64,000 nucleotides of DNA from Bradymonadia bacterium (GCA_046290225.1 JBKAGE010000079.1:160001-224000); one strand, 5' to 3'. Positions 1-64,000 are shown, numbered from the stretch's first letter. The notes: generated by a model from the letters alone, not told the origin. Numbers and translations are program-made.

Positions 1-286
1 CGTCCACGAGATTCGCATCGGGCTGGGCTGCGTCAGGCTGGGCCGCATCGGGCTGGCTGGCGTCAAAGAAGCCTTCATCGGGGAGGCCTTCATCAGGGAG
101 CCCTTCGTCCGGCACTGTGGAGTCTGCAATTGCGCCCGCTGCGCCATCGCTCATCGCAGCATCAGGGCGAGGCTCGGGGGCGGTCTGATCCGCAGCGCCC
201 TCGTCATCGCATCCCCACATCATGCCTGCGCTCAGCGTGACACACGCCATCGCCGGCAAACGGGCCTGCCACCACCTGACGATCAT
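1..286 (-). CDS. Lipoprotein with acidic low-complexity linker (N-terminal part only; runs off window edge)
   Basis: Manual translation MIVRWWQARLPAMACVTLSAGMMWGC-DDEG..., lipobox-like WGC, repeats PDEGL and QPDAA; GAAGGAG RBS upstream of ATG at 286. Confidence 0.7.
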   Translation of the reverse strand, partial: MIVRWWQARLPAMACVTLSAGMMWGCDDEGAADQTAPEPRPDAAMSDGAAGAIADSTVPDEGLPDEGLPDEGFFDASQPDAAQPDAAQPDANLVD

Positions 287-441
287 GCGTACTCCTTCTT
301 GAGTCTGCCCTGTCTCGGTCTGCTGCCTTGCGGGGCCTTCCGGCCCTCGAACGTCAATGAGGTGATCCCACCAGACCACCTTCTGATTCAAGCATGCTTC
401 TTCGATAGACGCTCACTGGCCCTCGGCGCTATCGTGCGCCC

Positions 442-2202
442 ATGGGCAGCACACTACATCCACGCTGGCGCTCTGTGGCCCTCTGGGCCGGACTCTCCAT
501 CATGCTTGCAGGCTGCCTCGAAGGCTCCGACGTCGACGCTCCCCTGGCAGATGGGGGGGCCGTTGGAGGTTCAGGCGGTGATCGGGGAGACGCGATATCT
601 GAACCCGCCGACATGTCCGTGGGGACCGATGCAGAGCCAGCGCTTGATGGCTCGATGCCCGATGGTGACTTCCCCGACGCCTCTCTCTCGGATGCAGGCG
701 ATGCGGATGTTGGGGTCGAGCTCGACGCGGACACGCCCGACGCCGAGCCCCCTGACGAAGGCATGGATGACGGTCTTCCGGTGTATCCGGAGAGCCCCAC
801 CGAGGTGGCAGGTGGCCCTGCCTTCGAGCCTGAGGTGGAGGCGGTCTGGCCCGCGCCCATGGAGCAGGTGTTCACGCTCCCTGAGCAGCGACTGCTGGTG
901 CTGGACGCCGAGGGGCCGCTGGTGCTCAGCCCGACATTGGAGGCTGCCCCAGTCATCGACGGCGCCGCAGCTGCCGAGCGGCTCGGGGGTGAGGCAGATC
1001 TCGTCGACCGGATGTGGGCAGTGCTCCCGGTCTTTGGTGGGGTGCTCGTCTCCACCGACACCGGGCTCATGGCCTTGGATGGCGGTGCGCTTCAACGCTC
1101 TCCCCTGGATGCGCTGCTCCCGGGTGCGCCCGAGGCCATGACCGTCACCGAAGACGGGTCAGTCTGGATGCGCCACGACGACGTCGCGCGGCGCTGGTTC
1201 GAGGGCACTCTGGAGGCGTTGTGGCTCGAAGGTCGCCGGCTCGTGGCACGACAGATGGTGCGAGGGCCCGAGGGTGATGTCTGGGTCGCTGCGGTGGCTG
1301 ACGACGGCGCCCGCCTGCTGCGACTCTGGGTGGAAGAGCAGGGTCTCAGAGCCCTCGCTGGCCCCCCAGCCATCAATCCCGAGGCCCTCGCCGCTGACGG
1401 AGACGGCGGGCTCTGGGCGCTCTCAGGGGGAGACCTCTGGCAGAGACACCCCGACGGCAGATGGTCCTGGTGGCGACTCCCTGAGCCTGTCGAGGCTCTG
1501 TGGGGCACCGTCAGCGCGGGCGATCTGTGGGTCTCTACCGAGGACGGGCTCTGGCATCACCGGGCAGGGGTGTTCCGCCCTGTGAGCGGCGCGCCGCAGA
1601 TCAGCCCGGAGGGCAGCACCCTCGAGGCCGACGGTGCCGTCGTGTACAGCGATCCTCGTGGGCTGTGGCGGCTGCGGCCGGAGCGCCGCGTAATCATCGT
1701 AGGGTTTCCCGATGGGGGCACCCTCCAACAACCTCGACCCTTGAACATCCGCCCTGATCGACCCGATCAGGTCACCGACGTCACCTTCGAGATCACCGAG
1801 GGTGGACGCCCCGTGCTCGATGGCCCCGTCGAAGGCCCGCCCTGGGCCCTCACCCTCGATCCTGGATCTTTACCAGAGGGTGCCTTGGTGCTGGGTGTGC
1901 AGGTCGACTATGATGACGGCCAGCGGTTGAACGCTTCTCTGGAGTTCGATGTGCTCGACGTCGGCCCCCCGACCTGGGTCGATGACGTGGCGCCCATCTT
2001 CTTCGCCCGTTGTGCAGGGGCATGTCATGGGGACAGCGGTAACGCGCGCCCCCTCCACACCCCCGCCCTCTGGCAACAAGATGCCGTCGCCATCCTCGAC
2101 GCGATCCGGACTGGCCGGATGCCACTGCCACCCAACCCGCCGGTGCCTCCGGCCGAGATCACGCTGATCGAGGCCTGGATGGAGAGCGGCTTCATGGAGT
2201 GA
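442..2202 (+). CDS. Lipoprotein with propeller-like repeats and C-terminal cytochrome c-like domain
   Basis: Lipobox LAGC, Asp-rich linker, G-x-LW repeats, C-terminal PTWVDDVAPIF..CAGACH..GRMP. Confidence 0.7.
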   Translation: MGSTLHPRWRSVALWAGLSIMLAGCLEGSDVDAPLADGGAVGGSGGDRGDAISEPADMSVGTDAEPALDGSMPDGDFPDASLSDAGDADVGVELDADTPDAEPPDEGMDDGLPVYPESPTEVAGGPAFEPEVEAVWPAPMEQVFTLPEQRLLVLDAEGPLVLSPTLEAAPVIDGAAAAERLGGEADLVDRMWAVLPVFGGVLVSTDTGLMALDGGALQRSPLDALLPGAPEAMTVTEDGSVWMRHDDVARRWFEGTLEALWLEGRRLVARQMVRGPEGDVWVAAVADDGARLLRLWVEEQGLRALAGPPAINPEALAADGDGGLWALSGGDLWQRHPDGRWSWWRLPEPVEALWGTVSAGDLWVSTEDGLWHHRAGVFRPVSGAPQISPEGSTLEADGAVVYSDPRGLWRLRPERRVIIVGFPDGGTLQQPRPLNIRPDRPDQVTDVTFEITEGGRPVLDGPVEGPPWALTLDPGSLPEGALVLGVQVDYDDGQRLNASLEFDVLDVGPPTWVDDVAPIFFARCAGACHGDSGNARPLHTPALWQQDAVAILDAIRTGRMPLPPNPPVPPAEITLIEAWMESGFME

Positions 2203-3836
2203 TGCCCATGATCTCTCGACGCGTGTCCGCCGCGCTGGGCGTACTGGCCTTCATCGGCTGTCTGGTTGCCCCTGCAGGGGCCCAGCTGGCCAACGAAGGC
2301 GAGCGCTGCGCCCCCGACGAGCCGGAGATGTCGCCCCACCGGTATCTGCGCAGCGTCAGCCTCGACGTTCGAGGGGTGGTGCCCACCTTGGAAGAGTACG
2401 CTGCACTCGACGCAGCCCTCGCCGAGATGCCCGAGGGTGAAGACCAGAAGGTCGAGGGGGTGTTGCCCTGGTTCGAGGCTCAAATCGACACCTGGATGGA
2501 CACCCCCGAGTTTACCGAGCGGGTGGTGCGGCGGCATCAGGCGCTGCTCTGGAACAACCTGTCCAACGTCAGGCTGTTCAACAACAACGTGAACATGCAG
2601 CGGGCCGGCGATCTCTACTACCGGGCCAACATCGGCCAGCGTCTCTACCGCGGCGCTCGGGTGGCCTGCCTCGACGAGCCCGCTGAGTTCGGCCCTGAAG
2701 GCGAGGTGCTCTTTCAGACCGACGAGAACGGCGTGCGCCGAGAAGGCTGGGTCTGGGTGAACCCCTATTGGGCCCCAGAGAGCCGCATCAAGGTCTGCGC
2801 CTTCGACGCACAGGCTGCAGAGACCTCTCCCACAGGCACCGACTGTGGCAGCTCGGCGGCCTACCGCGACACGGCCTGTGGTTGTGGCCCCGATCTCCAG
2901 TGGTGCCAGTACCGAGGTCAGACCAACAACGCCATCGTCGCTGGTATGGCAGAGGCCATGAAGCGGCGTATGGCCCTCGTGGCAGAGGCCAGCACCCCCT
3001 ACATCGACCTGTTCCGCACGCGCCGGACCTGGATCAACGGCCCGCTGGCCTTCTTCTATCGACATCAGCGGAAGATCACCGGGGGCCTGGCTTTTGATCC
3101 AGGGCCGCTCCCCGACTACTTGATCCCCGAGTTGGAGTTCACCGAGGCTGACACCTGGGTGGAGGTGGAGCTCCCCGCCTCTCATGCTGGCGTGCTCACC
3201 GATCCTGCCTTTTTGTTGCGGTTCCAGACCAACCGCGCCCGGGCGAACCGCTTCTACGATGCCTTCTTGTGCCAGCCCTTCACTCCGCCAGATGCGCCGC
3301 TCCCCGTGGCCGACGAAGCCGCTGCCCTGGAGCCTGATCTTCAACGGCGGGCGGGCTGCAAGTACTGCCACGCCTTGCTGGAGCCCTCCGCGGCGTACTG
3401 GGGTCGGTGGAACGAGCAGGGAGCGGGCTTCCTCGATCCTCAGGGATACCCGCAGGTCCGTGACGACTGCCTCACCTGTGCCCAGGAGGGCGGAGGGTGC
3501 TCTGCAGATTGCCGTCGGTACTACGTGACGCAGGCGCTCTCCGATGCCGAGGCGCCCTACCTGGGCACTCTGAGGGCCTATCTGTTCCGCCGTGATCCGC
3601 ACATGCGCAACGTGGAGATGGGCCCCGAGCTGCTCGCGCTCACCGCTGTGGCCGATGGCCGGATCCCCCAGTGCGCCGCCACCCGCACTGCGGAGTGGCT
3701 GCTGGGGCGCGACCTCGATGTGAAGGAGTCCACCTGGGCCGCCGAGCTCAGCGCGGACTTCGTCTACAGCGACTACAGCTATCGACAGCTCATCAAAGCG
3801 GTGCTCACCAGCTCCGTATACCGGAGGGTCCGCTGA
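2199..3836 (+). CDS. Secreted c-type cytochrome, DUF1585/DUF1588-like
   Basis: Signal peptide, YLRSVSLDVRG, HAGVLT..FL.RF.TNR.RA, CKYCH heme motif; GTGA overlap with upstream gene. Confidence 0.7.
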   Translation: MMPMISRRVSAALGVLAFIGCLVAPAGAQLANEGERCAPDEPEMSPHRYLRSVSLDVRGVVPTLEEYAALDAALAEMPEGEDQKVEGVLPWFEAQIDTWMDTPEFTERVVRRHQALLWNNLSNVRLFNNNVNMQRAGDLYYRANIGQRLYRGARVACLDEPAEFGPEGEVLFQTDENGVRREGWVWVNPYWAPESRIKVCAFDAQAAETSPTGTDCGSSAAYRDTACGCGPDLQWCQYRGQTNNAIVAGMAEAMKRRMALVAEASTPYIDLFRTRRTWINGPLAFFYRHQRKITGGLAFDPGPLPDYLIPELEFTEADTWVEVELPASHAGVLTDPAFLLRFQTNRARANRFYDAFLCQPFTPPDAPLPVADEAAALEPDLQRRAGCKYCHALLEPSAAYWGRWNEQGAGFLDPQGYPQVRDDCLTCAQEGGGCSADCRRYYVTQALSDAEAPYLGTLRAYLFRRDPHMRNVEMGPELLALTAVADGRIPQCAATRTAEWLLGRDLDVKESTWAAELSADFVYSDYSYRQLIKAVLTSSVYRRVR

Positions 3837-4636
3837 TGGCGCGCATCTACAAGACGTCGATCTCCGCACTGGCGTTCGCAGGGATCTTGGGCTTGCCCGG
3901 GTGTGCCCCCAGCGGGGGAGAGCACCTTGAGCCAGCGAGCCCCGCACCTGCTCAGCCTGATCCAGGTGATGAAGCGCAGAGCCCGGGCGCCGAGGGTCCC
4001 AGCGCCCGTGGGGCAGGGCCTGGCCGCCGAGGCATCACCCCACCTGCGCCCCCTGAAGCAGAGCGGCATCAGGGCTTCGACATCGAGAGCCGGGCCGAAG
4101 GTCAGGCTGATTTGTTGCCACCGCCTGTAGAGGCCACCCGGACCATGCGACGGATGGACCTCGACCAGCTCTCTGCCTCGATCCGCCGCGTCACTGGCGG
4201 TGTGGGCTGGACCGAGCGGCGCAACAACGTCGACGTCGATCTCTTCGAGAGCCTCTCGGGCACCCTCGGCAAGGCCGACTATGTGGAGATCACCGCCGAG
4301 AGCCTCGAGCCCAGCGCGTTGTTTCAGAAGTTCCTCGCCGACGCCGCCCGGCAGGTGTGTGCTGAAGTGACCACCCTCGACGCCGACCGGCCCCGAGGCG
4401 AGCGTGTGCTCACGCCGGCCATCAGCCTCGAGGGCGACGCCGAGCCCGAGGTGGATGCCAATCTGAGGGCGCTGCTGGTGCGGTTCCACGGCCAGCACGT
4501 GCCCCCTGGGGATCCAGTCCTCGAAGAGTGGAAGTGGCTCTTCCAGTCGGTGATGCATCTCACCGACGAGCCCACCGTCGCCTGGAACGCCATCTGCGTG
4601 GGCCTCATCACCCACCCTGACTTCTACACGTACTGA
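3836..4636 (+). CDS. Hypothetical lipoprotein of the DUF1501 cluster
   Basis: ATG overlaps upstream TGA (TGATG); lipobox LPGC; C-terminal AW..ICVGLITHPDFYTY. Confidence 0.7.
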   Translation: MARIYKTSISALAFAGILGLPGCAPSGGEHLEPASPAPAQPDPGDEAQSPGAEGPSARGAGPGRRGITPPAPPEAERHQGFDIESRAEGQADLLPPPVEATRTMRRMDLDQLSASIRRVTGGVGWTERRNNVDVDLFESLSGTLGKADYVEITAESLEPSALFQKFLADAARQVCAEVTTLDADRPRGERVLTPAISLEGDAEPEVDANLRALLVRFHGQHVPPGDPVLEEWKWLFQSVMHLTDEPTVAWNAICVGLITHPDFYTY

Positions 4637-4647
4637 GGAGCCACACG

Positions 4648-6024
4648 ATGCGTCGCACCCATCGACCTGGTCTGACCCGTCGGGGCCTCCTCCAGGGCCT
4701 CGCTGCCACCGGCGGTCTCGCAGCCTTCGGCGGCGCGGGCATCATGCCCCGCCTCGCCCACGCCCAGGCACACCCCGATGCCCAGGATCGTCATTACATC
4801 TTCTGCTACTTCGGCGGAGGCTGGGACATCCTGCTCGGCCTCGATCCCCGTGATCCGGCGGTCTTCACCAACGAGAACCTGCGCACCACGCGCATTCAGC
4901 CTGGCTACGAGCTGCTTCAGAGCAGCGAGGGGTTCCTCGTCGAGGCGCCCAACGGCATGATCTTCGGCCCGCACATCGGCGATCTCGTGCGCCACGCCGA
5001 CAAGATGTCGGTGATCCGGGGCATGAGCATGGAGACGCTCACCCACGAGGTGGGCCGTCGACGGTTCATCACCGGTAAGGCACCCAGCGGCCTTCAAGCT
5101 CGTGGCTCCTCTGCGGTGACCTGGCTTGCTGATCGACTCGGCAGCGATCAACCTGTGCCCAACCTCTCCATGCGCGTCGAGGGCTACAACAAAGGCCTCG
5201 CCGACTACGCCAGCCCGCTGCGGGTAAACAGCACCGCTGATTTGCTGCGATCGCTCACCCCCGGCGCCGGTGCCGAGCTGAGCCCCGCCGTCGATCGGCA
5301 GGTCGACGCCCTGCTGGCGAACATGGCCCAGTGCCCTGGACCTCGACGGGCCCCGGTGTGGCGTGCCGCAGAAGGGGGCCGCTTGAAGGCCCGAGAGATG
5401 GTGGGGCAGGGCCTCGACACCCTCTTCGACTTCGAGAGTGCGCAGAACCCCGACGTGGCCGCGCTCCGTGATCGGTACGGCATCATCGGCAATGGCGGCA
5501 ACGATCCCGCGCGGATGGCCGCCTTCGCCGCTCAGGCCATCATGGGTGGCGTGAGCCGGTGCGTGAGCGTGCAAATCACCAGCGGCCTCGACACTCACTT
5601 CGAGAACTGGGAGACCGATCAGGGCACCCGTCAGCAAGCGGGTTTCGACGCCATCGCCCGCCTCGTGGATCACCTCTACGAGACCGAGTATGGCAACACT
5701 GGCACGCGCTGGCTCGATCACACCATCATCGTGGGCTTCAGTGAGTTCAGTCGCACTGCGATGATCAATGATCGCGGCGGCCGGGATCACTCGCTCACCA
5801 ACGCCTGCTTCTTGATGGGGGGCCCGATCCAGAGCGGGATCATCGGCCGGTCGAGCGACATTGGCTTGGAGCCCACCGCCACCAACTTGCAGACGGGTCT
5901 CTCCGACGCTGGGGGCGAGGTCATTCGCCCCGAGCACGTGCTGCAGACCCTGTTCGAAGATGTGGGCATCGGCGCCGCCCCCGATCTGCGAGTGAGTCCG
6001 ATTCAGGCCATGCTCCGTCGCTGA
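4648..6024 (+). CDS. DUF1501 family Tat-exported protein
   Basis: Twin-arginine TRRGLL, FGGGWD, GLDTH, FSEFSRT, GRDH motifs; GAGGAG RBS. Confidence 0.85.
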   Translation: MRRTHRPGLTRRGLLQGLAATGGLAAFGGAGIMPRLAHAQAHPDAQDRHYIFCYFGGGWDILLGLDPRDPAVFTNENLRTTRIQPGYELLQSSEGFLVEAPNGMIFGPHIGDLVRHADKMSVIRGMSMETLTHEVGRRRFITGKAPSGLQARGSSAVTWLADRLGSDQPVPNLSMRVEGYNKGLADYASPLRVNSTADLLRSLTPGAGAELSPAVDRQVDALLANMAQCPGPRRAPVWRAAEGGRLKAREMVGQGLDTLFDFESAQNPDVAALRDRYGIIGNGGNDPARMAAFAAQAIMGGVSRCVSVQITSGLDTHFENWETDQGTRQQAGFDAIARLVDHLYETEYGNTGTRWLDHTIIVGFSEFSRTAMINDRGGRDHSLTNACFLMGGPIQSGIIGRSSDIGLEPTATNLQTGLSDAGGEVIRPEHVLQTLFEDVGIGAAPDLRVSPIQAMLRR

Positions 6025-6031
6025 TTCTGCC

Positions 6032-6099
6032 CAGTGACGTCGATGCAGTGACGTCGATGCAGTGACTTCGATGCTGTGACTTCGATGCTGTGACTTCGA
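6032..6099. repeat. Intergenic tandem repeat, 14-bp unit C(A/T)GTGAC(G/T)TCGATG, about 5 copies
   Basis: Units start at 6032, 6046, 6060, 6074 and 6088 (last one partial). Confidence 0.95.
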
Positions 6100-6125
6100 A
6101 CTCAAAGTTGGGCGTGAAGAGGCGC

Positions 6126-7784
6126 TCAGTCCCAGAGGTCGGGCGTGCCCCACATCATGTCGGGAGAGAGCCGATCGGCCTCGAAAGAGACAGGTACCAA
6201 ATCCGAAACACACGCGGTGTCGAGCTCAGCCTTGGGATCAGCGAGGAACTGATCCATCAGCTGCTGGGCGCAGTGCGTGCCGCGATGCACAGGGGAGTCG
6301 TACAGCGTCTGGTGCCCTGACCAGGGCAGCGTCACGAGGTGCTGTCTCGGGCCGAGGTGCATGTCGATGACGTCGACCGCCTTGGGGGGTACCTGTGGAT
6401 CGAGGCCACCCTGCAGCGCCAGCATGGGCACACCGGATGCGGGCCACCGGACATCGGGCTGAGGGTAGCGGGGCCACTGATCGGCGAGGGCGCTCGCGGT
6501 GAGGGTGACGTCCTGGGAGAACACCGAGTCCCTCACACGCTCTGAGAGCGTCTCAGCATCGACCCCCTCTGGCCAGAGCTCGGAGAGCCCCACATGGTAG
6601 AAGAGCACTGGCGATCGACGACGGATCGTCGACGTCGGTGAGGCGTCGCTCTGAGACAAGAGCCCGTAGAGATGGGTGATGGCCGAGACATCCCCGGCGG
6701 TGCAGCGGCCCAGACGGTAGATCAGGGCCGGCACATAGGGCCAGGCATCACGGCTCGACAGCAGAGAAGCCAGCATGCGCCTGACGACACCTCGATCGAT
6801 GCCTTTCTCCACGAGAGGCATACAGCGCCCGTCTTCATGGGCCTGCAGGGTGCGTCGAGCGAGGGCCATGGGATCAGCCCCCATGTAGGATCGACACTTC
6901 TGATCTTCGGCGCAGAGGTCGAGCAGGCGATGCCCCGCTTCGTCGAACCACGCGTCGTAGGCAGAGAGATCACAGGCCCCGGGCGGGCACACTGAGTCGA
7001 GGATCACCCCATCGCTGCCCTGGGGATAGAGCTGAAGATATCGCAATGCGAGCCAAGTGCCATACGAGCTGCCGTAGATGTAGACATCCTGGCCAGGCCT
7101 GCGGGTACGCTCGATGGCCAGGGCCAGGTCGTGAGCTGCGTCGCTGGTAGAGAAGGCCGCGAGCTGGTCCCAGCGTCGGCTCTTGAGGCCGCTGATACAT
7201 GATGACCACTCGGAGAGGGTGATCATCACCCCGCCCTCACTGTCCCGGTGTTCGGCCTCAGGACAGCTGAGTCGATCAGACTGGCCCGTGCCGCGGTGGT
7301 CGACGGTGTAGATGTCGAGGTGTGGATACGTCTCGTGCATGTGGCCCATGAGCGGTTCGAGGGCTTCTGCAGAAAGCCCCGGACCTCCAGCGAGCAGCCA
7401 GAGCTGCCCCGAGCCTTCCATGCTGTTCGACGCCCGTGCCCGTTTGATGAACAGTTCAATGCGCTCGCCGCCTTGATCGGCGCGGTAGAGAGGCGCAAGG
7501 AACCTGCCGCACTCGGCCATGGGCAGGAACTGCCCGGTGTAGAGGGTGCAGGGCGCCCACTGAATGCGCAGGCCGCTCACGGGGGCCTGTCCGCCGGGGG
7601 CGTCTGCAGGGAGATCCGGGGGCAGGCCGGAGTCTGGCTCTTCATACAGAATGTGACGGTTGTCGGTCTCGGGCTCGCCCTCGAAGTCCGGTGTGGAGCC
7701 AGGCCCCGAGTCACATCCCCAGAGCGCCGAGGCGAGCACGCTGACGAGCATACAGGTCAGACTCGAGTACAACCTGTGTCGCAT
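6126..7784 (-). CDS. Alpha/beta hydrolase lipoprotein (TAP-like peptidase family)
   Basis: Lipobox LWGC, GGPG, DHRGTG, nucleophile GSSYG, LDPQ, GH. Confidence 0.85.
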   Translation of the reverse strand: MRHRLYSSLTCMLVSVLASALWGCDSGPGSTPDFEGEPETDNRHILYEEPDSGLPPDLPADAPGGQAPVSGLRIQWAPCTLYTGQFLPMAECGRFLAPLYRADQGGERIELFIKRARASNSMEGSGQLWLLAGGPGLSAEALEPLMGHMHETYPHLDIYTVDHRGTGQSDRLSCPEAEHRDSEGGVMITLSEWSSCISGLKSRRWDQLAAFSTSDAAHDLALAIERTRRPGQDVYIYGSSYGTWLALRYLQLYPQGSDGVILDSVCPPGACDLSAYDAWFDEAGHRLLDLCAEDQKCRSYMGADPMALARRTLQAHEDGRCMPLVEKGIDRGVVRRMLASLLSSRDAWPYVPALIYRLGRCTAGDVSAITHLYGLLSQSDASPTSTIRRRSPVLFYHVGLSELWPEGVDAETLSERVRDSVFSQDVTLTASALADQWPRYPQPDVRWPASGVPMLALQGGLDPQVPPKAVDVIDMHLGPRQHLVTLPWSGHQTLYDSPVHRGTHCAQQLMDQFLADPKAELDTACVSDLVPVSFEADRLSPDMMWGTPDLWD

Positions 7785-8013
7785 TCAGCGCTCCTTTACA
7801 CCGCATAACCAAGTGAACGAACTCAACTCCGAAGCCCTGAGGTGAATCAGGGCATGGGCGTGATCCCGTAAGTATGTGAACGGTTCGTCCGTCGTTCATG
7901 ACCAGCGGGGTGTCACTGCACACCCCGTTCCAGCGCCATCGAACTTGACACTTACGTGCATCACGATCACAGTGCGCAGTTTTTGTTGAGTACTCAAGAG
8001 ATCTGGGAGAGCA

Positions 8014-8805
8014 ATGGCCATCTATGCCGTCGGCGACGTGCAGGGCTGCTTCGACGCCTTGATGCGGCTGGTCAGTGCCATCGGGTTCGATCCCGCCGCC
8101 GATCAGCTCTGGCTCGCAGGTGATCTCGTCAACCGGGGCCCCGACTCGCTCTCTACGCTCCGGTGGGCTCGAGATCAGGGCGACGCCGTCGTGGCGGTCC
8201 TCGGCAACCACGATCTGCATCTGCTCGCCGCCGCGGCGGGTCTACGAGGACCAGGGGGGCTGGCTCCCATCCTCGACGCCCCTGATCGAGACCAGCTGCT
8301 CGAGTGGGTGCTGCACCGGCCGGTGATGCACCGAGCGGGGCGTTGGATCATGGTGCACGCCGGCCTGTTGCCTCAATGGAGCTGGGCTGAAGCCGAGCGC
8401 CGCGCACGGCGGGCTGAGGTGTGGTTGAGATCGGTGGGCTTCGCCGGTGGCGCTCTGGAGGACACCACTGAGAGCACGCTCGAGGATGACGTCTCCCCCG
8501 ATACGCCGGCCCATGATCTTCGGGTGATGACCCACATCCGGACGTGCACACCCGAGGGCAGGCTCGGCAGCCACAAGGGGCCACCAGAGCAGACACCTGC
8601 CGGGTATGCCCCATGGTACGCCCATCCCACTACGCGTGATGACACCTTGGGCGTGGTCTTCGGTCATTGGGCCGCCCACGGCCTCTGGGTGAGCGGTGGC
8701 CACGTCACCCTGGACACTGGCTGCGTCTGGGGTGGCTCGCTCACTGCCGTGCGCCTGGAGGATCTCGCTGTGACGCAGGTGAAGTGTGACCACGGAGGCT
8801 TCTGA
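8014..8805 (+). CDS. apaH: Symmetrical bis(5'-nucleosyl)-tetraphosphatase
   Basis: GDVQGC, GDLVNRGPDSL, GNHDLHL, VHAG, FGHWAA, LDTGCVWGG. Confidence 0.95.
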   Translation: MAIYAVGDVQGCFDALMRLVSAIGFDPAADQLWLAGDLVNRGPDSLSTLRWARDQGDAVVAVLGNHDLHLLAAAAGLRGPGGLAPILDAPDRDQLLEWVLHRPVMHRAGRWIMVHAGLLPQWSWAEAERRARRAEVWLRSVGFAGGALEDTTESTLEDDVSPDTPAHDLRVMTHIRTCTPEGRLGSHKGPPEQTPAGYAPWYAHPTTRDDTLGVVFGHWAAHGLWVSGGHVTLDTGCVWGGSLTAVRLEDLAVTQVKCDHGGF

Positions 8806-8866
8806 GAGGTGACGCCGAGGGCGTCTTGCGCCAATATGCCCCCGGGAAGACACCGGAGGAGGCGCT

Positions 8867-9784
8867 GTGAAGGTCCTGATCACCGGCATCACCAGCCCGC
8901 TCGCACGGCTGGTCACTCATCGTCTGGTGCAGCTGGGCCACGAGGTCGTGGGCATCGATCGACGGCCGTGGCCCGAGGCCCCAGCGGGGGTGCAGGTGTT
9001 CCAAGCCGACATCCGAAAGCGGTCCGCAGAAGACGTCTTCCGCTTGCAGCGGCCCGACGCGTTGATCCACATGGCCACGGTGACCTGGCTCACCGCGCGA
9101 TCAGAAGAACGCTATCGCATCAACCTGATGGGCACCCGGGCCCTCTTCGACTATTGCGCCAGCTACGGGGTCAAGCAGGCCATCTTCATCGGACGCCACA
9201 CCGTTTATGGTGCTGCCCCGGACGCGCCGCTCTATCGCACTGAAGCGGAGCCGCCCCTCGCCGCCACCACCTTCCCGAACCTCGCTGATCTCGTCGCTGC
9301 CGATCTCTTCGCGGGCTCCATCTTGTGGAGGTATCCGGAGACGACCGTGGCAGTGCTGCGCATCGTCTACATGCTCGGCGGGTCGAAGCGGGGCACCCTG
9401 GCAAACTATCTGCGCGGCCCGAGAGTGCCCACGGTCATGGGCTTCGATCCGTTGTTCCAGTTCATGCACGAAGCAGATGGCGCAGAGGCCATCGTCACCG
9501 CGCTGCAGACCAGGGCTCGGGGCGTGTTCAACGTCGCCGGCCCGCCGCCCGTGCCGCTCTCGCTCCTGTGCAAAGAGACAGGCCGGACCTCGGTGCCCAT
9601 CCCCGAGCCCGCCTTCCCCTATGTGCTCGGGCGCTTCGGCTTCCCCCGAATGCCCGCTGGCGCCGTACAACACGTGAAGTACCCGATCGTCATCGACGAT
9701 GCGCTGTTTCGAGAGACCACCGGCTTCACCCCCACCTACGACGAGGTGCAGGTGATGCAGGCCTTCAGGAGTCAGAGCCCGTGA
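8867..9784 (+). CDS. NAD-dependent epimerase/dehydratase (extended SDR)
   Basis: N-terminal KVLITG Rossmann start, INLMGT, VYGA, FNVAG. Confidence 0.8.
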
Positions 9785-10350
9785 GCGAACAACTCGACCT
9801 TCAGCACAAGACCGCCGCCGAGCTCGAGGCGGGCCTGCCTCACATCGAGGCTTCACCCAAAGACGCAGGGGTGCTGAAGTTTCTGGTGCGCCGACCAGGG
9901 ACGAACCAGCGGGAGGTGATCACCGAGGCCGTGCTCGATGTCACCGAAGGCCTCGTGGGTGACAACTGGAAGGCCCGTGGCTCTCGCCGCACCGAGGATG
10001 GCAGCGCCCACCCCCGCATGCAGCTCAACATCATGAACGCCCGCGCGGTGGCGCTCATCGCCGGCGACACGTCCCGTTGGGCCCTCGCAGGTGACCAGCT
10101 CTACCTCGATTTGGATCTCAGCGATGAGAACCTGCCCCCGGGCACACGGCTCAGCCTCGGTGAGGCGGTGATCGAGATCACCGAGATTCCCCACAACGGT
10201 TGCAAGAAGTTCACTGAGCGATACGGTCTCGACGCCGTGAAGTTCGTCAATTCCAAGGTGGGCAAGGCCCTGCACCTGCGGGGAGTGAATGCTCGGGTGA
10301 TCGAGGGCGGTACCATCAAAGTGGGCGACGTGGCTCGAAAGATCAGCTGA
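9781..10350 (+). CDS. MOSC domain protein
   Basis: GTG start overlapping upstream stop; [31 protein letters not shown]. Confidence 0.85.
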
Positions 10351-10352
10351 GT

Positions 10353-10853
10353 TCAGCTGCGTTGCAGCCACTCGGCGGTGAACGCCGCGGCCTTCTGGTA
10401 GCTCTCACGAAACGCCTTTTCTACGGCTTTCTCCACCACACCGCCCACCCCGAAAATCTTCACGGAGATGTCTGTCTTGCAGTGACGGTTGAGGCCCTCG
10501 TCTCCATCGGGGGTGGACCAGAACTCACCGCTCACCTTGATCTTCTCCGCGAGCTTCGAGGGGGTGAGGGCGAAGCGCCAGCGCTGATCCACCGGGTCGA
10601 AGGTGCCCTGCTCGATGTAGCTGATGCGATCACCCATGACCTTGCGGGCGGCCTTGGGCAGGTCGAGGGCCGGGATCACCCGGATGCTCCGAGAGATGGT
10701 GCCGTCAGCGGCGGTCTCCAGGGAGAGCTGTTCGAAGCCAAAGCCCAGACCCTCAGTGTAGAGGGCGGTGTTGTAGGCCTCGTCGAGGAACACTTCGCCC
10801 CAGAAGCGGGTCTCGCTCAAGGGGAAGGGGTGGGCGACGGTGAAGGTGTGCAT
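10353..10853 (-). CDS. DUF2505 family (START/SRPBCC-like) protein
   Basis: C-terminal VKIFGVGGVVEK; GGAG RBS before ATG 10853. Confidence 0.7.
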   Translation of the reverse strand: MHTFTVAHPFPLSETRFWGEVFLDEAYNTALYTEGLGFGFEQLSLETAADGTISRSIRVIPALDLPKAARKVMGDRISYIEQGTFDPVDQRWRFALTPSKLAEKIKVSGEFWSTPDGDEGLNRHCKTDISVKIFGVGGVVEKAVEKAFRESYQKAAAFTAEWLQRS

Positions 10854-11026
10854 CGGCTGCTCCAGCGGCGAGAAAAAACGCAATCATCCTCTCCACCAGA
10901 GCCTTAGATCACAAGCTCTCGTTTGACTGAACGAATGTGCGGTGTTAGGTCATGATTGACATCGAGGTGCGTGGACGGTTTGTTGAGAGCCCTCCATCAC
11001 ACACCCAATGGGAGAGTCACAGACCC

Positions 11027-12460
11027 ATGGCTGAAGAGCGTTCATATCTCGAGCTGTCGCAAGACGAGGGCGTCGCCCACAAGTTCTACGAGGTCACGAT
11101 CAACGACACCGAAGTCACGATCCGGTACGGCCGCATCGGCGACAAGGGCACCTCGAAGACCACCAGCTACGCCGACAACGCCAAGGCCAAGGCCTTCGCT
11201 GACAAGAAGCTCCGAGAGAAGCGCCGCAAGGGCTACGAAGATGCTGTGATGGGGGTGCGCAAGAAGCGGGCGATCACCCGCCGGCAGATCGACAGCAAGC
11301 CTGCCACCACCAAGTCGAAGGCACCGCTGGTCTGGAAGTTCTCCACCGGGCGTTCGGCCTTCGGCGTCTTCGTCGACGACGAGCTGTGCTGGGTGGGCAA
11401 CGAGGCGGGCCGCATCTTCGCGCTGAACCACGAGGGCCAGGTGCAGCGTCAGTTCAAGCTGCCTGACGGGGTGAAGTGCCTCGTGGCCGACGATGAGTGG
11501 CGTTACGCCGGCTGCGATGACGGCACAGTGTACGACATCAGCGGCAAGGCCCCGCTGGCGGCCTACGACATCTCCGAAGACGTGGACATCTACTGGCTCG
11601 ACATTCGAGACGGGGTGCTCGGGGTCTCCGACGCCAAGGGCTTCGTGGTGATGATCAACCATGAAGACGAGTCCCACTGGCAGAAGAAGAGCGACGGCCG
11701 CTCTGGCTGGATGGTGCGCTGCGACGAGATCGGCGTGTACCACGGCCACAGCCTGGGCCTCACCATGTACGACTGGGAAGACGGCTCAGTGGTCTGGAGC
11801 CACCGCCTGCCCAGCGCGGTGCTCTTCGGCTGGCAGGAAGAGTCCACCATCTACGCCGCCTGCGCGAACCGTATCGTGTACCAGTACACCAAGCAGGGCC
11901 ACAAAGGTCACGAGTTCAAGTGCGACGCTGCGGTGTTCTCCTGCGCTGCTGCGGAAGACGGCAAGTATGTCTTCGCCGGTGACAACTGCTCTTCGATCTA
12001 CTGCTTCGACAGCACCGGCAAGCGCCTGTGGAAGATGGCCACAGGTTGCGGCTCTGCCTTCTCGATGCAGTTCCACAACGATCGACTCTTCGTGGTGACC
12101 ACCGACGGCTCCCTCGCCTGCTACGACGTGAGCGACGAGGCCATCAAGGGTGCAGAGTCGGGGCAGACCTTCGACGCCAAGATCATCGCCGCCCCTGCTG
12201 CCACCGCCGACGTGGCCCCCACCACCAGCGTCGACACTGTGGCCGCGAGCGCCGTGAGCAGCGGCGTCGTGGTGGAGTGCTACAAAGAGGGCAGCCGCCT
12301 GCGGGTGCGCCCCGTGGGCGATGGCTTCAACGCCGGCTGGCACGTGCAGTTCCCCAAGCACCTGCGCGAAGCGGGGGCTCGCTATGTGGTCGAGGCCCTC
12401 AAAGAGTCGAGCCGTGGTGGGTTCTACCGCGCCTCGGGCGACATCAAGAAGCTGGTCTAG
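11027..12460 (+). CDS. WGR domain + beta-propeller protein (module A, gene 1)
   Basis: N-terminal HKFYEV..YGRIG..KRRKGY (WGR), WD40/PQQ-like repeats, short C-terminal domain; GGAGAG RBS before ATG 11027. Confidence 0.85.
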   Translation: MAEERSYLELSQDEGVAHKFYEVTINDTEVTIRYGRIGDKGTSKTTSYADNAKAKAFADKKLREKRRKGYEDAVMGVRKKRAITRRQIDSKPATTKSKAPLVWKFSTGRSAFGVFVDDELCWVGNEAGRIFALNHEGQVQRQFKLPDGVKCLVADDEWRYAGCDDGTVYDISGKAPLAAYDISEDVDIYWLDIRDGVLGVSDAKGFVVMINHEDESHWQKKSDGRSGWMVRCDEIGVYHGHSLGLTMYDWEDGSVVWSHRLPSAVLFGWQEESTIYAACANRIVYQYTKQGHKGHEFKCDAAVFSCAAAEDGKYVFAGDNCSSIYCFDSTGKRLWKMATGCGSAFSMQFHNDRLFVVTTDGSLACYDVSDEAIKGAESGQTFDAKIIAAPAATADVAPTTSVDTVAASAVSSGVVVECYKEGSRLRVRPVGDGFNAGWHVQFPKHLREAGARYVVEALKESSRGGFYRASGDIKKLV

Positions 12461-12509
12461 AGCTTACTGCTCGAGAACCATGAACGTACGCTTCAACAGG
12501 ACCTGAATC

Positions 12510-15500
12510 GTGAATTTGATCCGACAGAGCCGGCTCATCTTTCGCCGCGGCGCCTCAGAGAAGATCTACGAGATCGAACTCTGTGAGACCTCGGCCGCTC
12601 CGCCGAACCGCTATGTGGTGAACTACCGCTATGGCCGGCGTGGGGGCACCTTCAAAGAAGGCTCCAAGACCGTCACGCCGGTGAGTCGCGTCGAAGCGGA
12701 TCAAATTTTCGATCACCTCGAAGAAGCGCAGCTGCTCAAGGGCTACCAGCGTGAAGGGGCTGCAGGCGCAGCCCCCCCGCCGGCAACCTCGACGCCCTCT
12801 TCCGGAAGTGGCCTGGGCTCCCGTCTCTCTGGCCGCACACCCACACCCTCGACGACCTCAGCGGGCACCAGCGCCTCGGGTGGCACCCGGCGACGCGTGA
12901 GTGCGCCCACCTCAGCGCCAGCGGCGACAGCCTCGAGATCCCCCAGCGGAGATGCACGACGCGATCGCGTACTGGCACGCCTCGATGAGGGCGACTCGGT
13001 GGCTGGTGCCGGTGGGCGCCGTGGTGGGCTCTCCGGGCTGCGGGCCACCTTCACCCGGCATCGGAGAGGGGCGCGTCGCACCGCCACCCCCGTGGCGTGG
13101 CCTCTCGAGCGCGCCATCTGGCGGGCAGGGGAGCTGCGCCTCGTCGACGCCGTGCCGCGCCTCATCGAGCTCATCGGCACCAAAGACGCTCAGCGGGACT
13201 ACTGCATCGCCTGGGCTCTGGGTCGCATCGACGAGCGCAGCGCCCTCGGCGCCCTCAACCGCCTCTATCGAGATGTCACTGGTCACGAGATGGTGGTGCG
13301 CATGGCCGGTGAGGCGGTGAGGGCCCTGCTCGACGAGACCGAACTGCAGACGTTCCGAGAAGAAGTGGCCCGCAAGCTGCCTGATCCGCTGCGCACACAG
13401 GTGCTCCAAGGCGGCGAGGGGGCTGATGATGCCCTCGCCGAGTCTTTGGGCAACCACTTGGAGAGCAGCGGTCACAAAGCGTGGAAGGCTGTAGAGCGCC
13501 TCTACCTGATCGACAATGACACCACCCGAGCGGTGCTCAAGTCGCTCCTGCGTCAGATGCCTCTCAAAGCCCCCATGTGGCGGGCGGCGCGGCACATCTT
13601 CAAGGCCGCCGAGTTCCGCCTCGACGCCGAGATCTTCGGCCTGCTCGCCTGGCGTATGGCCACGACCCGGGCGTCTTTCAAGCGGGGCCGCTACAGCAGC
13701 TATGTGCGGGACGAAGAGACAGGGGGCTATGTCCGCCTCGACATGACCACCCTGGGCCGCCCCGACGCCAAATACGGCTACGGCAGCGACACCCGGGCCT
13801 ACATGCGTCGTCGTGTCTGGCGCACCCTGCGGCGACTCGGCGAGCTCGGAGACGAGGCCTTTGTGCCCATGGCCGTAGGTGTCTTGTTGCCGTTCTCCGA
13901 CAACGACAAGCGCACCGAGCGGACTGGGTGGAAGGGGCGTGGTCAGGCCCTCTATGGTGAGTTCGCCAGCTACTGGGCCTTCAACCATCTGCTCTACACC
14001 CACAGCGAGTCACATCACCCAGATCGCGCCAACCTGCGCTGGTGGGAGGTGATTCAGGCACCGAGTGGCCGTCGCAGCCGCTCTTCGGTGAGGTCCCGCC
14101 GTGGCAGCCTCAGCGATCGCACAGTGTCTCCGCCCCCTCAACAGGGGCGCACTGAGGCTTTCCCGGAGCTGTGGAACGACAACCCAGGAGGGTTGCTGCA
14201 TTTGCTCGACGAGAGTCGGTGCAGGCGGGTCCATCAGTTTGCCGTCGCCGCCCTGCGCGACAACACCCAGGCCCTCGAGCGCATGCCCATCGAGGCGGTG
14301 TGCATGCTCATCACCGCGCGCTACAAGGTCACCGTGGAGCTCGGCGTCGAGCTCGCCCGGGCCCGTGACGATGGCAGCGCCCCCGATCAGCGTCTGGTCA
14401 TCGCCTGTGCCCGCAGCTCGGTTCAGGCGGCGCGACAGCTGGCCTTCGACTGGATCAATCGTCACCCCGAGCACTTCACCCGTGATGGCAAGTTCCTCGC
14501 CGAGCTCATCACCAGCCAATGGGACGACACCCGCGTCTTCGCCCGAGGCTTGATTCGGGGGCTCACCCTCACCGAAGAGGCGGGCCGCACCCTCGTGGCT
14601 CGCCTAGTGGCCTCGCTCATGGCCCTCGGCAAGGGCAAGCAGAGCCACGAAGAGCAGATCGCCTCTGACGTCGCCGATTTGTTGTTCCGGGTGTTCCGAC
14701 AGCACCTCACAGGTCTCGGAGAGCAGGTCATCGCCGATCTGCTCCGACACCCGCTGCAGTCGGTGCAGGCCCTCGGCGGCGACATCCTGCTCAACCACGA
14801 CACCCTCGCGGCGAGCCCACCAGAGTCCTTGTTGCTGGCGTTGTTGCAGTCGAAACATGCCGAGGTGCGTGCTCTGGGTCTGCGCCTGATGGGTCAGCTG
14901 AGCGACGCCGCCCTCGGCGAGCGCAGCATGATCCTTGTGGCCCTCGCCACTCACAGCGAGGCCGATTTGAGAGCTGGTGCCATCGAGCATCTGAAACGGC
15001 TCGCCCAAATCGGCGATCTCGGCCAGAAGATGGCCGAATCTCTGATTCGCGCCCTCGTGGGGCAGAAGATCAGGGGCGACGGGGCAGATTACGCCGTCGA
15101 GGCGCTCCGTGAGGCCCTCAAAGGGCACTTGCCGGCGCTGCCGATGGATTCGATCTGGCGGCTGCTCAAGTCGAAAACCAAGGCTGGCCAGAGCCTCGGC
15201 GGGCTGCTGCTTGAGGCGGGCGTGAAGGCCGAGACTCTCACTGTCGACGAGATGGCCCGCCTCAGCCGCCACGAGATTCTCACGGTACGAGAGGCTGCGT
15301 GGGCCTTCTATCGCCAGAGCGTGGCGCGCATCAAAGCCGACATGGTGAGCGCAGTGCGCGTCTTCGACAGCGAGTGGGCCGACTCTCGCACCTTCGCCTT
15401 CGAGTTCTTCAGCGATGGCGACGTCTTCACCCGAGAGGCCTTCACACCGCAGATCCTGGTGGGCATCTGCGACAGCGTGCGCCCCGACGTACAGCTCTTC

Positions 15501-15950
15501 GGGCGGCGGCTCATCACTCAGTACTTCAACACCGAAGATGGCGTGGAGTACATGCTCAAGCTCGCCGAGCACCCGTCCATCGACATCCAGCTGTTCGTCA
15601 GCCAGTACCTCGAAGACTACGCTGCCGGTCACGCTGACCGCGTCGAAGCGCTCGAGCCCTACTTCGCCGGTGTGCTCGCTCGGGTGAACCGCGGAGGCGT
15701 GGCCAAGGCTCGTGTGTTCGGTTTCTTCGAGGCCCAGGCCAGCGTCAGCGCCGAGCTCGCGGCCCCCATCGCCCGGCTGCTCGCTCGACAGTCCGCCACA
15801 ATCGCCATCACTGATCGCGCCCGGTGCATCGAGATCATGACCTCGATTCAGCGCCGCTGGCCCGACATCGAGTTGCCCCTCGTGGCTCGCCCGCCAGAAG
15901 CGCGCGGTGCCATCTCCGGGCAGCCCGCGAACGCCAGCGCAGGAGCTTAA
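12510..15950 (+). CDS. WGR domain + ARM/HEAT repeat protein (module A, gene 2)
   Basis: SEKIYEIEL..YRYGRRG..KGY (WGR), Ser/Gly/Arg-rich linker, long helical repeat region. Confidence 0.8.
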   Translation: MNLIRQSRLIFRRGASEKIYEIELCETSAAPPNRYVVNYRYGRRGGTFKEGSKTVTPVSRVEADQIFDHLEEAQLLKGYQREGAAGAAPPPATSTPSSGSGLGSRLSGRTPTPSTTSAGTSASGGTRRRVSAPTSAPAATASRSPSGDARRDRVLARLDEGDSVAGAGGRRGGLSGLRATFTRHRRGARRTATPVAWPLERAIWRAGELRLVDAVPRLIELIGTKDAQRDYCIAWALGRIDERSALGALNRLYRDVTGHEMVVRMAGEAVRALLDETELQTFREEVARKLPDPLRTQVLQGGEGADDALAESLGNHLESSGHKAWKAVERLYLIDNDTTRAVLKSLLRQMPLKAPMWRAARHIFKAAEFRLDAEIFGLLAWRMATTRASFKRGRYSSYVRDEETGGYVRLDMTTLGRPDAKYGYGSDTRAYMRRRVWRTLRRLGELGDEAFVPMAVGVLLPFSDNDKRTERTGWKGRGQALYGEFASYWAFNHLLYTHSESHHPDRANLRWWEVIQAPSGRRSRSSVRSRRGSLSDRTVSPPPQQGRTEAFPELWNDNPGGLLHLLDESRCRRVHQFAVAALRDNTQALERMPIEAVCMLITARYKVTVELGVELARARDDGSAPDQRLVIACARSSVQAARQLAFDWINRHPEHFTRDGKFLAELITSQWDDTRVFARGLIRGLTLTEEAGRTLVARLVASLMALGKGKQSHEEQIASDVADLLFRVFRQHLTGLGEQVIADLLRHPLQSVQALGGDILLNHDTLAASPPESLLLALLQSKHAEVRALGLRLMGQLSDAALGERSMILVALATHSEADLRAGAIEHLKRLAQIGDLGQKMAESLIRALVGQKIRGDGADYAVEALREALKGHLPALPMDSIWRLLKSKTKAGQSLGGLLLEAGVKAETLTVDEMARLSRHEILTVREAAWAFYRQSVARIKADMVSAVRVFDSEWADSRTFAFEFFSDGDVFTREAFTPQILVGICDSVRPDVQLFGRRLITQYFNTEDGVEYMLKLAEHPSIDIQLFVSQYLEDYAAGHADRVEALEPYFAGVLARVNRGGVAKARVFGFFEAQASVSAELAAPIARLLARQSATIAITDRARCIEIMTSIQRRWPDIELPLVARPPEARGAISGQPANASAGA

Positions 15951-15952
15951 CG

Positions 15953-17638
15953 GTGGAGTTCACGTTCAACTATCGAGGGGCCAGCGCCGTCAACAACCGC
16001 GCCGACCGAACCGAGATGGTCTTCTCACCCGACACGCTGCGCGATCCGACCTTCTTTCGGGGAGAGCTCACCGCCAGCAGCCGTGGCGGGGGCATCCCGT
16101 TTCGAGAGGCCATCAGCGCTCTGCACGATGTCGTGGTGCAAGATGGCCGGTTCGTGCCCAAGGACAAGAGCGCCTACAAAGCCTGGGTCGCTCAGCAAGA
16201 GCAGCTCGACGTGCTCGATCTCGCCGCAGAGCGGGCCGACATCGCCGACGAGATCAAAGAGCTGCGTGACGAGCTGAGGGTGCTCGATCAGAGATCGACC
16301 CGGCGTACGTCTGAGTTCTACGCCGCTCGGCGTCGCTATTGGGATTGGCTCTACCGGCACGACTACAACGCCTGGCTCATCTTCGACCCGGTGATCACCG
16401 TGCACCCCGACGAGCTGTTCTTCGAGTGCTTCAGCGTCGACGAGTCGAGTTATGGGCGCCTCGGGGTGAACCACGACGTGTTCCAGAACCTCGGCGATAT
16501 GGCGTGCGGTACAACGAACGTCGACTACTCGCAGCAGCTGTATGACGAGTTCCAAAAGATCCGCAGCTACAAGACCACCACGTTCCAGGTCGATCCCAGC
16601 GGCTTCGAGACTCAGACTCACGACGCCACCACCTTCAGCGAGGCTCACAAAGAGGTCAAAATCGACCTGCCCGACACGTGGGTTCGGGGTTTCTTGCAGG
16701 TGAACTCGGCCATGTCGTTGCCGGCCACCACCTTCACGCTGCATCCCATGGACGTGCACAACTTCTGCTTCGTGCTGCGGCGCCACAAAGAGATCGTGGG
16801 TCCGCGGTCGATGCGTTACGTGCTCACCCCCGGACAGCCGGTAAAGGTGGTCTTCGAGCCCTGGGACTTCGAGGTGGTGTGTCCACGCTCGATCTACGAG
16901 GGCCCCGTGGCCCAGGAGATCCGGGTCTGGGGCCGCCGCCGGCTGAACGTGCTCGAGCGGCTGATCCCTGTGGCCCGTAAGTTCACCGTGCATCTGCTCG
17001 GCAGCGGCATGCCTTCGTTCTACGTGGCCGATCTCGGCGATATGTCGTTCACCCTGGGCCTCTCCGGCTGGACGACGAACGACTGGGCCGCCGCGGGGAA
17101 CTTCGATCTCATGGCCCCTCGGGCAGATGTCGACGCCGACACCAAGCGGCGTGTCTTTCAGGCCCTCAAGGCCGACTGGCTCAAGACCCCCGATGTGCTG
17201 GCACACGATCTCAACCTCGACCGTGCCACGGTGCTCGGGGCTCTGGGCGCCTGGACCCAGGCGGGACGAGCCATCTACGACCTGAACAAGGGTGTGTATC
17301 GGGCCCGAGAGCTCAGCCGGGAGCCGCTCCCGCTCGACGCGCTGCGGTTCTCCAGCCCCCGAGAAGAGTCGGCCCACACCTTCGTGAGTCAGGGCAAGGT
17401 GCGCCTCAACAACACCAGTCACGACAATCGTGGCTGGTTGCATCTGAGGGGCACTGTGAAAGACACCGCTGCTCGAGGAAGCAGCAAGCAATACATGCCG
17501 TCGATCATCATCGACACCGACGAGCGGATGAATCACGGCGAGTGCACGTGCAACTGGTACACCCAGAACAAGCTCTACAAGGGCCCGTGCGAGCACATGA
17601 TCGCTTTGCGGTTGGAGTACAACCGCAGGCGGCATTGA
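15953..17638 (+). CDS. SWIM zinc-finger protein (module A, gene 3)
   Basis: AGGAG RBS + GTG 15953; C-terminal CTC-x12-CEH (17543-17596) fits SWIM CxC-xn-CxH. Confidence 0.85.
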   Translation: MEFTFNYRGASAVNNRADRTEMVFSPDTLRDPTFFRGELTASSRGGGIPFREAISALHDVVVQDGRFVPKDKSAYKAWVAQQEQLDVLDLAAERADIADEIKELRDELRVLDQRSTRRTSEFYAARRRYWDWLYRHDYNAWLIFDPVITVHPDELFFECFSVDESSYGRLGVNHDVFQNLGDMACGTTNVDYSQQLYDEFQKIRSYKTTTFQVDPSGFETQTHDATTFSEAHKEVKIDLPDTWVRGFLQVNSAMSLPATTFTLHPMDVHNFCFVLRRHKEIVGPRSMRYVLTPGQPVKVVFEPWDFEVVCPRSIYEGPVAQEIRVWGRRRLNVLERLIPVARKFTVHLLGSGMPSFYVADLGDMSFTLGLSGWTTNDWAAAGNFDLMAPRADVDADTKRRVFQALKADWLKTPDVLAHDLNLDRATVLGALGAWTQAGRAIYDLNKGVYRARELSREPLPLDALRFSSPREESAHTFVSQGKVRLNNTSHDNRGWLHLRGTVKDTAARGSSKQYMPSIIIDTDERMNHGECTCNWYTQNKLYKGPCEHMIALRLEYNRRRH

Positions 17639-17679
17639 CGAGAGTTTCGATATCTAGACAAACGTGCAGCGTTTGGCGG

Positions 17680-17708
17680 TTGACAAGCTGGTTTTGATTC
17701 AATACGGT
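17680..17708 (+). promoter_or_regulatory. Sigma70-type promoter for ncRNA A / RT A
   Basis: TTGACA (17680-17685), 17-bp spacer, TACGGT (17703-17708), 20 nt upstream of the first inverted-repeat arm. Confidence 0.65.
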
Positions 17709-17727
17709 CTGAACCAACGCTCTTTGA

Positions 17728-18056
17728 CAACACAACACACAACACAGGGCATCAACCTGATGCTCAGTCTAATGAATCAAATTGATTAGACTGTGCTCTC
17801 GCTGGCGTCGTGAACAGAGACCTTGCAACCCGGGCGGCGGATCGCCGTCCTTGCCACTTGCTTTGTCATGCGTCACTGGCCCGCTCTTTACTGTGGCGCC
17901 CGTCGCACTGGGGGCGACATTCCGGTATGGCTCCCGTGGAGCCAATGTCGCCCCCAGTGCGGGGCGCCTGGAGTTGAGTCGATCCAGTCCCGAGAGGAGT
18001 ACGAAGGTGATCGATGTCAGCGTTCGGGCTGATGCCTTGTGTTGTGTGTTGTGTTG
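17728..18056 (+). ncRNA. Retron msr-msd ncRNA A
   Basis: 33-nt inverted arms 17728-17760 / 18024-18056 (30 Watson-Crick, 2 G.U, 1 A.C); msr-like hairpin 17765-17793; long msd-like hairpin 17895-17968 with a perfect 18-bp stem; directly upstream of a retron RT. Confidence 0.9.
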
Positions 18057-18174
18057 AAGCGCGTGGCTCGCGCCCATTCGGGATGCATCGAGTCGCCCAC
18101 CGAATTGCTCAACTGCACGTTCATCGAGAATCCTCCTCCACCGCACTGCGGGGGAAGGTTGCGGCAGGCAGATC

Positions 18175-19797
18175 ATGAGCGAGCATCCGCGGACACGACA
18201 AGAGATATACGACCGTATTCGAGAGACCTCCTCCGAGCAGGTCCAGCTCGAAGATATGGTCCGTCTGGGCTTCTGGCCGCGCCGTCGCGGTCGTCCGGAA
18301 GACCCCGTCGATGAAGTCCGCCGTCGTGGTGAGCTGCTTCGGAGACTCAAAGCGTTACAGTCCGATCATCGCCGCCTGGGTGATCAGCAGGCTGCGTTGC
18401 GAGAGGTGCGCAGGCGTCGGATGAAGGCCGCCAAGGAGCGGCGCGTCGAGACCAAAGCTCGACGCATTCGTGAGCGCGAAGAGAAAGCCCGAGCATGGTC
18501 TCGCCGCAAACAGAGTGAGATTCTGTTTCTCGGTGAAGAGGTCTCTGGCGGGCTGGGCAAGTTCAGCTGTGACATCCCCAAGTTGCAGAAGCAGGGGCTG
18601 CCCATCTTCGAGAGCATGGAGGAGCTCGCTGGGGCCATGGGCATCACCGTGCCCGAGCTCCGGTTCCTCGCCTTCGATCGTAAGGTGAGCAGCCAGAGCC
18701 ACTATGTGCAGTTCACGGTGCCCAAGAAGACCGGTGGTGAGCGCCTGATCTCGGCACCGATGCCCCGACTCAAGCGTGCCCAGCGCTGGGTGCTCGACAC
18801 GCTGCTCACCCCCATCGACGTACACGACGCCGCTCACGGCTTCCGCGAGGGGCGGTCCATCGTCACCAACGCCACCCCCCACGTTGGTGCTGACGTTGTG
18901 GTGAACGTCGATCTCAGCGACTTCTTCCCCACAGTTGGCTATCGACGGGTGAGGGGGGTCTTCAAGGGCCTGGGCTACAGTGAGGCCATCTCTACTGTGC
19001 TCGCCCTCGTCTGCACCGAACCTCAGACCACCACTGTAGAGCTCGACGGCCGTACTTGGTACGTGAAGACCGGTACACGTTTGCTCCCACAGGGGGCCCC
19101 CACCAGCCCTGCCATCACCAACCTCATCTGTCGCAAGCTCGACCGACGCTTGCACGGCCTCGCCCGTCGCTATGGCTTCACCTACACCCGCTACGCCGAC
19201 GATCTGACCTTCTCCGCCCCGAAAGAGGCTGGTGGTGATGTGGGCATCGTGCTGCGGTGTCTGCGACAGGTGGTGGCCGCCGAGGGCTTCGTGGTGCACC
19301 CCGAGAAGACCCGCATCTTGCGCAACGGCGCTCGAAAAGAGGTCACCGGGGTGGTGGTGAACGAGAAGCTTTCTGTTGATCGCAAGACACTGCGCAAGTT
19401 CCGAGCGGTGCTGTTCCAGATCTACAAGGACGGCCCTGAAGGGAAGTCATGGGGTGCTGAGGGGGCGCCACTCTTTGCCAGCCTCCAGGGATACGCCGAC
19501 TTCGTCTACATGGTCGATCCTCAGCGTGGCGGGCCCTTGCGCGAGAAGGTCCTCGAGCTGCGCCACCGTCATGGCGTGAGCCCAGCGCCTCGACCTGCGG
19601 CTGCCCAGCCGGCGGCCACTCAAGCAGCTGCGCCTGCTGCGCCCACCGCACCTTCGGCGCCTCCCGCCGAGAGCGGCGATCTCAATGATCTCATCCGCCA
19701 GTTTTCTGGCGATGAAGAGAAGCCCGCCGAGCAGAGCTCCGAGTCTTCGAGCGAGAGTGAGGAAGACAAAGACAAGAAGTGGTGGAAGCTGTTTTGA
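18175..19797 (+). CDS. Retron reverse transcriptase A
   Basis: AHGF, NATPH (NAxxH), DFFP, LPQGAPTSP, YADD (19192-19203), VTG; charged N-terminal extension, low-complexity C-terminal tail. Confidence 0.95.
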   Translation: MSEHPRTRQEIYDRIRETSSEQVQLEDMVRLGFWPRRRGRPEDPVDEVRRRGELLRRLKALQSDHRRLGDQQAALREVRRRRMKAAKERRVETKARRIREREEKARAWSRRKQSEILFLGEEVSGGLGKFSCDIPKLQKQGLPIFESMEELAGAMGITVPELRFLAFDRKVSSQSHYVQFTVPKKTGGERLISAPMPRLKRAQRWVLDTLLTPIDVHDAAHGFREGRSIVTNATPHVGADVVVNVDLSDFFPTVGYRRVRGVFKGLGYSEAISTVLALVCTEPQTTTVELDGRTWYVKTGTRLLPQGAPTSPAITNLICRKLDRRLHGLARRYGFTYTRYADDLTFSAPKEAGGDVGIVLRCLRQVVAAEGFVVHPEKTRILRNGARKEVTGVVVNEKLSVDRKTLRKFRAVLFQIYKDGPEGKSWGAEGAPLFASLQGYADFVYMVDPQRGGPLREKVLELRHRHGVSPAPRPAAAQPAATQAAAPAAPTAPSAPPAESGDLNDLIRQFSGDEEKPAEQSSESSSESEEDKDKKWWKLF

Positions 19798-20080
19798 GGC
19801 TTGGTCTTCAGCCCGGTGAATCAGTGCTACATCACCATCAAACGATGTCTCCATGAAAAGCGTAAGACCAGCCTTATTGAAGAGTTGTCTTCTGGATGTT
19901 GTGGTGGGGCCCTGGTAGGCAGTCATCGCTTCGCTCTGACTGCCTACAAGAGGCTCAGCTATAGCTCTCGTCCTTGAATGGTTCGACGCGAATCAGCATT
20001 TGATATTGATGTTTGGTGAGATGAGTCCTCAGGTCCGTGAGGCGGCCGAAACCTGCCTCACGGGTCACTGAGCATGCTGA
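19795..20080. other. Structured non-coding spacer between the convergent RT genes
   Basis: Stems 19795-19808/19864-19876, 19915-19925/19937-19947 (11 bp perfect), 20032-20043/20055-20066. Confidence 0.6.
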
Positions 20081-21439
20081 CTACTGACCGGCACGAGCCT
20101 GTTGAATGCGCCCCAAGTCCTCCAGCATCTGTCCACCCAGCTCCGGGTTGGTCATGTGCACGAAGGCCGCATACCCCGCCAGTTGTGCCAGAGTCTCGCC
20201 TTCCTTGAGGGGCTTGCCGTTGCTCAGGTTGTGGATCGCCGCCCGCAGCTGGCGCCGGAGCGCCCGAGGTACCCGCGGGGTGCCCTCACCGTTGACGATG
20301 AGCCCGGTCACCGCCTGGCGACCGCCAGAGCGGGCCACGCGGGTCTTCTCCTTGTGCACCTCGAAGCCCTCAGCGGCGCAGATGGTCTTCACCCCACCCA
20401 TGAGGGCCGCCACATTCGAAGTGGCTTTGTCGTCCTTCTTCTTGGCCTTCTTCTTCCCGGTGTCGGATGCAGCGGGCAGGCTGAAGGTCAGGTCGTCGGC
20501 GTAGCGGGTGTAGCGCCAGCCCAGCTTACGGGCCAGGCCGCTCAGGCGACGGTCGAGGCGCATGCACAAGGCGTTGGTGAGAGCCGGGCTCGTTGGGGCG
20601 CCCTGAGGCAAGCACCGAGGGCCCATGGCGACAAAATAGGTCTTGCCGTCGTGCTCCACCACCTCCCGAGGAGGCTCGGTGCACAGCAACGCCAGCAACG
20701 TGGCCACCTGCTCGCGGTAACCCGCCTTGCGGAACACACCCTTCACCCGGCGGTAGGTCACCGTGGGGAAGAAGTCCTTGAGGTCCATCTTGAGGACCAT
20801 GGAGGAATGGGTGTGCACCGCGGCGTTGGAGGCTATGCTACGCCCCGGCACGAAGCCGTGGGCAGCGCCATGCACCGGCAGGTGCTCCACGATCTCGCGC
20901 AGAATCCAGCGCTGGGCAGACTTGAGTCGGGGCATGGGTGCCCAGATGGCTCGCTCACCGCCCGAGCGCTTGGGGATGGTGAAGCGGGTGTAGTTCACCC
21001 GAGTCGCCGCCTCGCGGTGGTAGGTGAGACCTCGCAGCTCCGGGATGCTCACCTCAAGGGCCTCCGCGAGGGCCTTGGGGTTGTCGAGCTGAGGCAGCTC
21101 GTTCTCCTGGGCCCGGGCCTCGGGCTCGGGGAGATCGTGCTTGTCGAAGTCGTGATCGTCCTGCCAGAAGACGCCCTCACCGAGGTGCACAAGGTGGGTG
21201 GCCTTGTAGGCCGCCCAGGCCTCCTTCTTCAGTCGGCGCCGCTCCGCAGCCTCTTCTTTGAGCTGCTTCTTGTACTGACTCAGCTGAGACTTGCTCATGT
21301 TGTCGGTCTCCCGACGCTGCACGAGAAAGCCGCGCTCCTTGAGCTGCTGGTCGATGTAGGCCTGGATGCTGCCCGCCTGAGCGATGGCACGCCAGAGCAC
21401 GATGGGATCGCTGTTTCGAGTTTGAGTGGCCATCGTCAT
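20081..21439 (-). CDS. Retron reverse transcriptase B (myxobacterial Mx162/Sa163-like)
   Basis: AHGF, NAAVH, DFFP, LPQGAPTSP, YADD (20492-20503), VTG, RQLRAAIHN; N-terminal AIAQAG..KATHLVHLGEGVFW extension resembles Mx162 RT as I recall it; TGATG coupling to upstream gene. Confidence 0.95.
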   Translation of the reverse strand: MTMATQTRNSDPIVLWRAIAQAGSIQAYIDQQLKERGFLVQRRETDNMSKSQLSQYKKQLKEEAAERRRLKKEAWAAYKATHLVHLGEGVFWQDDHDFDKHDLPEPEARAQENELPQLDNPKALAEALEVSIPELRGLTYHREAATRVNYTRFTIPKRSGGERAIWAPMPRLKSAQRWILREIVEHLPVHGAAHGFVPGRSIASNAAVHTHSSMVLKMDLKDFFPTVTYRRVKGVFRKAGYREQVATLLALLCTEPPREVVEHDGKTYFVAMGPRCLPQGAPTSPALTNALCMRLDRRLSGLARKLGWRYTRYADDLTFSLPAASDTGKKKAKKKDDKATSNVAALMGGVKTICAAEGFEVHKEKTRVARSGGRQAVTGLIVNGEGTPRVPRALRRQLRAAIHNLSNGKPLKEGETLAQLAGYAAFVHMTNPELGGQMLEDLGRIQQARAGQ

Positions 21440-23349
21440 CAACCTGCCGTCGCGTCCAGGTAACCCTGGGATTCGAGTTCATCAACACGGGCGAAGTAGG
21501 CCGCCCGTGCGTCGGCCACTGTGTCAAAGACCAGGCTCTGCACCCGGAGCCGAGCGTCTGCACGCTGACCCCAGCGCACCTTGAGACGGGTGCGGTTGAG
21601 GGAGAGCTGGTAGAGCGCCTCGCCCCGGCTGTGACGCCGGGTGTAGGTGCGGGTCTCCACGGTGATGGTATTTCGGGCCTTGCCTCGACCCTCGGCGGCC
21701 TTCTTCCGCTCCTCGGCGTACTTGAGCGCCAGGGCGATGAGAGGGGCGCTGGGACCATGCTTGAGGGCGTGCTTGCGGAAGAACGGCGACGAGCAGCTGG
21801 CCCGGGTGACCCGGCCCTCGTCGTCGATGAGCAGCTCACAGCGGTACTCGCGCTGATCGGCCGCCACCACCACCTTGCCGGTGATCTCCACGCCGCGGCC
21901 GAAGATGCGGTTCTCCTGGGTGATCTTCACCGCGCCATCGGTGGCGAGCAGATCGCGCGCCTGGCGCTCCCGGGTGTTCCGGTGGGCCAGCGTGTCGAGC
22001 TTGAGCGGCTCAGCGGTGAGCGGTCGCAGCCGGTAGACGTCACGGGCGATGTCGTACATCAGCCGGCCCGCCTGACAACCACCCTGCAAGGCGGCGGTGA
22101 GGTCGGCCCCCTTGAGCCCAGTGGCCTTGCCGATGCCCTTGGCGCTGTCGGACCACTTCTCGCCCAGATGCTCGAGCACCTTGTCGAGGCCCTCGGGCTC
22201 ACCCTCAGGGCGGGGGAGCAGCACGTCGAAGTTGAGGCTCTGGGCCCAGTTCGCCGAGGAGAACCCGGTGAGGCCCAAGGTGAAGGTGACGGCGCCGCAC
22301 CGGAACACGAAGAACGAGGGCATGCCGCTGCCGAGCAGGTGCACATCCACGCTCTCGATGAAGGGCATGAGCCTCCGCAACAGCATGAGCCGACGACGCC
22401 CCCAGATGCGAATGACGTGGGCCGTGCGGCCCTCGTAGTTCGCCGAGGACGACGGGATAATCTCTTCCCAGGGCTCGAGCACCAGACGCGGGGGCTCGCC
22501 GGGGACCAGCTCGACGCGGATCGCCCGCCCCTTGCGCTTCTGGTCGGCCTTGAGCCGCAGGGTGCGCATCACGTTGTAGAGATCGATGGGGGCCAGGGAG
22601 AAGGTAGAGGCCGGCAGAGTGGCCGCCGACTGCACCTGCAAGAAGCCACGGAGCCACGCATCGGGCACGTTGATCTGCTTCTCGATGACCTTGGGTTGCC
22701 CCTCGGTCTCGAGGCCGACGTCGCCTGCACCCCCAGCCGCATCACCGAGGGTGAGGGTGGTGTTGCGGTAGCTGCGCATGCGCTGCACCCCATTGAAGAG
22801 GGCATCGCTGAAGTCGACGTTGGTGGTGCCGAAGGTGGGCGCGGGCTTGCCCTTGGCGCCGATCTTGAGGGCCTTGGCGTCCAGCGACAGCTGCGCGTAG
22901 GTGCCTTCGTCTTTGCTGAACACCTCGAAGGTGACGGCGTCGGGGTGCACCGAGACGATGGGGTCGAGGATCAACCACGCGTTGGGGTCGTTCCGACTCA
23001 GCCAGCTGAAGTAGGCCTGCTGGGCCTGCCAGACGCTCATGGTGGCGGTCTGCTTCTTCATGGCCTGATAGGCCAGCCACGCGGAGCGATCCTTGGGCTT
23101 GTAGCGGAAGTCGCTCTTCACCACCTCGTAGAGGGCCGACAAGGCCTCGCGCACGGCGACGGGCTCGCCGATCTCCGCCGTGGCGGAGACCGTGGGGCGA
23201 CCGGACTCGCCGAAGAGGGCGATGCGGGTGCCGCCGTCTTCCCCGATGACCTCGCTGGCCCCGGGATACTTCAGGCTGAAGGGGCTCTTGCTGGCCCCGC
23301 TGGGATCGTCAGCCTTCTCGCCTTCAGGGCGCTTCTCTTCGCCGCTCAT
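21439..23349 (-). CDS. SWIM-family paralog with degenerate zinc finger and C-terminal WGR-like domain (module B, gene 3)
   Basis: Shares DPxxxVHPD, GTTNVD, WxRGFLQV, WGRRRL, LLGSGMPSF with 15953-17638; CSS..SAP in place of CxC..CxH; C-terminal YQLSL..VRWGQR..QGY; ATGA overlap. Confidence 0.85.
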   Translation of the reverse strand: MSGEEKRPEGEKADDPSGASKSPFSLKYPGASEVIGEDGGTRIALFGESGRPTVSATAEIGEPVAVREALSALYEVVKSDFRYKPKDRSAWLAYQAMKKQTATMSVWQAQQAYFSWLSRNDPNAWLILDPIVSVHPDAVTFEVFSKDEGTYAQLSLDAKALKIGAKGKPAPTFGTTNVDFSDALFNGVQRMRSYRNTTLTLGDAAGGAGDVGLETEGQPKVIEKQINVPDAWLRGFLQVQSAATLPASTFSLAPIDLYNVMRTLRLKADQKRKGRAIRVELVPGEPPRLVLEPWEEIIPSSSANYEGRTAHVIRIWGRRRLMLLRRLMPFIESVDVHLLGSGMPSFFVFRCGAVTFTLGLTGFSSANWAQSLNFDVLLPRPEGEPEGLDKVLEHLGEKWSDSAKGIGKATGLKGADLTAALQGGCQAGRLMYDIARDVYRLRPLTAEPLKLDTLAHRNTRERQARDLLATDGAVKITQENRIFGRGVEITGKVVVAADQREYRCELLIDDEGRVTRASCSSPFFRKHALKHGPSAPLIALALKYAEERKKAAEGRGKARNTITVETRTYTRRHSRGEALYQLSLNRTRLKVRWGQRADARLRVQSLVFDTVADARAAYFARVDELESQGYLDATAG

Positions 23350-26300
23350 GAGCGCACCTCCTTCTGGGCACGGGCGCGCCGGGCACGGCGCAGGGCCCGC
23401 CATGCGGCCTTCCTCATGTCTTCGTCTTCCTTCTCGTTGGTCGCCACGGCGAGGATCGGCTTCTCTGCGGCCTTGGCCTTGGCTTCGTCGGCGGCGATGC
23501 GGGCCAGGGCCTCCAGGGCCCCGAGCCGGGCGTCGGCCTTGAGTGTCTTGTCGTTGAGCGCGGCGGTGAGGCCGTCGATGTCACCACGGGCCACCAGGTG
23601 CGGCAGGACCACACCCTGGCGGTGAATCTGCCCCGCTGCACCTCGCAGAATCGCCCCACTGGCTTTGTCGTCTGCTGCGCTGAGCAGGCGGTCGAGGGCC
23701 GGACGATCGTCGAGGGCCCCTTCGAGCAGCGTGGCTGCCCGCTTGGGGTCGAGGGCGGAGACCGCCGTCGAGGCGAGCGTACGCAGCTCGGCGTCGGGCC
23801 CAGTCGCTGCGGCGACGAGGGCGTCGAGGCCCTTGGCCTTGGCGAAGCCCGACGACAAAGCGGTGATGGCCATCTGCCGCAAGGGCCGCGCTTCACGGGG
23901 CACCATGGCAGAGACCTGAATCAGCACCTCGGCCCCTGCCTCGAGTCGGCCACAGGCCCACAGAAGCCAGGAGAGGCGATCGGTGAGCTGAGAGAGGGCC
24001 TGACGGTGTTGGTGCTGACCGCTCCGAGCGGCAGAGAGCCGCTGGTATCGATCCGACCAGAGCGTGAGGCTCTGAGTGGCCGCCTCGGTGACAGCCTTGC
24101 CGTGCTTCTTGCCCTCACCGACACGACCCAGGATGCGCGCCGCCACCTCGACGGTGCGATCGTGGCTGGCGCCGAGGGCTTCGACTGCCTCGGCCACCGG
24201 CGCAGGATCACGGGTGAGCAGGGCGTTCACCAGAGGTGGCACGTACTCTTCGGTGTAGTCCTCGTTGATCTTGGGCAACACCTTGAGCAGACGGCCGGCT
24301 TCACCCCGCTCGCACAGCCGCTTGAGCGTGTCCTCTTCGAGATCGTCGAAGGGGCTCTGGATGAAGATGTAGTCGGGCTCGAGGGACTCGGCGCCATACT
24401 GCGTACGGAGCGCGGTCGCGGCGGCCTGGGCTACGTCCCAGTCGTCATCTTCGATGAGCTGCTTGGCGAGGGCCTCTCGCGTAGCCACGTCGTCGTGGTG
24501 AGCGAGCAGCTCGCAGACCCGCTGTCGGATCGACCAGTCATCGTCGTTGATGCGCCCACGGACGAACTGCCACGCGGCGTCACCACCGAACCAGCGCAGA
24601 CCGCTGAGGGCGTACTCGGCCACGCCATCATCGGCGCCGGCGAGACCCTTGAGGATCTTGAAGATCTTCTCGCGGTGCTCACCCTCGGCCAGGTGGCCGA
24701 TGGCCTCCGCGGCCTGCTCTTGCAGAGCGTTATCCTCGTCGTTGACCAGACGCAGCAGCAAGTCGAGGGCTCGTGGATCACCGAGCTTGCCCAGGGCCTC
24801 GACGGCCCGCTGGCGGTAGCTGATGTTCTCGAGCAGATCGACGGAGGCGAGGAGCACGCTGATGCCATCGGCCCGCCCGCCGAGGGCCAGGCCCTCTGCG
24901 GCGACGAACTGAGTGACCTGATCTTTGTGCTTCAGAGCCTCGACGAGAGCCTCGGCCTTGCCCTCACGGTGGCGCAGGCGCCACGAGAGTGCGTCGAGGG
25001 CCGACAGGCGCACGTTGTCCTTGGGGAAGGCGGCGAGCTGAGCCAGGGTGCCGTCGACGACAGCCTCGGGGCACCACTTGGCGCCGGCCATGAGCTTCTG
25101 CAGCCAGCCGGTGTCGTTGGCGCCCCAGGCGGCCTCAAGGAGGGCACCGAAGAGGTCGTGTTGGCGGGCGTGTTGCCCTTTCTGCCACCCGTCGTCTTCC
25201 TGACCCGTGCGATCGATCTCGTCGAAGTCGACGTTGAGATACTGGTTGTAGCCCGTGACAGTGAGGGCGGCGTTGAAGGCGTATCCGGCACGTTGCTTCT
25301 GGCCGAGATCAGCCAGGAGGCGCGGGAACACTTCGCGGCGCCGGAACTCACCTACATGCTGGTAGATGTTGCGCATATCGGCGTTGCCCGCGGGATCGTT
25401 GTCGACCCGGTTGAGCATGGCGTCGGCGGTGCGCTCGTCGGCGAGGCGTGCCAGGGCGTTCAAGATACGGCCCTGGGTGTTGGAGGCCGTGGCCAGCAAC
25501 TTCACCAGCGGGTCGAAGCCCTTGGCCTCCTGAATGCTGCCCAGCTGGATCGCCACCTCGAGGCGTACATCGAGGAAAGGGGAGTCCACGGCGTCGAGCA
25601 AGGCCTTGAGGGCGGCCTTTTGTACCTTGGCCTCAGCGTCGGGCTTGACCTTGAGCATGGCCAGCTTGCCCGGCGCCTGGTTGCGCAGGCGACTCGAGCG
25701 GGCCTGCAGCCCCTCGGCCCAGGGCATCACGGGCTCTCCCTGGCCTTCGAGGAGCTTCACCGCCTCGAACTCCAGGCCGTCTTCCTTGGTGCGCAGCACG
25801 TCGAGCAGCACTCGCCGGCCTTCCTTGGCACCGCTCTTCTTGGCGAGCAGCTCAAGGGCCATGACCCCCACATCGCCCTGACCGGTGGCCAGCGCCTCGG
25901 CGGAGAGCTGCGAGACATCGTAGCCGACAGCGTTGAGGGCCTCGAAGGCAGCCCGGCGCACGATGGCCGAGTTGTCTGTGAGGCGCTGCACGAAGACCGG
26001 GATGGCGGCTTCGGCGGTGCCGTGACCCTCAGCGACCATGGTCTGCAAGCGGACCAGGGCTTGACGGCGCACCCATGCAGGGGCCTCGCCGGCACGACAC
26101 AGCCCGGTGTAGGCGCCGAAGACCAGCTGCTGCAGGGTGGCGTTGTCGTAGGCGGTCTTGGCGGCCTTGCGCTTCTTCGCCGCCTTGGCGAGGGCGTCGA
26201 GATCTACGGCGTACCGGGTGGAGAACACCCGCCACAGGCGGTTGAAGGCCCCCTGTTTCTTCTCGCCGAGGCCCTTGAGCACCTCTGCGGCGCGGGCCTT

Positions 26301-29300
26301 GAGGCGGGGGGCCCCGAAGGTCACCGCCTCGGCGAGCTGGGTGATGGTCTCCTCGGTGATCGTCCAGGCCTTCTGGCCGTCTCCGCGATCGTTGAACACG
26401 TCGACGACGTGACGGCCGAAGGCGTCGAGATCACCGAAATGCTCCAGGGCCTTGGCACCTGCGATGCGCACCCGGGCGTCTGCTGAGGAGAGCGCCGCGA
26501 GGCAGCGATCGGGGATGCCGTCGTTCTCGCGCCACTCCATGAGCAGCATGAGGTTGAGGGCCTGCTGGCGGATGTCGCTGTCGTTGTGGTCGAGGAACGA
26601 CAGGAAGACATCCTCAACGTCGAGGGTGAGGGCGGCCCACAGCGCCACCTGAGCTGGGGCCCCGGCGTGGGTGGGGGCTGCGCGCCGAGTGGCGCGGCGG
26701 CGACCGCCCCGAGAGGGGGTGTCCTCAGCCTGACGATGCGCGAAGAGGATGGAAGCTCCTGTGGCATCGGCCAGTCGGGCGAGCCCCTTGGCGGCGATCA
26801 TGCGTACGGCCTCGTCGCCGTGTCGCAGGGCGGCCTTGAGGGCTGTGGGATCCTCGGCGTTGTCGGACCACGCCAGGGCCTCGGCGGCGCCCTTGCGGAT
26901 GCTGGCCTCGTCGTTGGCCAGCAACTTCACCAGGCTCTCGACGGCGTCGACGTGGCCCAAGGCCCCGAGGCCCTCGAGGGCCACCAGGGTGTCGGCCTGC
27001 CAGAGCGTCGCGAGATCGGAGACCTCGGGGCGTTCTGAGTTGACCTGCTCCAGCAGAGGCTTGAGGGCCTTCTCGTCGCCCACCACCGCACGGGCCGCGG
27101 CGGCCTTGTTGCGCACGTCGCGGTGCTCGCTGGACATCGCCTTCACCAGGGCGTCGTCGTTGTCGGCGAGCTTGAGGGCGTTGATGGCCACCGAGCGCAC
27201 ATCAGCGTCATCGTCGTCGAGGGCCTTCACCAGCAGCGGAGCAGTCTCTTTGGAGTACTTCCGCGCCAGGGCCTTCACCGAAGTGAGGCGCACGTCGGCG
27301 AAGGGGCTCTCCAGGCCACGGCTCAGCGGGGCGAGGCCCTTGGACTTGCCTTTCTTGACGGCGAAGGCGAAGGCGTCGGTGCGCAGGTCTTGATCGGGAT
27401 CGTCGAAAAGACCCAGCAACATGTCCCAGGCCCATGGGTGAGCGATCTCGCCCATGACCTCGGTGAGCACCTCGCGACGGATGTTGGGGTGCAGGCTCTT
27501 CAGGGCGAAGGCCAGAGTGGCGTCACCACCCCCCATGACCTGCAGGTTGATGGTGGCCTTGAAGGCCTCGCTGCGGATCGCGCTCCCGGCGTCGTTCAGG
27601 GCCCGCTCCAGCAGGCCGTAAGCGGCGTCGTTCGGGTCGGCGGGCAGCTTCTTCTTGAGCTGCCGGACCAGCACGCTCAGGCCCCGGCGGCGCACGTCTT
27701 CGTGCTCCGCCATGAGGCCCGCCTCAGCGGACTCGAGGGGGGTGTCGGAGAGCAGCCGCGACAGGGCGGTGAAGGCAGCGTCGCGGACCTGACCCGTTGT
27801 GTCCCGGAGCATCAGGCGCAGGCGCTGCAGGCCCCGAGGATCACCGAGGGCCTCCAAGGCCCGGCAGGCCTCTACCCGTGCGGTGCTGTCGTCGGCTCGG
27901 GTGAGCTGCAGCAGCGTGCCGAAGGCGCGGGGATCTTGCAGCTGCGCCAGGGCTACGGCGCCACGGACACAGGTGTCGAGGGCCTGACCCGCCATGGCTT
28001 CAAGCAGAGGTGCGAAGTCATCGGCGGTGAGATCGGCCGTCTTGACCTTCTTGGTCTTCGGCAGCGCGGCCTCGGGATCGATCTCCTCGCCATGGGTCTC
28101 GATCTGGTAGAGGCGCCGGTGCACGTCTTTGTCGAGGTGGCGCACCGCCTGGGCGAGGGTGAGCTGGCTGAGCAGCCGCACGTCGAAGGCCATCAGTCGA
28201 ACCGAGGCCTCGCGATCTTCCAGGGTACGGCGCAGAGCGGAGCGCACCACGGCCTCGGCGAGCAGCTCGCGCTGGTGAAGCCGCAGCAGCGCCTGCCAGC
28301 GCAGATCGGCCTGGCCGCTCTTGAGCCCGATGAGGGTGCCCACCGGGTCGTCGCCGTAGAAGCCCTCCAGGGTCTCCAGGGCTGCGAAGCGCACCTCGCG
28401 AGGGTTGTCGTCAAGGGCCCGGGTCAGGCGACTCAGGGCCTGCTCGTCCTCACCGGCGAGGGTGCCGAGGGCCTGCACAGCCTCAACGCCGATGTCGGCC
28501 TTCCGCGCGCCGAGGGCGAGCTCGAGGGGGCGCAGGTTGCTTTGGCCTTCGAGGGTACGCAGCCCGGTGAGGGCCGCTCGCCGCACCTTCTCGCTGCCGC
28601 CTCGGAGCAGGCCTTCGAGGGGCTGCACCGCCCGGCGGTTGTCGCTGTTGCCCAGCAGCTCGACGGCGAGCACGCGCAGGGCGTGATCGTCATCGTCGCT
28701 GGCCCGGCTGGCGATCATCTCGATGGCCTTGGCGTCGTTGTAGCCTGCCAGGGCCTGCAGGGCCTCCTGACGGGTGGAGACCTCCTTGGCCTTGAAGCTG
28801 CGACGGGCCCAGGCGTATGCGTCGCGGATGGTGAGCGAGCGGTGCTCGATCTTGCCCGCGGCGTCCTGGATGAAGAGCCGGATGGTGTTGTCGTTGCTGG
28901 CGATGGCCACGTGACCACGGCTCTTGTAGGTCACCTGCGCCATGGCCACGACGGGCTTGAGCGTGTCCTTGAGCGTGGACGGGCGCTTGTTGCCTCCGCC
29001 CACCGTCCAGATCTTCACCTCGCCGTCACGGCCGCCGGTGTAGAACTTGTCGGCGTCGTCCTCGATGGCGGGGCCTTCGGCGATGATTGCGCCGCTGCTG
29101 TGACCGCCGCGACCGCCGCGCTCCTCGGGCTCCAGGGTGCCCCGTACGTGAGTCACGAGCAGGCGGCCGTCGGCGCCGGCGCTCATCACCCGGAGCTCCT
29201 CGGGCTCGAAGCACAGCGAGGTGACCTCGCCGTTGTGGGCCTTGGCGTTGTTGCCCGCGAGGAACTGGGGCTTCTCTTCACAGTCGAAGACCACCAGGGT

Positions 29301-29783
29301 GCCCTTGGCGGTGCCCACCACGAGCCAGTTGCCCGAAGGGTCTGCGGCGAGGGCGGTACCGGCCTGGGGCAGCTTCAGGCGCTGAGCCACAGCGCCGTCG
29401 GCGATGGTGATGATCAGCAGCTCTTCTCCGGCGATGGCGGCCATGCGGCCTTCACTCGCCAGCGCCAGCGCCGTGGGGGCGGGCTCGAGGGCCTCGGTGA
29501 AGGTTGTGGCCTCACCACCGGCAGCGGGGCTCGAGTAGAGCTTGTCGTCGGTGCCGATGAAGTAGAGCGTGTTGTCGCCGGTGATCTCGTCGATGATCAG
29601 ACCACGGGCGCCACAGGGCAGCGCCGTCGAGGCCAGCTCGAGCTTCTCGAGATCGATCCGGTACAGGGCGGTGGGCTGCCCCTCAGGGTGCACGGTGGTG
29701 AGCACGAGGGTGCTCTCCAGGCCCACGAGGGCGGTGACGTCACCGCGGTACTTCAGGGTCTTTTCGCTTGTTGCGGCGGCCAT
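23346..29783 (-). CDS. 2145-aa WD40 beta-propeller + HEAT-repeat protein (module B, gene 2)
   Basis: N-terminal WD-like repeats (AHNGEVTSLCF, SAGADG, TGGRDGEVKIW) followed by many D-x-VR-x-AA-x-AL HEAT/PBS-like repeats. Confidence 0.85.
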   Translation of the reverse strand: MAAATSEKTLKYRGDVTALVGLESTLVLTTVHPEGQPTALYRIDLEKLELASTALPCGARGLIIDEITGDNTLYFIGTDDKLYSSPAAGGEATTFTEALEPAPTALALASEGRMAAIAGEELLIITIADGAVAQRLKLPQAGTALAADPSGNWLVVGTAKGTLVVFDCEEKPQFLAGNNAKAHNGEVTSLCFEPEELRVMSAGADGRLLVTHVRGTLEPEERGGRGGHSSGAIIAEGPAIEDDADKFYTGGRDGEVKIWTVGGGNKRPSTLKDTLKPVVAMAQVTYKSRGHVAIASNDNTIRLFIQDAAGKIEHRSLTIRDAYAWARRSFKAKEVSTRQEALQALAGYNDAKAIEMIASRASDDDDHALRVLAVELLGNSDNRRAVQPLEGLLRGGSEKVRRAALTGLRTLEGQSNLRPLELALGARKADIGVEAVQALGTLAGEDEQALSRLTRALDDNPREVRFAALETLEGFYGDDPVGTLIGLKSGQADLRWQALLRLHQRELLAEAVVRSALRRTLEDREASVRLMAFDVRLLSQLTLAQAVRHLDKDVHRRLYQIETHGEEIDPEAALPKTKKVKTADLTADDFAPLLEAMAGQALDTCVRGAVALAQLQDPRAFGTLLQLTRADDSTARVEACRALEALGDPRGLQRLRLMLRDTTGQVRDAAFTALSRLLSDTPLESAEAGLMAEHEDVRRRGLSVLVRQLKKKLPADPNDAAYGLLERALNDAGSAIRSEAFKATINLQVMGGGDATLAFALKSLHPNIRREVLTEVMGEIAHPWAWDMLLGLFDDPDQDLRTDAFAFAVKKGKSKGLAPLSRGLESPFADVRLTSVKALARKYSKETAPLLVKALDDDDADVRSVAINALKLADNDDALVKAMSSEHRDVRNKAAAARAVVGDEKALKPLLEQVNSERPEVSDLATLWQADTLVALEGLGALGHVDAVESLVKLLANDEASIRKGAAEALAWSDNAEDPTALKAALRHGDEAVRMIAAKGLARLADATGASILFAHRQAEDTPSRGGRRRATRRAAPTHAGAPAQVALWAALTLDVEDVFLSFLDHNDSDIRQQALNLMLLMEWRENDGIPDRCLAALSSADARVRIAGAKALEHFGDLDAFGRHVVDVFNDRGDGQKAWTITEETITQLAEAVTFGAPRLKARAAEVLKGLGEKKQGAFNRLWRVFSTRYAVDLDALAKAAKKRKAAKTAYDNATLQQLVFGAYTGLCRAGEAPAWVRRQALVRLQTMVAEGHGTAEAAIPVFVQRLTDNSAIVRRAAFEALNAVGYDVSQLSAEALATGQGDVGVMALELLAKKSGAKEGRRVLLDVLRTKEDGLEFEAVKLLEGQGEPVMPWAEGLQARSSRLRNQAPGKLAMLKVKPDAEAKVQKAALKALLDAVDSPFLDVRLEVAIQLGSIQEAKGFDPLVKLLATASNTQGRILNALARLADERTADAMLNRVDNDPAGNADMRNIYQHVGEFRRREVFPRLLADLGQKQRAGYAFNAALTVTGYNQYLNVDFDEIDRTGQEDDGWQKGQHARQHDLFGALLEAAWGANDTGWLQKLMAGAKWCPEAVVDGTLAQLAAFPKDNVRLSALDALSWRLRHREGKAEALVEALKHKDQVTQFVAAEGLALGGRADGISVLLASVDLLENISYRQRAVEALGKLGDPRALDLLLRLVNDEDNALQEQAAEAIGHLAEGEHREKIFKILKGLAGADDGVAEYALSGLRWFGGDAAWQFVRGRINDDDWSIRQRVCELLAHHDDVATREALAKQLIEDDDWDVAQAAATALRTQYGAESLEPDYIFIQSPFDDLEEDTLKRLCERGEAGRLLKVLPKINEDYTEEYVPPLVNALLTRDPAPVAEAVEALGASHDRTVEVAARILGRVGEGKKHGKAVTEAATQSLTLWSDRYQRLSAARSGQHQHRQALSQLTDRLSWLLWACGRLEAGAEVLIQVSAMVPREARPLRQMAITALSSGFAKAKGLDALVAAATGPDAELRTLASTAVSALDPKRAATLLEGALDDRPALDRLLSAADDKASGAILRGAAGQIHRQGVVLPHLVARGDIDGLTAALNDKTLKADARLGALEALARIAADEAKAKAAEKPILAVATNEKEDEDMRKAAWRALRRARRARAQKEVRS

Positions 29784-29786
29784 CGA

Positions 29787-32700
29787 TCAGGCCTCCTTCC
29801 AGCAGTCGAGGTCGGGCCATGCCCGCCGCATCCGGGTGAGGGCCACCAGACAGGCGGCCCGCTCGCTCTGACCCCGAGAGCCCAGGAACTCCTGGAGCAG
29901 CGGGGCCGACTTCTCGGCGAAGCCCTGATCTTCCAGGGCGAGATCCCGCACCACGTCCACGAGGGCCAGCTTGGCCTTTCGGGCGGGGAGGGGCGGCAAA
30001 GTACGCTTTTTGCGCTTGCCCTCAGCAGGGCGGGGCAGCTTCGCCGGGGGGATCCCGAAGAGGGTGCGCCTCAAGAAGCTCTGCAGATCGTCGGGGCTCG
30101 CCGGGGGGTTCTCGGGCTTCGCCGGAGCGCCCTGGGGCTTCGGTGCATCTTCGGCCTGTTGCTTCTTGGCGCCGCGGCGCTTCTTCACCTTGGGGGCGGG
30201 GGGGGCCGGGGGCAGCCAGCCCTCGGTGATGCCCCGCTCGCGGTACAGGTGCCAGAGCTGCCGCACCACGAAGGCCCGGACCTGACGGTCGGGGCTCTCG
30301 GTGAGGCGGAAGAGCTCTTCGGGGATGGCCAGCCGGGGGTTCCGGGCGATGAGGGCCATGCCCAGACCTCGGGCCGAGGCGTCGGTGGACTCGCAGAACT
30401 GGTACACCGCGTCGGCGGTGAGCACCTTCGGGTCTACTCGGAAGCGCCGGGTCTCCGTGGACTCCTCGGCGGTGAGGGCCTCGAAGACGAACTGACGGAT
30501 CTCGGGGTAGGGCAGCTCCGACAGCTCGACGAGGGCCTCCATGGGCGGGGACCAGCGGGCGAACTCGTAGCGGCTGTACTCGAGGCCCAGCTGACGCAGC
30601 CGCTCCCGGCTGTCGGCGAGCAGGCCTCTGACCCGGTCGAAGGACAGGAAGTCGTCGGGGATCTCCGCCCCCGGATCGACGTAGCGCTCGGTCTCGATGG
30701 CGCAAATCTCGGGGTGGTGCAGCCGCAGGTAGTGCAGTGCGAACCGGGCGAGGGGCGATTCATCGATGGCCTTGCCGTCGGCGAGCAGCATGGCCCAGAG
30801 GCGCTCACAGCCCGCCTCGGTGCTGCCTTCGTCTGCCTGAGTCGCCTCACCGGAGAGCATCTTCAAGAACGCGGTCTCGGAGATGATCTTGATGGGGGCG
30901 CCGCCGGCCTGCAGCTTCTCGGCCTTGAGCATCTTGCTGCCCTTACGGCCGTTGCCGTAGAGGGGGGAGCCGTCGTCACCGATGACCAGGTAGTCCAGCT
31001 TGCCGTTGACGCCCGAGGCGTTCTTGCCGTTGGCGTCGGTGACCTTCCGCTGCGCCTGAGAGCGGGTCATGGTCATCAGCTTGCCGGTGAAGACGAAGCT
31101 CTGTCCCTCGAGATCGATGTTGATCTCACCGTCGGCACTCGCCTCCTCTGCAGGAGCGTCAGCACCTTCCTCCTTCTCGGCGAAGTCGGCGGGCAAGAAA
31201 GCCTTGGTCATGTAGGTGACGGCGAAGTCGTGGTACCGGGGCTCGGTGCGCTCCACGAGCTGCATCAGCCAGTCGAAGCCCACTTGATCGGCGCTGAACA
31301 GTCGCACGTCGGCGAGCAGTCCGAGGGCGAAGCCCGACAGGCCGTCGGAGAACTCCAGATCTCGAGCCCAGACCCGGCCGCTCTCTTTGAGGGCCTTCAC
31401 CCAGTCGCTCTCCGACCAGGTGCCGTGGAAGGCGATGATCTTGAAGAAGTCGTGACCCACGTCGGCGGGCTTCACCCGGCCTTCGTCGATCCAGCCCTTC
31501 ACCCGGCTCGTGCAAGCGGGGTTCACCAGCGTCCGGCGGATGAACTCCATGTCGTCGGCGGTGATGGGGAACCGCTCCAGAGCGTCGAGGGCGAAGCGGA
31601 CAGCGTAGCGATGGAGCTCCGGCGCGTCGAGCAGATCGCGGTAGTACTGGGCCCCAAGCTTCTTGTCGGGGTGGATCTTCCGCAGCTGCTCGGTGGCGAA
31701 GTTCACCACCTTCGAGTTGTCGGACTTCAGCCGCTCGGCGAACCACTCGGGGGTCAGCTCACGGGCGCCGAAGTGCTTCGCCAGAGAGGCCGTGGCCAGG
31801 TCGTGGCCATAGGGGCTGCCCAGCAGGCGGCCCCAACCGTCGAGGCCCACGTCCTTGCGCGGATCGCGATCACGCAACAGGTCGCGGCTCATCTTGCGCA
31901 CGGCGTCGTGATCGTTGTTCGCCAGGCGGATCAGCTCGTCCAGCTCGAGATCTCGAGCGTGAGTGCGGGCATACTTCGCGGCGTAGCTGCGGGCGTTGTC
32001 CGAAGGGGAGTCGAGCAGCTTCAGCACGGCGGTGTGCAGGCCCTCGGTCCGGAAGGCGCTCTGCTCGAAACGCGGTACATTGTCGAGCAGCCAGATGACG
32101 AACTCGTCGACGATGCGGCTGCCCACCTCGATGAGGCGCACCACCCAGGGGGCCTCCACCTCGCGCAGGCTGGCCCGGAAGTCGGACTTCAGGGCGTCGA
32201 TGGCGAAGCGGCGGGCCTGCTCGGAGTGGGCGCGCTCCAAGAGGCTGAAGAGGGGACGAGGCGAACGACGCCACAGCTCGGCGAAGGCCCGGTACTTGAG
32301 CAGGGTGGACGGACGGCGCCAGTACTTGAAGCCCCGGCGGCCGTACTTGCCCTCCTCATGATAGAAGATGTGGTTCGCCACCCAGGTTTTGAGCCAGTTG
32401 GTGTTCTCCGGGTAGAAGCGGAGCACGTCCACGGCGGCGTCGGCGTAGCACGCCGGCAGGGTCTGGGCGATGCGGCGGAGGGTGCGCCAGCCGCGGCGCA
32501 CCATGTAGCCGATGGTGGCCTTGTGCACATCGCTGCGGCTCGACCAGCGGGCGTAAGCCACGTCGAAGCGGGCTGTGAGGGCGCCGTAGATCTCGTAATC
32601 GCCCCGCTCTTCGGCCTCTTTGAAGATGACCTTCAGCGCCCGCCAGGGCCCCCAGGTGAGGGGCACCTCGGCGATGACCTCCAGCAGGCGTTGCCGGGCG

Positions 32701-33017
32701 TAGGCCCCGTTGTCGCGCCAGAGGGTCATCAGGATCTCGTGCACCCGCAGCCGATCGGGCATGGCCTCTTCGGGGCCAGCCTCGAGCTGAGCGATGAGCG
32801 CCCGGCGGCGGGCGTCGCGCTCGGCGAGCTTCTTCCGCTTGAAGGCGTAGCTTCTCAGCTCACGGTAGACCTCGTCCCAGGTGAGGGTGCCCTCTGGGGG
32901 CGGGGTCTCCGGAGTGGGCGCCGGATCGCGCACGAGGCGGATCACGAGCTGAGAAAGATCGGGATCCCGAGCTTCCCAGGCCCGGCGGACGTCAACGAGT
33001 CCTAGAGTGGTCTCCAC
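29787..33017 (-). CDS. ARM/HEAT protein with internal BRCT domain (module B, gene 1)
   Basis: LEGQSFVFTGKL..TRSQAQ..SGVNGKLDYLVIG..GSK..KA..IISETAFL (~30855-31113) is a LigA/RFC-type BRCT; GAGGAG RBS + GTG. Confidence 0.85.
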   Translation of the reverse strand: METTLGLVDVRRAWEARDPDLSQLVIRLVRDPAPTPETPPPEGTLTWDEVYRELRSYAFKRKKLAERDARRRALIAQLEAGPEEAMPDRLRVHEILMTLWRDNGAYARQRLLEVIAEVPLTWGPWRALKVIFKEAEERGDYEIYGALTARFDVAYARWSSRSDVHKATIGYMVRRGWRTLRRIAQTLPACYADAAVDVLRFYPENTNWLKTWVANHIFYHEEGKYGRRGFKYWRRPSTLLKYRAFAELWRRSPRPLFSLLERAHSEQARRFAIDALKSDFRASLREVEAPWVVRLIEVGSRIVDEFVIWLLDNVPRFEQSAFRTEGLHTAVLKLLDSPSDNARSYAAKYARTHARDLELDELIRLANNDHDAVRKMSRDLLRDRDPRKDVGLDGWGRLLGSPYGHDLATASLAKHFGARELTPEWFAERLKSDNSKVVNFATEQLRKIHPDKKLGAQYYRDLLDAPELHRYAVRFALDALERFPITADDMEFIRRTLVNPACTSRVKGWIDEGRVKPADVGHDFFKIIAFHGTWSESDWVKALKESGRVWARDLEFSDGLSGFALGLLADVRLFSADQVGFDWLMQLVERTEPRYHDFAVTYMTKAFLPADFAEKEEGADAPAEEASADGEINIDLEGQSFVFTGKLMTMTRSQAQRKVTDANGKNASGVNGKLDYLVIGDDGSPLYGNGRKGSKMLKAEKLQAGGAPIKIISETAFLKMLSGEATQADEGSTEAGCERLWAMLLADGKAIDESPLARFALHYLRLHHPEICAIETERYVDPGAEIPDDFLSFDRVRGLLADSRERLRQLGLEYSRYEFARWSPPMEALVELSELPYPEIRQFVFEALTAEESTETRRFRVDPKVLTADAVYQFCESTDASARGLGMALIARNPRLAIPEELFRLTESPDRQVRAFVVRQLWHLYRERGITEGWLPPAPPAPKVKKRRGAKKQQAEDAPKPQGAPAKPENPPASPDDLQSFLRRTLFGIPPAKLPRPAEGKRKKRTLPPLPARKAKLALVDVVRDLALEDQGFAEKSAPLLQEFLGSRGQSERAACLVALTRMRRAWPDLDCWKEA

Positions 33018-33046
33018 GCAGGTCTCCTCGCAGGTTCCTCAAAGGG

Positions 33047-33177
33047 CTCCCCACAGCCGAGCCGTCAGCGCCCGAACATCGGGGCCGACAGATCACCTGT
33101 GAGCAGGCGAACTGTGAAATTGAGGGAGGGCGCGGGTCAGCCACAGGCCCGCGACACCTGCCGCAGGTTGTGGGGAG
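33047..33177 (-). ncRNA. Candidate retron ncRNA B in the leader of module B
   Basis: 12-nt inverted arms 33177-33166 / 33058-33047 with one A.C mismatch, enclosing three hairpins (33131-33153, 33093-33110, 33062-33091); CAACCUGnnGC motif shared with ncRNA A. Confidence 0.55.
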
Positions 33178-33228
33178 ATGGTGAGGGGTGGGCCCATCTC
33201 CAACCTGAGGCACCTACCTCGGATGGAG

Positions 33229-33260
33229 ATGGTCAGACCACATCAGAACAGGCAAGTCAA
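33229..33260 (-). promoter_or_regulatory. Promoter-like motif upstream of module B, similar to the ncRNA A promoter
   Basis: TTGACTTGCCTGTTCTGATGTGGTCTGACCA vs TTGACAAGCTGGTTTTGATTCAATACGGTCTGAACCA; no good -10 at 17 bp. Confidence 0.4.
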
Positions 33261-33288
33261 GCGGTCTCGGGGCGGGCTCGGGGGGGGC

Positions 33289-33325
33289 AAAAAAAGAAGG
33301 GCCTGCGGGGGGTCCGCAAGCCCTT
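33289..33325 (-). terminator. Rho-independent terminator of the porin gene
   Basis: AAGGGCTTGCGG-ACCC-CCGCAGGCCCTT hairpin followed by CTTTTTTT on the minus strand. Confidence 0.85.
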
Positions 33326-33348
33326 GGGGTAAGCCAGAACGGGGCAGG

Positions 33349-34488
33349 TCAGTTGCTGGTGACAACCACACCGATGGTGGTGGACATCCAGGTCTTCTCC
33401 ATGTCGCCATCCTTGCCCACGAAGATCTCGTCGTCGGCGCTCTCGAAGCGCTGGTCGAGGCGGATGATCACGTGGTCGACGGCCCGGTAGTCCAGGGTGA
33501 AGGTGCCCGTGGTCAGCTGGGTGGTGTTGCCGATGTAGAGATCGTCATCCTTGAGCAGCTCACCACGCACGGCGATGCCCACCTTGTCGGTGGCCTGGTA
33601 GCCCACGGCGAGGCTGGCGCCCCAGTAGGTGCTGGACTGCAACTCGCCGGTCTCCTGGTTTCGGCCACTCTCGTCGCCGCTGATGTAGAGATCGAAGTTG
33701 CCCACGACGCTCACCTTGCCGAAGGCGGCGTTGATCACCACATCGACGAAGTGCTCGAAGTCATCCTCGCTCGAGGGCTCATCGGTGTTGCCGAAGCCGC
33801 TGCTGCCAGCGCCGCCGTAGTAACCCACCACCGCAGAAATCGCATCACTCAGCGCAAACGATGCCTGCACACCCACATGGGGGGTCTGGTTGTTATCGAT
33901 GGGGTTATTCGTGCCGTTGACCACCATGAAGGTCAGGCCGAAACTGTCAGATGCAGCGTAGTTGGCCCTGATGCCGGTGTGATAGAAGGGCTGCATCAAG
34001 TAATAGAGAGCACCACGGGTGTAGTTCAGGTTCTCCCAACTATTGGCAACCTCTGCACCATAGATGGTGTTGAACTGACCAAAGTCCAGGGACAGCTTCT
34101 TGCTCTCATATGGAACGAGGGTGACATAAGCCTGGTTGAGAACGGCCCATGTATCATTCCCGTTCTGACCAATCAGTCGAGCAGCGCCTTCGCCAAAGCG
34201 CAGGTCGAGGTGAACAGTCGCTCTCTCGTCTTTGGTCGTATAGGAAGTATCAAAGCCACCGAATGCAGTACCGAAACCATTCGCATAGTCAAATGCGCGA
34301 TGCCCAACCTGTGAGGCTGCCTGAGGGTCATTGGGCTGATTCCAGTCGAACATATAGAAACTGTCGCTGAATACGTGAAACTTGAAGCCCTCTAGGGGGT
34401 TGTCCTCGTGATGTTCAGCCTGTGCAGTTGTTGCAAGAGCAGTCATGCCAAGGATGCAGAGAAGGTTTGCCCGAATCGTCGACAACAT
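33349..34488 (-). CDS. Putative outer-membrane beta-barrel porin (BBP2-like)
   Basis: Signal peptide AQA, QAYV, FGQFNTIYGAEV..ENLNYTRG, PFYHTG, beta-strand pattern; GGAGG RBS. Confidence 0.75.
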   Translation of the reverse strand: MLSTIRANLLCILGMTALATTAQAEHHEDNPLEGFKFHVFSDSFYMFDWNQPNDPQAASQVGHRAFDYANGFGTAFGGFDTSYTTKDERATVHLDLRFGEGAARLIGQNGNDTWAVLNQAYVTLVPYESKKLSLDFGQFNTIYGAEVANSWENLNYTRGALYYLMQPFYHTGIRANYAASDSFGLTFMVVNGTNNPIDNNQTPHVGVQASFALSDAISAVVGYYGGAGSSGFGNTDEPSSEDDFEHFVDVVINAAFGKVSVVGNFDLYISGDESGRNQETGELQSSTYWGASLAVGYQATDKVGIAVRGELLKDDDLYIGNTTQLTTGTFTLDYRAVDHVIIRLDQRFESADDEIFVGKDGDMEKTWMSTTIGVVVTSN

Positions 34489-34722
34489 TGCGCCTCCAGT
34501 ATGTGCCTGACCTCCCTTCGTATGTTTTTGACTCATGAATGAGCGACACGATGATTAATGTACGTGGGTGGGTCATGGCTGACATACCCTCCCCAACCTG
34601 GGTCAGCGTGTCGTTCGCACCTCGGTGCGGGCCTGCCCCCCCTGCAGGGAGTGGCGTAAGCCTCTTTCCTGTGACAACGAGTGGCCGTAAGGTGACGACC
34701 TCTCGAACAGGAGTTGCCCACC

Positions 34723-36837
34723 ATGACCGGCGCCCCGGACCGCGAGCCGTCGAGCCACTCTCACGGTTCGTCCAACTTGCTGCGTCTCTGTCTGTCCAGC
34801 CTGCCCATCCTCGCCCTGCTCCTCGGGGTGCTGGTCTACAAGACCGCCTCTGACGTTCAAGCCCGTCTGCAGGATGTCGGGGAGTCGATCTGGCCCGGCT
34901 ATGCGCTGATCCCCCTCGATCCTCAGGCACCTGCCTGCGACCCGGCGAGCTTCGTGATCCCCACAGCGCCGGTGACCCCCAAGGCTGAAGAAGGTGACGA
35001 CGATCTCCTCGACGACCTCCTGGAAGAGGACGACGAGGACGATCTCTTCGATGACGAAGAAGACGAGGCGATCTCACCGGAGGCGGTGAAGGCGGCGAAG
35101 GCGAAGTGCGAAGCTCAGCATGCAGCCTATCAGGCACAGCTCGCCAAGATCACCGACGGCCTCAAGACGTACAAAGGCGTCGAGGGGTTCTTCGAGGGTG
35201 TGGTGAAGTGGGGCACTGAGCAATTGCCCCTGAGCTTGTTGCTGTTGTTGGTGGTGTGTGGTGCCACGGCGACAGCGGTCCGTGGTCACATCGCTCTGAG
35301 GGCACCTGCCACCCGCCTCGACGATCGAGTGAGCGAGGGGGGCCAGCTCCTGGCCAATGTGCTCCTGCTCTGGTCGTGTTACGCCCGTATGGTCCTTGAA
35401 GGTGATGGTCCTGCTCGAGGCGCCTATATCATCCTCATCGCGGGCTTCGGCATGCTCGCCGCGCTCAACACGTGGCATCTGATCAGACCAGCTGAGTATC
35501 TGAAGCCGGGCGGAAACCTGCTCAAGGGCCTGCTCTCAGTGCCCCTCTATGCCACCATGGCCATCATCTCTGGTGTCTGGTTCTTCGCCATCGAAGATTA
35601 TCCCTCGGGTCTGGCGAACTATCTCACCAAGCTGATGGCCAGTGCTCAGCTGTATCTCTATGTGGGCTTCTATGTCTGGATCGGCATGTTGCTCAAGCAG
35701 ACGCGACTGGCATCACTGGTCTTCTCGATCCTGCGTCCCTGGCGGCTGCCCCCCGAGATCCTGGCCTTCGTGGTCGTGGTGGGCTCAGCGCTGCCCACGG
35801 CCTACAGCGGGGCCTCGGGTATCTTCGTCATCGCTGCAGGTGCCTTGATCTTCGACGAGCTGCGCAAGTCTGGGGCCAGCCGGTCGGTGGCCCTCGCCGC
35901 CACGGCGATGTCTGGCAGCCTCGGGGTGGTGTTGCGGCCGTGTCTGCTGGTGGTCATCGTGGCGTCGCTCAACAGTCAGGTGACGACAGATCAGCTCTAT
36001 ATGTGGGGCTTCAGGGTCTTTGGCCTCACGGCATTGATGTTCCTCGTGGTGACACTCATCAGCCGCCGCAACCCCATCTCCATCGCGCCCCCTGCCCAGG
36101 CGGCGCCAGAGAGCATGCGCCGCCTGCTGCCCCTCGTGCCGTACGCCCTCTTCGGTGTGGCGGTTCTGGCCATCTATGCTGTGGGGCTCAACACCAAGCT
36201 CAACGAGACCTCCCTGCCTTATGTGCTGCCTGTGGTGTTGCTGTGTTTGCTCGCCTACGACCGCTTCGCCGGAAAGCGTCGCCCGCTCGCTGAAGCCCCG
36301 AGCCACGAAGGCGGGTTCACCCGAGGCCTGCTCGGCGCCACCACAGAGACCACCGCTCACATCGGTGCGTTGCTGCTGTTGATGGGGCTCTCGGTGTGCC
36401 TCGGGGGCATCATCGAGCGGGCCGAGATCATGGAAGCGTTCCCCACCGATCTCGGCGGGCCCATGATCACCATGGCGTTGATGGTGGGCCTCCTGGTCCT
36501 CATCGGCATGGTGATGGATCCGTATGGCGCCGTGATCCTGGTCTCTGCTTCGATCGCCACCGTGGCCTATCGCAACGGCATCGAGCCGGTGCACTTCTGG
36601 ATGGTGGTGTTGCTGGCCTTCGAGCTGGGCTATCTGACCCCGCCAGTGGCATTGAATCATCTCCTGGCCAGACAGGTGGTGAGAGAGATCGAGGGACCAG
36701 ACGCAGAGGCTGAAGAGATTGAAGCTTTGGCTGGCGCGTCGTTTTTCCGACGTCATGAACGTGTGCTGGTGCCCATCATCGTCGTGGGGACCAGTTTGGT
36801 GCTCGTGGCCTTCGGGCCGTTGATTGTGGGCTACTAG
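34723..36837 (+). CDS. TRAP transporter large permease (DctM-like) with N-terminal extension
   Basis: Many TM helices, SGASG, GMVMDPYGA, FELGYLTPPVALN. Confidence 0.8.
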   Translation: MTGAPDREPSSHSHGSSNLLRLCLSSLPILALLLGVLVYKTASDVQARLQDVGESIWPGYALIPLDPQAPACDPASFVIPTAPVTPKAEEGDDDLLDDLLEEDDEDDLFDDEEDEAISPEAVKAAKAKCEAQHAAYQAQLAKITDGLKTYKGVEGFFEGVVKWGTEQLPLSLLLLLVVCGATATAVRGHIALRAPATRLDDRVSEGGQLLANVLLLWSCYARMVLEGDGPARGAYIILIAGFGMLAALNTWHLIRPAEYLKPGGNLLKGLLSVPLYATMAIISGVWFFAIEDYPSGLANYLTKLMASAQLYLYVGFYVWIGMLLKQTRLASLVFSILRPWRLPPEILAFVVVVGSALPTAYSGASGIFVIAAGALIFDELRKSGASRSVALAATAMSGSLGVVLRPCLLVVIVASLNSQVTTDQLYMWGFRVFGLTALMFLVVTLISRRNPISIAPPAQAAPESMRRLLPLVPYALFGVAVLAIYAVGLNTKLNETSLPYVLPVVLLCLLAYDRFAGKRRPLAEAPSHEGGFTRGLLGATTETTAHIGALLLLMGLSVCLGGIIERAEIMEAFPTDLGGPMITMALMVGLLVLIGMVMDPYGAVILVSASIATVAYRNGIEPVHFWMVVLLAFELGYLTPPVALNHLLARQVVREIEGPDAEAEEIEALAGASFFRRHERVLVPIIVVGTSLVLVAFGPLIVGY

Positions 36838-36849
36838 AGAGAGTGCTGA

Positions 36850-38265
36850 ATGCGTGTTTATGATCTCTGTGTGATCGGCAGCGGCCCAGCAGGGCAGCGG
36901 GCGGCGATCCAGGCCGCCAAGCTCGGCCGGTCGGTGTGTGTGGTGGAGAAGCGCATCCTCGGTGGGGTGGCCATCAACACAGGCACCATCCCTTCGAAGG
37001 CGTTGAGAGAGGCCATCATGGCCGAGCTGCAACGCAGCCGGGGGCTGTTCAAGCCCGGTGGCGATCTCAAAACCCGGCGCAACGACACCTTTCAGGGGTT
37101 GCTCGGGGCGTGTCAGCAGGTGATCCAGCACGAGGTCGACCTCGTGCGGACGCACTTCGGCGGCAATGGCGTGGAGCTCTTCGAGGGTGAGGCCAGCTTC
37201 GTGGACCAGCACAATGTGCTGATCAAGCGGGAGCACTCCAACGAGACCATTCAGGCCGAGAACATCCTGGTCTCCGTGGGCACTCAGCCCGCGCGGCCGC
37301 CCGATCTCGTCTTCGACGGCGAGAACGTCATCACCTCTGACCAGCTCGTGTCGCTGCCTTACATGCCGCAGTCGATGATCGTCGTGGGCGGTGGGGTGAT
37401 CGGCACCGAGTACGCTTCGATGATCAGCGCCCTCGGGGTGCGGACCACCCTCGTGGAAGGCCGCGATCGTTTGCTGGGCTTCGTGGATCGGGAGATCGTT
37501 GAGGCGTTGCAGTACCACCTGCGCGTCGGCGGTATGACGTTGCGTCTCGGCGAGCGGGTGGTGAACGTTTCGGTCATCGATCCACCCCCGGGTGCTCGCA
37601 GCTACAATGGCAAGATGGTGCAGGCCACCCTCGAGAGTGGGAAGATGCTCCGCGCCGATTGCCTGCTCTATTGTGTGGGTCGCCAGGGCGCCACGGGCAA
37701 GCTCGGCCTCGAGAACTGCAACCTCGAAGCTGATCATCGTGGTCGGCTGAAGGTGAACGACGTCTTCCAGACCGAGGTGCCTCACATCTACGCCTGTGGC
37801 GACGTCATCGGGTTCCCTGCTCTGGCGTCCACCTCCATGGAGCAGGGCCGCCTCGCGGCGTGCCACATGTTCGGCGAGCCGACACAGTCGGTGCCTGAGC
37901 TGCTGCCTTTCGGCATCTATGCTGTGCCGGAGATCTCCATGGTGGGGTGGACCGAGTCCAAGCTCACAGAGAAGGGCATCCCCTACGAGGCAGGCATCGC
38001 CCAGTATCGAGAGATCGCCCGAGGCCAGCTGCTCGGCGATGACATCGGCATGTTGAAGATGCTGATCCACCAGGAGACGCGAGAGATCCTCGGCGTGCAT
38101 TGCATCGGTACAGGTGCCACCGAGCTGGTGCACATCGGCCAGGCGGCCATCGCCTTCAAGGCCACGGTGGACTACTTCGTGAACACCGTCTTCAACTATC
38201 CCACCCTGGCTGAGTGCTACAAAGTGGCCGCCCTCAACGGCATGAACAAGCTCAGGTGTATCTGA
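36850..38265 (+). CDS. sthA: Soluble pyridine nucleotide transhydrogenase
   Basis: GSGPAG, TGTIPSKALRE without redox cysteines, GGGVIG.EYAS, GDVIGFPALAS, FNYPTLAECYKVAALNG. Confidence 0.93.
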   Translation: MRVYDLCVIGSGPAGQRAAIQAAKLGRSVCVVEKRILGGVAINTGTIPSKALREAIMAELQRSRGLFKPGGDLKTRRNDTFQGLLGACQQVIQHEVDLVRTHFGGNGVELFEGEASFVDQHNVLIKREHSNETIQAENILVSVGTQPARPPDLVFDGENVITSDQLVSLPYMPQSMIVVGGGVIGTEYASMISALGVRTTLVEGRDRLLGFVDREIVEALQYHLRVGGMTLRLGERVVNVSVIDPPPGARSYNGKMVQATLESGKMLRADCLLYCVGRQGATGKLGLENCNLEADHRGRLKVNDVFQTEVPHIYACGDVIGFPALASTSMEQGRLAACHMFGEPTQSVPELLPFGIYAVPEISMVGWTESKLTEKGIPYEAGIAQYREIARGQLLGDDIGMLKMLIHQETREILGVHCIGTGATELVHIGQAAIAFKATVDYFVNTVFNYPTLAECYKVAALNGMNKLRCI

Positions 38266-38330
38266 GCGTATTCGGGCGCACCCACAGCTCTATCGATTGA
38301 GACCTGTGCCAACAGGAGCTATGCCGTTGT

Positions 38331-39722
38331 CTACGCTTCGGTGATGGCTGCGAGGGGGTTGAAGGTGGCCTCGTCAGGGCTCAATGGCCGTACGATGTGT
38401 ACCTCTTGCGCAGTGCCCACTGCCTGAGTGCCCAGATCGAGGTCGATGCCTTTGGGGAGCGGGTGACCCTTGGTATCGGTGATGATTCTGATTTGAGGTC
38501 GTTGGAGTGCATCAGGCTGATGCGAGCGGGCTGTGACCACAGCCCAGGCACCACTCTGCAAGAGCACCGGGCTGCCGATGGGGATGATGCCCACCGACGA
38601 GATCAACAGTTTGAGCAGATCAGGGGCGACATCGGGCGTGCGGGACAAGTTCCGCAGGATGGACGCCGGCGTACGATCCGCAGGGGCGGGGGCATAGAGC
38701 CCGTCGATGTATTGTCGACACAAGTACAACATGCGCCCAGGCAGAGACTGCGTGTTCTCGTGGCTCGACGCCGTACCTGCACGGGCGGCTTCCAGAGCAT
38801 TCTGAGACCAGACAAGGCCCTTGGCGGTCAACCCACCTGCGCTGAGCATCACACCGGCATGCAGCGCGGGGTTCGGCGCTTCGATACGGCCCCGGGTGGC
38901 GTGCAGCAGATCGGCGCTGGTGCTGAGCATGCCCATGTGGGCCATGCAGGCGATGAGATCCCGACTCTTGGACAACCGCTCGGTCATCAAGGCCATCAAG
39001 ATGCCCGTCTGCGCAGCCCGCCAGGCGAGGCGGCCATCGAGGGGCATCAACGACCACAACGCCAGGTGGGGCCGCTCGGTGAGTGGGCGCCTGATCAAGC
39101 CGGCGATTTGATGGGTGAGCCGCGAGAGTGTCGGTGAGCGGCCGGGGATCCCCGAAACCAGAGCGTCGTGACAGGCCTCGATCTCCACCACCGTGCGGGC
39201 GAAGAGTCGGTGAAGTGTGGTGCCCTGGCCAATGCCTTGGAGAGCTTCAGCGTCTCCCACGAGTTGTACTTCGAGGTGAGGCTGGTTGAGGTTGCGGAGT
39301 AAAGAGCCGTCATCTTTGCCTTCGCTGGCGTAGATGAAAGCTTGAGCAAAGGCGACGAGGGCCTGCTCTCGAACTTCTTTGGCAAAGTTGAGGGTGCTCA
39401 CCCCCGCTTGCCTCAGAAAACCCCCCATGCGCCTCGCCACCCGCCATGTGCTCTCGTCGGCAAGGAGCAGGCGACCACACAATCGGCAGGCGCCATCGGC
39501 CGACCACGCGAAGGAAACGGGGGCCTGAAGTTGTCGTGCGAGATCAGTGAGTGTCTTCAGGGTCGCCCTGATGTGTTCGATCGTCTGCTCACGATCACCT
39601 TCGTGATTGGCGACGGCGCGGATCAGCTGGCAAATGCTGAGGAGCGTCTCCCCACCACGGGCATCGATGAGCTGCGCTTGCTCGGAAGGCGAGGGGAGGA
39701 TGGGGCTGTGCAGCAGCGTCAT
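38331..39722 (-). CDS. Degenerate HD-GYP-like protein
   Basis: C-terminal GIIPIGSPVLLQSG.WAVV..RP.IRII resembles HD-GYP C-terminal extensions; no HD or GYP motif visible; ATGA overlap with upstream gene. Confidence 0.5.
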   Translation of the reverse strand: MTLLHSPILPSPSEQAQLIDARGGETLLSICQLIRAVANHEGDREQTIEHIRATLKTLTDLARQLQAPVSFAWSADGACRLCGRLLLADESTWRVARRMGGFLRQAGVSTLNFAKEVREQALVAFAQAFIYASEGKDDGSLLRNLNQPHLEVQLVGDAEALQGIGQGTTLHRLFARTVVEIEACHDALVSGIPGRSPTLSRLTHQIAGLIRRPLTERPHLALWSLMPLDGRLAWRAAQTGILMALMTERLSKSRDLIACMAHMGMLSTSADLLHATRGRIEAPNPALHAGVMLSAGGLTAKGLVWSQNALEAARAGTASSHENTQSLPGRMLYLCRQYIDGLYAPAPADRTPASILRNLSRTPDVAPDLLKLLISSVGIIPIGSPVLLQSGAWAVVTARSHQPDALQRPQIRIITDTKGHPLPKGIDLDLGTQAVGTAQEVHIVRPLSPDEATFNPLAAITEA

Positions 39723-42700
39723 AGCGCACCATCCTGCCTGCCGATGAGGCGTCGCTCGATGCGCTGAATGGCGATTTGGGCCGCTTGCCTGACCCGGTGA
39801 CTGTTCTTCCACCTCGCTTGGCCTTCTTCACGTAGGTATTTGACTGTCTCCGCATCACGGCTGATTTGCCCCAGCAACTCGGCGGCGAGCTCCCGGCTCT
39901 GCTCGTGAGCATCTGAGGACAAGAATCGTCTGCTGCGCAAAAGGTCGAGGGCCAGTGACTCAGTCCGGCCTGGATCGAGAGCGTGCAGCGTTTCGAGGCA
40001 CTGACGGCGCTCTTCTACAGGCAGCTCGTCGAACTCTGGAGTTCTGATGCGCATGACGAGGCTGGGCCCTGCATGGCGGATACGGTGTCGGGCCATGATC
40101 TTCAGGGCTGCGAGCCTGATTTGCGGATCGGGATCCTCGAGCAGGGGTCTGATCTCCACTCGGGGGCCGCTCTCCCCAGCGTTCAAGAAGCCCAACGCCT
40201 CCAGTCGGACCACTGAATGTCGATTGCTCGAGGCGCTCATCATCGCCTGACGGCCTGCCTCTGTTTCTCGGCGGCCGAGGGTTTCGACCAGCGCCAGCCC
40301 CAAAGCTGCATCTGCCGCGGGCAGCAGCTGACCGAGGAGGCTCTCCTGACCAGGAGAAACCTGCTCGAGCCACTGAAAGACAGCCCGTTGAAGCGAGGTT
40401 TCTGAGAGCTGATGTAGGTGGGGGACCAGAGGGGTCAGGTGCTCTGGCCCCAAGGCCAGGAGCAGGGTTTCGGTGTGTTCGGGGAGGCCATGCTCCGCAT
40501 GACGGTCGAGCAACCAGCGCGCCCACAGTGTCACTGAGTCTGCAGAGAGCACACCATTGATCAGCTCGCGCTGACGCTCAGGCTCTTCTTCGAAGTGAAG
40601 GAGCAGTCGGGAGAGCAGCGCAGTGATGTCTTCGGGATCCTGGAGGATCAGGATGGAGACAGAGCGCCGCAGGCTCTTGAGAAGTGTGCTCTCGTCACCG
40701 AGCGCTCTCATCTCCACAAAAGCACCAGAGATCAATGCGTCGAGTTGAGCGGTGGGTGGTTCAAGGGCCGCCAGCTGCTGCATGAAGGCCTCGACTCGAG
40801 GTGGGTCGATGTGAAGTGCTTGCACCAGCTGAACACCATGGCGCTCTGTGGTGCCGGTCTGCTCCGCAGATGGGTGCCACGCGTCGCTCAGCCCCGGCCG
40901 ATGAGGGATACACTGGGTGGTCAGGACATCGAGGCAAGCCTGGAGCATGAGTTCTTGCTGAGGGATGCCTGCATCGGAGCTGAAGGGATCAGCTTCGAGC
41001 ACGATGTGCTCAGGATCAGCAGCCCACAGCACGCACAACGGATCTCCACGCCGTTCGCCCAGAGGGTGGGCCAGGGCCTCGACGAGTGCCTCGATCTGCC
41101 CTCGATCGACACCGTGGAGCACAGCCATACGGCGGCCACCTGCATTGTGGAGCGCTCTGGGGATCTCCACCAACGTGCCTTCAGGGCGCCACAAGACGTG
41201 CTCGCCTGCGATGAACCCAAAGGGCTCTATGGTCCAGAGCATCCCCTCGGGGTGAGCATTGAGCGCCGTGGCAAGGTGCTCGCTCAGGGTGTACAGATGC
41301 TGACCTGTTTCATCATCTTCGGCGCCCTTGACCAGCCACATCGTGAGGGCCTCTTCAAGGTGCTCGAAGAAGGTGGCGAGGTCCTGAATGGTGCTGGATG
41401 TCTGCTCTTCGGGATACAGAGTGAGCTCTGGGCGCTCGGAGAAAGGACTGGGCTTCAACCCCAGGTTGGCCATGGACAGCTCGGCGGGGGTGAGCTGTCG
41501 AAGCAGAGGCGCTGGAGACTCCGGCGCCTCGACTGCGGGTTCAAAGGGCATCTCGGCCCGTGAAGCATCCGATACATCGGTGGCTTCGGCCTGAGGGGGC
41601 AGGGTAAAGAGCGCTTCGATGATCTCCTCGTCCGAGGTGATCCGTTTGGGGATCGTACCGAGTGCCTCGTCCTCAGTCTCGGGAGGTGGTGTCTCCACCA
41701 CTGCGAGGTTCAACGGCTCGTTGAGTGACTCGGTGGCCAGCAAAGCAGCGTGATCAGACGCCAGTGCTTCATCGGAAGGTGTGACGAGAGGAAGCTCTTC
41801 CACGAGAGGCGGTGGATCATGTCTCGAAGGTATGGCCGAGTTCGAGACCGCAGTGCTCAGTGTTGAAGTATCTGGTGCAGTTGTGTCTGGTGCTGCCGTG
41901 TCCGAAGGCGTCTCTGATACATAGGCCTCGTCTTCCGACTCTATCGAGGATGATGAGCGCTCTGGTTGAGCATCTGCAGGCGGAGACGTGTCCTCAGATG
42001 AGAATTGGATTGGCCCGTTGATGACAGTTGGCTCATCAGGCAGGGCCTCAGAGGGCTCTGAAATCACCTGAGGTGCCAGATCCGAAAGGTTCAGCTGCAG
42101 ACGTACGTCCATCAATGCGTGTCGCATGGACTCTGCACCCTGGAATCGATCAGCGGGAGACTGAGCCTGGGCCTTGTTGAGCAACGACATCAGAGACACG
42201 GGCAGTTGAGGTCGGGTGCGTGTATAGCCCTCACCCTCGGCCTGGGGGGTGACGGTGGCGAGCCAGAAGAGGGTGACCCCCAGTTGCCAGACATCAGTGC
42301 GGGCTTCTCCGAGAATCTGCTCGGCTCTCTGCTCTGGCGCGGTAAAGCTCGGATGCCCGGCGAGGGTGGGCTGGGAGGGCACTGAGGGCTGCCCGAAGTC
42401 GAGCACCTTGAGCTGCTCTTCTTCAGTGAGGAACAGCGACTCGGGTCTCAGGTGGCCGTGTACGATGCCTCTTCGGTGGGCATGAGACAGAACTTCCAGG
42501 GTGCGAATGCCCAGGCGGGTGAGCTCTTCTGCACCGAGCGGGCCACCTCTCAAACGTGGAAGAGCGCTCACCGGATGTCCGAGGAGAAGCTCGGTGACCA
42601 TGAAAGCTCCCAACTCGCCGACACCAGTGTCCAATACATTGAGCGTGCCGGGGTGGGTGAGCAGTGCGGCCTGCTCAGCTTCGTGTACGAGCTGCTGAGT

Positions 42701-42916
42701 GGCGGCGTCTTTCTCTTCGAGATCAGGGCGAAGCAGGGTGATGGCAGCGGAGTCGAGGGTATCCTGGTGACTCGCGGCATAGACGGCGGTGTGTCGACCG
42801 AGGCCGATGAGGGCGTCGAGCCGCCAGTCGCCGACGAAGTGCCCCAGAGCGTTGGCGCACGCTCTGCGTACATCTTCGGCGGCTGCGCCGTCGATGGTGC
42901 TGCGATCCCAGGTCAT
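39719..42916 (-). CDS. Ser/Thr protein kinase-like (probable pseudokinase) with acidic linker and C-terminal HEAT repeats
   Basis: IGLG..AVY, HGHLRPES, KVLDFG, APE, DVWQLG; HEAT-like LLEDPDPQIRLAAL; start uncertain. Confidence 0.75.
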   Translation of the reverse strand: MTWDRSTIDGAAAEDVRRACANALGHFVGDWRLDALIGLGRHTAVYAASHQDTLDSAAITLLRPDLEEKDAATQQLVHEAEQAALLTHPGTLNVLDTGVGELGAFMVTELLLGHPVSALPRLRGGPLGAEELTRLGIRTLEVLSHAHRRGIVHGHLRPESLFLTEEEQLKVLDFGQPSVPSQPTLAGHPSFTAPEQRAEQILGEARTDVWQLGVTLFWLATVTPQAEGEGYTRTRPQLPVSLMSLLNKAQAQSPADRFQGAESMRHALMDVRLQLNLSDLAPQVISEPSEALPDEPTVINGPIQFSSEDTSPPADAQPERSSSSIESEDEAYVSETPSDTAAPDTTAPDTSTLSTAVSNSAIPSRHDPPPLVEELPLVTPSDEALASDHAALLATESLNEPLNLAVVETPPPETEDEALGTIPKRITSDEEIIEALFTLPPQAEATDVSDASRAEMPFEPAVEAPESPAPLLRQLTPAELSMANLGLKPSPFSERPELTLYPEEQTSSTIQDLATFFEHLEEALTMWLVKGAEDDETGQHLYTLSEHLATALNAHPEGMLWTIEPFGFIAGEHVLWRPEGTLVEIPRALHNAGGRRMAVLHGVDRGQIEALVEALAHPLGERRGDPLCVLWAADPEHIVLEADPFSSDAGIPQQELMLQACLDVLTTQCIPHRPGLSDAWHPSAEQTGTTERHGVQLVQALHIDPPRVEAFMQQLAALEPPTAQLDALISGAFVEMRALGDESTLLKSLRRSVSILILQDPEDITALLSRLLLHFEEEPERQRELINGVLSADSVTLWARWLLDRHAEHGLPEHTETLLLALGPEHLTPLVPHLHQLSETSLQRAVFQWLEQVSPGQESLLGQLLPAADAALGLALVETLGRRETEAGRQAMMSASSNRHSVVRLEALGFLNAGESGPRVEIRPLLEDPDPQIRLAALKIMARHRIRHAGPSLVMRIRTPEFDELPVEERRQCLETLHALDPGRTESLALDLLRSRRFLSSDAHEQSRELAAELLGQISRDAETVKYLREEGQARWKNSHRVRQAAQIAIQRIERRLIGRQDGAL

Positions 42917-43109
42917 GGGGGTGAGCGACCTCTTCAAAATGAGAATATTCCGCCTCGTGAGGCGTGATTCTCTGTGATTCCCTGCACACAAAACTCGGCA
43001 CAACCAGATGAGGGGTTGAGTGCCGGTCAGCCTCGTCAATCCTGTGAGGGTGTCATGTAATGAAGTGGGTGTGCAAGTCGTACTGTTGCCTAAGTATGCA
43101 CAGGCAGTG

Positions 43110-44066
43110 TCAGTTCAAGGCTTTTATGAACTTGAGCGACATCACCATGCCTGGATATTCACACCCGACTCGAGGCCCGCGAGGCGTGTCTTGGAGGGAC
43201 ACGCTGGCACCATTGGGGTGGCGCCAGAGCTGTGTCGTGCCCTGGCCCTGCTGCACCTGAGCATAGCCCAGACGCCCCAACCGCTCGTTGAGGGTTTTGA
43301 CGTTGTAGTCGAGGACCTCGGCATTGCGAAGCCAGACCCCGAGGGTGGTCTCCACTGTCTTCACTGTGTGGGTCGTGTGCAGTGACAGGAGTCGTCGGGT
43401 GCGTTGTGATGGGGCCCAGATACGCGCGGCCCGTGAGAGGGAGGGGGTGGGGGTCAGCTGTGGGGGGCGTTTGCATCTGGCATCTGCAGGTGTTGTGGCT
43501 GCTGCATCCCAGGACAGCCGCAACCTGATCTCTCGCGCTTCACCAGGAGGAGCGATGAGTGGGAACACTTCGAGACGCCACTCGCCACCATCTGAGCCCT
43601 TCAGAGGCCCCTCGTGCTCGAGAAGCTTGCCCTCTGGAGGGGTGAGTCCTGCTGTGGTGAGGAGATCGCGCAGAGCATGCTCGTGCTCTGCGTCGGTGCC
43701 GAAGCGTCTGCCCTGCAGGGTGAGCTCGCGGAGCTGAGCAGATCCGCGATGGGCGCTGAGCAACTCGAATTCGAGAGAGAAGATGCGGCCATCGAGGGCC
43801 TTGATGGCTTTCGACCAGCGAGAGGGCAGCCCGTCGGGCATTTCGATGTGAGGGCGCGTGCGAAAACGGGCCGTGCGCTCATCGAGACTGGGTCCACGCC
43901 GAGTCGCTTGAGCCTCAGCTGCAGGCTGCGAAGGGGTCGGGGCCGCATCTGTCGATGGCTCTTTGGGGGTGCTACAGGCCCAGAGGAGCGAGATGAGACA
44001 GACTGAGATGAGGCGGGAAGTTGCCCGTGGGACAAGGCCGGAGAGGCCGTGGATGGCTGGCTTCAA
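43110..44066 (-). CDS. Hypothetical lipoprotein
   Basis: Lipobox LWAC after hydrophobic stretch; co-directional operon context; start uncertain. Confidence 0.55.
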   Translation of the reverse strand: MKPAIHGLSGLVPRATSRLISVCLISLLWACSTPKEPSTDAAPTPSQPAAEAQATRRGPSLDERTARFRTRPHIEMPDGLPSRWSKAIKALDGRIFSLEFELLSAHRGSAQLRELTLQGRRFGTDAEHEHALRDLLTTAGLTPPEGKLLEHEGPLKGSDGGEWRLEVFPLIAPPGEAREIRLRLSWDAAATTPADARCKRPPQLTPTPSLSRAARIWAPSQRTRRLLSLHTTHTVKTVETTLGVWLRNAEVLDYNVKTLNERLGRLGYAQVQQGQGTTQLWRHPNGASVSLQDTPRGPRVGCEYPGMVMSLKFIKALN

Positions 44067-44072
44067 TGGCGC

Positions 44073-44642
44073 TTACTTTTTCAGCAATGCCAGGGCCTTG
44101 TCGAGCATCTCCTTGCCCTCTTCGCCCTCATCGTAGATGGCCTTCACTTGACCCTTGCCATCAAGCAGGACCGCCAGAGGCAAGCGCGCCTTCTCCTTGC
44201 CGTTGTTGCTCTCGGTGACCCCGAAGCTGCTCGACATCTTGCCGAACTGGTCCAGGATCACCATGTCGGGGGCCAGGCCCTTGAAGTCGTCGAGGAACGG
44301 GCTCACCTTCTCAGGGGCCTCGGCATAGTCCACCAGCACGAGGCGCACGCCGGCAGTGGACAGCGCCTCACGGGCTGTAGAGAGATACTTCAGCTTCTTC
44401 TTGCAGGGCTTGCACCACGTCGCAAAGAAGATCACCAGATGGCCGGAGGCGTCAGCGTCTTTGAGCAGCTTCGTGCGATTGATCAGCTTCTGATCCAGGG
44501 TCCAGCCCGCAAACCATGGTGCGATCTGGCCCACCGCGATGGTGGCCTGAGCTGGGGCCTGTGCTTTCGCCTTGGGGGCCGCCGAGCCCGTGACAGGGGC
44601 AAGCAGAAGCCCCGCGAGGGCCATGTGCAACAATCGCTTCAT
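44073..44642 (-). CDS. TlpA/ResA-like thiol-disulfide oxidoreductase
   Basis: Signal peptide, FFATWCKPC. Confidence 0.85.
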   Translation of the reverse strand: MKRLLHMALAGLLLAPVTGSAAPKAKAQAPAQATIAVGQIAPWFAGWTLDQKLINRTKLLKDADASGHLVIFFATWCKPCKKKLKYLSTAREALSTAGVRLVLVDYAEAPEKVSPFLDDFKGLAPDMVILDQFGKMSSSFGVTESNNGKEKARLPLAVLLDGKGQVKAIYDEGEEGKEMLDKALALLKK

Positions 44643-44643
44643 C

Positions 44644-45687
44644 TCACTCCTCCAGGGGCAGCACTGCGCGGAGCTGAGCGCGCAGGGTGTCGGCCATGGG
44701 GGCTTCCCCAGCCTTCTTGATCAGGGCGGTGAGGGCCATGTCCATCCGCTTGGGGTGGGCCCCCTTCAGCTTGAGGGGCCGGAAGTCCAGAGGGGCGAGC
44801 TCGGCGCCGGTATTGCAGTCGGTGAGGCGGGCGGTGAGGGGCAGGCTACATCGGCTGCCCAGAGAGCCCTGAGCGCAGTCCACCTGACCCTCGAGGGTCA
44901 TGGCCAGCCCGTCGTTGCAGCTTTCGCCACTGGCGCCGCTCATGCCCAGGGTGCTGATCGCGCTCACCAGAGACCGCTGAACGGCGGTCTCGACCTTGGG
45001 GTTCTGCAGCGCCCCGGGCACCACGGTGATCTTGAGGGCGCTCATCTTGCTCGCCCGAGCGGCGATGAGGGAGCGTGCCCGGCGGTTGTCGGCCTCCATG
45101 CCCTCGATGCCGCCGCCGGCGACGACCTTGGCCCGGCGGGCGAGGGTGGCCAGGGGGGTGTATGCATCCATGGCCACCCTGAAGTTCCGGGTGAATTTGG
45201 TGATGTCGCTGCCCGAGCGCTCGGCCCCGGTGGCTGCTTCGGTGAAGGCGGGTCGCTGCTGACTGTAGGCCTCGGCGAGGGCATCGAGGTACTCGCCACG
45301 GGACATCACGGCCATGGCCCGACAACGCTCTTCGCCGGAATCACCACAGTAGTTCGCGTCATCGACCAGCTTGATGAGCTCGGCACGTTCGAAGTCGGAG
45401 GTCTCTCGAATGAACCGGTCGACGGTGGTGCTGGCCTGGCCGGAGCTTTCTTGGGTACTCACCTTCAAGTCGGCCTGGAGCGAGGCGCTGACCTGCTTGG
45501 CGACACGGGCCTTGGCATCGGCCTGAGCTTCGGCCTGAGATGGGCCGAGGCCGTGGCCCACGACATAGCGACGCTCGGAGTACTTGGTCTTGAGCTTGCC
45601 CATGTCGGGCCCTGCGGGGGCGCCACCGCAAGCAGAGAGGCTCAGCGCCAGGGGCGCCAGGGTGAGGGCAGCCTTCAAGGTGTTCAT
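44644..45687 (-). CDS. LPP20-like lipoprotein
   Basis: Lipobox LSAC, YVVGHG..A..DA.A.VAKQVS. Confidence 0.6.
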   Translation of the reverse strand: MNTLKAALTLAPLALSLSACGGAPAGPDMGKLKTKYSERRYVVGHGLGPSQAEAQADAKARVAKQVSASLQADLKVSTQESSGQASTTVDRFIRETSDFERAELIKLVDDANYCGDSGEERCRAMAVMSRGEYLDALAEAYSQQRPAFTEAATGAERSGSDITKFTRNFRVAMDAYTPLATLARRAKVVAGGGIEGMEADNRRARSLIAARASKMSALKITVVPGALQNPKVETAVQRSLVSAISTLGMSGASGESCNDGLAMTLEGQVDCAQGSLGSRCSLPLTARLTDCNTGAELAPLDFRPLKLKGAHPKRMDMALTALIKKAGEAPMADTLRAQLRAVLPLEE

Positions 45688-46265
45688 GCGATCATCTCCA
45701 GCAGACGGGCGAGCAGATCCCGGGTGGCCAGGGCATCGCCGAGGGCGGTGTGCCGAGCCTCTTCCGGGGGGGCGATGCCGAAATGGGCGAAGGCGCCATC
45801 AGAGGCGCAGGTCTCTGGTGGCAGCCGATTACGGGCCACCAAAGACCACAAGAGCGTGTGAGTGTCCAGCGTGCGATGCCCGAGGGCGTTGGGCAGAGGG
45901 CGGCCGGCGATGTGATAGGCCCGTCTGAGGAAGGCCAGATCGAACGCCACGTTGTGTCCGGCGATGATGGGGGCCCGGCCGTCGACGGTGCACTGTGCCA
46001 GGAAGGCCTCCACTGCTTCACATGCCTGAGCAGGGGAGATGCCGTGCTCGCCGATCCAGCGCGCGCTGAGGCGGTGGATCTTCTCTGACTCCGGGGTGAT
46101 GACGATCTCGGGCTCGGCGACGAAGATCTCGGTGCGGTGGGCGCCGTCTCCCGAGACCAGCCCGATGGAGAGCAGGCTGTTCGACCAGGGATCGAGGCCC
46201 CCGGTCTCGGTGTCGAGCACGACGACGCGGCTGAGGGTGTGTGTGGGCACGGATGGGGCAGACAT
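45684..46265 (-). CDS. DEDDh 3'-5' exonuclease (DnaQ/RNase T-like)
   Basis: LDTETGG, AGHNVAFD, HTALGDA. Confidence 0.9.
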   Translation of the reverse strand: MSAPSVPTHTLSRVVVLDTETGGLDPWSNSLLSIGLVSGDGAHRTEIFVAEPEIVITPESEKIHRLSARWIGEHGISPAQACEAVEAFLAQCTVDGRAPIIAGHNVAFDLAFLRRAYHIAGRPLPNALGHRTLDTHTLLWSLVARNRLPPETCASDGAFAHFGIAPPEEARHTALGDALATRDLLARLLEMIA

Positions 46266-46520
46266 GTGTGACAGCTCTCGGAACCCTACTGCAAAGACCT
46301 TCGTGTGCGGGCGCGACAGAATACGTTCGGGACCACCGGTCGATTCAACACAATGTGCGCGTAGGCGCACGTGAGCAGAGATGGGCTGATCCGAAGATGT
46401 GTTGACGCATCGAAGACACAGCCCATAAGCCACCGATTCTACACGCTGAGGTGCTGACATGTCTGCCCATTTGCGCCGCCTCAAAGTCTGGCGCACGGTC
46501 TGATGCACATGGTGCATCTC

Positions 46521-46748
46521 TCAGTGCTGGGGCTCACACCGCCAGGTTTTCGCCCCAGGGGCTGTTTTCATGCACACGCCGAGCTTGCCCGGGGCGAAGG
46601 TGCACTGCTGTCCCGTGCGGGTACATTTTGGTGGGCCCTTGTCGCTTGCTGCGGGCTCGCCCCCCGAGCAGCCCCAGAGCCCCAAAACCATCACTGCCGT
46701 CGCAAGCCACTTGCCTCCATCGGGCCAACCGGGCTTCACTCCTGCCAT
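46521..46748 (-). CDS. Small Cys-rich putative lipoprotein
   Basis: VMVLGLWGC lipobox followed by four further Cys; start uncertain. Confidence 0.5.
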   Translation of the reverse strand: MAGVKPGWPDGGKWLATAVMVLGLWGCSGGEPAASDKGPPKCTRTGQQCTFAPGKLGVCMKTAPGAKTWRCEPQH

Positions 46749-47430
46749 GCCGCGTATCCTCCTCATCGACGACGAGCCCGCCATCACCGAGAGCCTCGCC
46801 TATGCCCTCGGCCGGGCGGGGTTCGAGACCGAAGCCGCAGCCTCGCTCGAGGCTGGTCGGCGCAGCCTCAGCGCCGGAGACTTCGATTTGATGGTGCTCG
46901 ATCTCATGTTGCCAGATGGCAACGGGCTCGATTGGTTGCGCGCCTTGCGCCAGAGATCGAACCTGCCGGTCATCATCTTGTCCAGCCACGATGATCCCGT
47001 AGAGCACGTCGTGGGCCTGGAGCTGGGCGCCGACGACTACATCGACAAGCCCTTCAGCCCTCGAGAGGTGGTGGCGCGCATTCGAGCGGTGCTGCGTCGC
47101 ACCGCGGCGCAAGGGCCCGAGACGCGCACCCCCGAAGGGTTCACCGTCGACGAGGCCAAGCGGCTCATCACCGCCAACGGGCAGCGCCTCACCCTCAGCA
47201 AGACCGAGTTTGACCTGCTGGCCACCTTCATCGCCTCACCAGGTCGCGTCTTCGAGCGCGATCAACTTCTGCGGAGGGCGTGGGGATCGGATGTCACGGT
47301 GACCGAGCGTACCGTGGACGTCTACATCAAGGCCCTGCGGAAGAAGCTGGTGCAGGCAGGGATGGAGGGCAACACCATCGAGACCGTGCGGGGCGTCGGG
47401 TATCGGCTCGCCGAGCCCGAGCAGCGCTGA
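46747..47430 (+). CDS. OmpR-family response regulator (CreB-like)
   Basis: ILLIDDE, LDLMLPDG, GADDY..KPFS, winged helix ETVRGVGY. Confidence 0.92.
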   Translation: MPRILLIDDEPAITESLAYALGRAGFETEAAASLEAGRRSLSAGDFDLMVLDLMLPDGNGLDWLRALRQRSNLPVIILSSHDDPVEHVVGLELGADDYIDKPFSPREVVARIRAVLRRTAAQGPETRTPEGFTVDEAKRLITANGQRLTLSKTEFDLLATFIASPGRVFERDQLLRRAWGSDVTVTERTVDVYIKALRKKLVQAGMEGNTIETVRGVGYRLAEPEQR

Positions 47431-47439
47431 GGCTTTTTC

Positions 47440-48606
47440 GTGAACGTGGCAGAGCTGGCAGGTCCCGAAGACCTCGGTCCCCTCATGGTGATCGCCGGGG
47501 CGGTGCTCCTCATCGGGGTCACGTTCGTGGCTACACGAGTGGCGCGCTCGCTGCGGCACGGCTTCTCGATCAGGCTGCAGATCTTCATCGCCCTGGTGGT
47601 GGGTAACCTCGTGGTCATGGGTGCCTACGGGTTGCTCATTTTCGAACGCTTGCACAGCAAAGCCCAGACCATCATGGCCCTGCACCCCTCCATGAGCTCG
47701 GCCATCGAGGCCTTGCTGGCCAACTTCGGGCCTCCGCTGGCCTTCCTCAGCATCGTGCTCGGCGTGGCTTCTGCGGCAGCGGCCTTCATCGTGGGCCGGC
47801 ATCTCGCCCGCCCTCTGGAGCAAATCACCCGGGCGGCAGAGTCCGTCGCTCAGGGCGATCGCACCGCCCCGTTCCCCATGGCCTCGGGCAGGGAGCCCCG
47901 ACAGCTGATCGCCGCGCTGGACTCGATGCGCCGCGCCCTGGAGCAGCGCCACGCCATGGAGCAGTTCGTCGCCGACCTGTCCCACGAGCTGAAGAACCCT
48001 GTTGCTGCCATTCGAGCGGCCTCGGAGGTTCTGGACGAAGGGGCCGCCGAGGATCCCGAAGCGCGGCCACGGTTCCTCAAGCGGATCCAGGAGGCCAACC
48101 ATCGGCTCGACGTACTGGTGCAGGATCTCCTCGCCCTGGCGCGCTTGGAGGCACGAGGCATCAGTGACGAAGTGGAGCTCGTCGATCTCGAAGCGCTGAT
48201 CCGCACTGCTGTAGAAGGGGCGGCGGGCCGTCTCGAGTCTCGTGGCGTCTCGGTGACGCTGCAGACGCGCTCCGTCAAAGTGCATGGCAGCCCCAGATGG
48301 ATCAGTAGAGCCCTCGACAATCTGCTGTCCAACGCCATTCGATACAGCCCCGAAGGCGGTGTGATCACTGTGTCCCTCACCTCGGAGGGGGGCGTGGCCT
48401 GCATGACTGTCGCCGACGAGGGCCCTGGGGTGACACCGGCGCTGAGAGGGCGCCTCTTCGAGCGTTTCGTCACCGAGCGGGCTGAGCAGGGGGGCAGTGG
48501 GCTGGGCCTGGCCATCGTGCAGACGGTGGCGGCTCATCATCTGGGTGAAGCGCGGCTGGCGCCTTCGGAGAAGGGTGCCCGTTTCGAACTGACACTGGCG
48601 CTGTGA
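47440..48606 (+). CDS. HAMP sensor histidine kinase (CreC-like)
   Basis: TM helices, SHELKNP, NLLSNAIRYS, DEGPG, GSGLGL. Confidence 0.92.
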   Translation: MNVAELAGPEDLGPLMVIAGAVLLIGVTFVATRVARSLRHGFSIRLQIFIALVVGNLVVMGAYGLLIFERLHSKAQTIMALHPSMSSAIEALLANFGPPLAFLSIVLGVASAAAAFIVGRHLARPLEQITRAAESVAQGDRTAPFPMASGREPRQLIAALDSMRRALEQRHAMEQFVADLSHELKNPVAAIRAASEVLDEGAAEDPEARPRFLKRIQEANHRLDVLVQDLLALARLEARGISDEVELVDLEALIRTAVEGAAGRLESRGVSVTLQTRSVKVHGSPRWISRALDNLLSNAIRYSPEGGVITVSLTSEGGVACMTVADEGPGVTPALRGRLFERFVTERAEQGGSGLGLAIVQTVAAHHLGEARLAPSEKGARFELTLAL

Positions 48607-48815
48607 ACCCTCAAAACCAGAGACAAGCGTGACCCGGGCCGGCGTTTTTTCGAGAAAAAACGACCTCTTTTTCAAGCAAGCGCATCAATTTCACGAGTTT
48701 TTCATCTGGGATTCATATCCCCCTGGCAGACTCCATCATCGTTACGGTGGTGTTTGAATGCCCTGAGGCCGTGTCTACAGAGACCCCCTCAGGCCCAATT
48801 GACGGAGGCCCGCTC

Positions 48816-49541
48816 ATGACCGCTCTGCCTGAACACGTAGCCATCATCATGGACGGCAACGGCCGCTGGGCTGGCCAACGGGGCCTGCCCCGGAGCGAGG
48901 GTCACACCGAGGGCGCCGAGGCTGTGCGCCGGTCGGTGCGTTATGCCCGCCGAGTGGGCGTGAAGCATCTCACCCTCTTCGCCTTCAGCACCTTGAACTG
49001 GGCGCGCCCTACGGAAGAGGTCTCCGCGCTGATGGATCTGCTCGCGCGCTTCCTGGTCGAGGAGCGCAAGGAGATGCTCGACAACGGCATTCGTCTCGAA
49101 GCCATCGGCGAGCTGGAGTTCCTCTCGGCCCCCATCCGGGCCCTGCTGGAGCAGACCATGGCCGACACCGCCTGTGGCAAGGACATGGTGCTCACCCTGG
49201 CGGTGAGCTACGACGGTCGCCGCGATCTGGTCCGGGCCGCACAGCGCCTCACCGCCCTCGCCCACAAAGGGGAGCTTCTGCCTGCCGATGTGGGTGAGGC
49301 GCAGCTCGCCGAGGCGTTGTCCACCCGGGCCATGCCCGACGTCGATTTGCTGATCCGGACCTCTGGCGAGCGCCGGCTCTCGGGCTTCCTGCCCTTCGAG
49401 GCGTGCTACGCCGAGTTGTGCTTCCTCGATGTGCTGTGGCCCGACTTCGATGAGCAGGTCTTTCAGAGCGCCCTCGACGACTTCAGCCACCGTCAGCGTC
49501 GGTTCGGCCTCACCGGAGAGCAGATCTCCGCCCTCGGTTGA
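48816..49541 (+). CDS. uppS: Polyprenyl (undecaprenyl) diphosphate synthase
   Basis: HVAIIMDGNGRW, FAFST.NW.RP, DLLIRTSGE.RLS.FL, WPDF, RRFG; GGAGG RBS. Confidence 0.93.
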   Translation: MTALPEHVAIIMDGNGRWAGQRGLPRSEGHTEGAEAVRRSVRYARRVGVKHLTLFAFSTLNWARPTEEVSALMDLLARFLVEERKEMLDNGIRLEAIGELEFLSAPIRALLEQTMADTACGKDMVLTLAVSYDGRRDLVRAAQRLTALAHKGELLPADVGEAQLAEALSTRAMPDVDLLIRTSGERRLSGFLPFEACYAELCFLDVLWPDFDEQVFQSALDDFSHRQRRFGLTGEQISALG

Positions 49542-49570
49542 GGTGAGCACGAGCGGGTTGCTGAGAGCAC

Positions 49571-52153
49571 TCAGCTGCGCTTTCGCCTGAAGCGAGGCCC
49601 CACGGGCGGGGCATTGGCCGGATCCTCTGGCCAGGGATGCTTGGGATAACGCCCGCGTAAATCCTTCCGTACATCCGCATAGGTGTTGGCCCAAAATCCG
49701 GCGAGATCGCTCGTGATCTGCACCGGCCGCATGTTGGGGGCCAGCAAGTGCAGCTTCACCGCCACCCGACCACCGCCGACACGTGGGGTCTCCTTCATGC
49801 CGAAGAGGTGTTGAATGCGGGCGCTGAAGATGGGGGGCGCCTCTGGGGTGCTGTACTCGATACGAGCTGTGGCACCCCCTGGGAGGACCATGCGATCAGG
49901 AGCGAGGCGCTCCACTGCCTGAGCTGCGCCATATCCGATGTGATCTCGAATCGCCTGAATCAAGTCGATGCGCTGCAAATCGGCGAAGCTGCGTCTGCCG
50001 AGACACTGCGTCACGATGAACGGATCAGGGGGGCCGTCCATGGGGCTGTGGAGCGCATCGAGGCTGGGCAAGCCGAGGCTCGGTGCCCAGGTTGCGGCGC
50101 AGCGGAGTCGGGCCAGCCAGTTGAGGGCTTTGTCGTCTGGGCGGAAGGCCCGTACAGGGTCGGCTGCAGCGGCCTCAGCGAGCACTTGAGACACCGCCGC
50201 AGCATCGGCCTCGGACCCTGCAGGGACTTCGTCGAGGGTGAGCGCCAGATGGCGCAGCGCCATGTGTTGAACCACCGCCTCGCGCTCCGGGTCGAACTGG
50301 GTGATCAGCGTGCGCTCGGTCTCTAACCACGCACGCTCCACCGCCCAGGCGCTGGTGATCTGATGCTCTGCCGTGCGACCGCCTTCGAGACCGACGGCGA
50401 GGATCAAATCGTCGGCCTTCACCGCGCTTCGGCTCGAGAGGCGGGCCCCGCTCCCCCCGGCGAGTTTAAAACGATCGCTTTGAGGCCCCCGGCGCAGGGC
50501 CACCCGATCGGGAAACCCTGCCATGAGCGCGCGCACCAGGGGTCGTTGACCCGAGACGAAGGCGCCTGGGCGGCCAAGCTGGCGTTGGGCGATGGCCATG
50601 AGCTGATCTCGGGTGCGGACCACCCGGTCTGCAGCGCTCGCGGAGACCCCCCATCGGCCACAGGCCCGTCGGCTGAAGCCCTGGCCCGGTGGCGCGATGT
50701 CGGCGAGGGCCTCGAGGCGTAGATCGAGATCACTGTGGGCCACTGTACCGGGCGGGGGCTCTATGAAGATGTCCCGCTCACTGGCCAGGGCCGCCACTGT
50801 GGCCACCTCGTCGAGACGGCCCACGGCATGGCCGGCGATGATGGCGCGACCGAGGCGTGGGTGAACCGGCAGGGCAGAGAGGGTACGCCCCAGCGCCGTG
50901 AGGCCCTGAGCGTCGAGGGCGCCGAGCCGGTGGAGCAGAGCTTCTCCTTGAGCAATCGCCCGGGGGTCTGGGGCCTGGAACCACCGAAACGCCTCAGGGG
51001 TGGAGCCCCAGCTGAGGATCTCCAGCACAGTGGAGGCGAGATCGGCCCGTTCGAACTCGGCGAGATCCGAAGGTGCGCGGCGTCGATGATCGATGTCGGT
51101 CCACAGACGCACGCAGCGACCAGCGCGGGTACGGCCGGCGCGGCCCGCTCGCTGATCAGCAGAGGCCTGGCTGATCGGCTGGAGCTCGAGCCGGGAGAGC
51201 CCTGCTGCAGGGTCGAACCGGGGCACGCGGGCCACCCCGCTGTCGATCACGAGCACCACACCGTCCACCGTGATCGAGGTCTCGGCGATGTTGGTGGCGA
51301 GGATGATTTTACGGCGTGGCCCCGAGGCCAGGGCGGCATCTTGAGCCGCCGCCGGAAGACGGCCGTGAAGGGGCATCACCTCTACCCCTGAGGGCAGGCT
51401 GCTGTCGAGCAGGCGTCGACGGACCCCCTCGATCTCCCCGACACCGGGCAGAAAGGTCAGGATGTGACCCACAGACCGGTCGCTCTGTTGCTCCAGGGCA
51501 TCGAGCTCACTGCGGATCATCTGAGTGGCCCTGTCCACGAGTGGAGCCTCGGAGGACCGGGCCACATGGCTGATCTCCACCGGGAAGGTGCGCCCCTTGC
51601 TCTCAATGACCGGGCAGGGCTGCCCCACGGCTTCTGTGAGGAAGTCGGAGACTGGCCCGGGATCGAGGGTGGCCGACATGACCACCACCTTCAGATCGTC
51701 ACGGACTGCGCTGCAGATCTCTCCGAGCAGAGCGAGGCCGAGATCTGCAGTGAGGCTGCGCTCGTGGAACTCGTCCAGGATCACCACCCCGACATCTTCG
51801 AGGAACGGATCACTCTGAATACGCCGGGTCAGCAGCCCCTCAGTGACGATCTCGATGCGGGTCTTGGGGCCGACCTTGCGGTCGAACCGCACGGCGTAGC
51901 CCACCTCACCGCCGAGAGGTGATCGACGGCTCTCGGCGATGCGTCGCGCCGTGGCCCGGGCCGCCACGCGTCGTGGTTGGAGCATGAGCACCTTGCCCTC
52001 GCCGGCGAGGCCCGCGTCGAGCAGGGCCCCCGGCACCCGTGTGCTCTTGCCTGCACCAGGGGGGGCCACGAGGACTGCCACACCAGCGCGCTTCACAGCG
52101 GCGACGAGATCAGGCAGTACCTCATCAATGGGCAGCGGAGCAGGTACAGTCAC
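49571..52153 (-). CDS. hrpB: ATP-dependent helicase HrpB
   Basis: APPGAGKST, DEFHER, MSAT, ATNIAETS, QRAGRAGR, C-terminal LRGRYPKHPWPEDP. Confidence 0.95.
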   Translation of the reverse strand: MTVPAPLPIDEVLPDLVAAVKRAGVAVLVAPPGAGKSTRVPGALLDAGLAGEGKVLMLQPRRVAARATARRIAESRRSPLGGEVGYAVRFDRKVGPKTRIEIVTEGLLTRRIQSDPFLEDVGVVILDEFHERSLTADLGLALLGEICSAVRDDLKVVVMSATLDPGPVSDFLTEAVGQPCPVIESKGRTFPVEISHVARSSEAPLVDRATQMIRSELDALEQQSDRSVGHILTFLPGVGEIEGVRRRLLDSSLPSGVEVMPLHGRLPAAAQDAALASGPRRKIILATNIAETSITVDGVVLVIDSGVARVPRFDPAAGLSRLELQPISQASADQRAGRAGRTRAGRCVRLWTDIDHRRRAPSDLAEFERADLASTVLEILSWGSTPEAFRWFQAPDPRAIAQGEALLHRLGALDAQGLTALGRTLSALPVHPRLGRAIIAGHAVGRLDEVATVAALASERDIFIEPPPGTVAHSDLDLRLEALADIAPPGQGFSRRACGRWGVSASAADRVVRTRDQLMAIAQRQLGRPGAFVSGQRPLVRALMAGFPDRVALRRGPQSDRFKLAGGSGARLSSRSAVKADDLILAVGLEGGRTAEHQITSAWAVERAWLETERTLITQFDPEREAVVQHMALRHLALTLDEVPAGSEADAAAVSQVLAEAAAADPVRAFRPDDKALNWLARLRCAATWAPSLGLPSLDALHSPMDGPPDPFIVTQCLGRRSFADLQRIDLIQAIRDHIGYGAAQAVERLAPDRMVLPGGATARIEYSTPEAPPIFSARIQHLFGMKETPRVGGGRVAVKLHLLAPNMRPVQITSDLAGFWANTYADVRKDLRGRYPKHPWPEDPANAPPVGPRFRRKRS

Positions 52154-52188
52154 GCAATTCTCTCCGTGCTGACTTTGGAGCGAGATTT

Positions 52189-52959
52189 ATGAAGATCATG
52201 AGCTGGAACGTCAATTCAGTCCGGGTACGCACCGAGCGCCTCGTAGAAGTGCTGCGGCGTCACCGGCCCGACGCCCTGTGTCTGCAGGAGCTCAAGACCG
52301 TCGACTCTGGGTTCCCCTTCTCCGAGATCGAGGCCGAGGGCTACCACGCAGTGACCCTCGGGCAGAAAACCTACAACGGGGTGGCCATCTTGTCGCCGGT
52401 GAAGCCCATGAGTGTGGTGCGCAACATGGGTGATGGCGTCGCCGACGAGCAGGCCAGACTGATCAGCGCCATCATCAACGGTGTTCAGGTCATCTCGGTC
52501 TACGTACCGAACGGTGGGGTGGTGGGCTCGGACAAGTGGGACTACAAGCGCCAGTGGTTCAGCCGGCTGCGTACGTGGCTCGATGGCCACTCCGATCCGT
52601 CACAGAAGGTGGCCCTCTGTGGTGACTTCAACGTAGCCATCGAAGATCGAGACGTGCACAACATCGACGCGTGGGCCAATTCCGTGCTGTGTGTGCCCGA
52701 GATCAGGGCCGACATGCAGCGTATCCTGGACTGGGGCTTCACGGACACGTTCCGCCTGCACGAGGTGGCCTCCGGCAAGCACAGCTGGTGGGACTATCGG
52801 GGGCTCTCGTTCCCGAAGAACAGGGGCCTGCGCATCGACTATGTGTTATCGACCTCGACGCTCACCGCGGCGTGTACCGACGCGGGCATCGATCGCAACG
52901 AGCGCAAGGGCAAGCAGCCCTCGGATCATGCGCCGGTCTGGGCCGACTTCGACATCTGA
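52189..52959 (+). CDS. xth: Exodeoxyribonuclease III
   Basis: SWNVNS, LQELK, YNGVAI, YVPNG, GDFN, WWDYR, GLRID, SDHAPV. Confidence 0.95.
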   Translation: MKIMSWNVNSVRVRTERLVEVLRRHRPDALCLQELKTVDSGFPFSEIEAEGYHAVTLGQKTYNGVAILSPVKPMSVVRNMGDGVADEQARLISAIINGVQVISVYVPNGGVVGSDKWDYKRQWFSRLRTWLDGHSDPSQKVALCGDFNVAIEDRDVHNIDAWANSVLCVPEIRADMQRILDWGFTDTFRLHEVASGKHSWWDYRGLSFPKNRGLRIDYVLSTSTLTAACTDAGIDRNERKGKQPSDHAPVWADFDI

Positions 52960-52965
52960 GTCGGG

Positions 52966-54693
52966 TCAGGTGGAGAGGGGGGCCAGGCTGTGGGTGGTGG
53001 GGTCCTGATCATCACAGGTGTAGATGATCTCTACCCGGTTGCCACGACCCAGGTAGCGCACCCGATCGCAGAACTGTCGAACCAGGAAGATGCCCCGCCC
53101 GCCGTATGACGGAGGGACCTTCGCCGCCTTGTGCGGGTCGAAGCCGGGGCCGCTGTCTTCCACTCGAGCGACCACTTGCCCTGCCTCACGACCCTTGAAC
53201 AACAACACCTCGATGTTGATCCAGCCCTGGTGCAGCTCCATCAAGCGGGTGGCGCGCTCGGCGTAGTACTTCGAGTAGCCCTCGGTAGAGCGTTTGAGTT
53301 GACCGTCGAGGCGGAGCAGACCGTGCTCCAGAGCGTTGTTGTAGAGCTCTGACAAGATCAGGCGGATGCGCTCCCGATGACGATGCTCCCCCAGATGGTT
53401 CACGATCTGGTCCACGAGACCGGAGATCGGATCCTGCTCTTTGAGGGCGTCGGCCTTGAGCTCGATGGAGAGGCGGAACCCCGTCGAGCCCACAGGGGCC
53501 GGGCGACCCGACCGCTCCGGAACCGTGATCTCGATGATCGAGGTGTCATCTGTGGGCTGTGCCCGACCGCGGAACGAATGCAAGTTGCTGATCAGCCGCT
53601 CGACGACGCCGGTCTGGCCTGAGAGGCCCATCCCCGGTGAAGGCAACTCCGCACCGCTCAGCTCGGCCTCCAGACGGTCCTGCCCGAAGCCACCGCCATC
53701 GGGGTTTCGCGTCTCGATGACCCCGTCCGAATAGGCGTAGAGTCGATCCCCGGGCTCCACGATGCGAGTGCTCACCCGAGCGGTGAACTCCGTCAGGGGC
53801 AAGATCCCCAGAGGTAGATGATCAGAGGCCACGTGGTCGAGCTGGCCGCTCTCCCTCAAAATCAGCACATCGGGCATGCCGGCATTGAGCACCCTCAGGC
53901 GCCCCGTGGCAGGATCGAGAGAGAGGAGCACCGCAGCGAAGAAGATGCCTGGAGGCAGGATCTCCTTGAGGCGGTTGTGGATCGCCCGGGCGATGTCGTC
54001 GATGTCGAAGCCTTGGGGCACCATGCGCAAGAACAGCTCGGTGGCGGGCATGGCGCAGTGGGCCGCGGCGATGCTGTGACCCGAAGCGTCACCCACCATG
54101 GCCACCAGCCGACCGCTCGGTGCACGCCCGGCGAGTACACGATCACCGCTGAATATGGCCGCCGGCACCGAGTGGTGCCTGATCCAAGGCACGTTCACCG
54201 TGTCCTCGTCGATGGACCGGGCGGAGATGCGCTCGGCCATCTCCACCTCCTGGCGAATCGTCTGCTGGTGCAGGTGGGAAATGTCGCGCTGATCTTTCAT
54301 CTCCCGATACAGACGACCCACCCGCAACAGCGCCGTGATCTTCGCCGTGAGGATCGGGCGACTCCACGGTTTGGTGAGGAAGTCGTCACCGCCAGCCTCG
54401 ATGCAGTGCACCAGCAGCGCTTCGTCTTCGACCCCGGTGATGAAGATGATGGGGACGAAGCGCTCGCCGGCCTGGGCCTTGATGAGGCGCGCGGCCTCCC
54501 AGCCCGTCATGCGGGGCATTCGGGCGTCCATGAGCACGAGATCGGGGTGCTTGCGGTGAAACAGGTCCACCGCCTCGAGGCCGTCCTGAGCGAGGATCGG
54601 CTCGAAGCCCTCGGCCTTGAGCATCCCCTTGAGCTGAGCTCGGCCCACGGCGTCGTCGTCGGCCACCAGGATCCGCGGCTGTGGATTGCTCAT
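52966..54693 (-). CDS. Receiver + SpoIIE/PP2C phosphatase + anti-sigma HATPase fusion
   Basis: Receiver (ADDD, MDARMP, KP), GDASGH, YSDG, DD, ELYNNALEHG..DSGPGF..GRG. Confidence 0.88.
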   Translation of the reverse strand: MSNPQPRILVADDDAVGRAQLKGMLKAEGFEPILAQDGLEAVDLFHRKHPDLVLMDARMPRMTGWEAARLIKAQAGERFVPIIFITGVEDEALLVHCIEAGGDDFLTKPWSRPILTAKITALLRVGRLYREMKDQRDISHLHQQTIRQEVEMAERISARSIDEDTVNVPWIRHHSVPAAIFSGDRVLAGRAPSGRLVAMVGDASGHSIAAAHCAMPATELFLRMVPQGFDIDDIARAIHNRLKEILPPGIFFAAVLLSLDPATGRLRVLNAGMPDVLILRESGQLDHVASDHLPLGILPLTEFTARVSTRIVEPGDRLYAYSDGVIETRNPDGGGFGQDRLEAELSGAELPSPGMGLSGQTGVVERLISNLHSFRGRAQPTDDTSIIEITVPERSGRPAPVGSTGFRLSIELKADALKEQDPISGLVDQIVNHLGEHRHRERIRLILSELYNNALEHGLLRLDGQLKRSTEGYSKYYAERATRLMELHQGWINIEVLLFKGREAGQVVARVEDSGPGFDPHKAAKVPPSYGGRGIFLVRQFCDRVRYLGRGNRVEIIYTCDDQDPTTHSLAPLST

Positions 54694-54995
54694 GGCACGA
54701 TGTTGAAGAGCTGATCGAAGTTGGCGATGCGCAGCACCCGCAAGATCTCCTCATTGGGATGGGCGAGGGTGATGTCGGCGTCCGTGCCGCCAGCGAACTC
54801 GCGGTGCATGAGCAACATGCCGAGGCCCGAGCTGTCGATGAAGCTCGACTGAGTAAAGTCGATGACGAACTTGTCGTCGGGCTGACCGCTGCGGAAGGCT
54901 GCCTGGAACTGGGACAAGATCAAGAAGGTGAAATCCTTCTCGATGGTGATGGTCCGCACCCGAGTCACCGGATCATAATGGGTCTTGATCGCCAT
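54690..54995 (-). CDS. STAS-domain anti-sigma factor antagonist
   Basis: FIDSSGLGML; GGAGG RBS; ATGA coupling to downstream gene. Confidence 0.9.
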   Translation of the reverse strand: MAIKTHYDPVTRVRTITIEKDFTFLILSQFQAAFRSGQPDDKFVIDFTQSSFIDSSGLGMLLMHREFAGGTDADITLAHPNEEILRVLRIANFDQLFNIVP

Positions 54996-55109
54996 ACCCC
55001 TCCTCCTGCCCGTGGTGCAGACGCACGTCGAGCAGGGTGTGTCGAGTCACCACAGTGTGCCTCGACCCTCGCGTGACGGCAAATCCACGTGAAATTACGG
55101 GGAGAGCGC

Positions 55110-57425
55110 TCAGGTCTCGTCGAGTAGAACCGGGGCGCCGTCGAAGGTACGGGCAGAGTGCACCAGCAGGGTGGTGTTGAGGGCCGCCATCATGTCGGTG
55201 TACTGGCGGATGAAGTCCTCTGGGGCCTCACCTTCACCGGGCATGCGCAGCCCGACAAGGGACAAATCAGCGTTGGCCCCCTCGGCGGCCATGATCTCCG
55301 AGATGGCCCGACCATCGCGTCGTATGATGCGAGTCTCTGCTTCGACGCGAGCGCTCTCAAAGACTTGAGCGAGGCGCTCGGCGGCTTGCGTCTTGCCCTC
55401 GTCGTCGTCCACCACAGTGAGGGTGATCACCCGGGCCTTGCGCCAGGCGTGGTGACTCTTGATCAGCTGGGCCATGAGCAGCATCAAGCCGCCATTGCCC
55501 GCCAGGCCACCCCACCAGATGTGGATCTCCGCCCGATCGCCATACCCGCGTTTGGCGTCGTGGTTCACCAGCAGCAGCGAGCGATCGAGCTGAGTGAGAT
55601 CAGTGAGCATGCGGGTGTAGGCCTCGGCGCGCTCGATCTTCTTGGGCCACCCCAGCAGCACGGTGTTGGCTTCGAAGCTGCCGATGCCGTAGCTCTGAGC
55701 CACCTGCACCGCGCCGCGATACACGTCGTCGACGACGTCGACTTTGAAGAAGACGTGGGGGAACCGGGGCTCGAGGTTCTTGTCCATCTGCGCCAGGGCC
55801 TCGCGGCGCTCACCGGCCCGGGCTTTGACGTCACCCCGAAGCAACATGAAGTACGAGACCAGGCCGCGATCCTGAACCAGCGCGGAGCCCAGCTCCAGCA
55901 GGTGGCGGCGCTTGTTGGGGTGCCCACCCATGATGACCAGGTTGGGCCGCCAGTTCATGGCGTGGTAGGGGGCGCGCTTGAGACGGATGAGGGCAGAGCG
56001 CACCATGGCGGACCAGATGCCGTGGCGGGCGTCGCCGAAGGTGCTGGTGAGCATGCGGCGTTGAGTCACCACATAGATGGTGCCACAGACGAGTGTGGCC
56101 ACCAGCATCGCCGCCATGTTGATGATGCTCATCACATAGAAACAGGCGATGGCGCCAAAGAGGCTCACCAGGCTGGGCACCCGGAAGGTGGGCCGGAAGC
56201 TCGGGCTCGCCGCCCACTTCTCCAGGGCCGAGGCGAGGTTGGTCACCCCGTAGGTGGCCAGGAAGAACATGGTGAGCACTGGGGCGATGGCGTTGAGATC
56301 ACCGAGGAGGATGCCCGCCTGAGCGATGAGGTAGGTCACCGCGAGGCCCGCTCGAGGCTCATTGGCGGGCCCGGAGCCCTTGGCGAGGAAGCCGGGGCTC
56401 AGGCCGTCCACCGCGAGAGCCTGAATCGTGCGAGGCGCCGCAAGAATGCTGCCCACGGCGCTCGACAGCGTGGCCCCCCAGACCCCAGCGAAGATCAGTG
56501 CCGGCACTGCGGAGATGTCCCAGACCACGTTCTGCGAAGTGCGCAGGGTCTCGGGATCAGCGTTCATCGCCAGCCAGATGGGGAAGATCAGATACACCAG
56601 CCAGCCCACGAGGATGGCGGCGATGGTGCCTCGAGGCAGGGCCCGCCGGGGATCTTTGAGATCGCCCGACATGCTCACCCCCGCCATGATCCCCGTCACC
56701 GCAGGGAAGAAGAGGGCGAACATCTCGGAGAAGGACTCCTCGCCGGAGACGAACCAGGTGATGTCTTCAGGGGCGTCTTCTGCCCGCCCCAACAGGAACG
56801 AGAGCAGCGACAGCACGATGGCTGCCATGACCACATACTGGGTCTTCAGAGCGAGATCCGTGCTCTTGAGGGTGATCAGCGTGAGCACCATGAGCACGGC
56901 GCTGCCGATGATCTTGAACAACGTGGGATCAAAGGCGGCGCTGTTCGGGTTGAGGGGATCCCACAGGTAGCCCACGGACTCGCAGAAGCCCACCACATAG
57001 AAAGTGATGCTCAGGGCCTGGGCGAGGAACAGCGGGATGCCGATCGAGGCGCCCACTGGCGCCCCGAGAGACCTGCTGATCATGTAGTAGGCCCCACCGG
57101 GACCCACGGTGCGGTTGGTGGCGATGGCCGCCACCGAGAGCCCCGTGGCGAGGGAGATCAGGTGGGAGAGCACCACCACGGCAAGGGCGCCCACGAGGCC
57201 GATGTTGCCCACCACCTCGCCGAAGCGCAGGTACATGATCACGCCGAGGATCGTGAGGATGCTCGGCGTGAACACGCCGCCAAAGGCACCAAAACGTCGA
57301 CTGTCGCTCGGGGGCTGCTCGTCGAGGGTGTGCTGGCCGATGGGAGTGGGGGTGGGCTCGAGGCTCAGAGACGCCGGGCCGCTCTCTGGCGGCGGGGCCT
57401 CAGGGGGGGCAGGGGTGTTGGACAT
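55110..57425 (-). CDS. Cation-chloride cotransporter (SLC12-like) / amino acid permease
   Basis: GVFTPS.LTILGVIMYLR, GGAYYMISRSLG, FFPAVTGIMAG..MSGDL.DP, NWRPN, IHIWW. Confidence 0.85.
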   Translation of the reverse strand: MSNTPAPPEAPPPESGPASLSLEPTPTPIGQHTLDEQPPSDSRRFGAFGGVFTPSILTILGVIMYLRFGEVVGNIGLVGALAVVVLSHLISLATGLSVAAIATNRTVGPGGAYYMISRSLGAPVGASIGIPLFLAQALSITFYVVGFCESVGYLWDPLNPNSAAFDPTLFKIIGSAVLMVLTLITLKSTDLALKTQYVVMAAIVLSLLSFLLGRAEDAPEDITWFVSGEESFSEMFALFFPAVTGIMAGVSMSGDLKDPRRALPRGTIAAILVGWLVYLIFPIWLAMNADPETLRTSQNVVWDISAVPALIFAGVWGATLSSAVGSILAAPRTIQALAVDGLSPGFLAKGSGPANEPRAGLAVTYLIAQAGILLGDLNAIAPVLTMFFLATYGVTNLASALEKWAASPSFRPTFRVPSLVSLFGAIACFYVMSIINMAAMLVATLVCGTIYVVTQRRMLTSTFGDARHGIWSAMVRSALIRLKRAPYHAMNWRPNLVIMGGHPNKRRHLLELGSALVQDRGLVSYFMLLRGDVKARAGERREALAQMDKNLEPRFPHVFFKVDVVDDVYRGAVQVAQSYGIGSFEANTVLLGWPKKIERAEAYTRMLTDLTQLDRSLLLVNHDAKRGYGDRAEIHIWWGGLAGNGGLMLLMAQLIKSHHAWRKARVITLTVVDDDEGKTQAAERLAQVFESARVEAETRIIRRDGRAISEIMAAEGANADLSLVGLRMPGEGEAPEDFIRQYTDMMAALNTTLLVHSARTFDGAPVLLDET

Positions 57426-57479
57426 GCGGGCATTTATCCAGATACCCGCCCGTGGGGCAAGAGTAAGGGCGCTTGCCTC

Positions 57480-58583
57480 TTACTGACCGCGATCGTAGCG
57501 CTTGGGCTGGTGGCGCACATAGCGATCGTTCATCTTCGCCACAGCGGCGATCCGGCGCTCGGCGAGGGTGTTCGCCGCCTGCACCGTGGTGACCTCTTCT
57601 TCGCGGGCGATGCGGAAGATCTGCGTGGTGATGTCGTAGATGCTCCGGGCGTGCTTGAGGGCCCGCTCCTGGTTGTAGCCCTCGAGCTCGTTGGCCACAT
57701 TGATGAGACCACCGGCGTTCACCACATAGTCCGGGGCGTAGAGGATGTCGCGCTCGGCGAGGGCCTTGGCGTGTTTGACCTCGTCGCCGAGGATGTTGTT
57801 GGCGCTGCCGGCCACCACGCTGCACTTGAGGCGGGGGATGGTCTCGTCGTTCACCACAGCGCCGAGGGCGCAGGGGGCGAAGACGTCGGCATCCACGTCG
57901 TAAATGGCGTCGGGGGCCACCACCTCTACGCCGTTGAAGTCTTTGGTCACTCGGGCGAGGGCCTCGGCGAAGATGTCGCAGATGAAGACGTGGGCGCCCT
58001 CCTCGACCAGGTACTTGGTCAGGTAGTAGCCCACATGCCCGGCGCCCTGAATCGCCACCTTCCGTCCCGCGAGGGACTCGTTGCCCGTGGTCCACTTCAG
58101 CGAGGCCTTGATGCCCTCGTAGGTGCCCAGGGCCGTCACCGGGCTCGGATCACCGGAGCCGCCCAGGGCCCGGCTGATGCCCACGACGTAGTCGGTCTCC
58201 ATGCGCACCCACTCCATGTCCTGGACCGAGGTGCCCACATCTTCCGCGGTGATGTAGCGGCCGCCGATGCCCTGGATGAAGCGACCGTAGCTGCGCCACA
58301 GGAACTCGTTCTTCATCGTCTTGCTGTCGCCGATGATGACCGCCTTGCCACCGCCGAGGTTGAGCCCCGCCGCCGCAGACTTGTAGGTCATCCCCCGGGA
58401 GAGACGGAGCACGTCTCTCACTGCCTCTTCTTCAGAGGTGTAGTGCCACATGCGGGTGCCGCCGAGGGCGGGGCCGAGTGTGGTGTCGTGGATGCCCACG
58501 ATGGCTTTGAGGCCGGTGACCTCGTCGTGGCAGAAGATCAGCTGCTCGTGATCCCGCTTGGCCATCTGGTCGAAGATGCTCAT
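57480..58583 (-). CDS. ldh: Leucine dehydrogenase (Glu/Leu/Phe/Val dehydrogenase family)
   Basis: IHDTTLGPALGGTR, RLSRGMTYK, LGGGK, YITAEDVGT, GSANN, NAGG. Confidence 0.9.
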   Translation of the reverse strand: MSIFDQMAKRDHEQLIFCHDEVTGLKAIVGIHDTTLGPALGGTRMWHYTSEEEAVRDVLRLSRGMTYKSAAAGLNLGGGKAVIIGDSKTMKNEFLWRSYGRFIQGIGGRYITAEDVGTSVQDMEWVRMETDYVVGISRALGGSGDPSPVTALGTYEGIKASLKWTTGNESLAGRKVAIQGAGHVGYYLTKYLVEEGAHVFICDIFAEALARVTKDFNGVEVVAPDAIYDVDADVFAPCALGAVVNDETIPRLKCSVVAGSANNILGDEVKHAKALAERDILYAPDYVVNAGGLINVANELEGYNQERALKHARSIYDITTQIFRIAREEEVTTVQAANTLAERRIAAVAKMNDRYVRHQPKRYDRGQ

Positions 58584-58769
58584 GAAACCCTCCGTTCACA
58601 CGCCTTCTACAGCCGTGTAAAAAGATTTACGCGTTCATGCGTATGTAGTGACAAAGATTGACATCATCGCGCGCATAATGGGGCAAAGTCACTGGGCGAG
58701 CAACCGCTATCAGCACCCGATTTGGGGCGATCACCACAAAAGTACACGTGAGGTCGAAGGGCGGGGTGC

Positions 58770-60101
58770 TCAGTGCTTCGGACGCTGCACCGGGGTGGGG
58801 GATTTGATGAGTTTACCCGTGGATTGATACCGCACCGTGCGGTTACGACCGGAGCGCTTGGCTTCGTAGAGGGCCTGATCGGCCGCAGCGATGAGCAGCT
58901 CGCCGGTGTGGGCGGCGTTGGGGAAGGCGGCGACCCCTGCACTCAGGGTGACGTCGAGGTGCAGCGTGCGGCCGTCGGGCAGCACCACATCTACCCCGGC
59001 GTCGCTCAGGGTGCTCCGTAGGCGGTCGGCCATGAGGAAGGCATTCTCCAGGGGTGTCTCCGGCAGAATCAGCGCCACCTCTTCGCCCCCATAGCGGATC
59101 GCCCGGTCGGTGCTGCGGATGTTGCGCTTCACGTGGCCCGAGAGCCAGCGGATGACGTCGTCGCCCACTTGGTGACCGTGGGTGTCGTTGATTTGCTTGA
59201 AGTGATCGATGTCGAGCATGACCACAGCGAGGTGGCGCTCGTAGCGCTGGCAGCGATCGAGCTCCTCTTTAAGGAACCGGTCCATCTCCCGGCGGTTGTA
59301 CAAGCCCGTGAGGGCGTCGCGGGTGGACATCTCCCTCAGCTGCTGCTCCAGTCGACGACGCTCTTCGATCTCAGAGGTGAGTTTGGCGTTGGCCTCGGTG
59401 AGATCGGCGGTTCGGGCCTGCACCCGGGCCTCGAGGGTGGCCTGATGGGCTTCGAGCTCCCGCTCGTAGCGCTTCTCGGTGGTGATGTCGATGATGATGC
59501 CTTCGAGGAAGGCAGGCTCTCCATTGAGATCGTTGATGGCGCAGCCCTGCTCCATCACCCACTTCTCTTCGCCGCCGGCGGTGCGGATACGGTAAGTGGC
59601 TCGGAAGGGCTGCCCCGAGGCCACGGCCTCGTGAATGCCTCGGGCGACGATGGGCTGATCTTCGGGGTGAACCAGGGCGGCGTAGCTGACTTCGCGGTTG
59701 TCCTTGAGGGCTTCTGGCCCGTAGCCCGTGAGCGACTCGCTGCCCCCGCTCACGAAGGTCATCGTGCGGGTGAAGTCATAGGCACAACGATAGGCAAGGC
59801 CCGGCAGGTGGCCGATGAGCGTCGCCAGGGCCCGCTCGCTCTCGGTGTGGGCCAGCTCCCCTCGGGTGCGGGTCACCAACAGCCTGAACGACAGTACATA
59901 GACGAAGAGCGTCGAGAGCAGGGCCAGGCCCCATTCTCCGTACTGCACGACCAGCGAGCCCGCGGGATGATGCTTGAGGGCGTCGGCGCCAAGGTTGGAG
60001 AGGCCGAGCCAGAGGGTGCAGACGACACCGTAGGAGAGGGTGACGCTGAGGGCCCAGGCCCGGGCGCTGCGGCGAGCGAGACGTTCTTCGTGGGTGCGCA
60101 C
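58770..60101 (-). CDS. Membrane PAS-GGDEF diguanylate cyclase
   Basis: Two TM helices, PAS (VHPED), DALTGLYNR, DIDHFK, RSTD I-site, GGEEV. Confidence 0.9.
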   Translation of the reverse strand: MRTHEERLARRSARAWALSVTLSYGVVCTLWLGLSNLGADALKHHPAGSLVVQYGEWGLALLSTLFVYVLSFRLLVTRTRGELAHTESERALATLIGHLPGLAYRCAYDFTRTMTFVSGGSESLTGYGPEALKDNREVSYAALVHPEDQPIVARGIHEAVASGQPFRATYRIRTAGGEEKWVMEQGCAINDLNGEPAFLEGIIIDITTEKRYERELEAHQATLEARVQARTADLTEANAKLTSEIEERRRLEQQLREMSTRDALTGLYNRREMDRFLKEELDRCQRYERHLAVVMLDIDHFKQINDTHGHQVGDDVIRWLSGHVKRNIRSTDRAIRYGGEEVALILPETPLENAFLMADRLRSTLSDAGVDVVLPDGRTLHLDVTLSAGVAAFPNAAHTGELLIAAADQALYEAKRSGRNRTVRYQSTGKLIKSPTPVQRPKH

Positions 60102-60242
60102 CTGTCGTGCCCTCCTCGGGAGACTTCACCACCAGACCTTCCACCGCAGTCGTGTGAAGCGTCCGAGTGATGGGCGCGCTTTAGGGGTGGGTGAGACTTT
60201 ACTCCCCCGGCGAGCGATTCACCGCCAGGAGAGCCGGATCAC

Positions 60243-61055
60243 CTACTTCGACACCGCAACGCCGTGCAGGCCCGGCCTCAGTGACTCGAGCATAGGGCGA
60301 GGATCAGCCCCGGACTCGAGGGTCTCCACAAGAGCCGTGCCCACGATGACGCCGTGGGCATGTGGAGCCAGCTGATCCACCTGAGCAGAGGTGCGGATGC
60401 CGAAGCCCGCCATGATCGGCACCGGGGACTTCGCCCGCAAAGTGTCGAGGTAGCCCAGCAGATCACCACCGGCTTGCAGCTGCCCGCCGGTGGTGCCCGG
60501 GGCGGTGACGGCGTACAAGAAGCCGCCGCTCGATTCGGCGATGCGGGCGGCGCGATCCGCAGGGGTGAGCGGGCTCACGAGTTGAATCAAGGCCAGCCCG
60601 TGGGGTTTGAGGGCCGCCAGCATCTCGTCGGACTCTTCCAGAGGGAGATCAGGGACGATGAAACCGTCCACCCCAGCCTCGGCGGCCTCGGCAGCGAGGG
60701 CTTCGAAGCCCAACGAGAAGAGCGGATTCAGGTAGCTCATGAGCACCACAGGGGTGTCCCGGCTGGGCCGGGCTTTCAGTTGAGCCAGGATCCAGCGCAG
60801 GGTCACCCCGGCCTCCAGGGCGCTGTGGGCAGCCCGCTGCAGGGTCATGCCGTCGGCCATGGGATCGCTGAACGGCACCCCGATCTCCACGACGTCGGCC
60901 ACTTCGCCGATGCGGGCGAGGGTGGTCTGAAAGGTCTCGGCGAGATCGTCACCCGCGGGGTAGCCCGCGGTGAAGAAGGCGGCGAGGGCAGGCTGCCCCG
61001 ATTCATGGCGACGGCGGATCGCTGCTTCGATGTGCTGGGCGCCGGCGGTCATCAT
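60243..61055 (-). CDS. trpA: Tryptophan synthase alpha chain
   Basis: EIGVPFSDPMADG, MSYLNP, PDLP, GFGI. Confidence 0.95.
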   Translation of the reverse strand: MMTAGAQHIEAAIRRRHESGQPALAAFFTAGYPAGDDLAETFQTTLARIGEVADVVEIGVPFSDPMADGMTLQRAAHSALEAGVTLRWILAQLKARPSRDTPVVLMSYLNPLFSLGFEALAAEAAEAGVDGFIVPDLPLEESDEMLAALKPHGLALIQLVSPLTPADRAARIAESSGGFLYAVTAPGTTGGQLQAGGDLLGYLDTLRAKSPVPIMAGFGIRTSAQVDQLAPHAHGVIVGTALVETLESGADPRPMLESLRPGLHGVAVSK

Positions 61056-62308
61056 GCACCTCCTTCGGCGGGATCTCGGACTGGATGGCTCCGCTGCAGG
61101 GCGGGCAGATCTTTGTCGCCTCGACCCGAGAGGCCGACGACGATGAGCGCGCCCGGGTGCTCAGCGGCGTATCGTTTGGCCCCGGCGAGGGCGTGTGAGG
61201 TCTCCAGCGCGGGGATGATGCCTTCGAGGGCGCAGCAGTCATCGAAGGCGGCGAGCGCCTCGGTATCTTCCACGGCCTCGTAGCGGGCTCTACCAATGTG
61301 GGCGAGCAGGGCGTGCTCAGGGCCCACACCAGGGTAGTCGAGGCCCGCGGAGATGGAGTGAGTCTCGTGGACCTGACCCTCACCATCCTGGAGCAACATC
61401 GAGCGGGCGCCATGGAGCACCCCGAGGCGGGCCCCAAGGCCCTCGCGGGCGGCGGTGAGTGTGGCGGCGTGGTGGCCGGAGTCCAGCCCGTTGCCACCGG
61501 CTTCGATGCCGATGAGGGCCACCTCGGTATCGCCGACGAAGGGGTGAAAAAGCCCGATGGCGTTCGAACCTCCGCCGACGCAGGCGATGGCGGCGTCAGG
61601 CAGGCGCCCGCGCCGGGCCAGGCACTGGCTGCGAGCTTCACGGCCGATGACCGAGTGCAGTCGGCACACGAGCCAGGGGTAGGGATGAGGCCCCACGGCG
61701 CTGCCGAGCAGGTAGAAGGTGCCCTCTGGATCAGCGACCCAGGCCCGGAGTGCCTCGTCGATGGCCGCCCGCAACGTGCGATCACCGCTCTGCACCGGCA
61801 CCACCGTGGCGCCGAGGCGTCGCATGCGATCGACGTTGGGGGCCTGACGATCGACGTCGATGGCGCCCATGTAGACCGTGCAGTCGATGCCCACACGCGC
61901 GCAGGCCGCTGCCGAGGCCACGCCGTGCTGCCCGGCGCCGGTCTCCGCCACCACACGGGTGGCCCCCATGCGTTTGGCCAGCATGGCCTGCCCCAAGGCG
62001 TTGTTGATCTTGTGGGCCCCGGTGTGGGCCAGATCTTCCCGCTTCAGCCAGATCTCCGCCCCCCAGGCCGCGCTCAACCCCGGTGCGGGGCAGAAGGGGG
62101 TCGGGCGCCCGACCCAGTCCCCGAGGGCTTCCTCGAGGCTCGACATGAAGGTGGCATCGTCGAGGGCCGCCCGGGCGTTCTCTTCGAGCCGGGTGATGGC
62201 CCCCATGAGGATCTCGGGGACGAAGCGCCCGCCGAAGGGGCCATAGCGCCCTCGGTCGTCGGGGAGCTGTTCTGCCACGAGGGCGTCGAGCAAATCGGTG
62301 TGTGCCAT
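61052..62308 (-). CDS. trpB: Tryptophan synthase beta chain
   Basis: KREDLAHTGAHKIN, ETGAGQHG, GGGSN, SAGLDYPGVGP, SGRGDKD. Confidence 0.97.
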   Translation of the reverse strand: MAHTDLLDALVAEQLPDDRGRYGPFGGRFVPEILMGAITRLEENARAALDDATFMSSLEEALGDWVGRPTPFCPAPGLSAAWGAEIWLKREDLAHTGAHKINNALGQAMLAKRMGATRVVAETGAGQHGVASAAACARVGIDCTVYMGAIDVDRQAPNVDRMRRLGATVVPVQSGDRTLRAAIDEALRAWVADPEGTFYLLGSAVGPHPYPWLVCRLHSVIGREARSQCLARRGRLPDAAIACVGGGSNAIGLFHPFVGDTEVALIGIEAGGNGLDSGHHAATLTAAREGLGARLGVLHGARSMLLQDGEGQVHETHSISAGLDYPGVGPEHALLAHIGRARYEAVEDTEALAAFDDCCALEGIIPALETSHALAGAKRYAAEHPGALIVVGLSGRGDKDLPALQRSHPVRDPAEGGA

Positions 62309-62322
62309 GAGCGTGCCTCAGT

Positions 62323-63024
62323 TCACGTGTGTACGGTCTGGTCAGGGGAAACTGGATCGAAGCTGTGGCCCCGAGCGGCGGCTCGGGCCGCAGCGATGAA
62401 GGCCTTGATCATCTGGGGGGACTTCTGCCCTCGGCTCGATTCGACACCGGAGCTGACATCGACGCCGTAGGGGCGCACGCGCTCGATGGCAGAGGCGACG
62501 TTCTTCGGAGAGAGCCCGCCAGCGAGAATCACCGGCGCTGACGCCGCTGCAGACTCCACTGCGGCCCAGTCACCCGTCTCGCCACTGCCTTCTGTGGGGC
62601 CGTCGATGACCCTCGGCCCTGGCAATTGCTCCGAGGTGGGCAGCGTCGCGCCGTCGCGGAAAGCAGGCAGCCAGCGTCGAACCCGGCCCGGTGGGTCTCG
62701 ATGGCGTAGATGTGCCGCCGACTCGACGTTGGGCGGATAAACCTGCACTGCGTCGGGCCACCAGCCCTCCACCGCCTCGGCGATGGTGTCGTTGTCGGCC
62801 CAGCGAAACACCGCCACCACGTCGAGCGGGCGCCCGAGGCGACGGGCCAGGCCACGGCCATGGGCCGCCAGCGCTGCAGCCTGGAGCGGGCTCACCTGCC
62901 GGGGCGAAGAGACCATGACCAGGCCGATGGCGTCGGCGCCTGCTTCGACGGCTGCTGTCACCGCGGCCTCGTCGGAGAGGCCGCAAATCTTCACATAGAG
63001 CGACTGCGCATAGCGCTCACCCAC
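62323..63024 (-). CDS. trpF: Phosphoribosylanthranilate isomerase
   Basis: VKICGL, SPR.V, GSG, LAGGL, GVDVSSGVE; GGAGG + GTG 63024. Confidence 0.93.
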   Translation of the reverse strand: MGERYAQSLYVKICGLSDEAAVTAAVEAGADAIGLVMVSSPRQVSPLQAAALAAHGRGLARRLGRPLDVVAVFRWADNDTIAEAVEGWWPDAVQVYPPNVESAAHLRHRDPPGRVRRWLPAFRDGATLPTSEQLPGPRVIDGPTEGSGETGDWAAVESAAASAPVILAGGLSPKNVASAIERVRPYGVDVSSGVESSRGQKSPQMIKAFIAAARAAARGHSFDPVSPDQTVHT

Positions 63025-63865
63025 CGGGCACCTCCCGGCGGCCAGTGTCGATGAGCGCTCGCGCTGCGTCGCGGGGGGTACCACTCGTCATGAGGGCCGA
63101 GCCGACGAGGGCCAGCCGGTAGCCCTGTCGGGCGCATCGGGCGGCGTGCCCTGGGGAGGAGAGGCCGCTCTCGGCCACCCGTAGCCCTTCAGGCCAGGGC
63201 AGGTCGTGGAACAGACGTTCGAAATCCACCTGCAGTGATTTGAGATCACGGCAGTTGAGGCCCAGGAGCACCCCAGGGTGGTCAGCGGCGGGAGACACAC
63301 CGAGGCCCACCATGCGCCGAAGATCTTCAGCGTCAAAGGCCTCGAGCAGCACGAACAGGCCCAGATCTCGGGCCACTGTGAGCATCTCACTCAGGGCCTC
63401 GTCGGTGAGCATGCGCGTGATCAGCAACGCCCCTGAGGCCCCAGCGGCCCGGGTCTCGAGCAGCTGCACCGGATGCACCAGGAAGTCCTTGCGCATCACC
63501 GGCCTGCGACCCCCCACGGCGGCGACGACCATTCGAAGGTGATCGAGGTGTCCGAGGAACCGACTGGGCTCAGTGAGTACGGAGAGGGCGGCGGCCCCGC
63601 CATCGACATAGGCCGTCGCCTGGCTGTGCAGCATCTGCTGGAGCGCTTGAGCATCTGCCTCGACATCGGCGAGGTTGCCCACCGAGGGGCTCGCCCGCTT
63701 GATCTCGGCGATGAGATCGAAGCGATCGTCCAGCGACAAAGGCACCACAGCAGGCGCCTCGAGGGCTTCGGCCTCGAGAGCTGCCCGACGTTGGCGCGCC
63801 CCTTCAGCGCGCTCGGTGCTCAGCCGGGCCATCTGGCACAGGAAGTCTTCGTGGGCAGCGCTCAT
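63017..63865 (-). CDS. trpC: Indole-3-glycerol phosphate synthase
   Basis: IAEIKRASPS, SVLTEP, RKDF, VAESG, LVGSALM. Confidence 0.93.
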   Translation of the reverse strand: MSAAHEDFLCQMARLSTERAEGARQRRAALEAEALEAPAVVPLSLDDRFDLIAEIKRASPSVGNLADVEADAQALQQMLHSQATAYVDGGAAALSVLTEPSRFLGHLDHLRMVVAAVGGRRPVMRKDFLVHPVQLLETRAAGASGALLITRMLTDEALSEMLTVARDLGLFVLLEAFDAEDLRRMVGLGVSPAADHPGVLLGLNCRDLKSLQVDFERLFHDLPWPEGLRVAESGLSSPGHAARCARQGYRLALVGSALMTSGTPRDAARALIDTGRREVPGG

Positions 63866-63999
63866 CGATGGCACCCGCGGAGCGTGTCGAGGTTGGCCCT
63901 GGCTTTGCCCTCGTCCAGGGCAGCCTCTGCGAGGGTGCGGGCCTGCTGCGGGCTCTCCGCTAGGCCGCAGACCTCGAGGACCAGCGCCGCGCCGAGGAC
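63862..63999 (-). CDS. trpD: Anthranilate phosphoribosyltransferase, C-terminal end (partial)
   Basis: Manual translation VLGAALVLEVCG..AEAALDEGKARANLDTL; ATGA overlap with trpC. Confidence 0.7.
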   Translation of the reverse strand, partial: VLGAALVLEVCGLAESPQQARTLAEAALDEGKARANLDTLRGCHR

Positions 64000-64000
64000 G

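What the first reader, a model, noticed from the sequence alone, without database searches (positions are those of the whole stretch)
11027..33260. Twin, convergent, paralogous retron modules forming one 22-kb island
Seen: two intact retron RTs (NAxxH, YADD, VTG) end tail-to-tail ~280 bp apart. Each closes its own co-directional gene run containing a SWIM-family protein, an ARM protein and a beta-propeller protein, and each run has a structured ncRNA or candidate. The partners are clearly paralogous but well diverged. Established (from memory): RT + SWIM + WGR/ARM is the type XIII retron architecture, which includes myxobacterial Mx162-type RTs, and its function is poorly characterised. Inference: a mirrored pair of two distinct subtypes may be one two-retron system (shared complex, cross-guarding or two msDNA sensors) rather than chance neighbours.
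Basis: partly seen in the sequence, partly recalled or inferred. Interest (0 to 1): 0.92.

Follow-up and report, generated by a model that had tools for sequence, protein, structure and literature searches.

The report
Twin retrons, one with detached templates
Two known-type bacterial reverse-transcriptase systems (type XIII retrons) sit back to back here, probably as independent neighbours; the surprise is that one has no template RNA beside it and most likely copies two template-RNA genes located far away in the genome.

Summary
The two convergent operons are real. Both are type XIII retrons: A is Ne144-like, with a covarying msr-msd before its RT; B is Mx162-like. The pairing is not conserved. 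Only this genome, of 18 with two or more type XIII RTs among 401 sampled, has them adjacent. Most A and B modules occur without each other, so a coupled two-retron system is unlikely.

B's template family instead lies on another contig as two stand-alone msr-msd genes that differ by ten compensatory pair changes. A motif for this family hit 21 of 401 genomes, all carrying a B-clade RT, and none of the other 375. It is fully detached from intact operons in at least seven genomes.

The shared partner protein has a PCNA-like clamp fold. The scan noted type XIII modules and the clamp fold before on other DNA, and detached templates in phages. Verdict: new variant of a known kind.

The parts
11027..12460 (+). 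A1: WGR domain plus beta-propeller protein (477 aa)
   Evidence: Pfam WGR E 4.6e-18 and PQQ_2/propeller hits; 59-64% orthologues beside other A modules
12510..15950 (+). A2: WGR-like plus HEAT/ARM protein (1146 aa)
   Evidence: PADLOC WGR_XIII, 1040 bits; Atlas neighbours carry WGR and HEAT_2
15953..17638 (+). A3: type XIII primary partner; PCNA-like clamp fold, winged helix, intact SWIM finger (561 aa; GTG start inferred from the ribosome-binding site)
   Evidence: PADLOC SWIM_XIII E 2e-228; model pLDDT 84.6; PCNA Z 15.9, rmsd 2.8 over 217 residues; CxCx12CxH intact
17728..18056 (+). msr-msd ncRNA of module A (Ne144-like family)
   Evidence: 33-nt a1/a2 arms; z -12.4; 12 of 27 consensus pairs with double changes across 18 sequences
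18175..19797 (+). RT-A, retron RT, Ne144 clade (540 aa)
   Evidence: RT_XIII; 57% identical to RT-Ne144 and in one clade with it, FastTree support 97
19893..19960 (.). Collapsed end of a genome-wide, roughly 500-bp palindromic non-coding repeat; not a retron ncRNA
   Evidence: Many BLAST matches across contigs; 90 ends and 35 paired copies; no hit to either ncRNA profile
20081..21439 (-). RT-B, retron RT, Mx162-like clade (452 aa); start overlaps the stop of B3
   Evidence: RT_XIII; clade of 30 rows with SH-aLRT 100, subclade of 23 with 97
21439..23349 (-). B3: type XIII primary partner with degenerate SWIM finger and a C-terminal WGR-like extension (636 aa; start inferred from the overlap with B2)
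   Evidence: PADLOC SWIM_XIII E 1e-179; 34% to A3; zinc ligands lost here and in 8 of 25 B rows; the WGR-like tail is read by eye from the sequence, with no Pfam hit
23346..29783 (-). B2: WD40 propeller plus giant HEAT-repeat protein (2145 aa)
   Evidence: Pfam HEAT_2 and WD40; PADLOC HEAT-ARM_XIII, 1964 bits
29787..33017 (-). B1: HEAT/ARM protein with an internal BRCT domain (1076 aa)
   Evidence: PADLOC HEAT-ARM_XIII, 1165 bits; Pfam BRCT at its cut-off; LigA-type BRCT hits
33018..33262 (-). 5' leader and probable promoter region of operon B; not an msr-msd. B's templates lie outside the window at G000:C35:41463-41676(+) and G000:C35:465071-465284(+) (conserved cores)
   Evidence: z -2.8; not conserved; no hit to the B-family profile; templates found

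Best explanation
Two complete, separately functioning type XIII retrons of anciently diverged subtypes, both long resident in this family, were brought tail-to-tail in one narrow lineage. Module A is canonical: RT-A copies the msr-msd just upstream of it into a branched msDNA with a hairpin of about 140 nt. Module B is a split retron: its four genes are translationally coupled with no room for an RNA, and RT-B copies, in trans, two stand-alone msr-msd genes at least about 129 and 169 kb away. These would give two msDNAs of about 160 nt with the same base and tip and different stems. In each module the RT-msDNA most likely assembles with its own clamp-fold/SWIM partner on HEAT-repeat scaffolds that carry WGR or BRCT nucleic-acid-binding domains. 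The msDNA hairpin would act as a bound DNA decoy or sensor for proteins that attack or process DNA ends, and no toxic enzyme is recognisable in either operon. Shown: anatomy, clades, lack of conserved linkage, the two orphan RNAs, their covariation and co-occurrence, and the predicted clamp fold. Inferred: that msDNA is made, that RT-B is the enzyme (about 0.85), complex assembly, and a sensing or defence role (about 0.55, against about 0.35 for a domesticated DNA-metabolism role).
For: Linkage: 18 of 52 RT-positive genomes among 401 have two or more type XIII RTs, and only G000 has two within 300 kb. None of 79 fetched loci holds a second RT (58 of the 78 with a called RT ORF had at least 3.5 kb downstream). 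0 of 80 metagenome loci hold two RTs. Separate RT clades. B templates: SWIM abuts the RT in 20 of 22 other loci of RT-B's subclade. A profile from four cis ncRNAs of the sister subclade finds two copies on contig C35 (E about 1e-7), which fold at z -8.4 and -7.8. They differ at 21 of 214 positions, 20 of them in ten compensatory pairs. In the 25-sequence family, 44 of 58 pairs show double changes, 0 of 500 shuffles reach this, and slid controls are far lower. The motif occurs in 21 of 26 B-clade genomes and 0 of 375 others. ncRNA and RT-B distances correlate (rho 0.82 for 21 genomes; 0.42 within the subclade, 8 of 2000 permutations). The genome has only these two RTs. Fold: PCNA Z 15.9, rmsd 2.8, 217 aligned; Foldseek agrees.
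Against: Adjacency is far rarer than this by chance (my rough estimate: about 1e-4 per genome), so some cause is needed. Within the family all 6 A-bearing genomes also carry B or a fragment of it. The closest known relatives of RT-A and RT-B both list a longest contig of 216,279 nt, so the linkage probably predates that split; the unrelated neighbour dctM lists the same length. One metagenome contig has another type XIII RT 6.7 kb upstream of a B-type ncRNA and first gene. No ncRNA was found for 5 of 23 genomes of RT-B's subclade. The motif was built from most of the genomes it hit, so only its specificity is independent. The A and B RNAs share an identical 8-bp msr stem here, so cross-use is not excluded. 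No expression or msDNA data exist for this locus.
Confidence: 0.75

Rival explanations
1. One reading: A and B are one coupled system (shared complex, mixed clamp ring or cross-guarding), and selection keeps them adjacent.
For: Adjacency is improbable by chance (my estimate). All 6 A-bearing genomes of the family also have B or a fragment. The nearest relatives of both RTs probably share a contig. The partners are paralogous clamp-fold proteins, one with and one without the zinc finger.
Against: Tail-to-tail linkage is excluded in 6 of 7 other genomes with both clades. 11 of 17 A genomes lack B and 20 of 26 B genomes lack A, including single-contig genomes G266 and G380 (A only) and G265 (B without an A-clade RT). 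Each module has a complete gene set and its own ncRNA family. The neighbour dctM shows the same shared contig length.
Confidence: 0.1
2. RT-B borrows A's ncRNA, which would explain the adjacency, and the C35 RNAs are relics.
For: B has no cis RNA. The 8-bp msr stem is identical in the A RNA and the C35 RNAs, and the B profile weakly matches A's msr (E 0.004).
Against: The C35 copies are intact and differ by ten compensatory pairs. Their family tracks B-clade RTs, with or without A. Outside the shared stem the two RNA families differ. The stem is the consensus of both families whether or not they co-occur.
Confidence: 0.06
3. The C35 RNA genes are by-products (duplicated or reinserted msDNA-like copies) that no longer serve a system, and module B is an RNA-less, decaying or repurposed operon.
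For: Ne160 repeats without a nearby RT were read as duplicated insertions (PMC6868368, section 9). One copy lies right after a TnpB gene. SWIM-B is degenerate. Paired stem changes could also arise by hairpin repair rather than selection. No RNA was found in 5 of 23 subclade genomes.
Against: All four B genes are intact and RT-B keeps its catalytic motifs. In six relatives with a whole operon held, the detached copy is the only one found. The RNA family was never found without a B-clade RT. msr and the hairpin base are nearly invariant while stems covary.
Confidence: 0.06
4. The juxtaposition, or the separation of B from its RNAs, is an assembly or binning artefact.
For: The genome is in 83 contigs and a repeat remnant sits at the junction. 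No listed contig from two public runs bridges the junction.
Against: The genome is 99.4% complete with 2.2% contamination and C35 is its second-largest contig. Independent relatives of both RTs and of dctM list one contig length. Detachment recurs in six relatives on long contigs, and single-contig G265 has three copies over 1 Mb from its RT besides a cis copy.
Confidence: 0.03

Closest known systems
Type XIII retrons, RT clade 10 (Mestre et al. 2020, PMC7736814; PADLOC RT_XIII, SWIM_XIII, WGR_XIII, HEAT-ARM_XIII)
   Same: RT, SWIM/DEDE primary partner, and either one WGR-ARM gene (A) or two HEAT/ARM genes (B), as that paper describes (passages; hits). Host-like GC, consistent with the vertical inheritance it reports.
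   Different: B's msr-msd is not contiguous with the RT and exists as two distant copies. A carries an extra WGR-propeller gene that Table 1 of the paper does not list. Two subtypes abut. The primary partner folds like PCNA, where the paper proposed a transposase-derived DEDE protein.
Retron-Nex2 (Ne144), Nannocystis exedens
   Same: RT-A is 57% identical to RT-Ne144 and groups with it; the ncRNA is in cis before the RT.
   Different: The Ne144 ncRNA sequence itself was not available for comparison.
Retron-Mxa1 (Mx162) and Retron-Sau1 (Sa163)
   Same: The cis ncRNAs of RT-B's sister subclade have a CAGC context in 3 of 4 cases and one spans 242 nt between arm ends, fitting the CAGC context, 241-nt transcript and 162-nt msd given in PMC6868368. 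Predicted msd here is about 160 nt (boundaries mine).
   Different: The label 'Mx162-like' rests on these features plus recall; no Mx162 sequence was compared. In RT-B's subclade the RNA has left the RT, and the priming context in the two C35 copies is TAGC.
Retron-Nex1 (Ne160) repeats
   Same: Duplicated msr/msd sequences with no RT within a kilobase (PMC6868368 section 9; the original paper was not seen).
   Different: That case was read as repeated insertion. Here detachment is a clade-wide state, the RNA co-occurs strictly with one RT clade, and it is often the only template found.
PCNA and 9-1-1 sliding clamps
   Same: Residues 34-377 of A3 match the two-domain clamp fold (Z 15.9, rmsd 2.8, 217 aligned).
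   Different: 6-15% identity, a long helical insertion, extra N-terminal strands, and a winged-helix/SWIM tail resembling ZSWIM8 (Z 8.5, rmsd 2.5, 82 aligned). Ring formation is untested.

Membership tests
Retron | RT with NAxxH, YADD and VTG | tested here: met
   Both RTs
Retron | msr-msd contiguous with the RT gene: module A | tested here: met
   17728-18056, 118 nt before RT-A
Retron | msr-msd contiguous with the RT gene: module B | tested here: not met
   No B-family RNA in the 64-kb window; two copies on another contig. B is therefore filed as a split variant that works like a type XIII retron, not as a canonical contiguous cassette.
Retron | Production of 2'-5' branched msDNA | not testable with these tools
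   Needs an experiment
Type XIII retron | RT of clade 10 (RT_XIII) | tested here: met
   Best PADLOC hit for both, 234-285 bits above the next model; RT-A groups with RT-Ne144
Type XIII retron | Linked cluster-114 protein with the acidic DEDE-type motif | tested here: met
   SWIM_XIII hits; the first three acidic positions and the downstream aspartate are present in A3 and B3, while the last glutamate is not conserved in the alignment
Type XIII retron | C-terminal SWIM finger CxCx12CxH: A3 | tested here: met
   Intact in A3 and in 26 of 27 A-like rows
Type XIII retron | C-terminal SWIM finger CxCx12CxH: B3 | tested here: not met
   Three of four ligands replaced; 8 of 25 B rows are degenerate while the domain still aligns
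Type XIII retron | One WGR-ARM gene or two HEAT/ARM genes before the SWIM gene | tested here: met
   A2 is WGR_XIII; B1 and B2 are HEAT-ARM_XIII
Mx162 subtype | RT and ncRNA match Mx162 or the published XIII-C model | tested here: inconclusive
   Length and priming-context agreement only; no reference sequence or model was available
Anti-phage toxin-antitoxin retron | Toxic effector held inactive by RT-msDNA; protection against phage | not testable with these tools
   No enzymatic effector domain found by Pfam, NCBIfam or PADLOC; needs an assay
Mobile or defence island | Integrase or tRNA site, other defence genes, deviant composition | tested here: not met
   flanking ORFs scanned are ordinary cellular genes or unassigned
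Sliding clamp | Closed ring around duplex DNA | not tested
   The subunit fold matches; ring closure and DNA binding need a structure or an assay

The most novel reading that the evidence does not exclude
Mx162-like retrons in this phylum run on a dispersed, expandable repertoire of template genes. One RT and one clamp-fold partner serve several independently transcribed msr-msd genes (two here, three in tandem in G004, four in G265) whose msDNAs keep a constant base and tip but vary the stem. The variable stems give each msDNA its own specificity, like a small library of DNA sensors or decoys. In this genome the shared msr stem may also let RT-A and RT-B draw on a common pool of three RNAs.
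Probability: 0.2. Interest if true: 0.85.

Novelty: new variant of a known kind. Interest (0 to 1): 0.57.

Why it matters
Retrons are defined as an RT with a contiguous ncRNA, and the surveys I read look for the RNA only near the RT (within 10 kb in PMC13712802). A widespread type XIII subclade (2,198 proteins at E 1e-100 or better to RT-B, a count that includes other type XIII clades) whose RNA sits 12-13 kb away at the operon head, or elsewhere in the genome, would be scored as RNA-less. The motif found here recovers those templates and makes the clade testable. Type XIII is the family of the first retron found, and I found no mechanism for it in the papers searched. One genome with two subtypes and three templates is a compact test bed for RT-RNA specificity, for the meaning of stem variation, and for the clamp-fold partner. 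A natural RT serving several trans templates is also of interest for retron-based DNA production.

Tried and rejected
Rfam and tRNA scan: no hits. The inter-RT gap as B's ncRNA: it folded at z -3.8 on the + strand with 19-nt imperfect arms and I first took it seriously; rejected because it is not conserved downstream of other RT-B genes, is a repeat end and matches neither profile. The B leader as ncRNA: rejected. My first reading that all distant ncRNA hits were detached: corrected, which showed four at the operon head and two at the RT tail on split contigs. Lateral acquisition of module A next to a resident B: not supported; A3 groups with family members (support 88), the RT tree is unresolved, and the clade test did not run with the fast method. 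Shared insertion site: dctM and apaH homologues in five relatives lie on other contigs than their retrons; uninformative beyond that. Genome scan with RT-A alone returned one distant locus. A relaxed motif gave chance-level hits, and a second DNA query found no ncRNA in G014, G028, G029, G030 or G228. Sigma-70 consensus scans found no promoter at either orphan RNA, the A RNA or the B leader. Homotrimer prediction for the B3 clamp region: no verdict. Sequencing runs: no RNA holder listed; two DNA runs of one study cover 28 and 20 of 30 bins in short contigs, and none of the 16 listed pieces bridges the junction. ESM Atlas gave only BRCT, WGR and HEAT neighbours. Literature: no paper on paired type XIII retrons or on a detached type XIII template turned up; two further searches timed out. 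The library lacks most older myxobacterial msDNA papers. Supplements of PMC7736814 and PMC6868368 could not be read and may list these loci or ncRNA positions.
Full report
OBSERVATION. The window holds two convergent four-gene runs. Module A (+): WGR-propeller 11027-12460, WGR-ARM 12510-15950, SWIM-family 15953-17638, a structured RNA 17728-18056, RT-A 18175-19797. Module B (-): ARM-BRCT 33017-29787, WD40-HEAT 29783-23346, SWIM-family 23349-21439, RT-B 21439-20081. The RT stops are 283 nt apart. Both RTs carry NAxxH, YADD and VTG. Seven of the eight proteins hit PADLOC type XIII models strongly, and the propeller gene of A only weakly. The RTs are 41% identical and the SWIM-family proteins 34%; the ARM proteins share one 27% patch and the propellers do not align. 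B's genes overlap or nearly touch at every junction, leaving no room for an RNA. These are the only two RTs in the 8.58-Mb genome. Flanks are ordinary genes, with no tRNA, integrase or further defence gene among the ORFs scanned.

TWO SUBTYPES. I fetched 78 regions around RT matches, leaving out three short contig-edge matches, two of which were checked separately. A quick IQ-TREE of 80 RTs (one frameshifted locus had no ORF and was left out) puts RT-A in a clade of 20 rows (SH-aLRT 99) and RT-B in a clade of 30 (100), split into 7 and 23 rows. RT-A is 57% identical to the named RT-Ne144 and groups with it. RT-B's clade is called Mx162-like from the CAGC context and 242-nt span of cis RNAs in its sister subclade, compared with the figures in PMC6868368, and from recall; no Mx162 sequence was compared.

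IS THE PAIR CONSERVED? No. Of 401 genomes of the phylum (90% complete or more, G000 included), 52 have an RT_XIII match at E 1e-100 or better and 18 have two or three. Only G000 has two within 300 kb (at most three candidates per genome were scored, so counts are lower bounds). Seven other genomes carry both clades. Tail-to-tail linkage is excluded in G004, G006, G009, G015, G023 and G182 by 3.7-12.7 kb of partner-free DNA behind at least one RT, and is unresolved in G302, where both end near contig ends. In the 401-genome sample 17 genomes have an A-clade RT, 26 a B-clade RT and 6 both. None of 80 metagenome loci has two RTs, though only 18 of the 36 type XIII-like ones had 5 kb downstream. 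Against this: all six A-bearing genomes of the family also have B or a fragment of it; the nearest database relatives of RT-A (69%) and RT-B (81%) list the same longest contig, 216,279 nt, as does the relative of the neighbouring dctM gene; and L197 has another type XIII RT 6.7 kb upstream of a B-type RNA and first gene. So the arrangement is probably real and shared with one close relative as part of general synteny, and type XIII systems cluster occasionally. My rough estimate of chance adjacency is about 1e-4 per genome, so a cause is likely. A rearrangement through the repeat whose collapsed end lies at the junction is one candidate, but it is not shown.

THE RNA OF MODULE A. It has 33-nt arms, z -12.4, and a conserved msr hairpin and msd base. 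The same family fills the SWIM-RT gap in 18 of 19 other A-clade loci; 17 of these built the profile and one was found with it. 12 of 27 consensus pairs show double changes.

THE RNA OF MODULE B IS ELSEWHERE. In RT-B's subclade the SWIM gene abuts the RT in 20 of 22 other loci. Neither the leader nor the inter-RT gap is conserved or matches a profile. A profile built only from four cis RNAs of the sister subclade found two copies in the own genome on contig C35, at 41.5 kb and 465.1 kb. From contig lengths these are at least about 129 kb and 169 kb from the operon. Both have arms, the msr hairpin, a TAGC priming context and a long msd hairpin, and fold at z -8.4 and -7.8. No retron protein lies within 5 kb of either. 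Over 214 nt they differ at 21 positions: ten compensatory pairs and one loop base. A BLAST search of 66 chosen genomes found the family at E 1e-4 or better in 18 of 23 subclade genomes and in 1 of 43 others, G009, which then proved to hold an RT-B fragment at a contig end. A two-part motif hit 21 of the 401 genomes, all with a B-clade RT, and none of the 375 without one; the reversed control hit none. The motif came from an alignment that included 18 of those 21 genomes, so its sensitivity is circular but its specificity is not. In 25 aligned members 91% of cells pair and 44 of 58 pairs show double changes, against 0 of 500 shuffles and much lower slid controls (structure derived from the same alignment). 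RNA and RT-B distances correlate (rho 0.82 overall, 0.42 within the subclade; kin are not independent).

WHERE THE RNA SITS. Among the 18 subclade genomes: at the operon head in 4 (two co-directional, two divergent), behind the RT in 2, and detached in 6 where the whole operon plus at least 2.5 kb upstream and 4 kb downstream was held (G013, G015, G021, G023, G101, G369). In 5 more, no retron gene lies in the flanks held (up to 1.5 kb) but the operon head was not held, and 1 is unresolved. G000 is a seventh fully detached case. Extra copies with different stems occur in G004 (three in tandem), G046 (two), G182 (at least three, two of them partial) and single-contig G265 (one cis, three more than 1 Mb away). 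No RNA was found in G014, G028, G029, G030, G228 or G401.

MECHANISM. An AlphaFold2 model of A3 (pLDDT 84.6) matches the two-domain PCNA/9-1-1 fold over residues 34-377 (Z 15.9, rmsd 2.8, 217 aligned), and its tail resembles ZSWIM8 (Z 8.5, rmsd 2.5, 82 aligned); Foldseek also ranks PCNA first. B3 is the same family but has lost three zinc ligands, as have 8 of 25 B rows in whole or part, and has a WGR-like tail (read by eye). The other partners are HEAT scaffolds, propellers, and WGR and BRCT domains; no toxic enzyme domain was detected. From established retron biochemistry, each RT should prime on the G after arm a1 and copy msd into a branched msDNA, here about 140 nt for A and about 160 nt for each B RNA (boundaries are mine). 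I infer that each RT-msDNA assembles with its own clamp-fold partner, which holds the duplex stem, and that the complex senses proteins acting on DNA ends or hairpins. Only the base and tip of the msd are conserved in sequence, which suggests the stem matters as a duplex of fixed length. A defence role (about 0.55) rests on analogy with other retron types. A domesticated role in DNA metabolism (about 0.35) fits the vertical inheritance reported for type XIII (PMC7736814) and the lack of island features. The A and B RNAs share an identical 8-bp msr stem with different loops. Because region Y recognises such a stem-loop in Eco1 (PMC6868368), cross-use is possible and testable, but the stem is the consensus of both families regardless of co-occurrence.

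COMPARISON WITH WHAT IS KNOWN. Papers seen: PMC7736814, passages, supplement not seen; PMC13712802, passages; PMC6868368, passages and the whole of section 9, supplement without text; PMC8632793, passages, nothing relevant; bioRxiv 10.1101/2024.01.25.577267, term search with no hits. Both gene layouts are described for type XIII. Retrons are defined there as contiguous RT-ncRNA cassettes, and the 2026 survey searched 10 kb on either side of the RT. The nearest precedent for detachment is the Ne160 repeats without a nearby RT, known to me only through PMC6868368. My searches found no report of a type XIII clade with detached templates, but the library lacks most older myxobacterial papers. Earlier notes of this scan describe single type XIII modules, the clamp fold, a module with no RNA nearby, a displaced RNA, two RNAs before one RT, and detached templates in phages; none matched the C35 RNA by sequence. 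They are leads, not support.

VERDICT. The twin arrangement is real but is most likely a lineage-specific neighbourhood of two independent type XIII retrons (0.75); a coupled system gets about 0.1. The result worth keeping is the split architecture of module B and its clade: an RT operon served in trans by one or more stand-alone template genes. Novelty: new variant of a known kind. Interest 0.57.

Noticed in passing
window 19893-19960; full copies for example G000:C79:74693-75206: A roughly 500-bp non-coding repeat with long palindromic ends; 90 ends and 35 paired copies in the genome, in length classes near 480-520 bp. No partner transposase was sought.
   Followed up: partly
L101 3595-4734 (G000:C35:40094-41233): A TnpB/IS605 OrfB gene ends about 200 nt before one orphan msr-msd copy, which is followed by ruvX and mltG.
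   Followed up: no
L102 1100-2000 (G004:C234): Three tandem B-family msr-msd copies with different stems.
   Followed up: partly
L143, L155, L156, L157 (G265:C1): A single-contig genome with one cis and three distant B-family RNA copies.
   Followed up: partly
L183 9246-9694; L199 9070-9570: Two tandem A-family ncRNAs in front of one RT in two metagenome loci.
   Followed up: no
L197 7010-21113: A type XIII SWIM-RT pair of another subtype 6.7 kb upstream of a B-type ncRNA and ARM-BRCT gene, separated by sulfatase, kinase and DUF1501 genes.
   Followed up: partly
L044 12364-15440 (G302): An A-clade module in which SWIM abuts the RT and the zinc finger is degenerate; the A clade may also have detached RNAs.
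   Followed up: no
L117 1270-1425 (G009): A B-family RNA whose long msd stem is largely deleted while msr and both ends remain; may be an assembly collapse or a short natural variant.
   Followed up: no
window 17762-17796: The A ncRNA has an extra hairpin inserted between an outer 33-nt and an inner arm pair, making it 60-100 nt longer than its relatives.
   Followed up: no
L031 (G021): The B operon has frameshifts in the WD40-HEAT and SWIM genes while the RT is intact; decay or sequencing error.
   Followed up: no
window 38331-43039: An 1106-aa Ser/Thr kinase with C-terminal HEAT repeats followed by a 493-aa ORF with no Pfam match.
   Followed up: no
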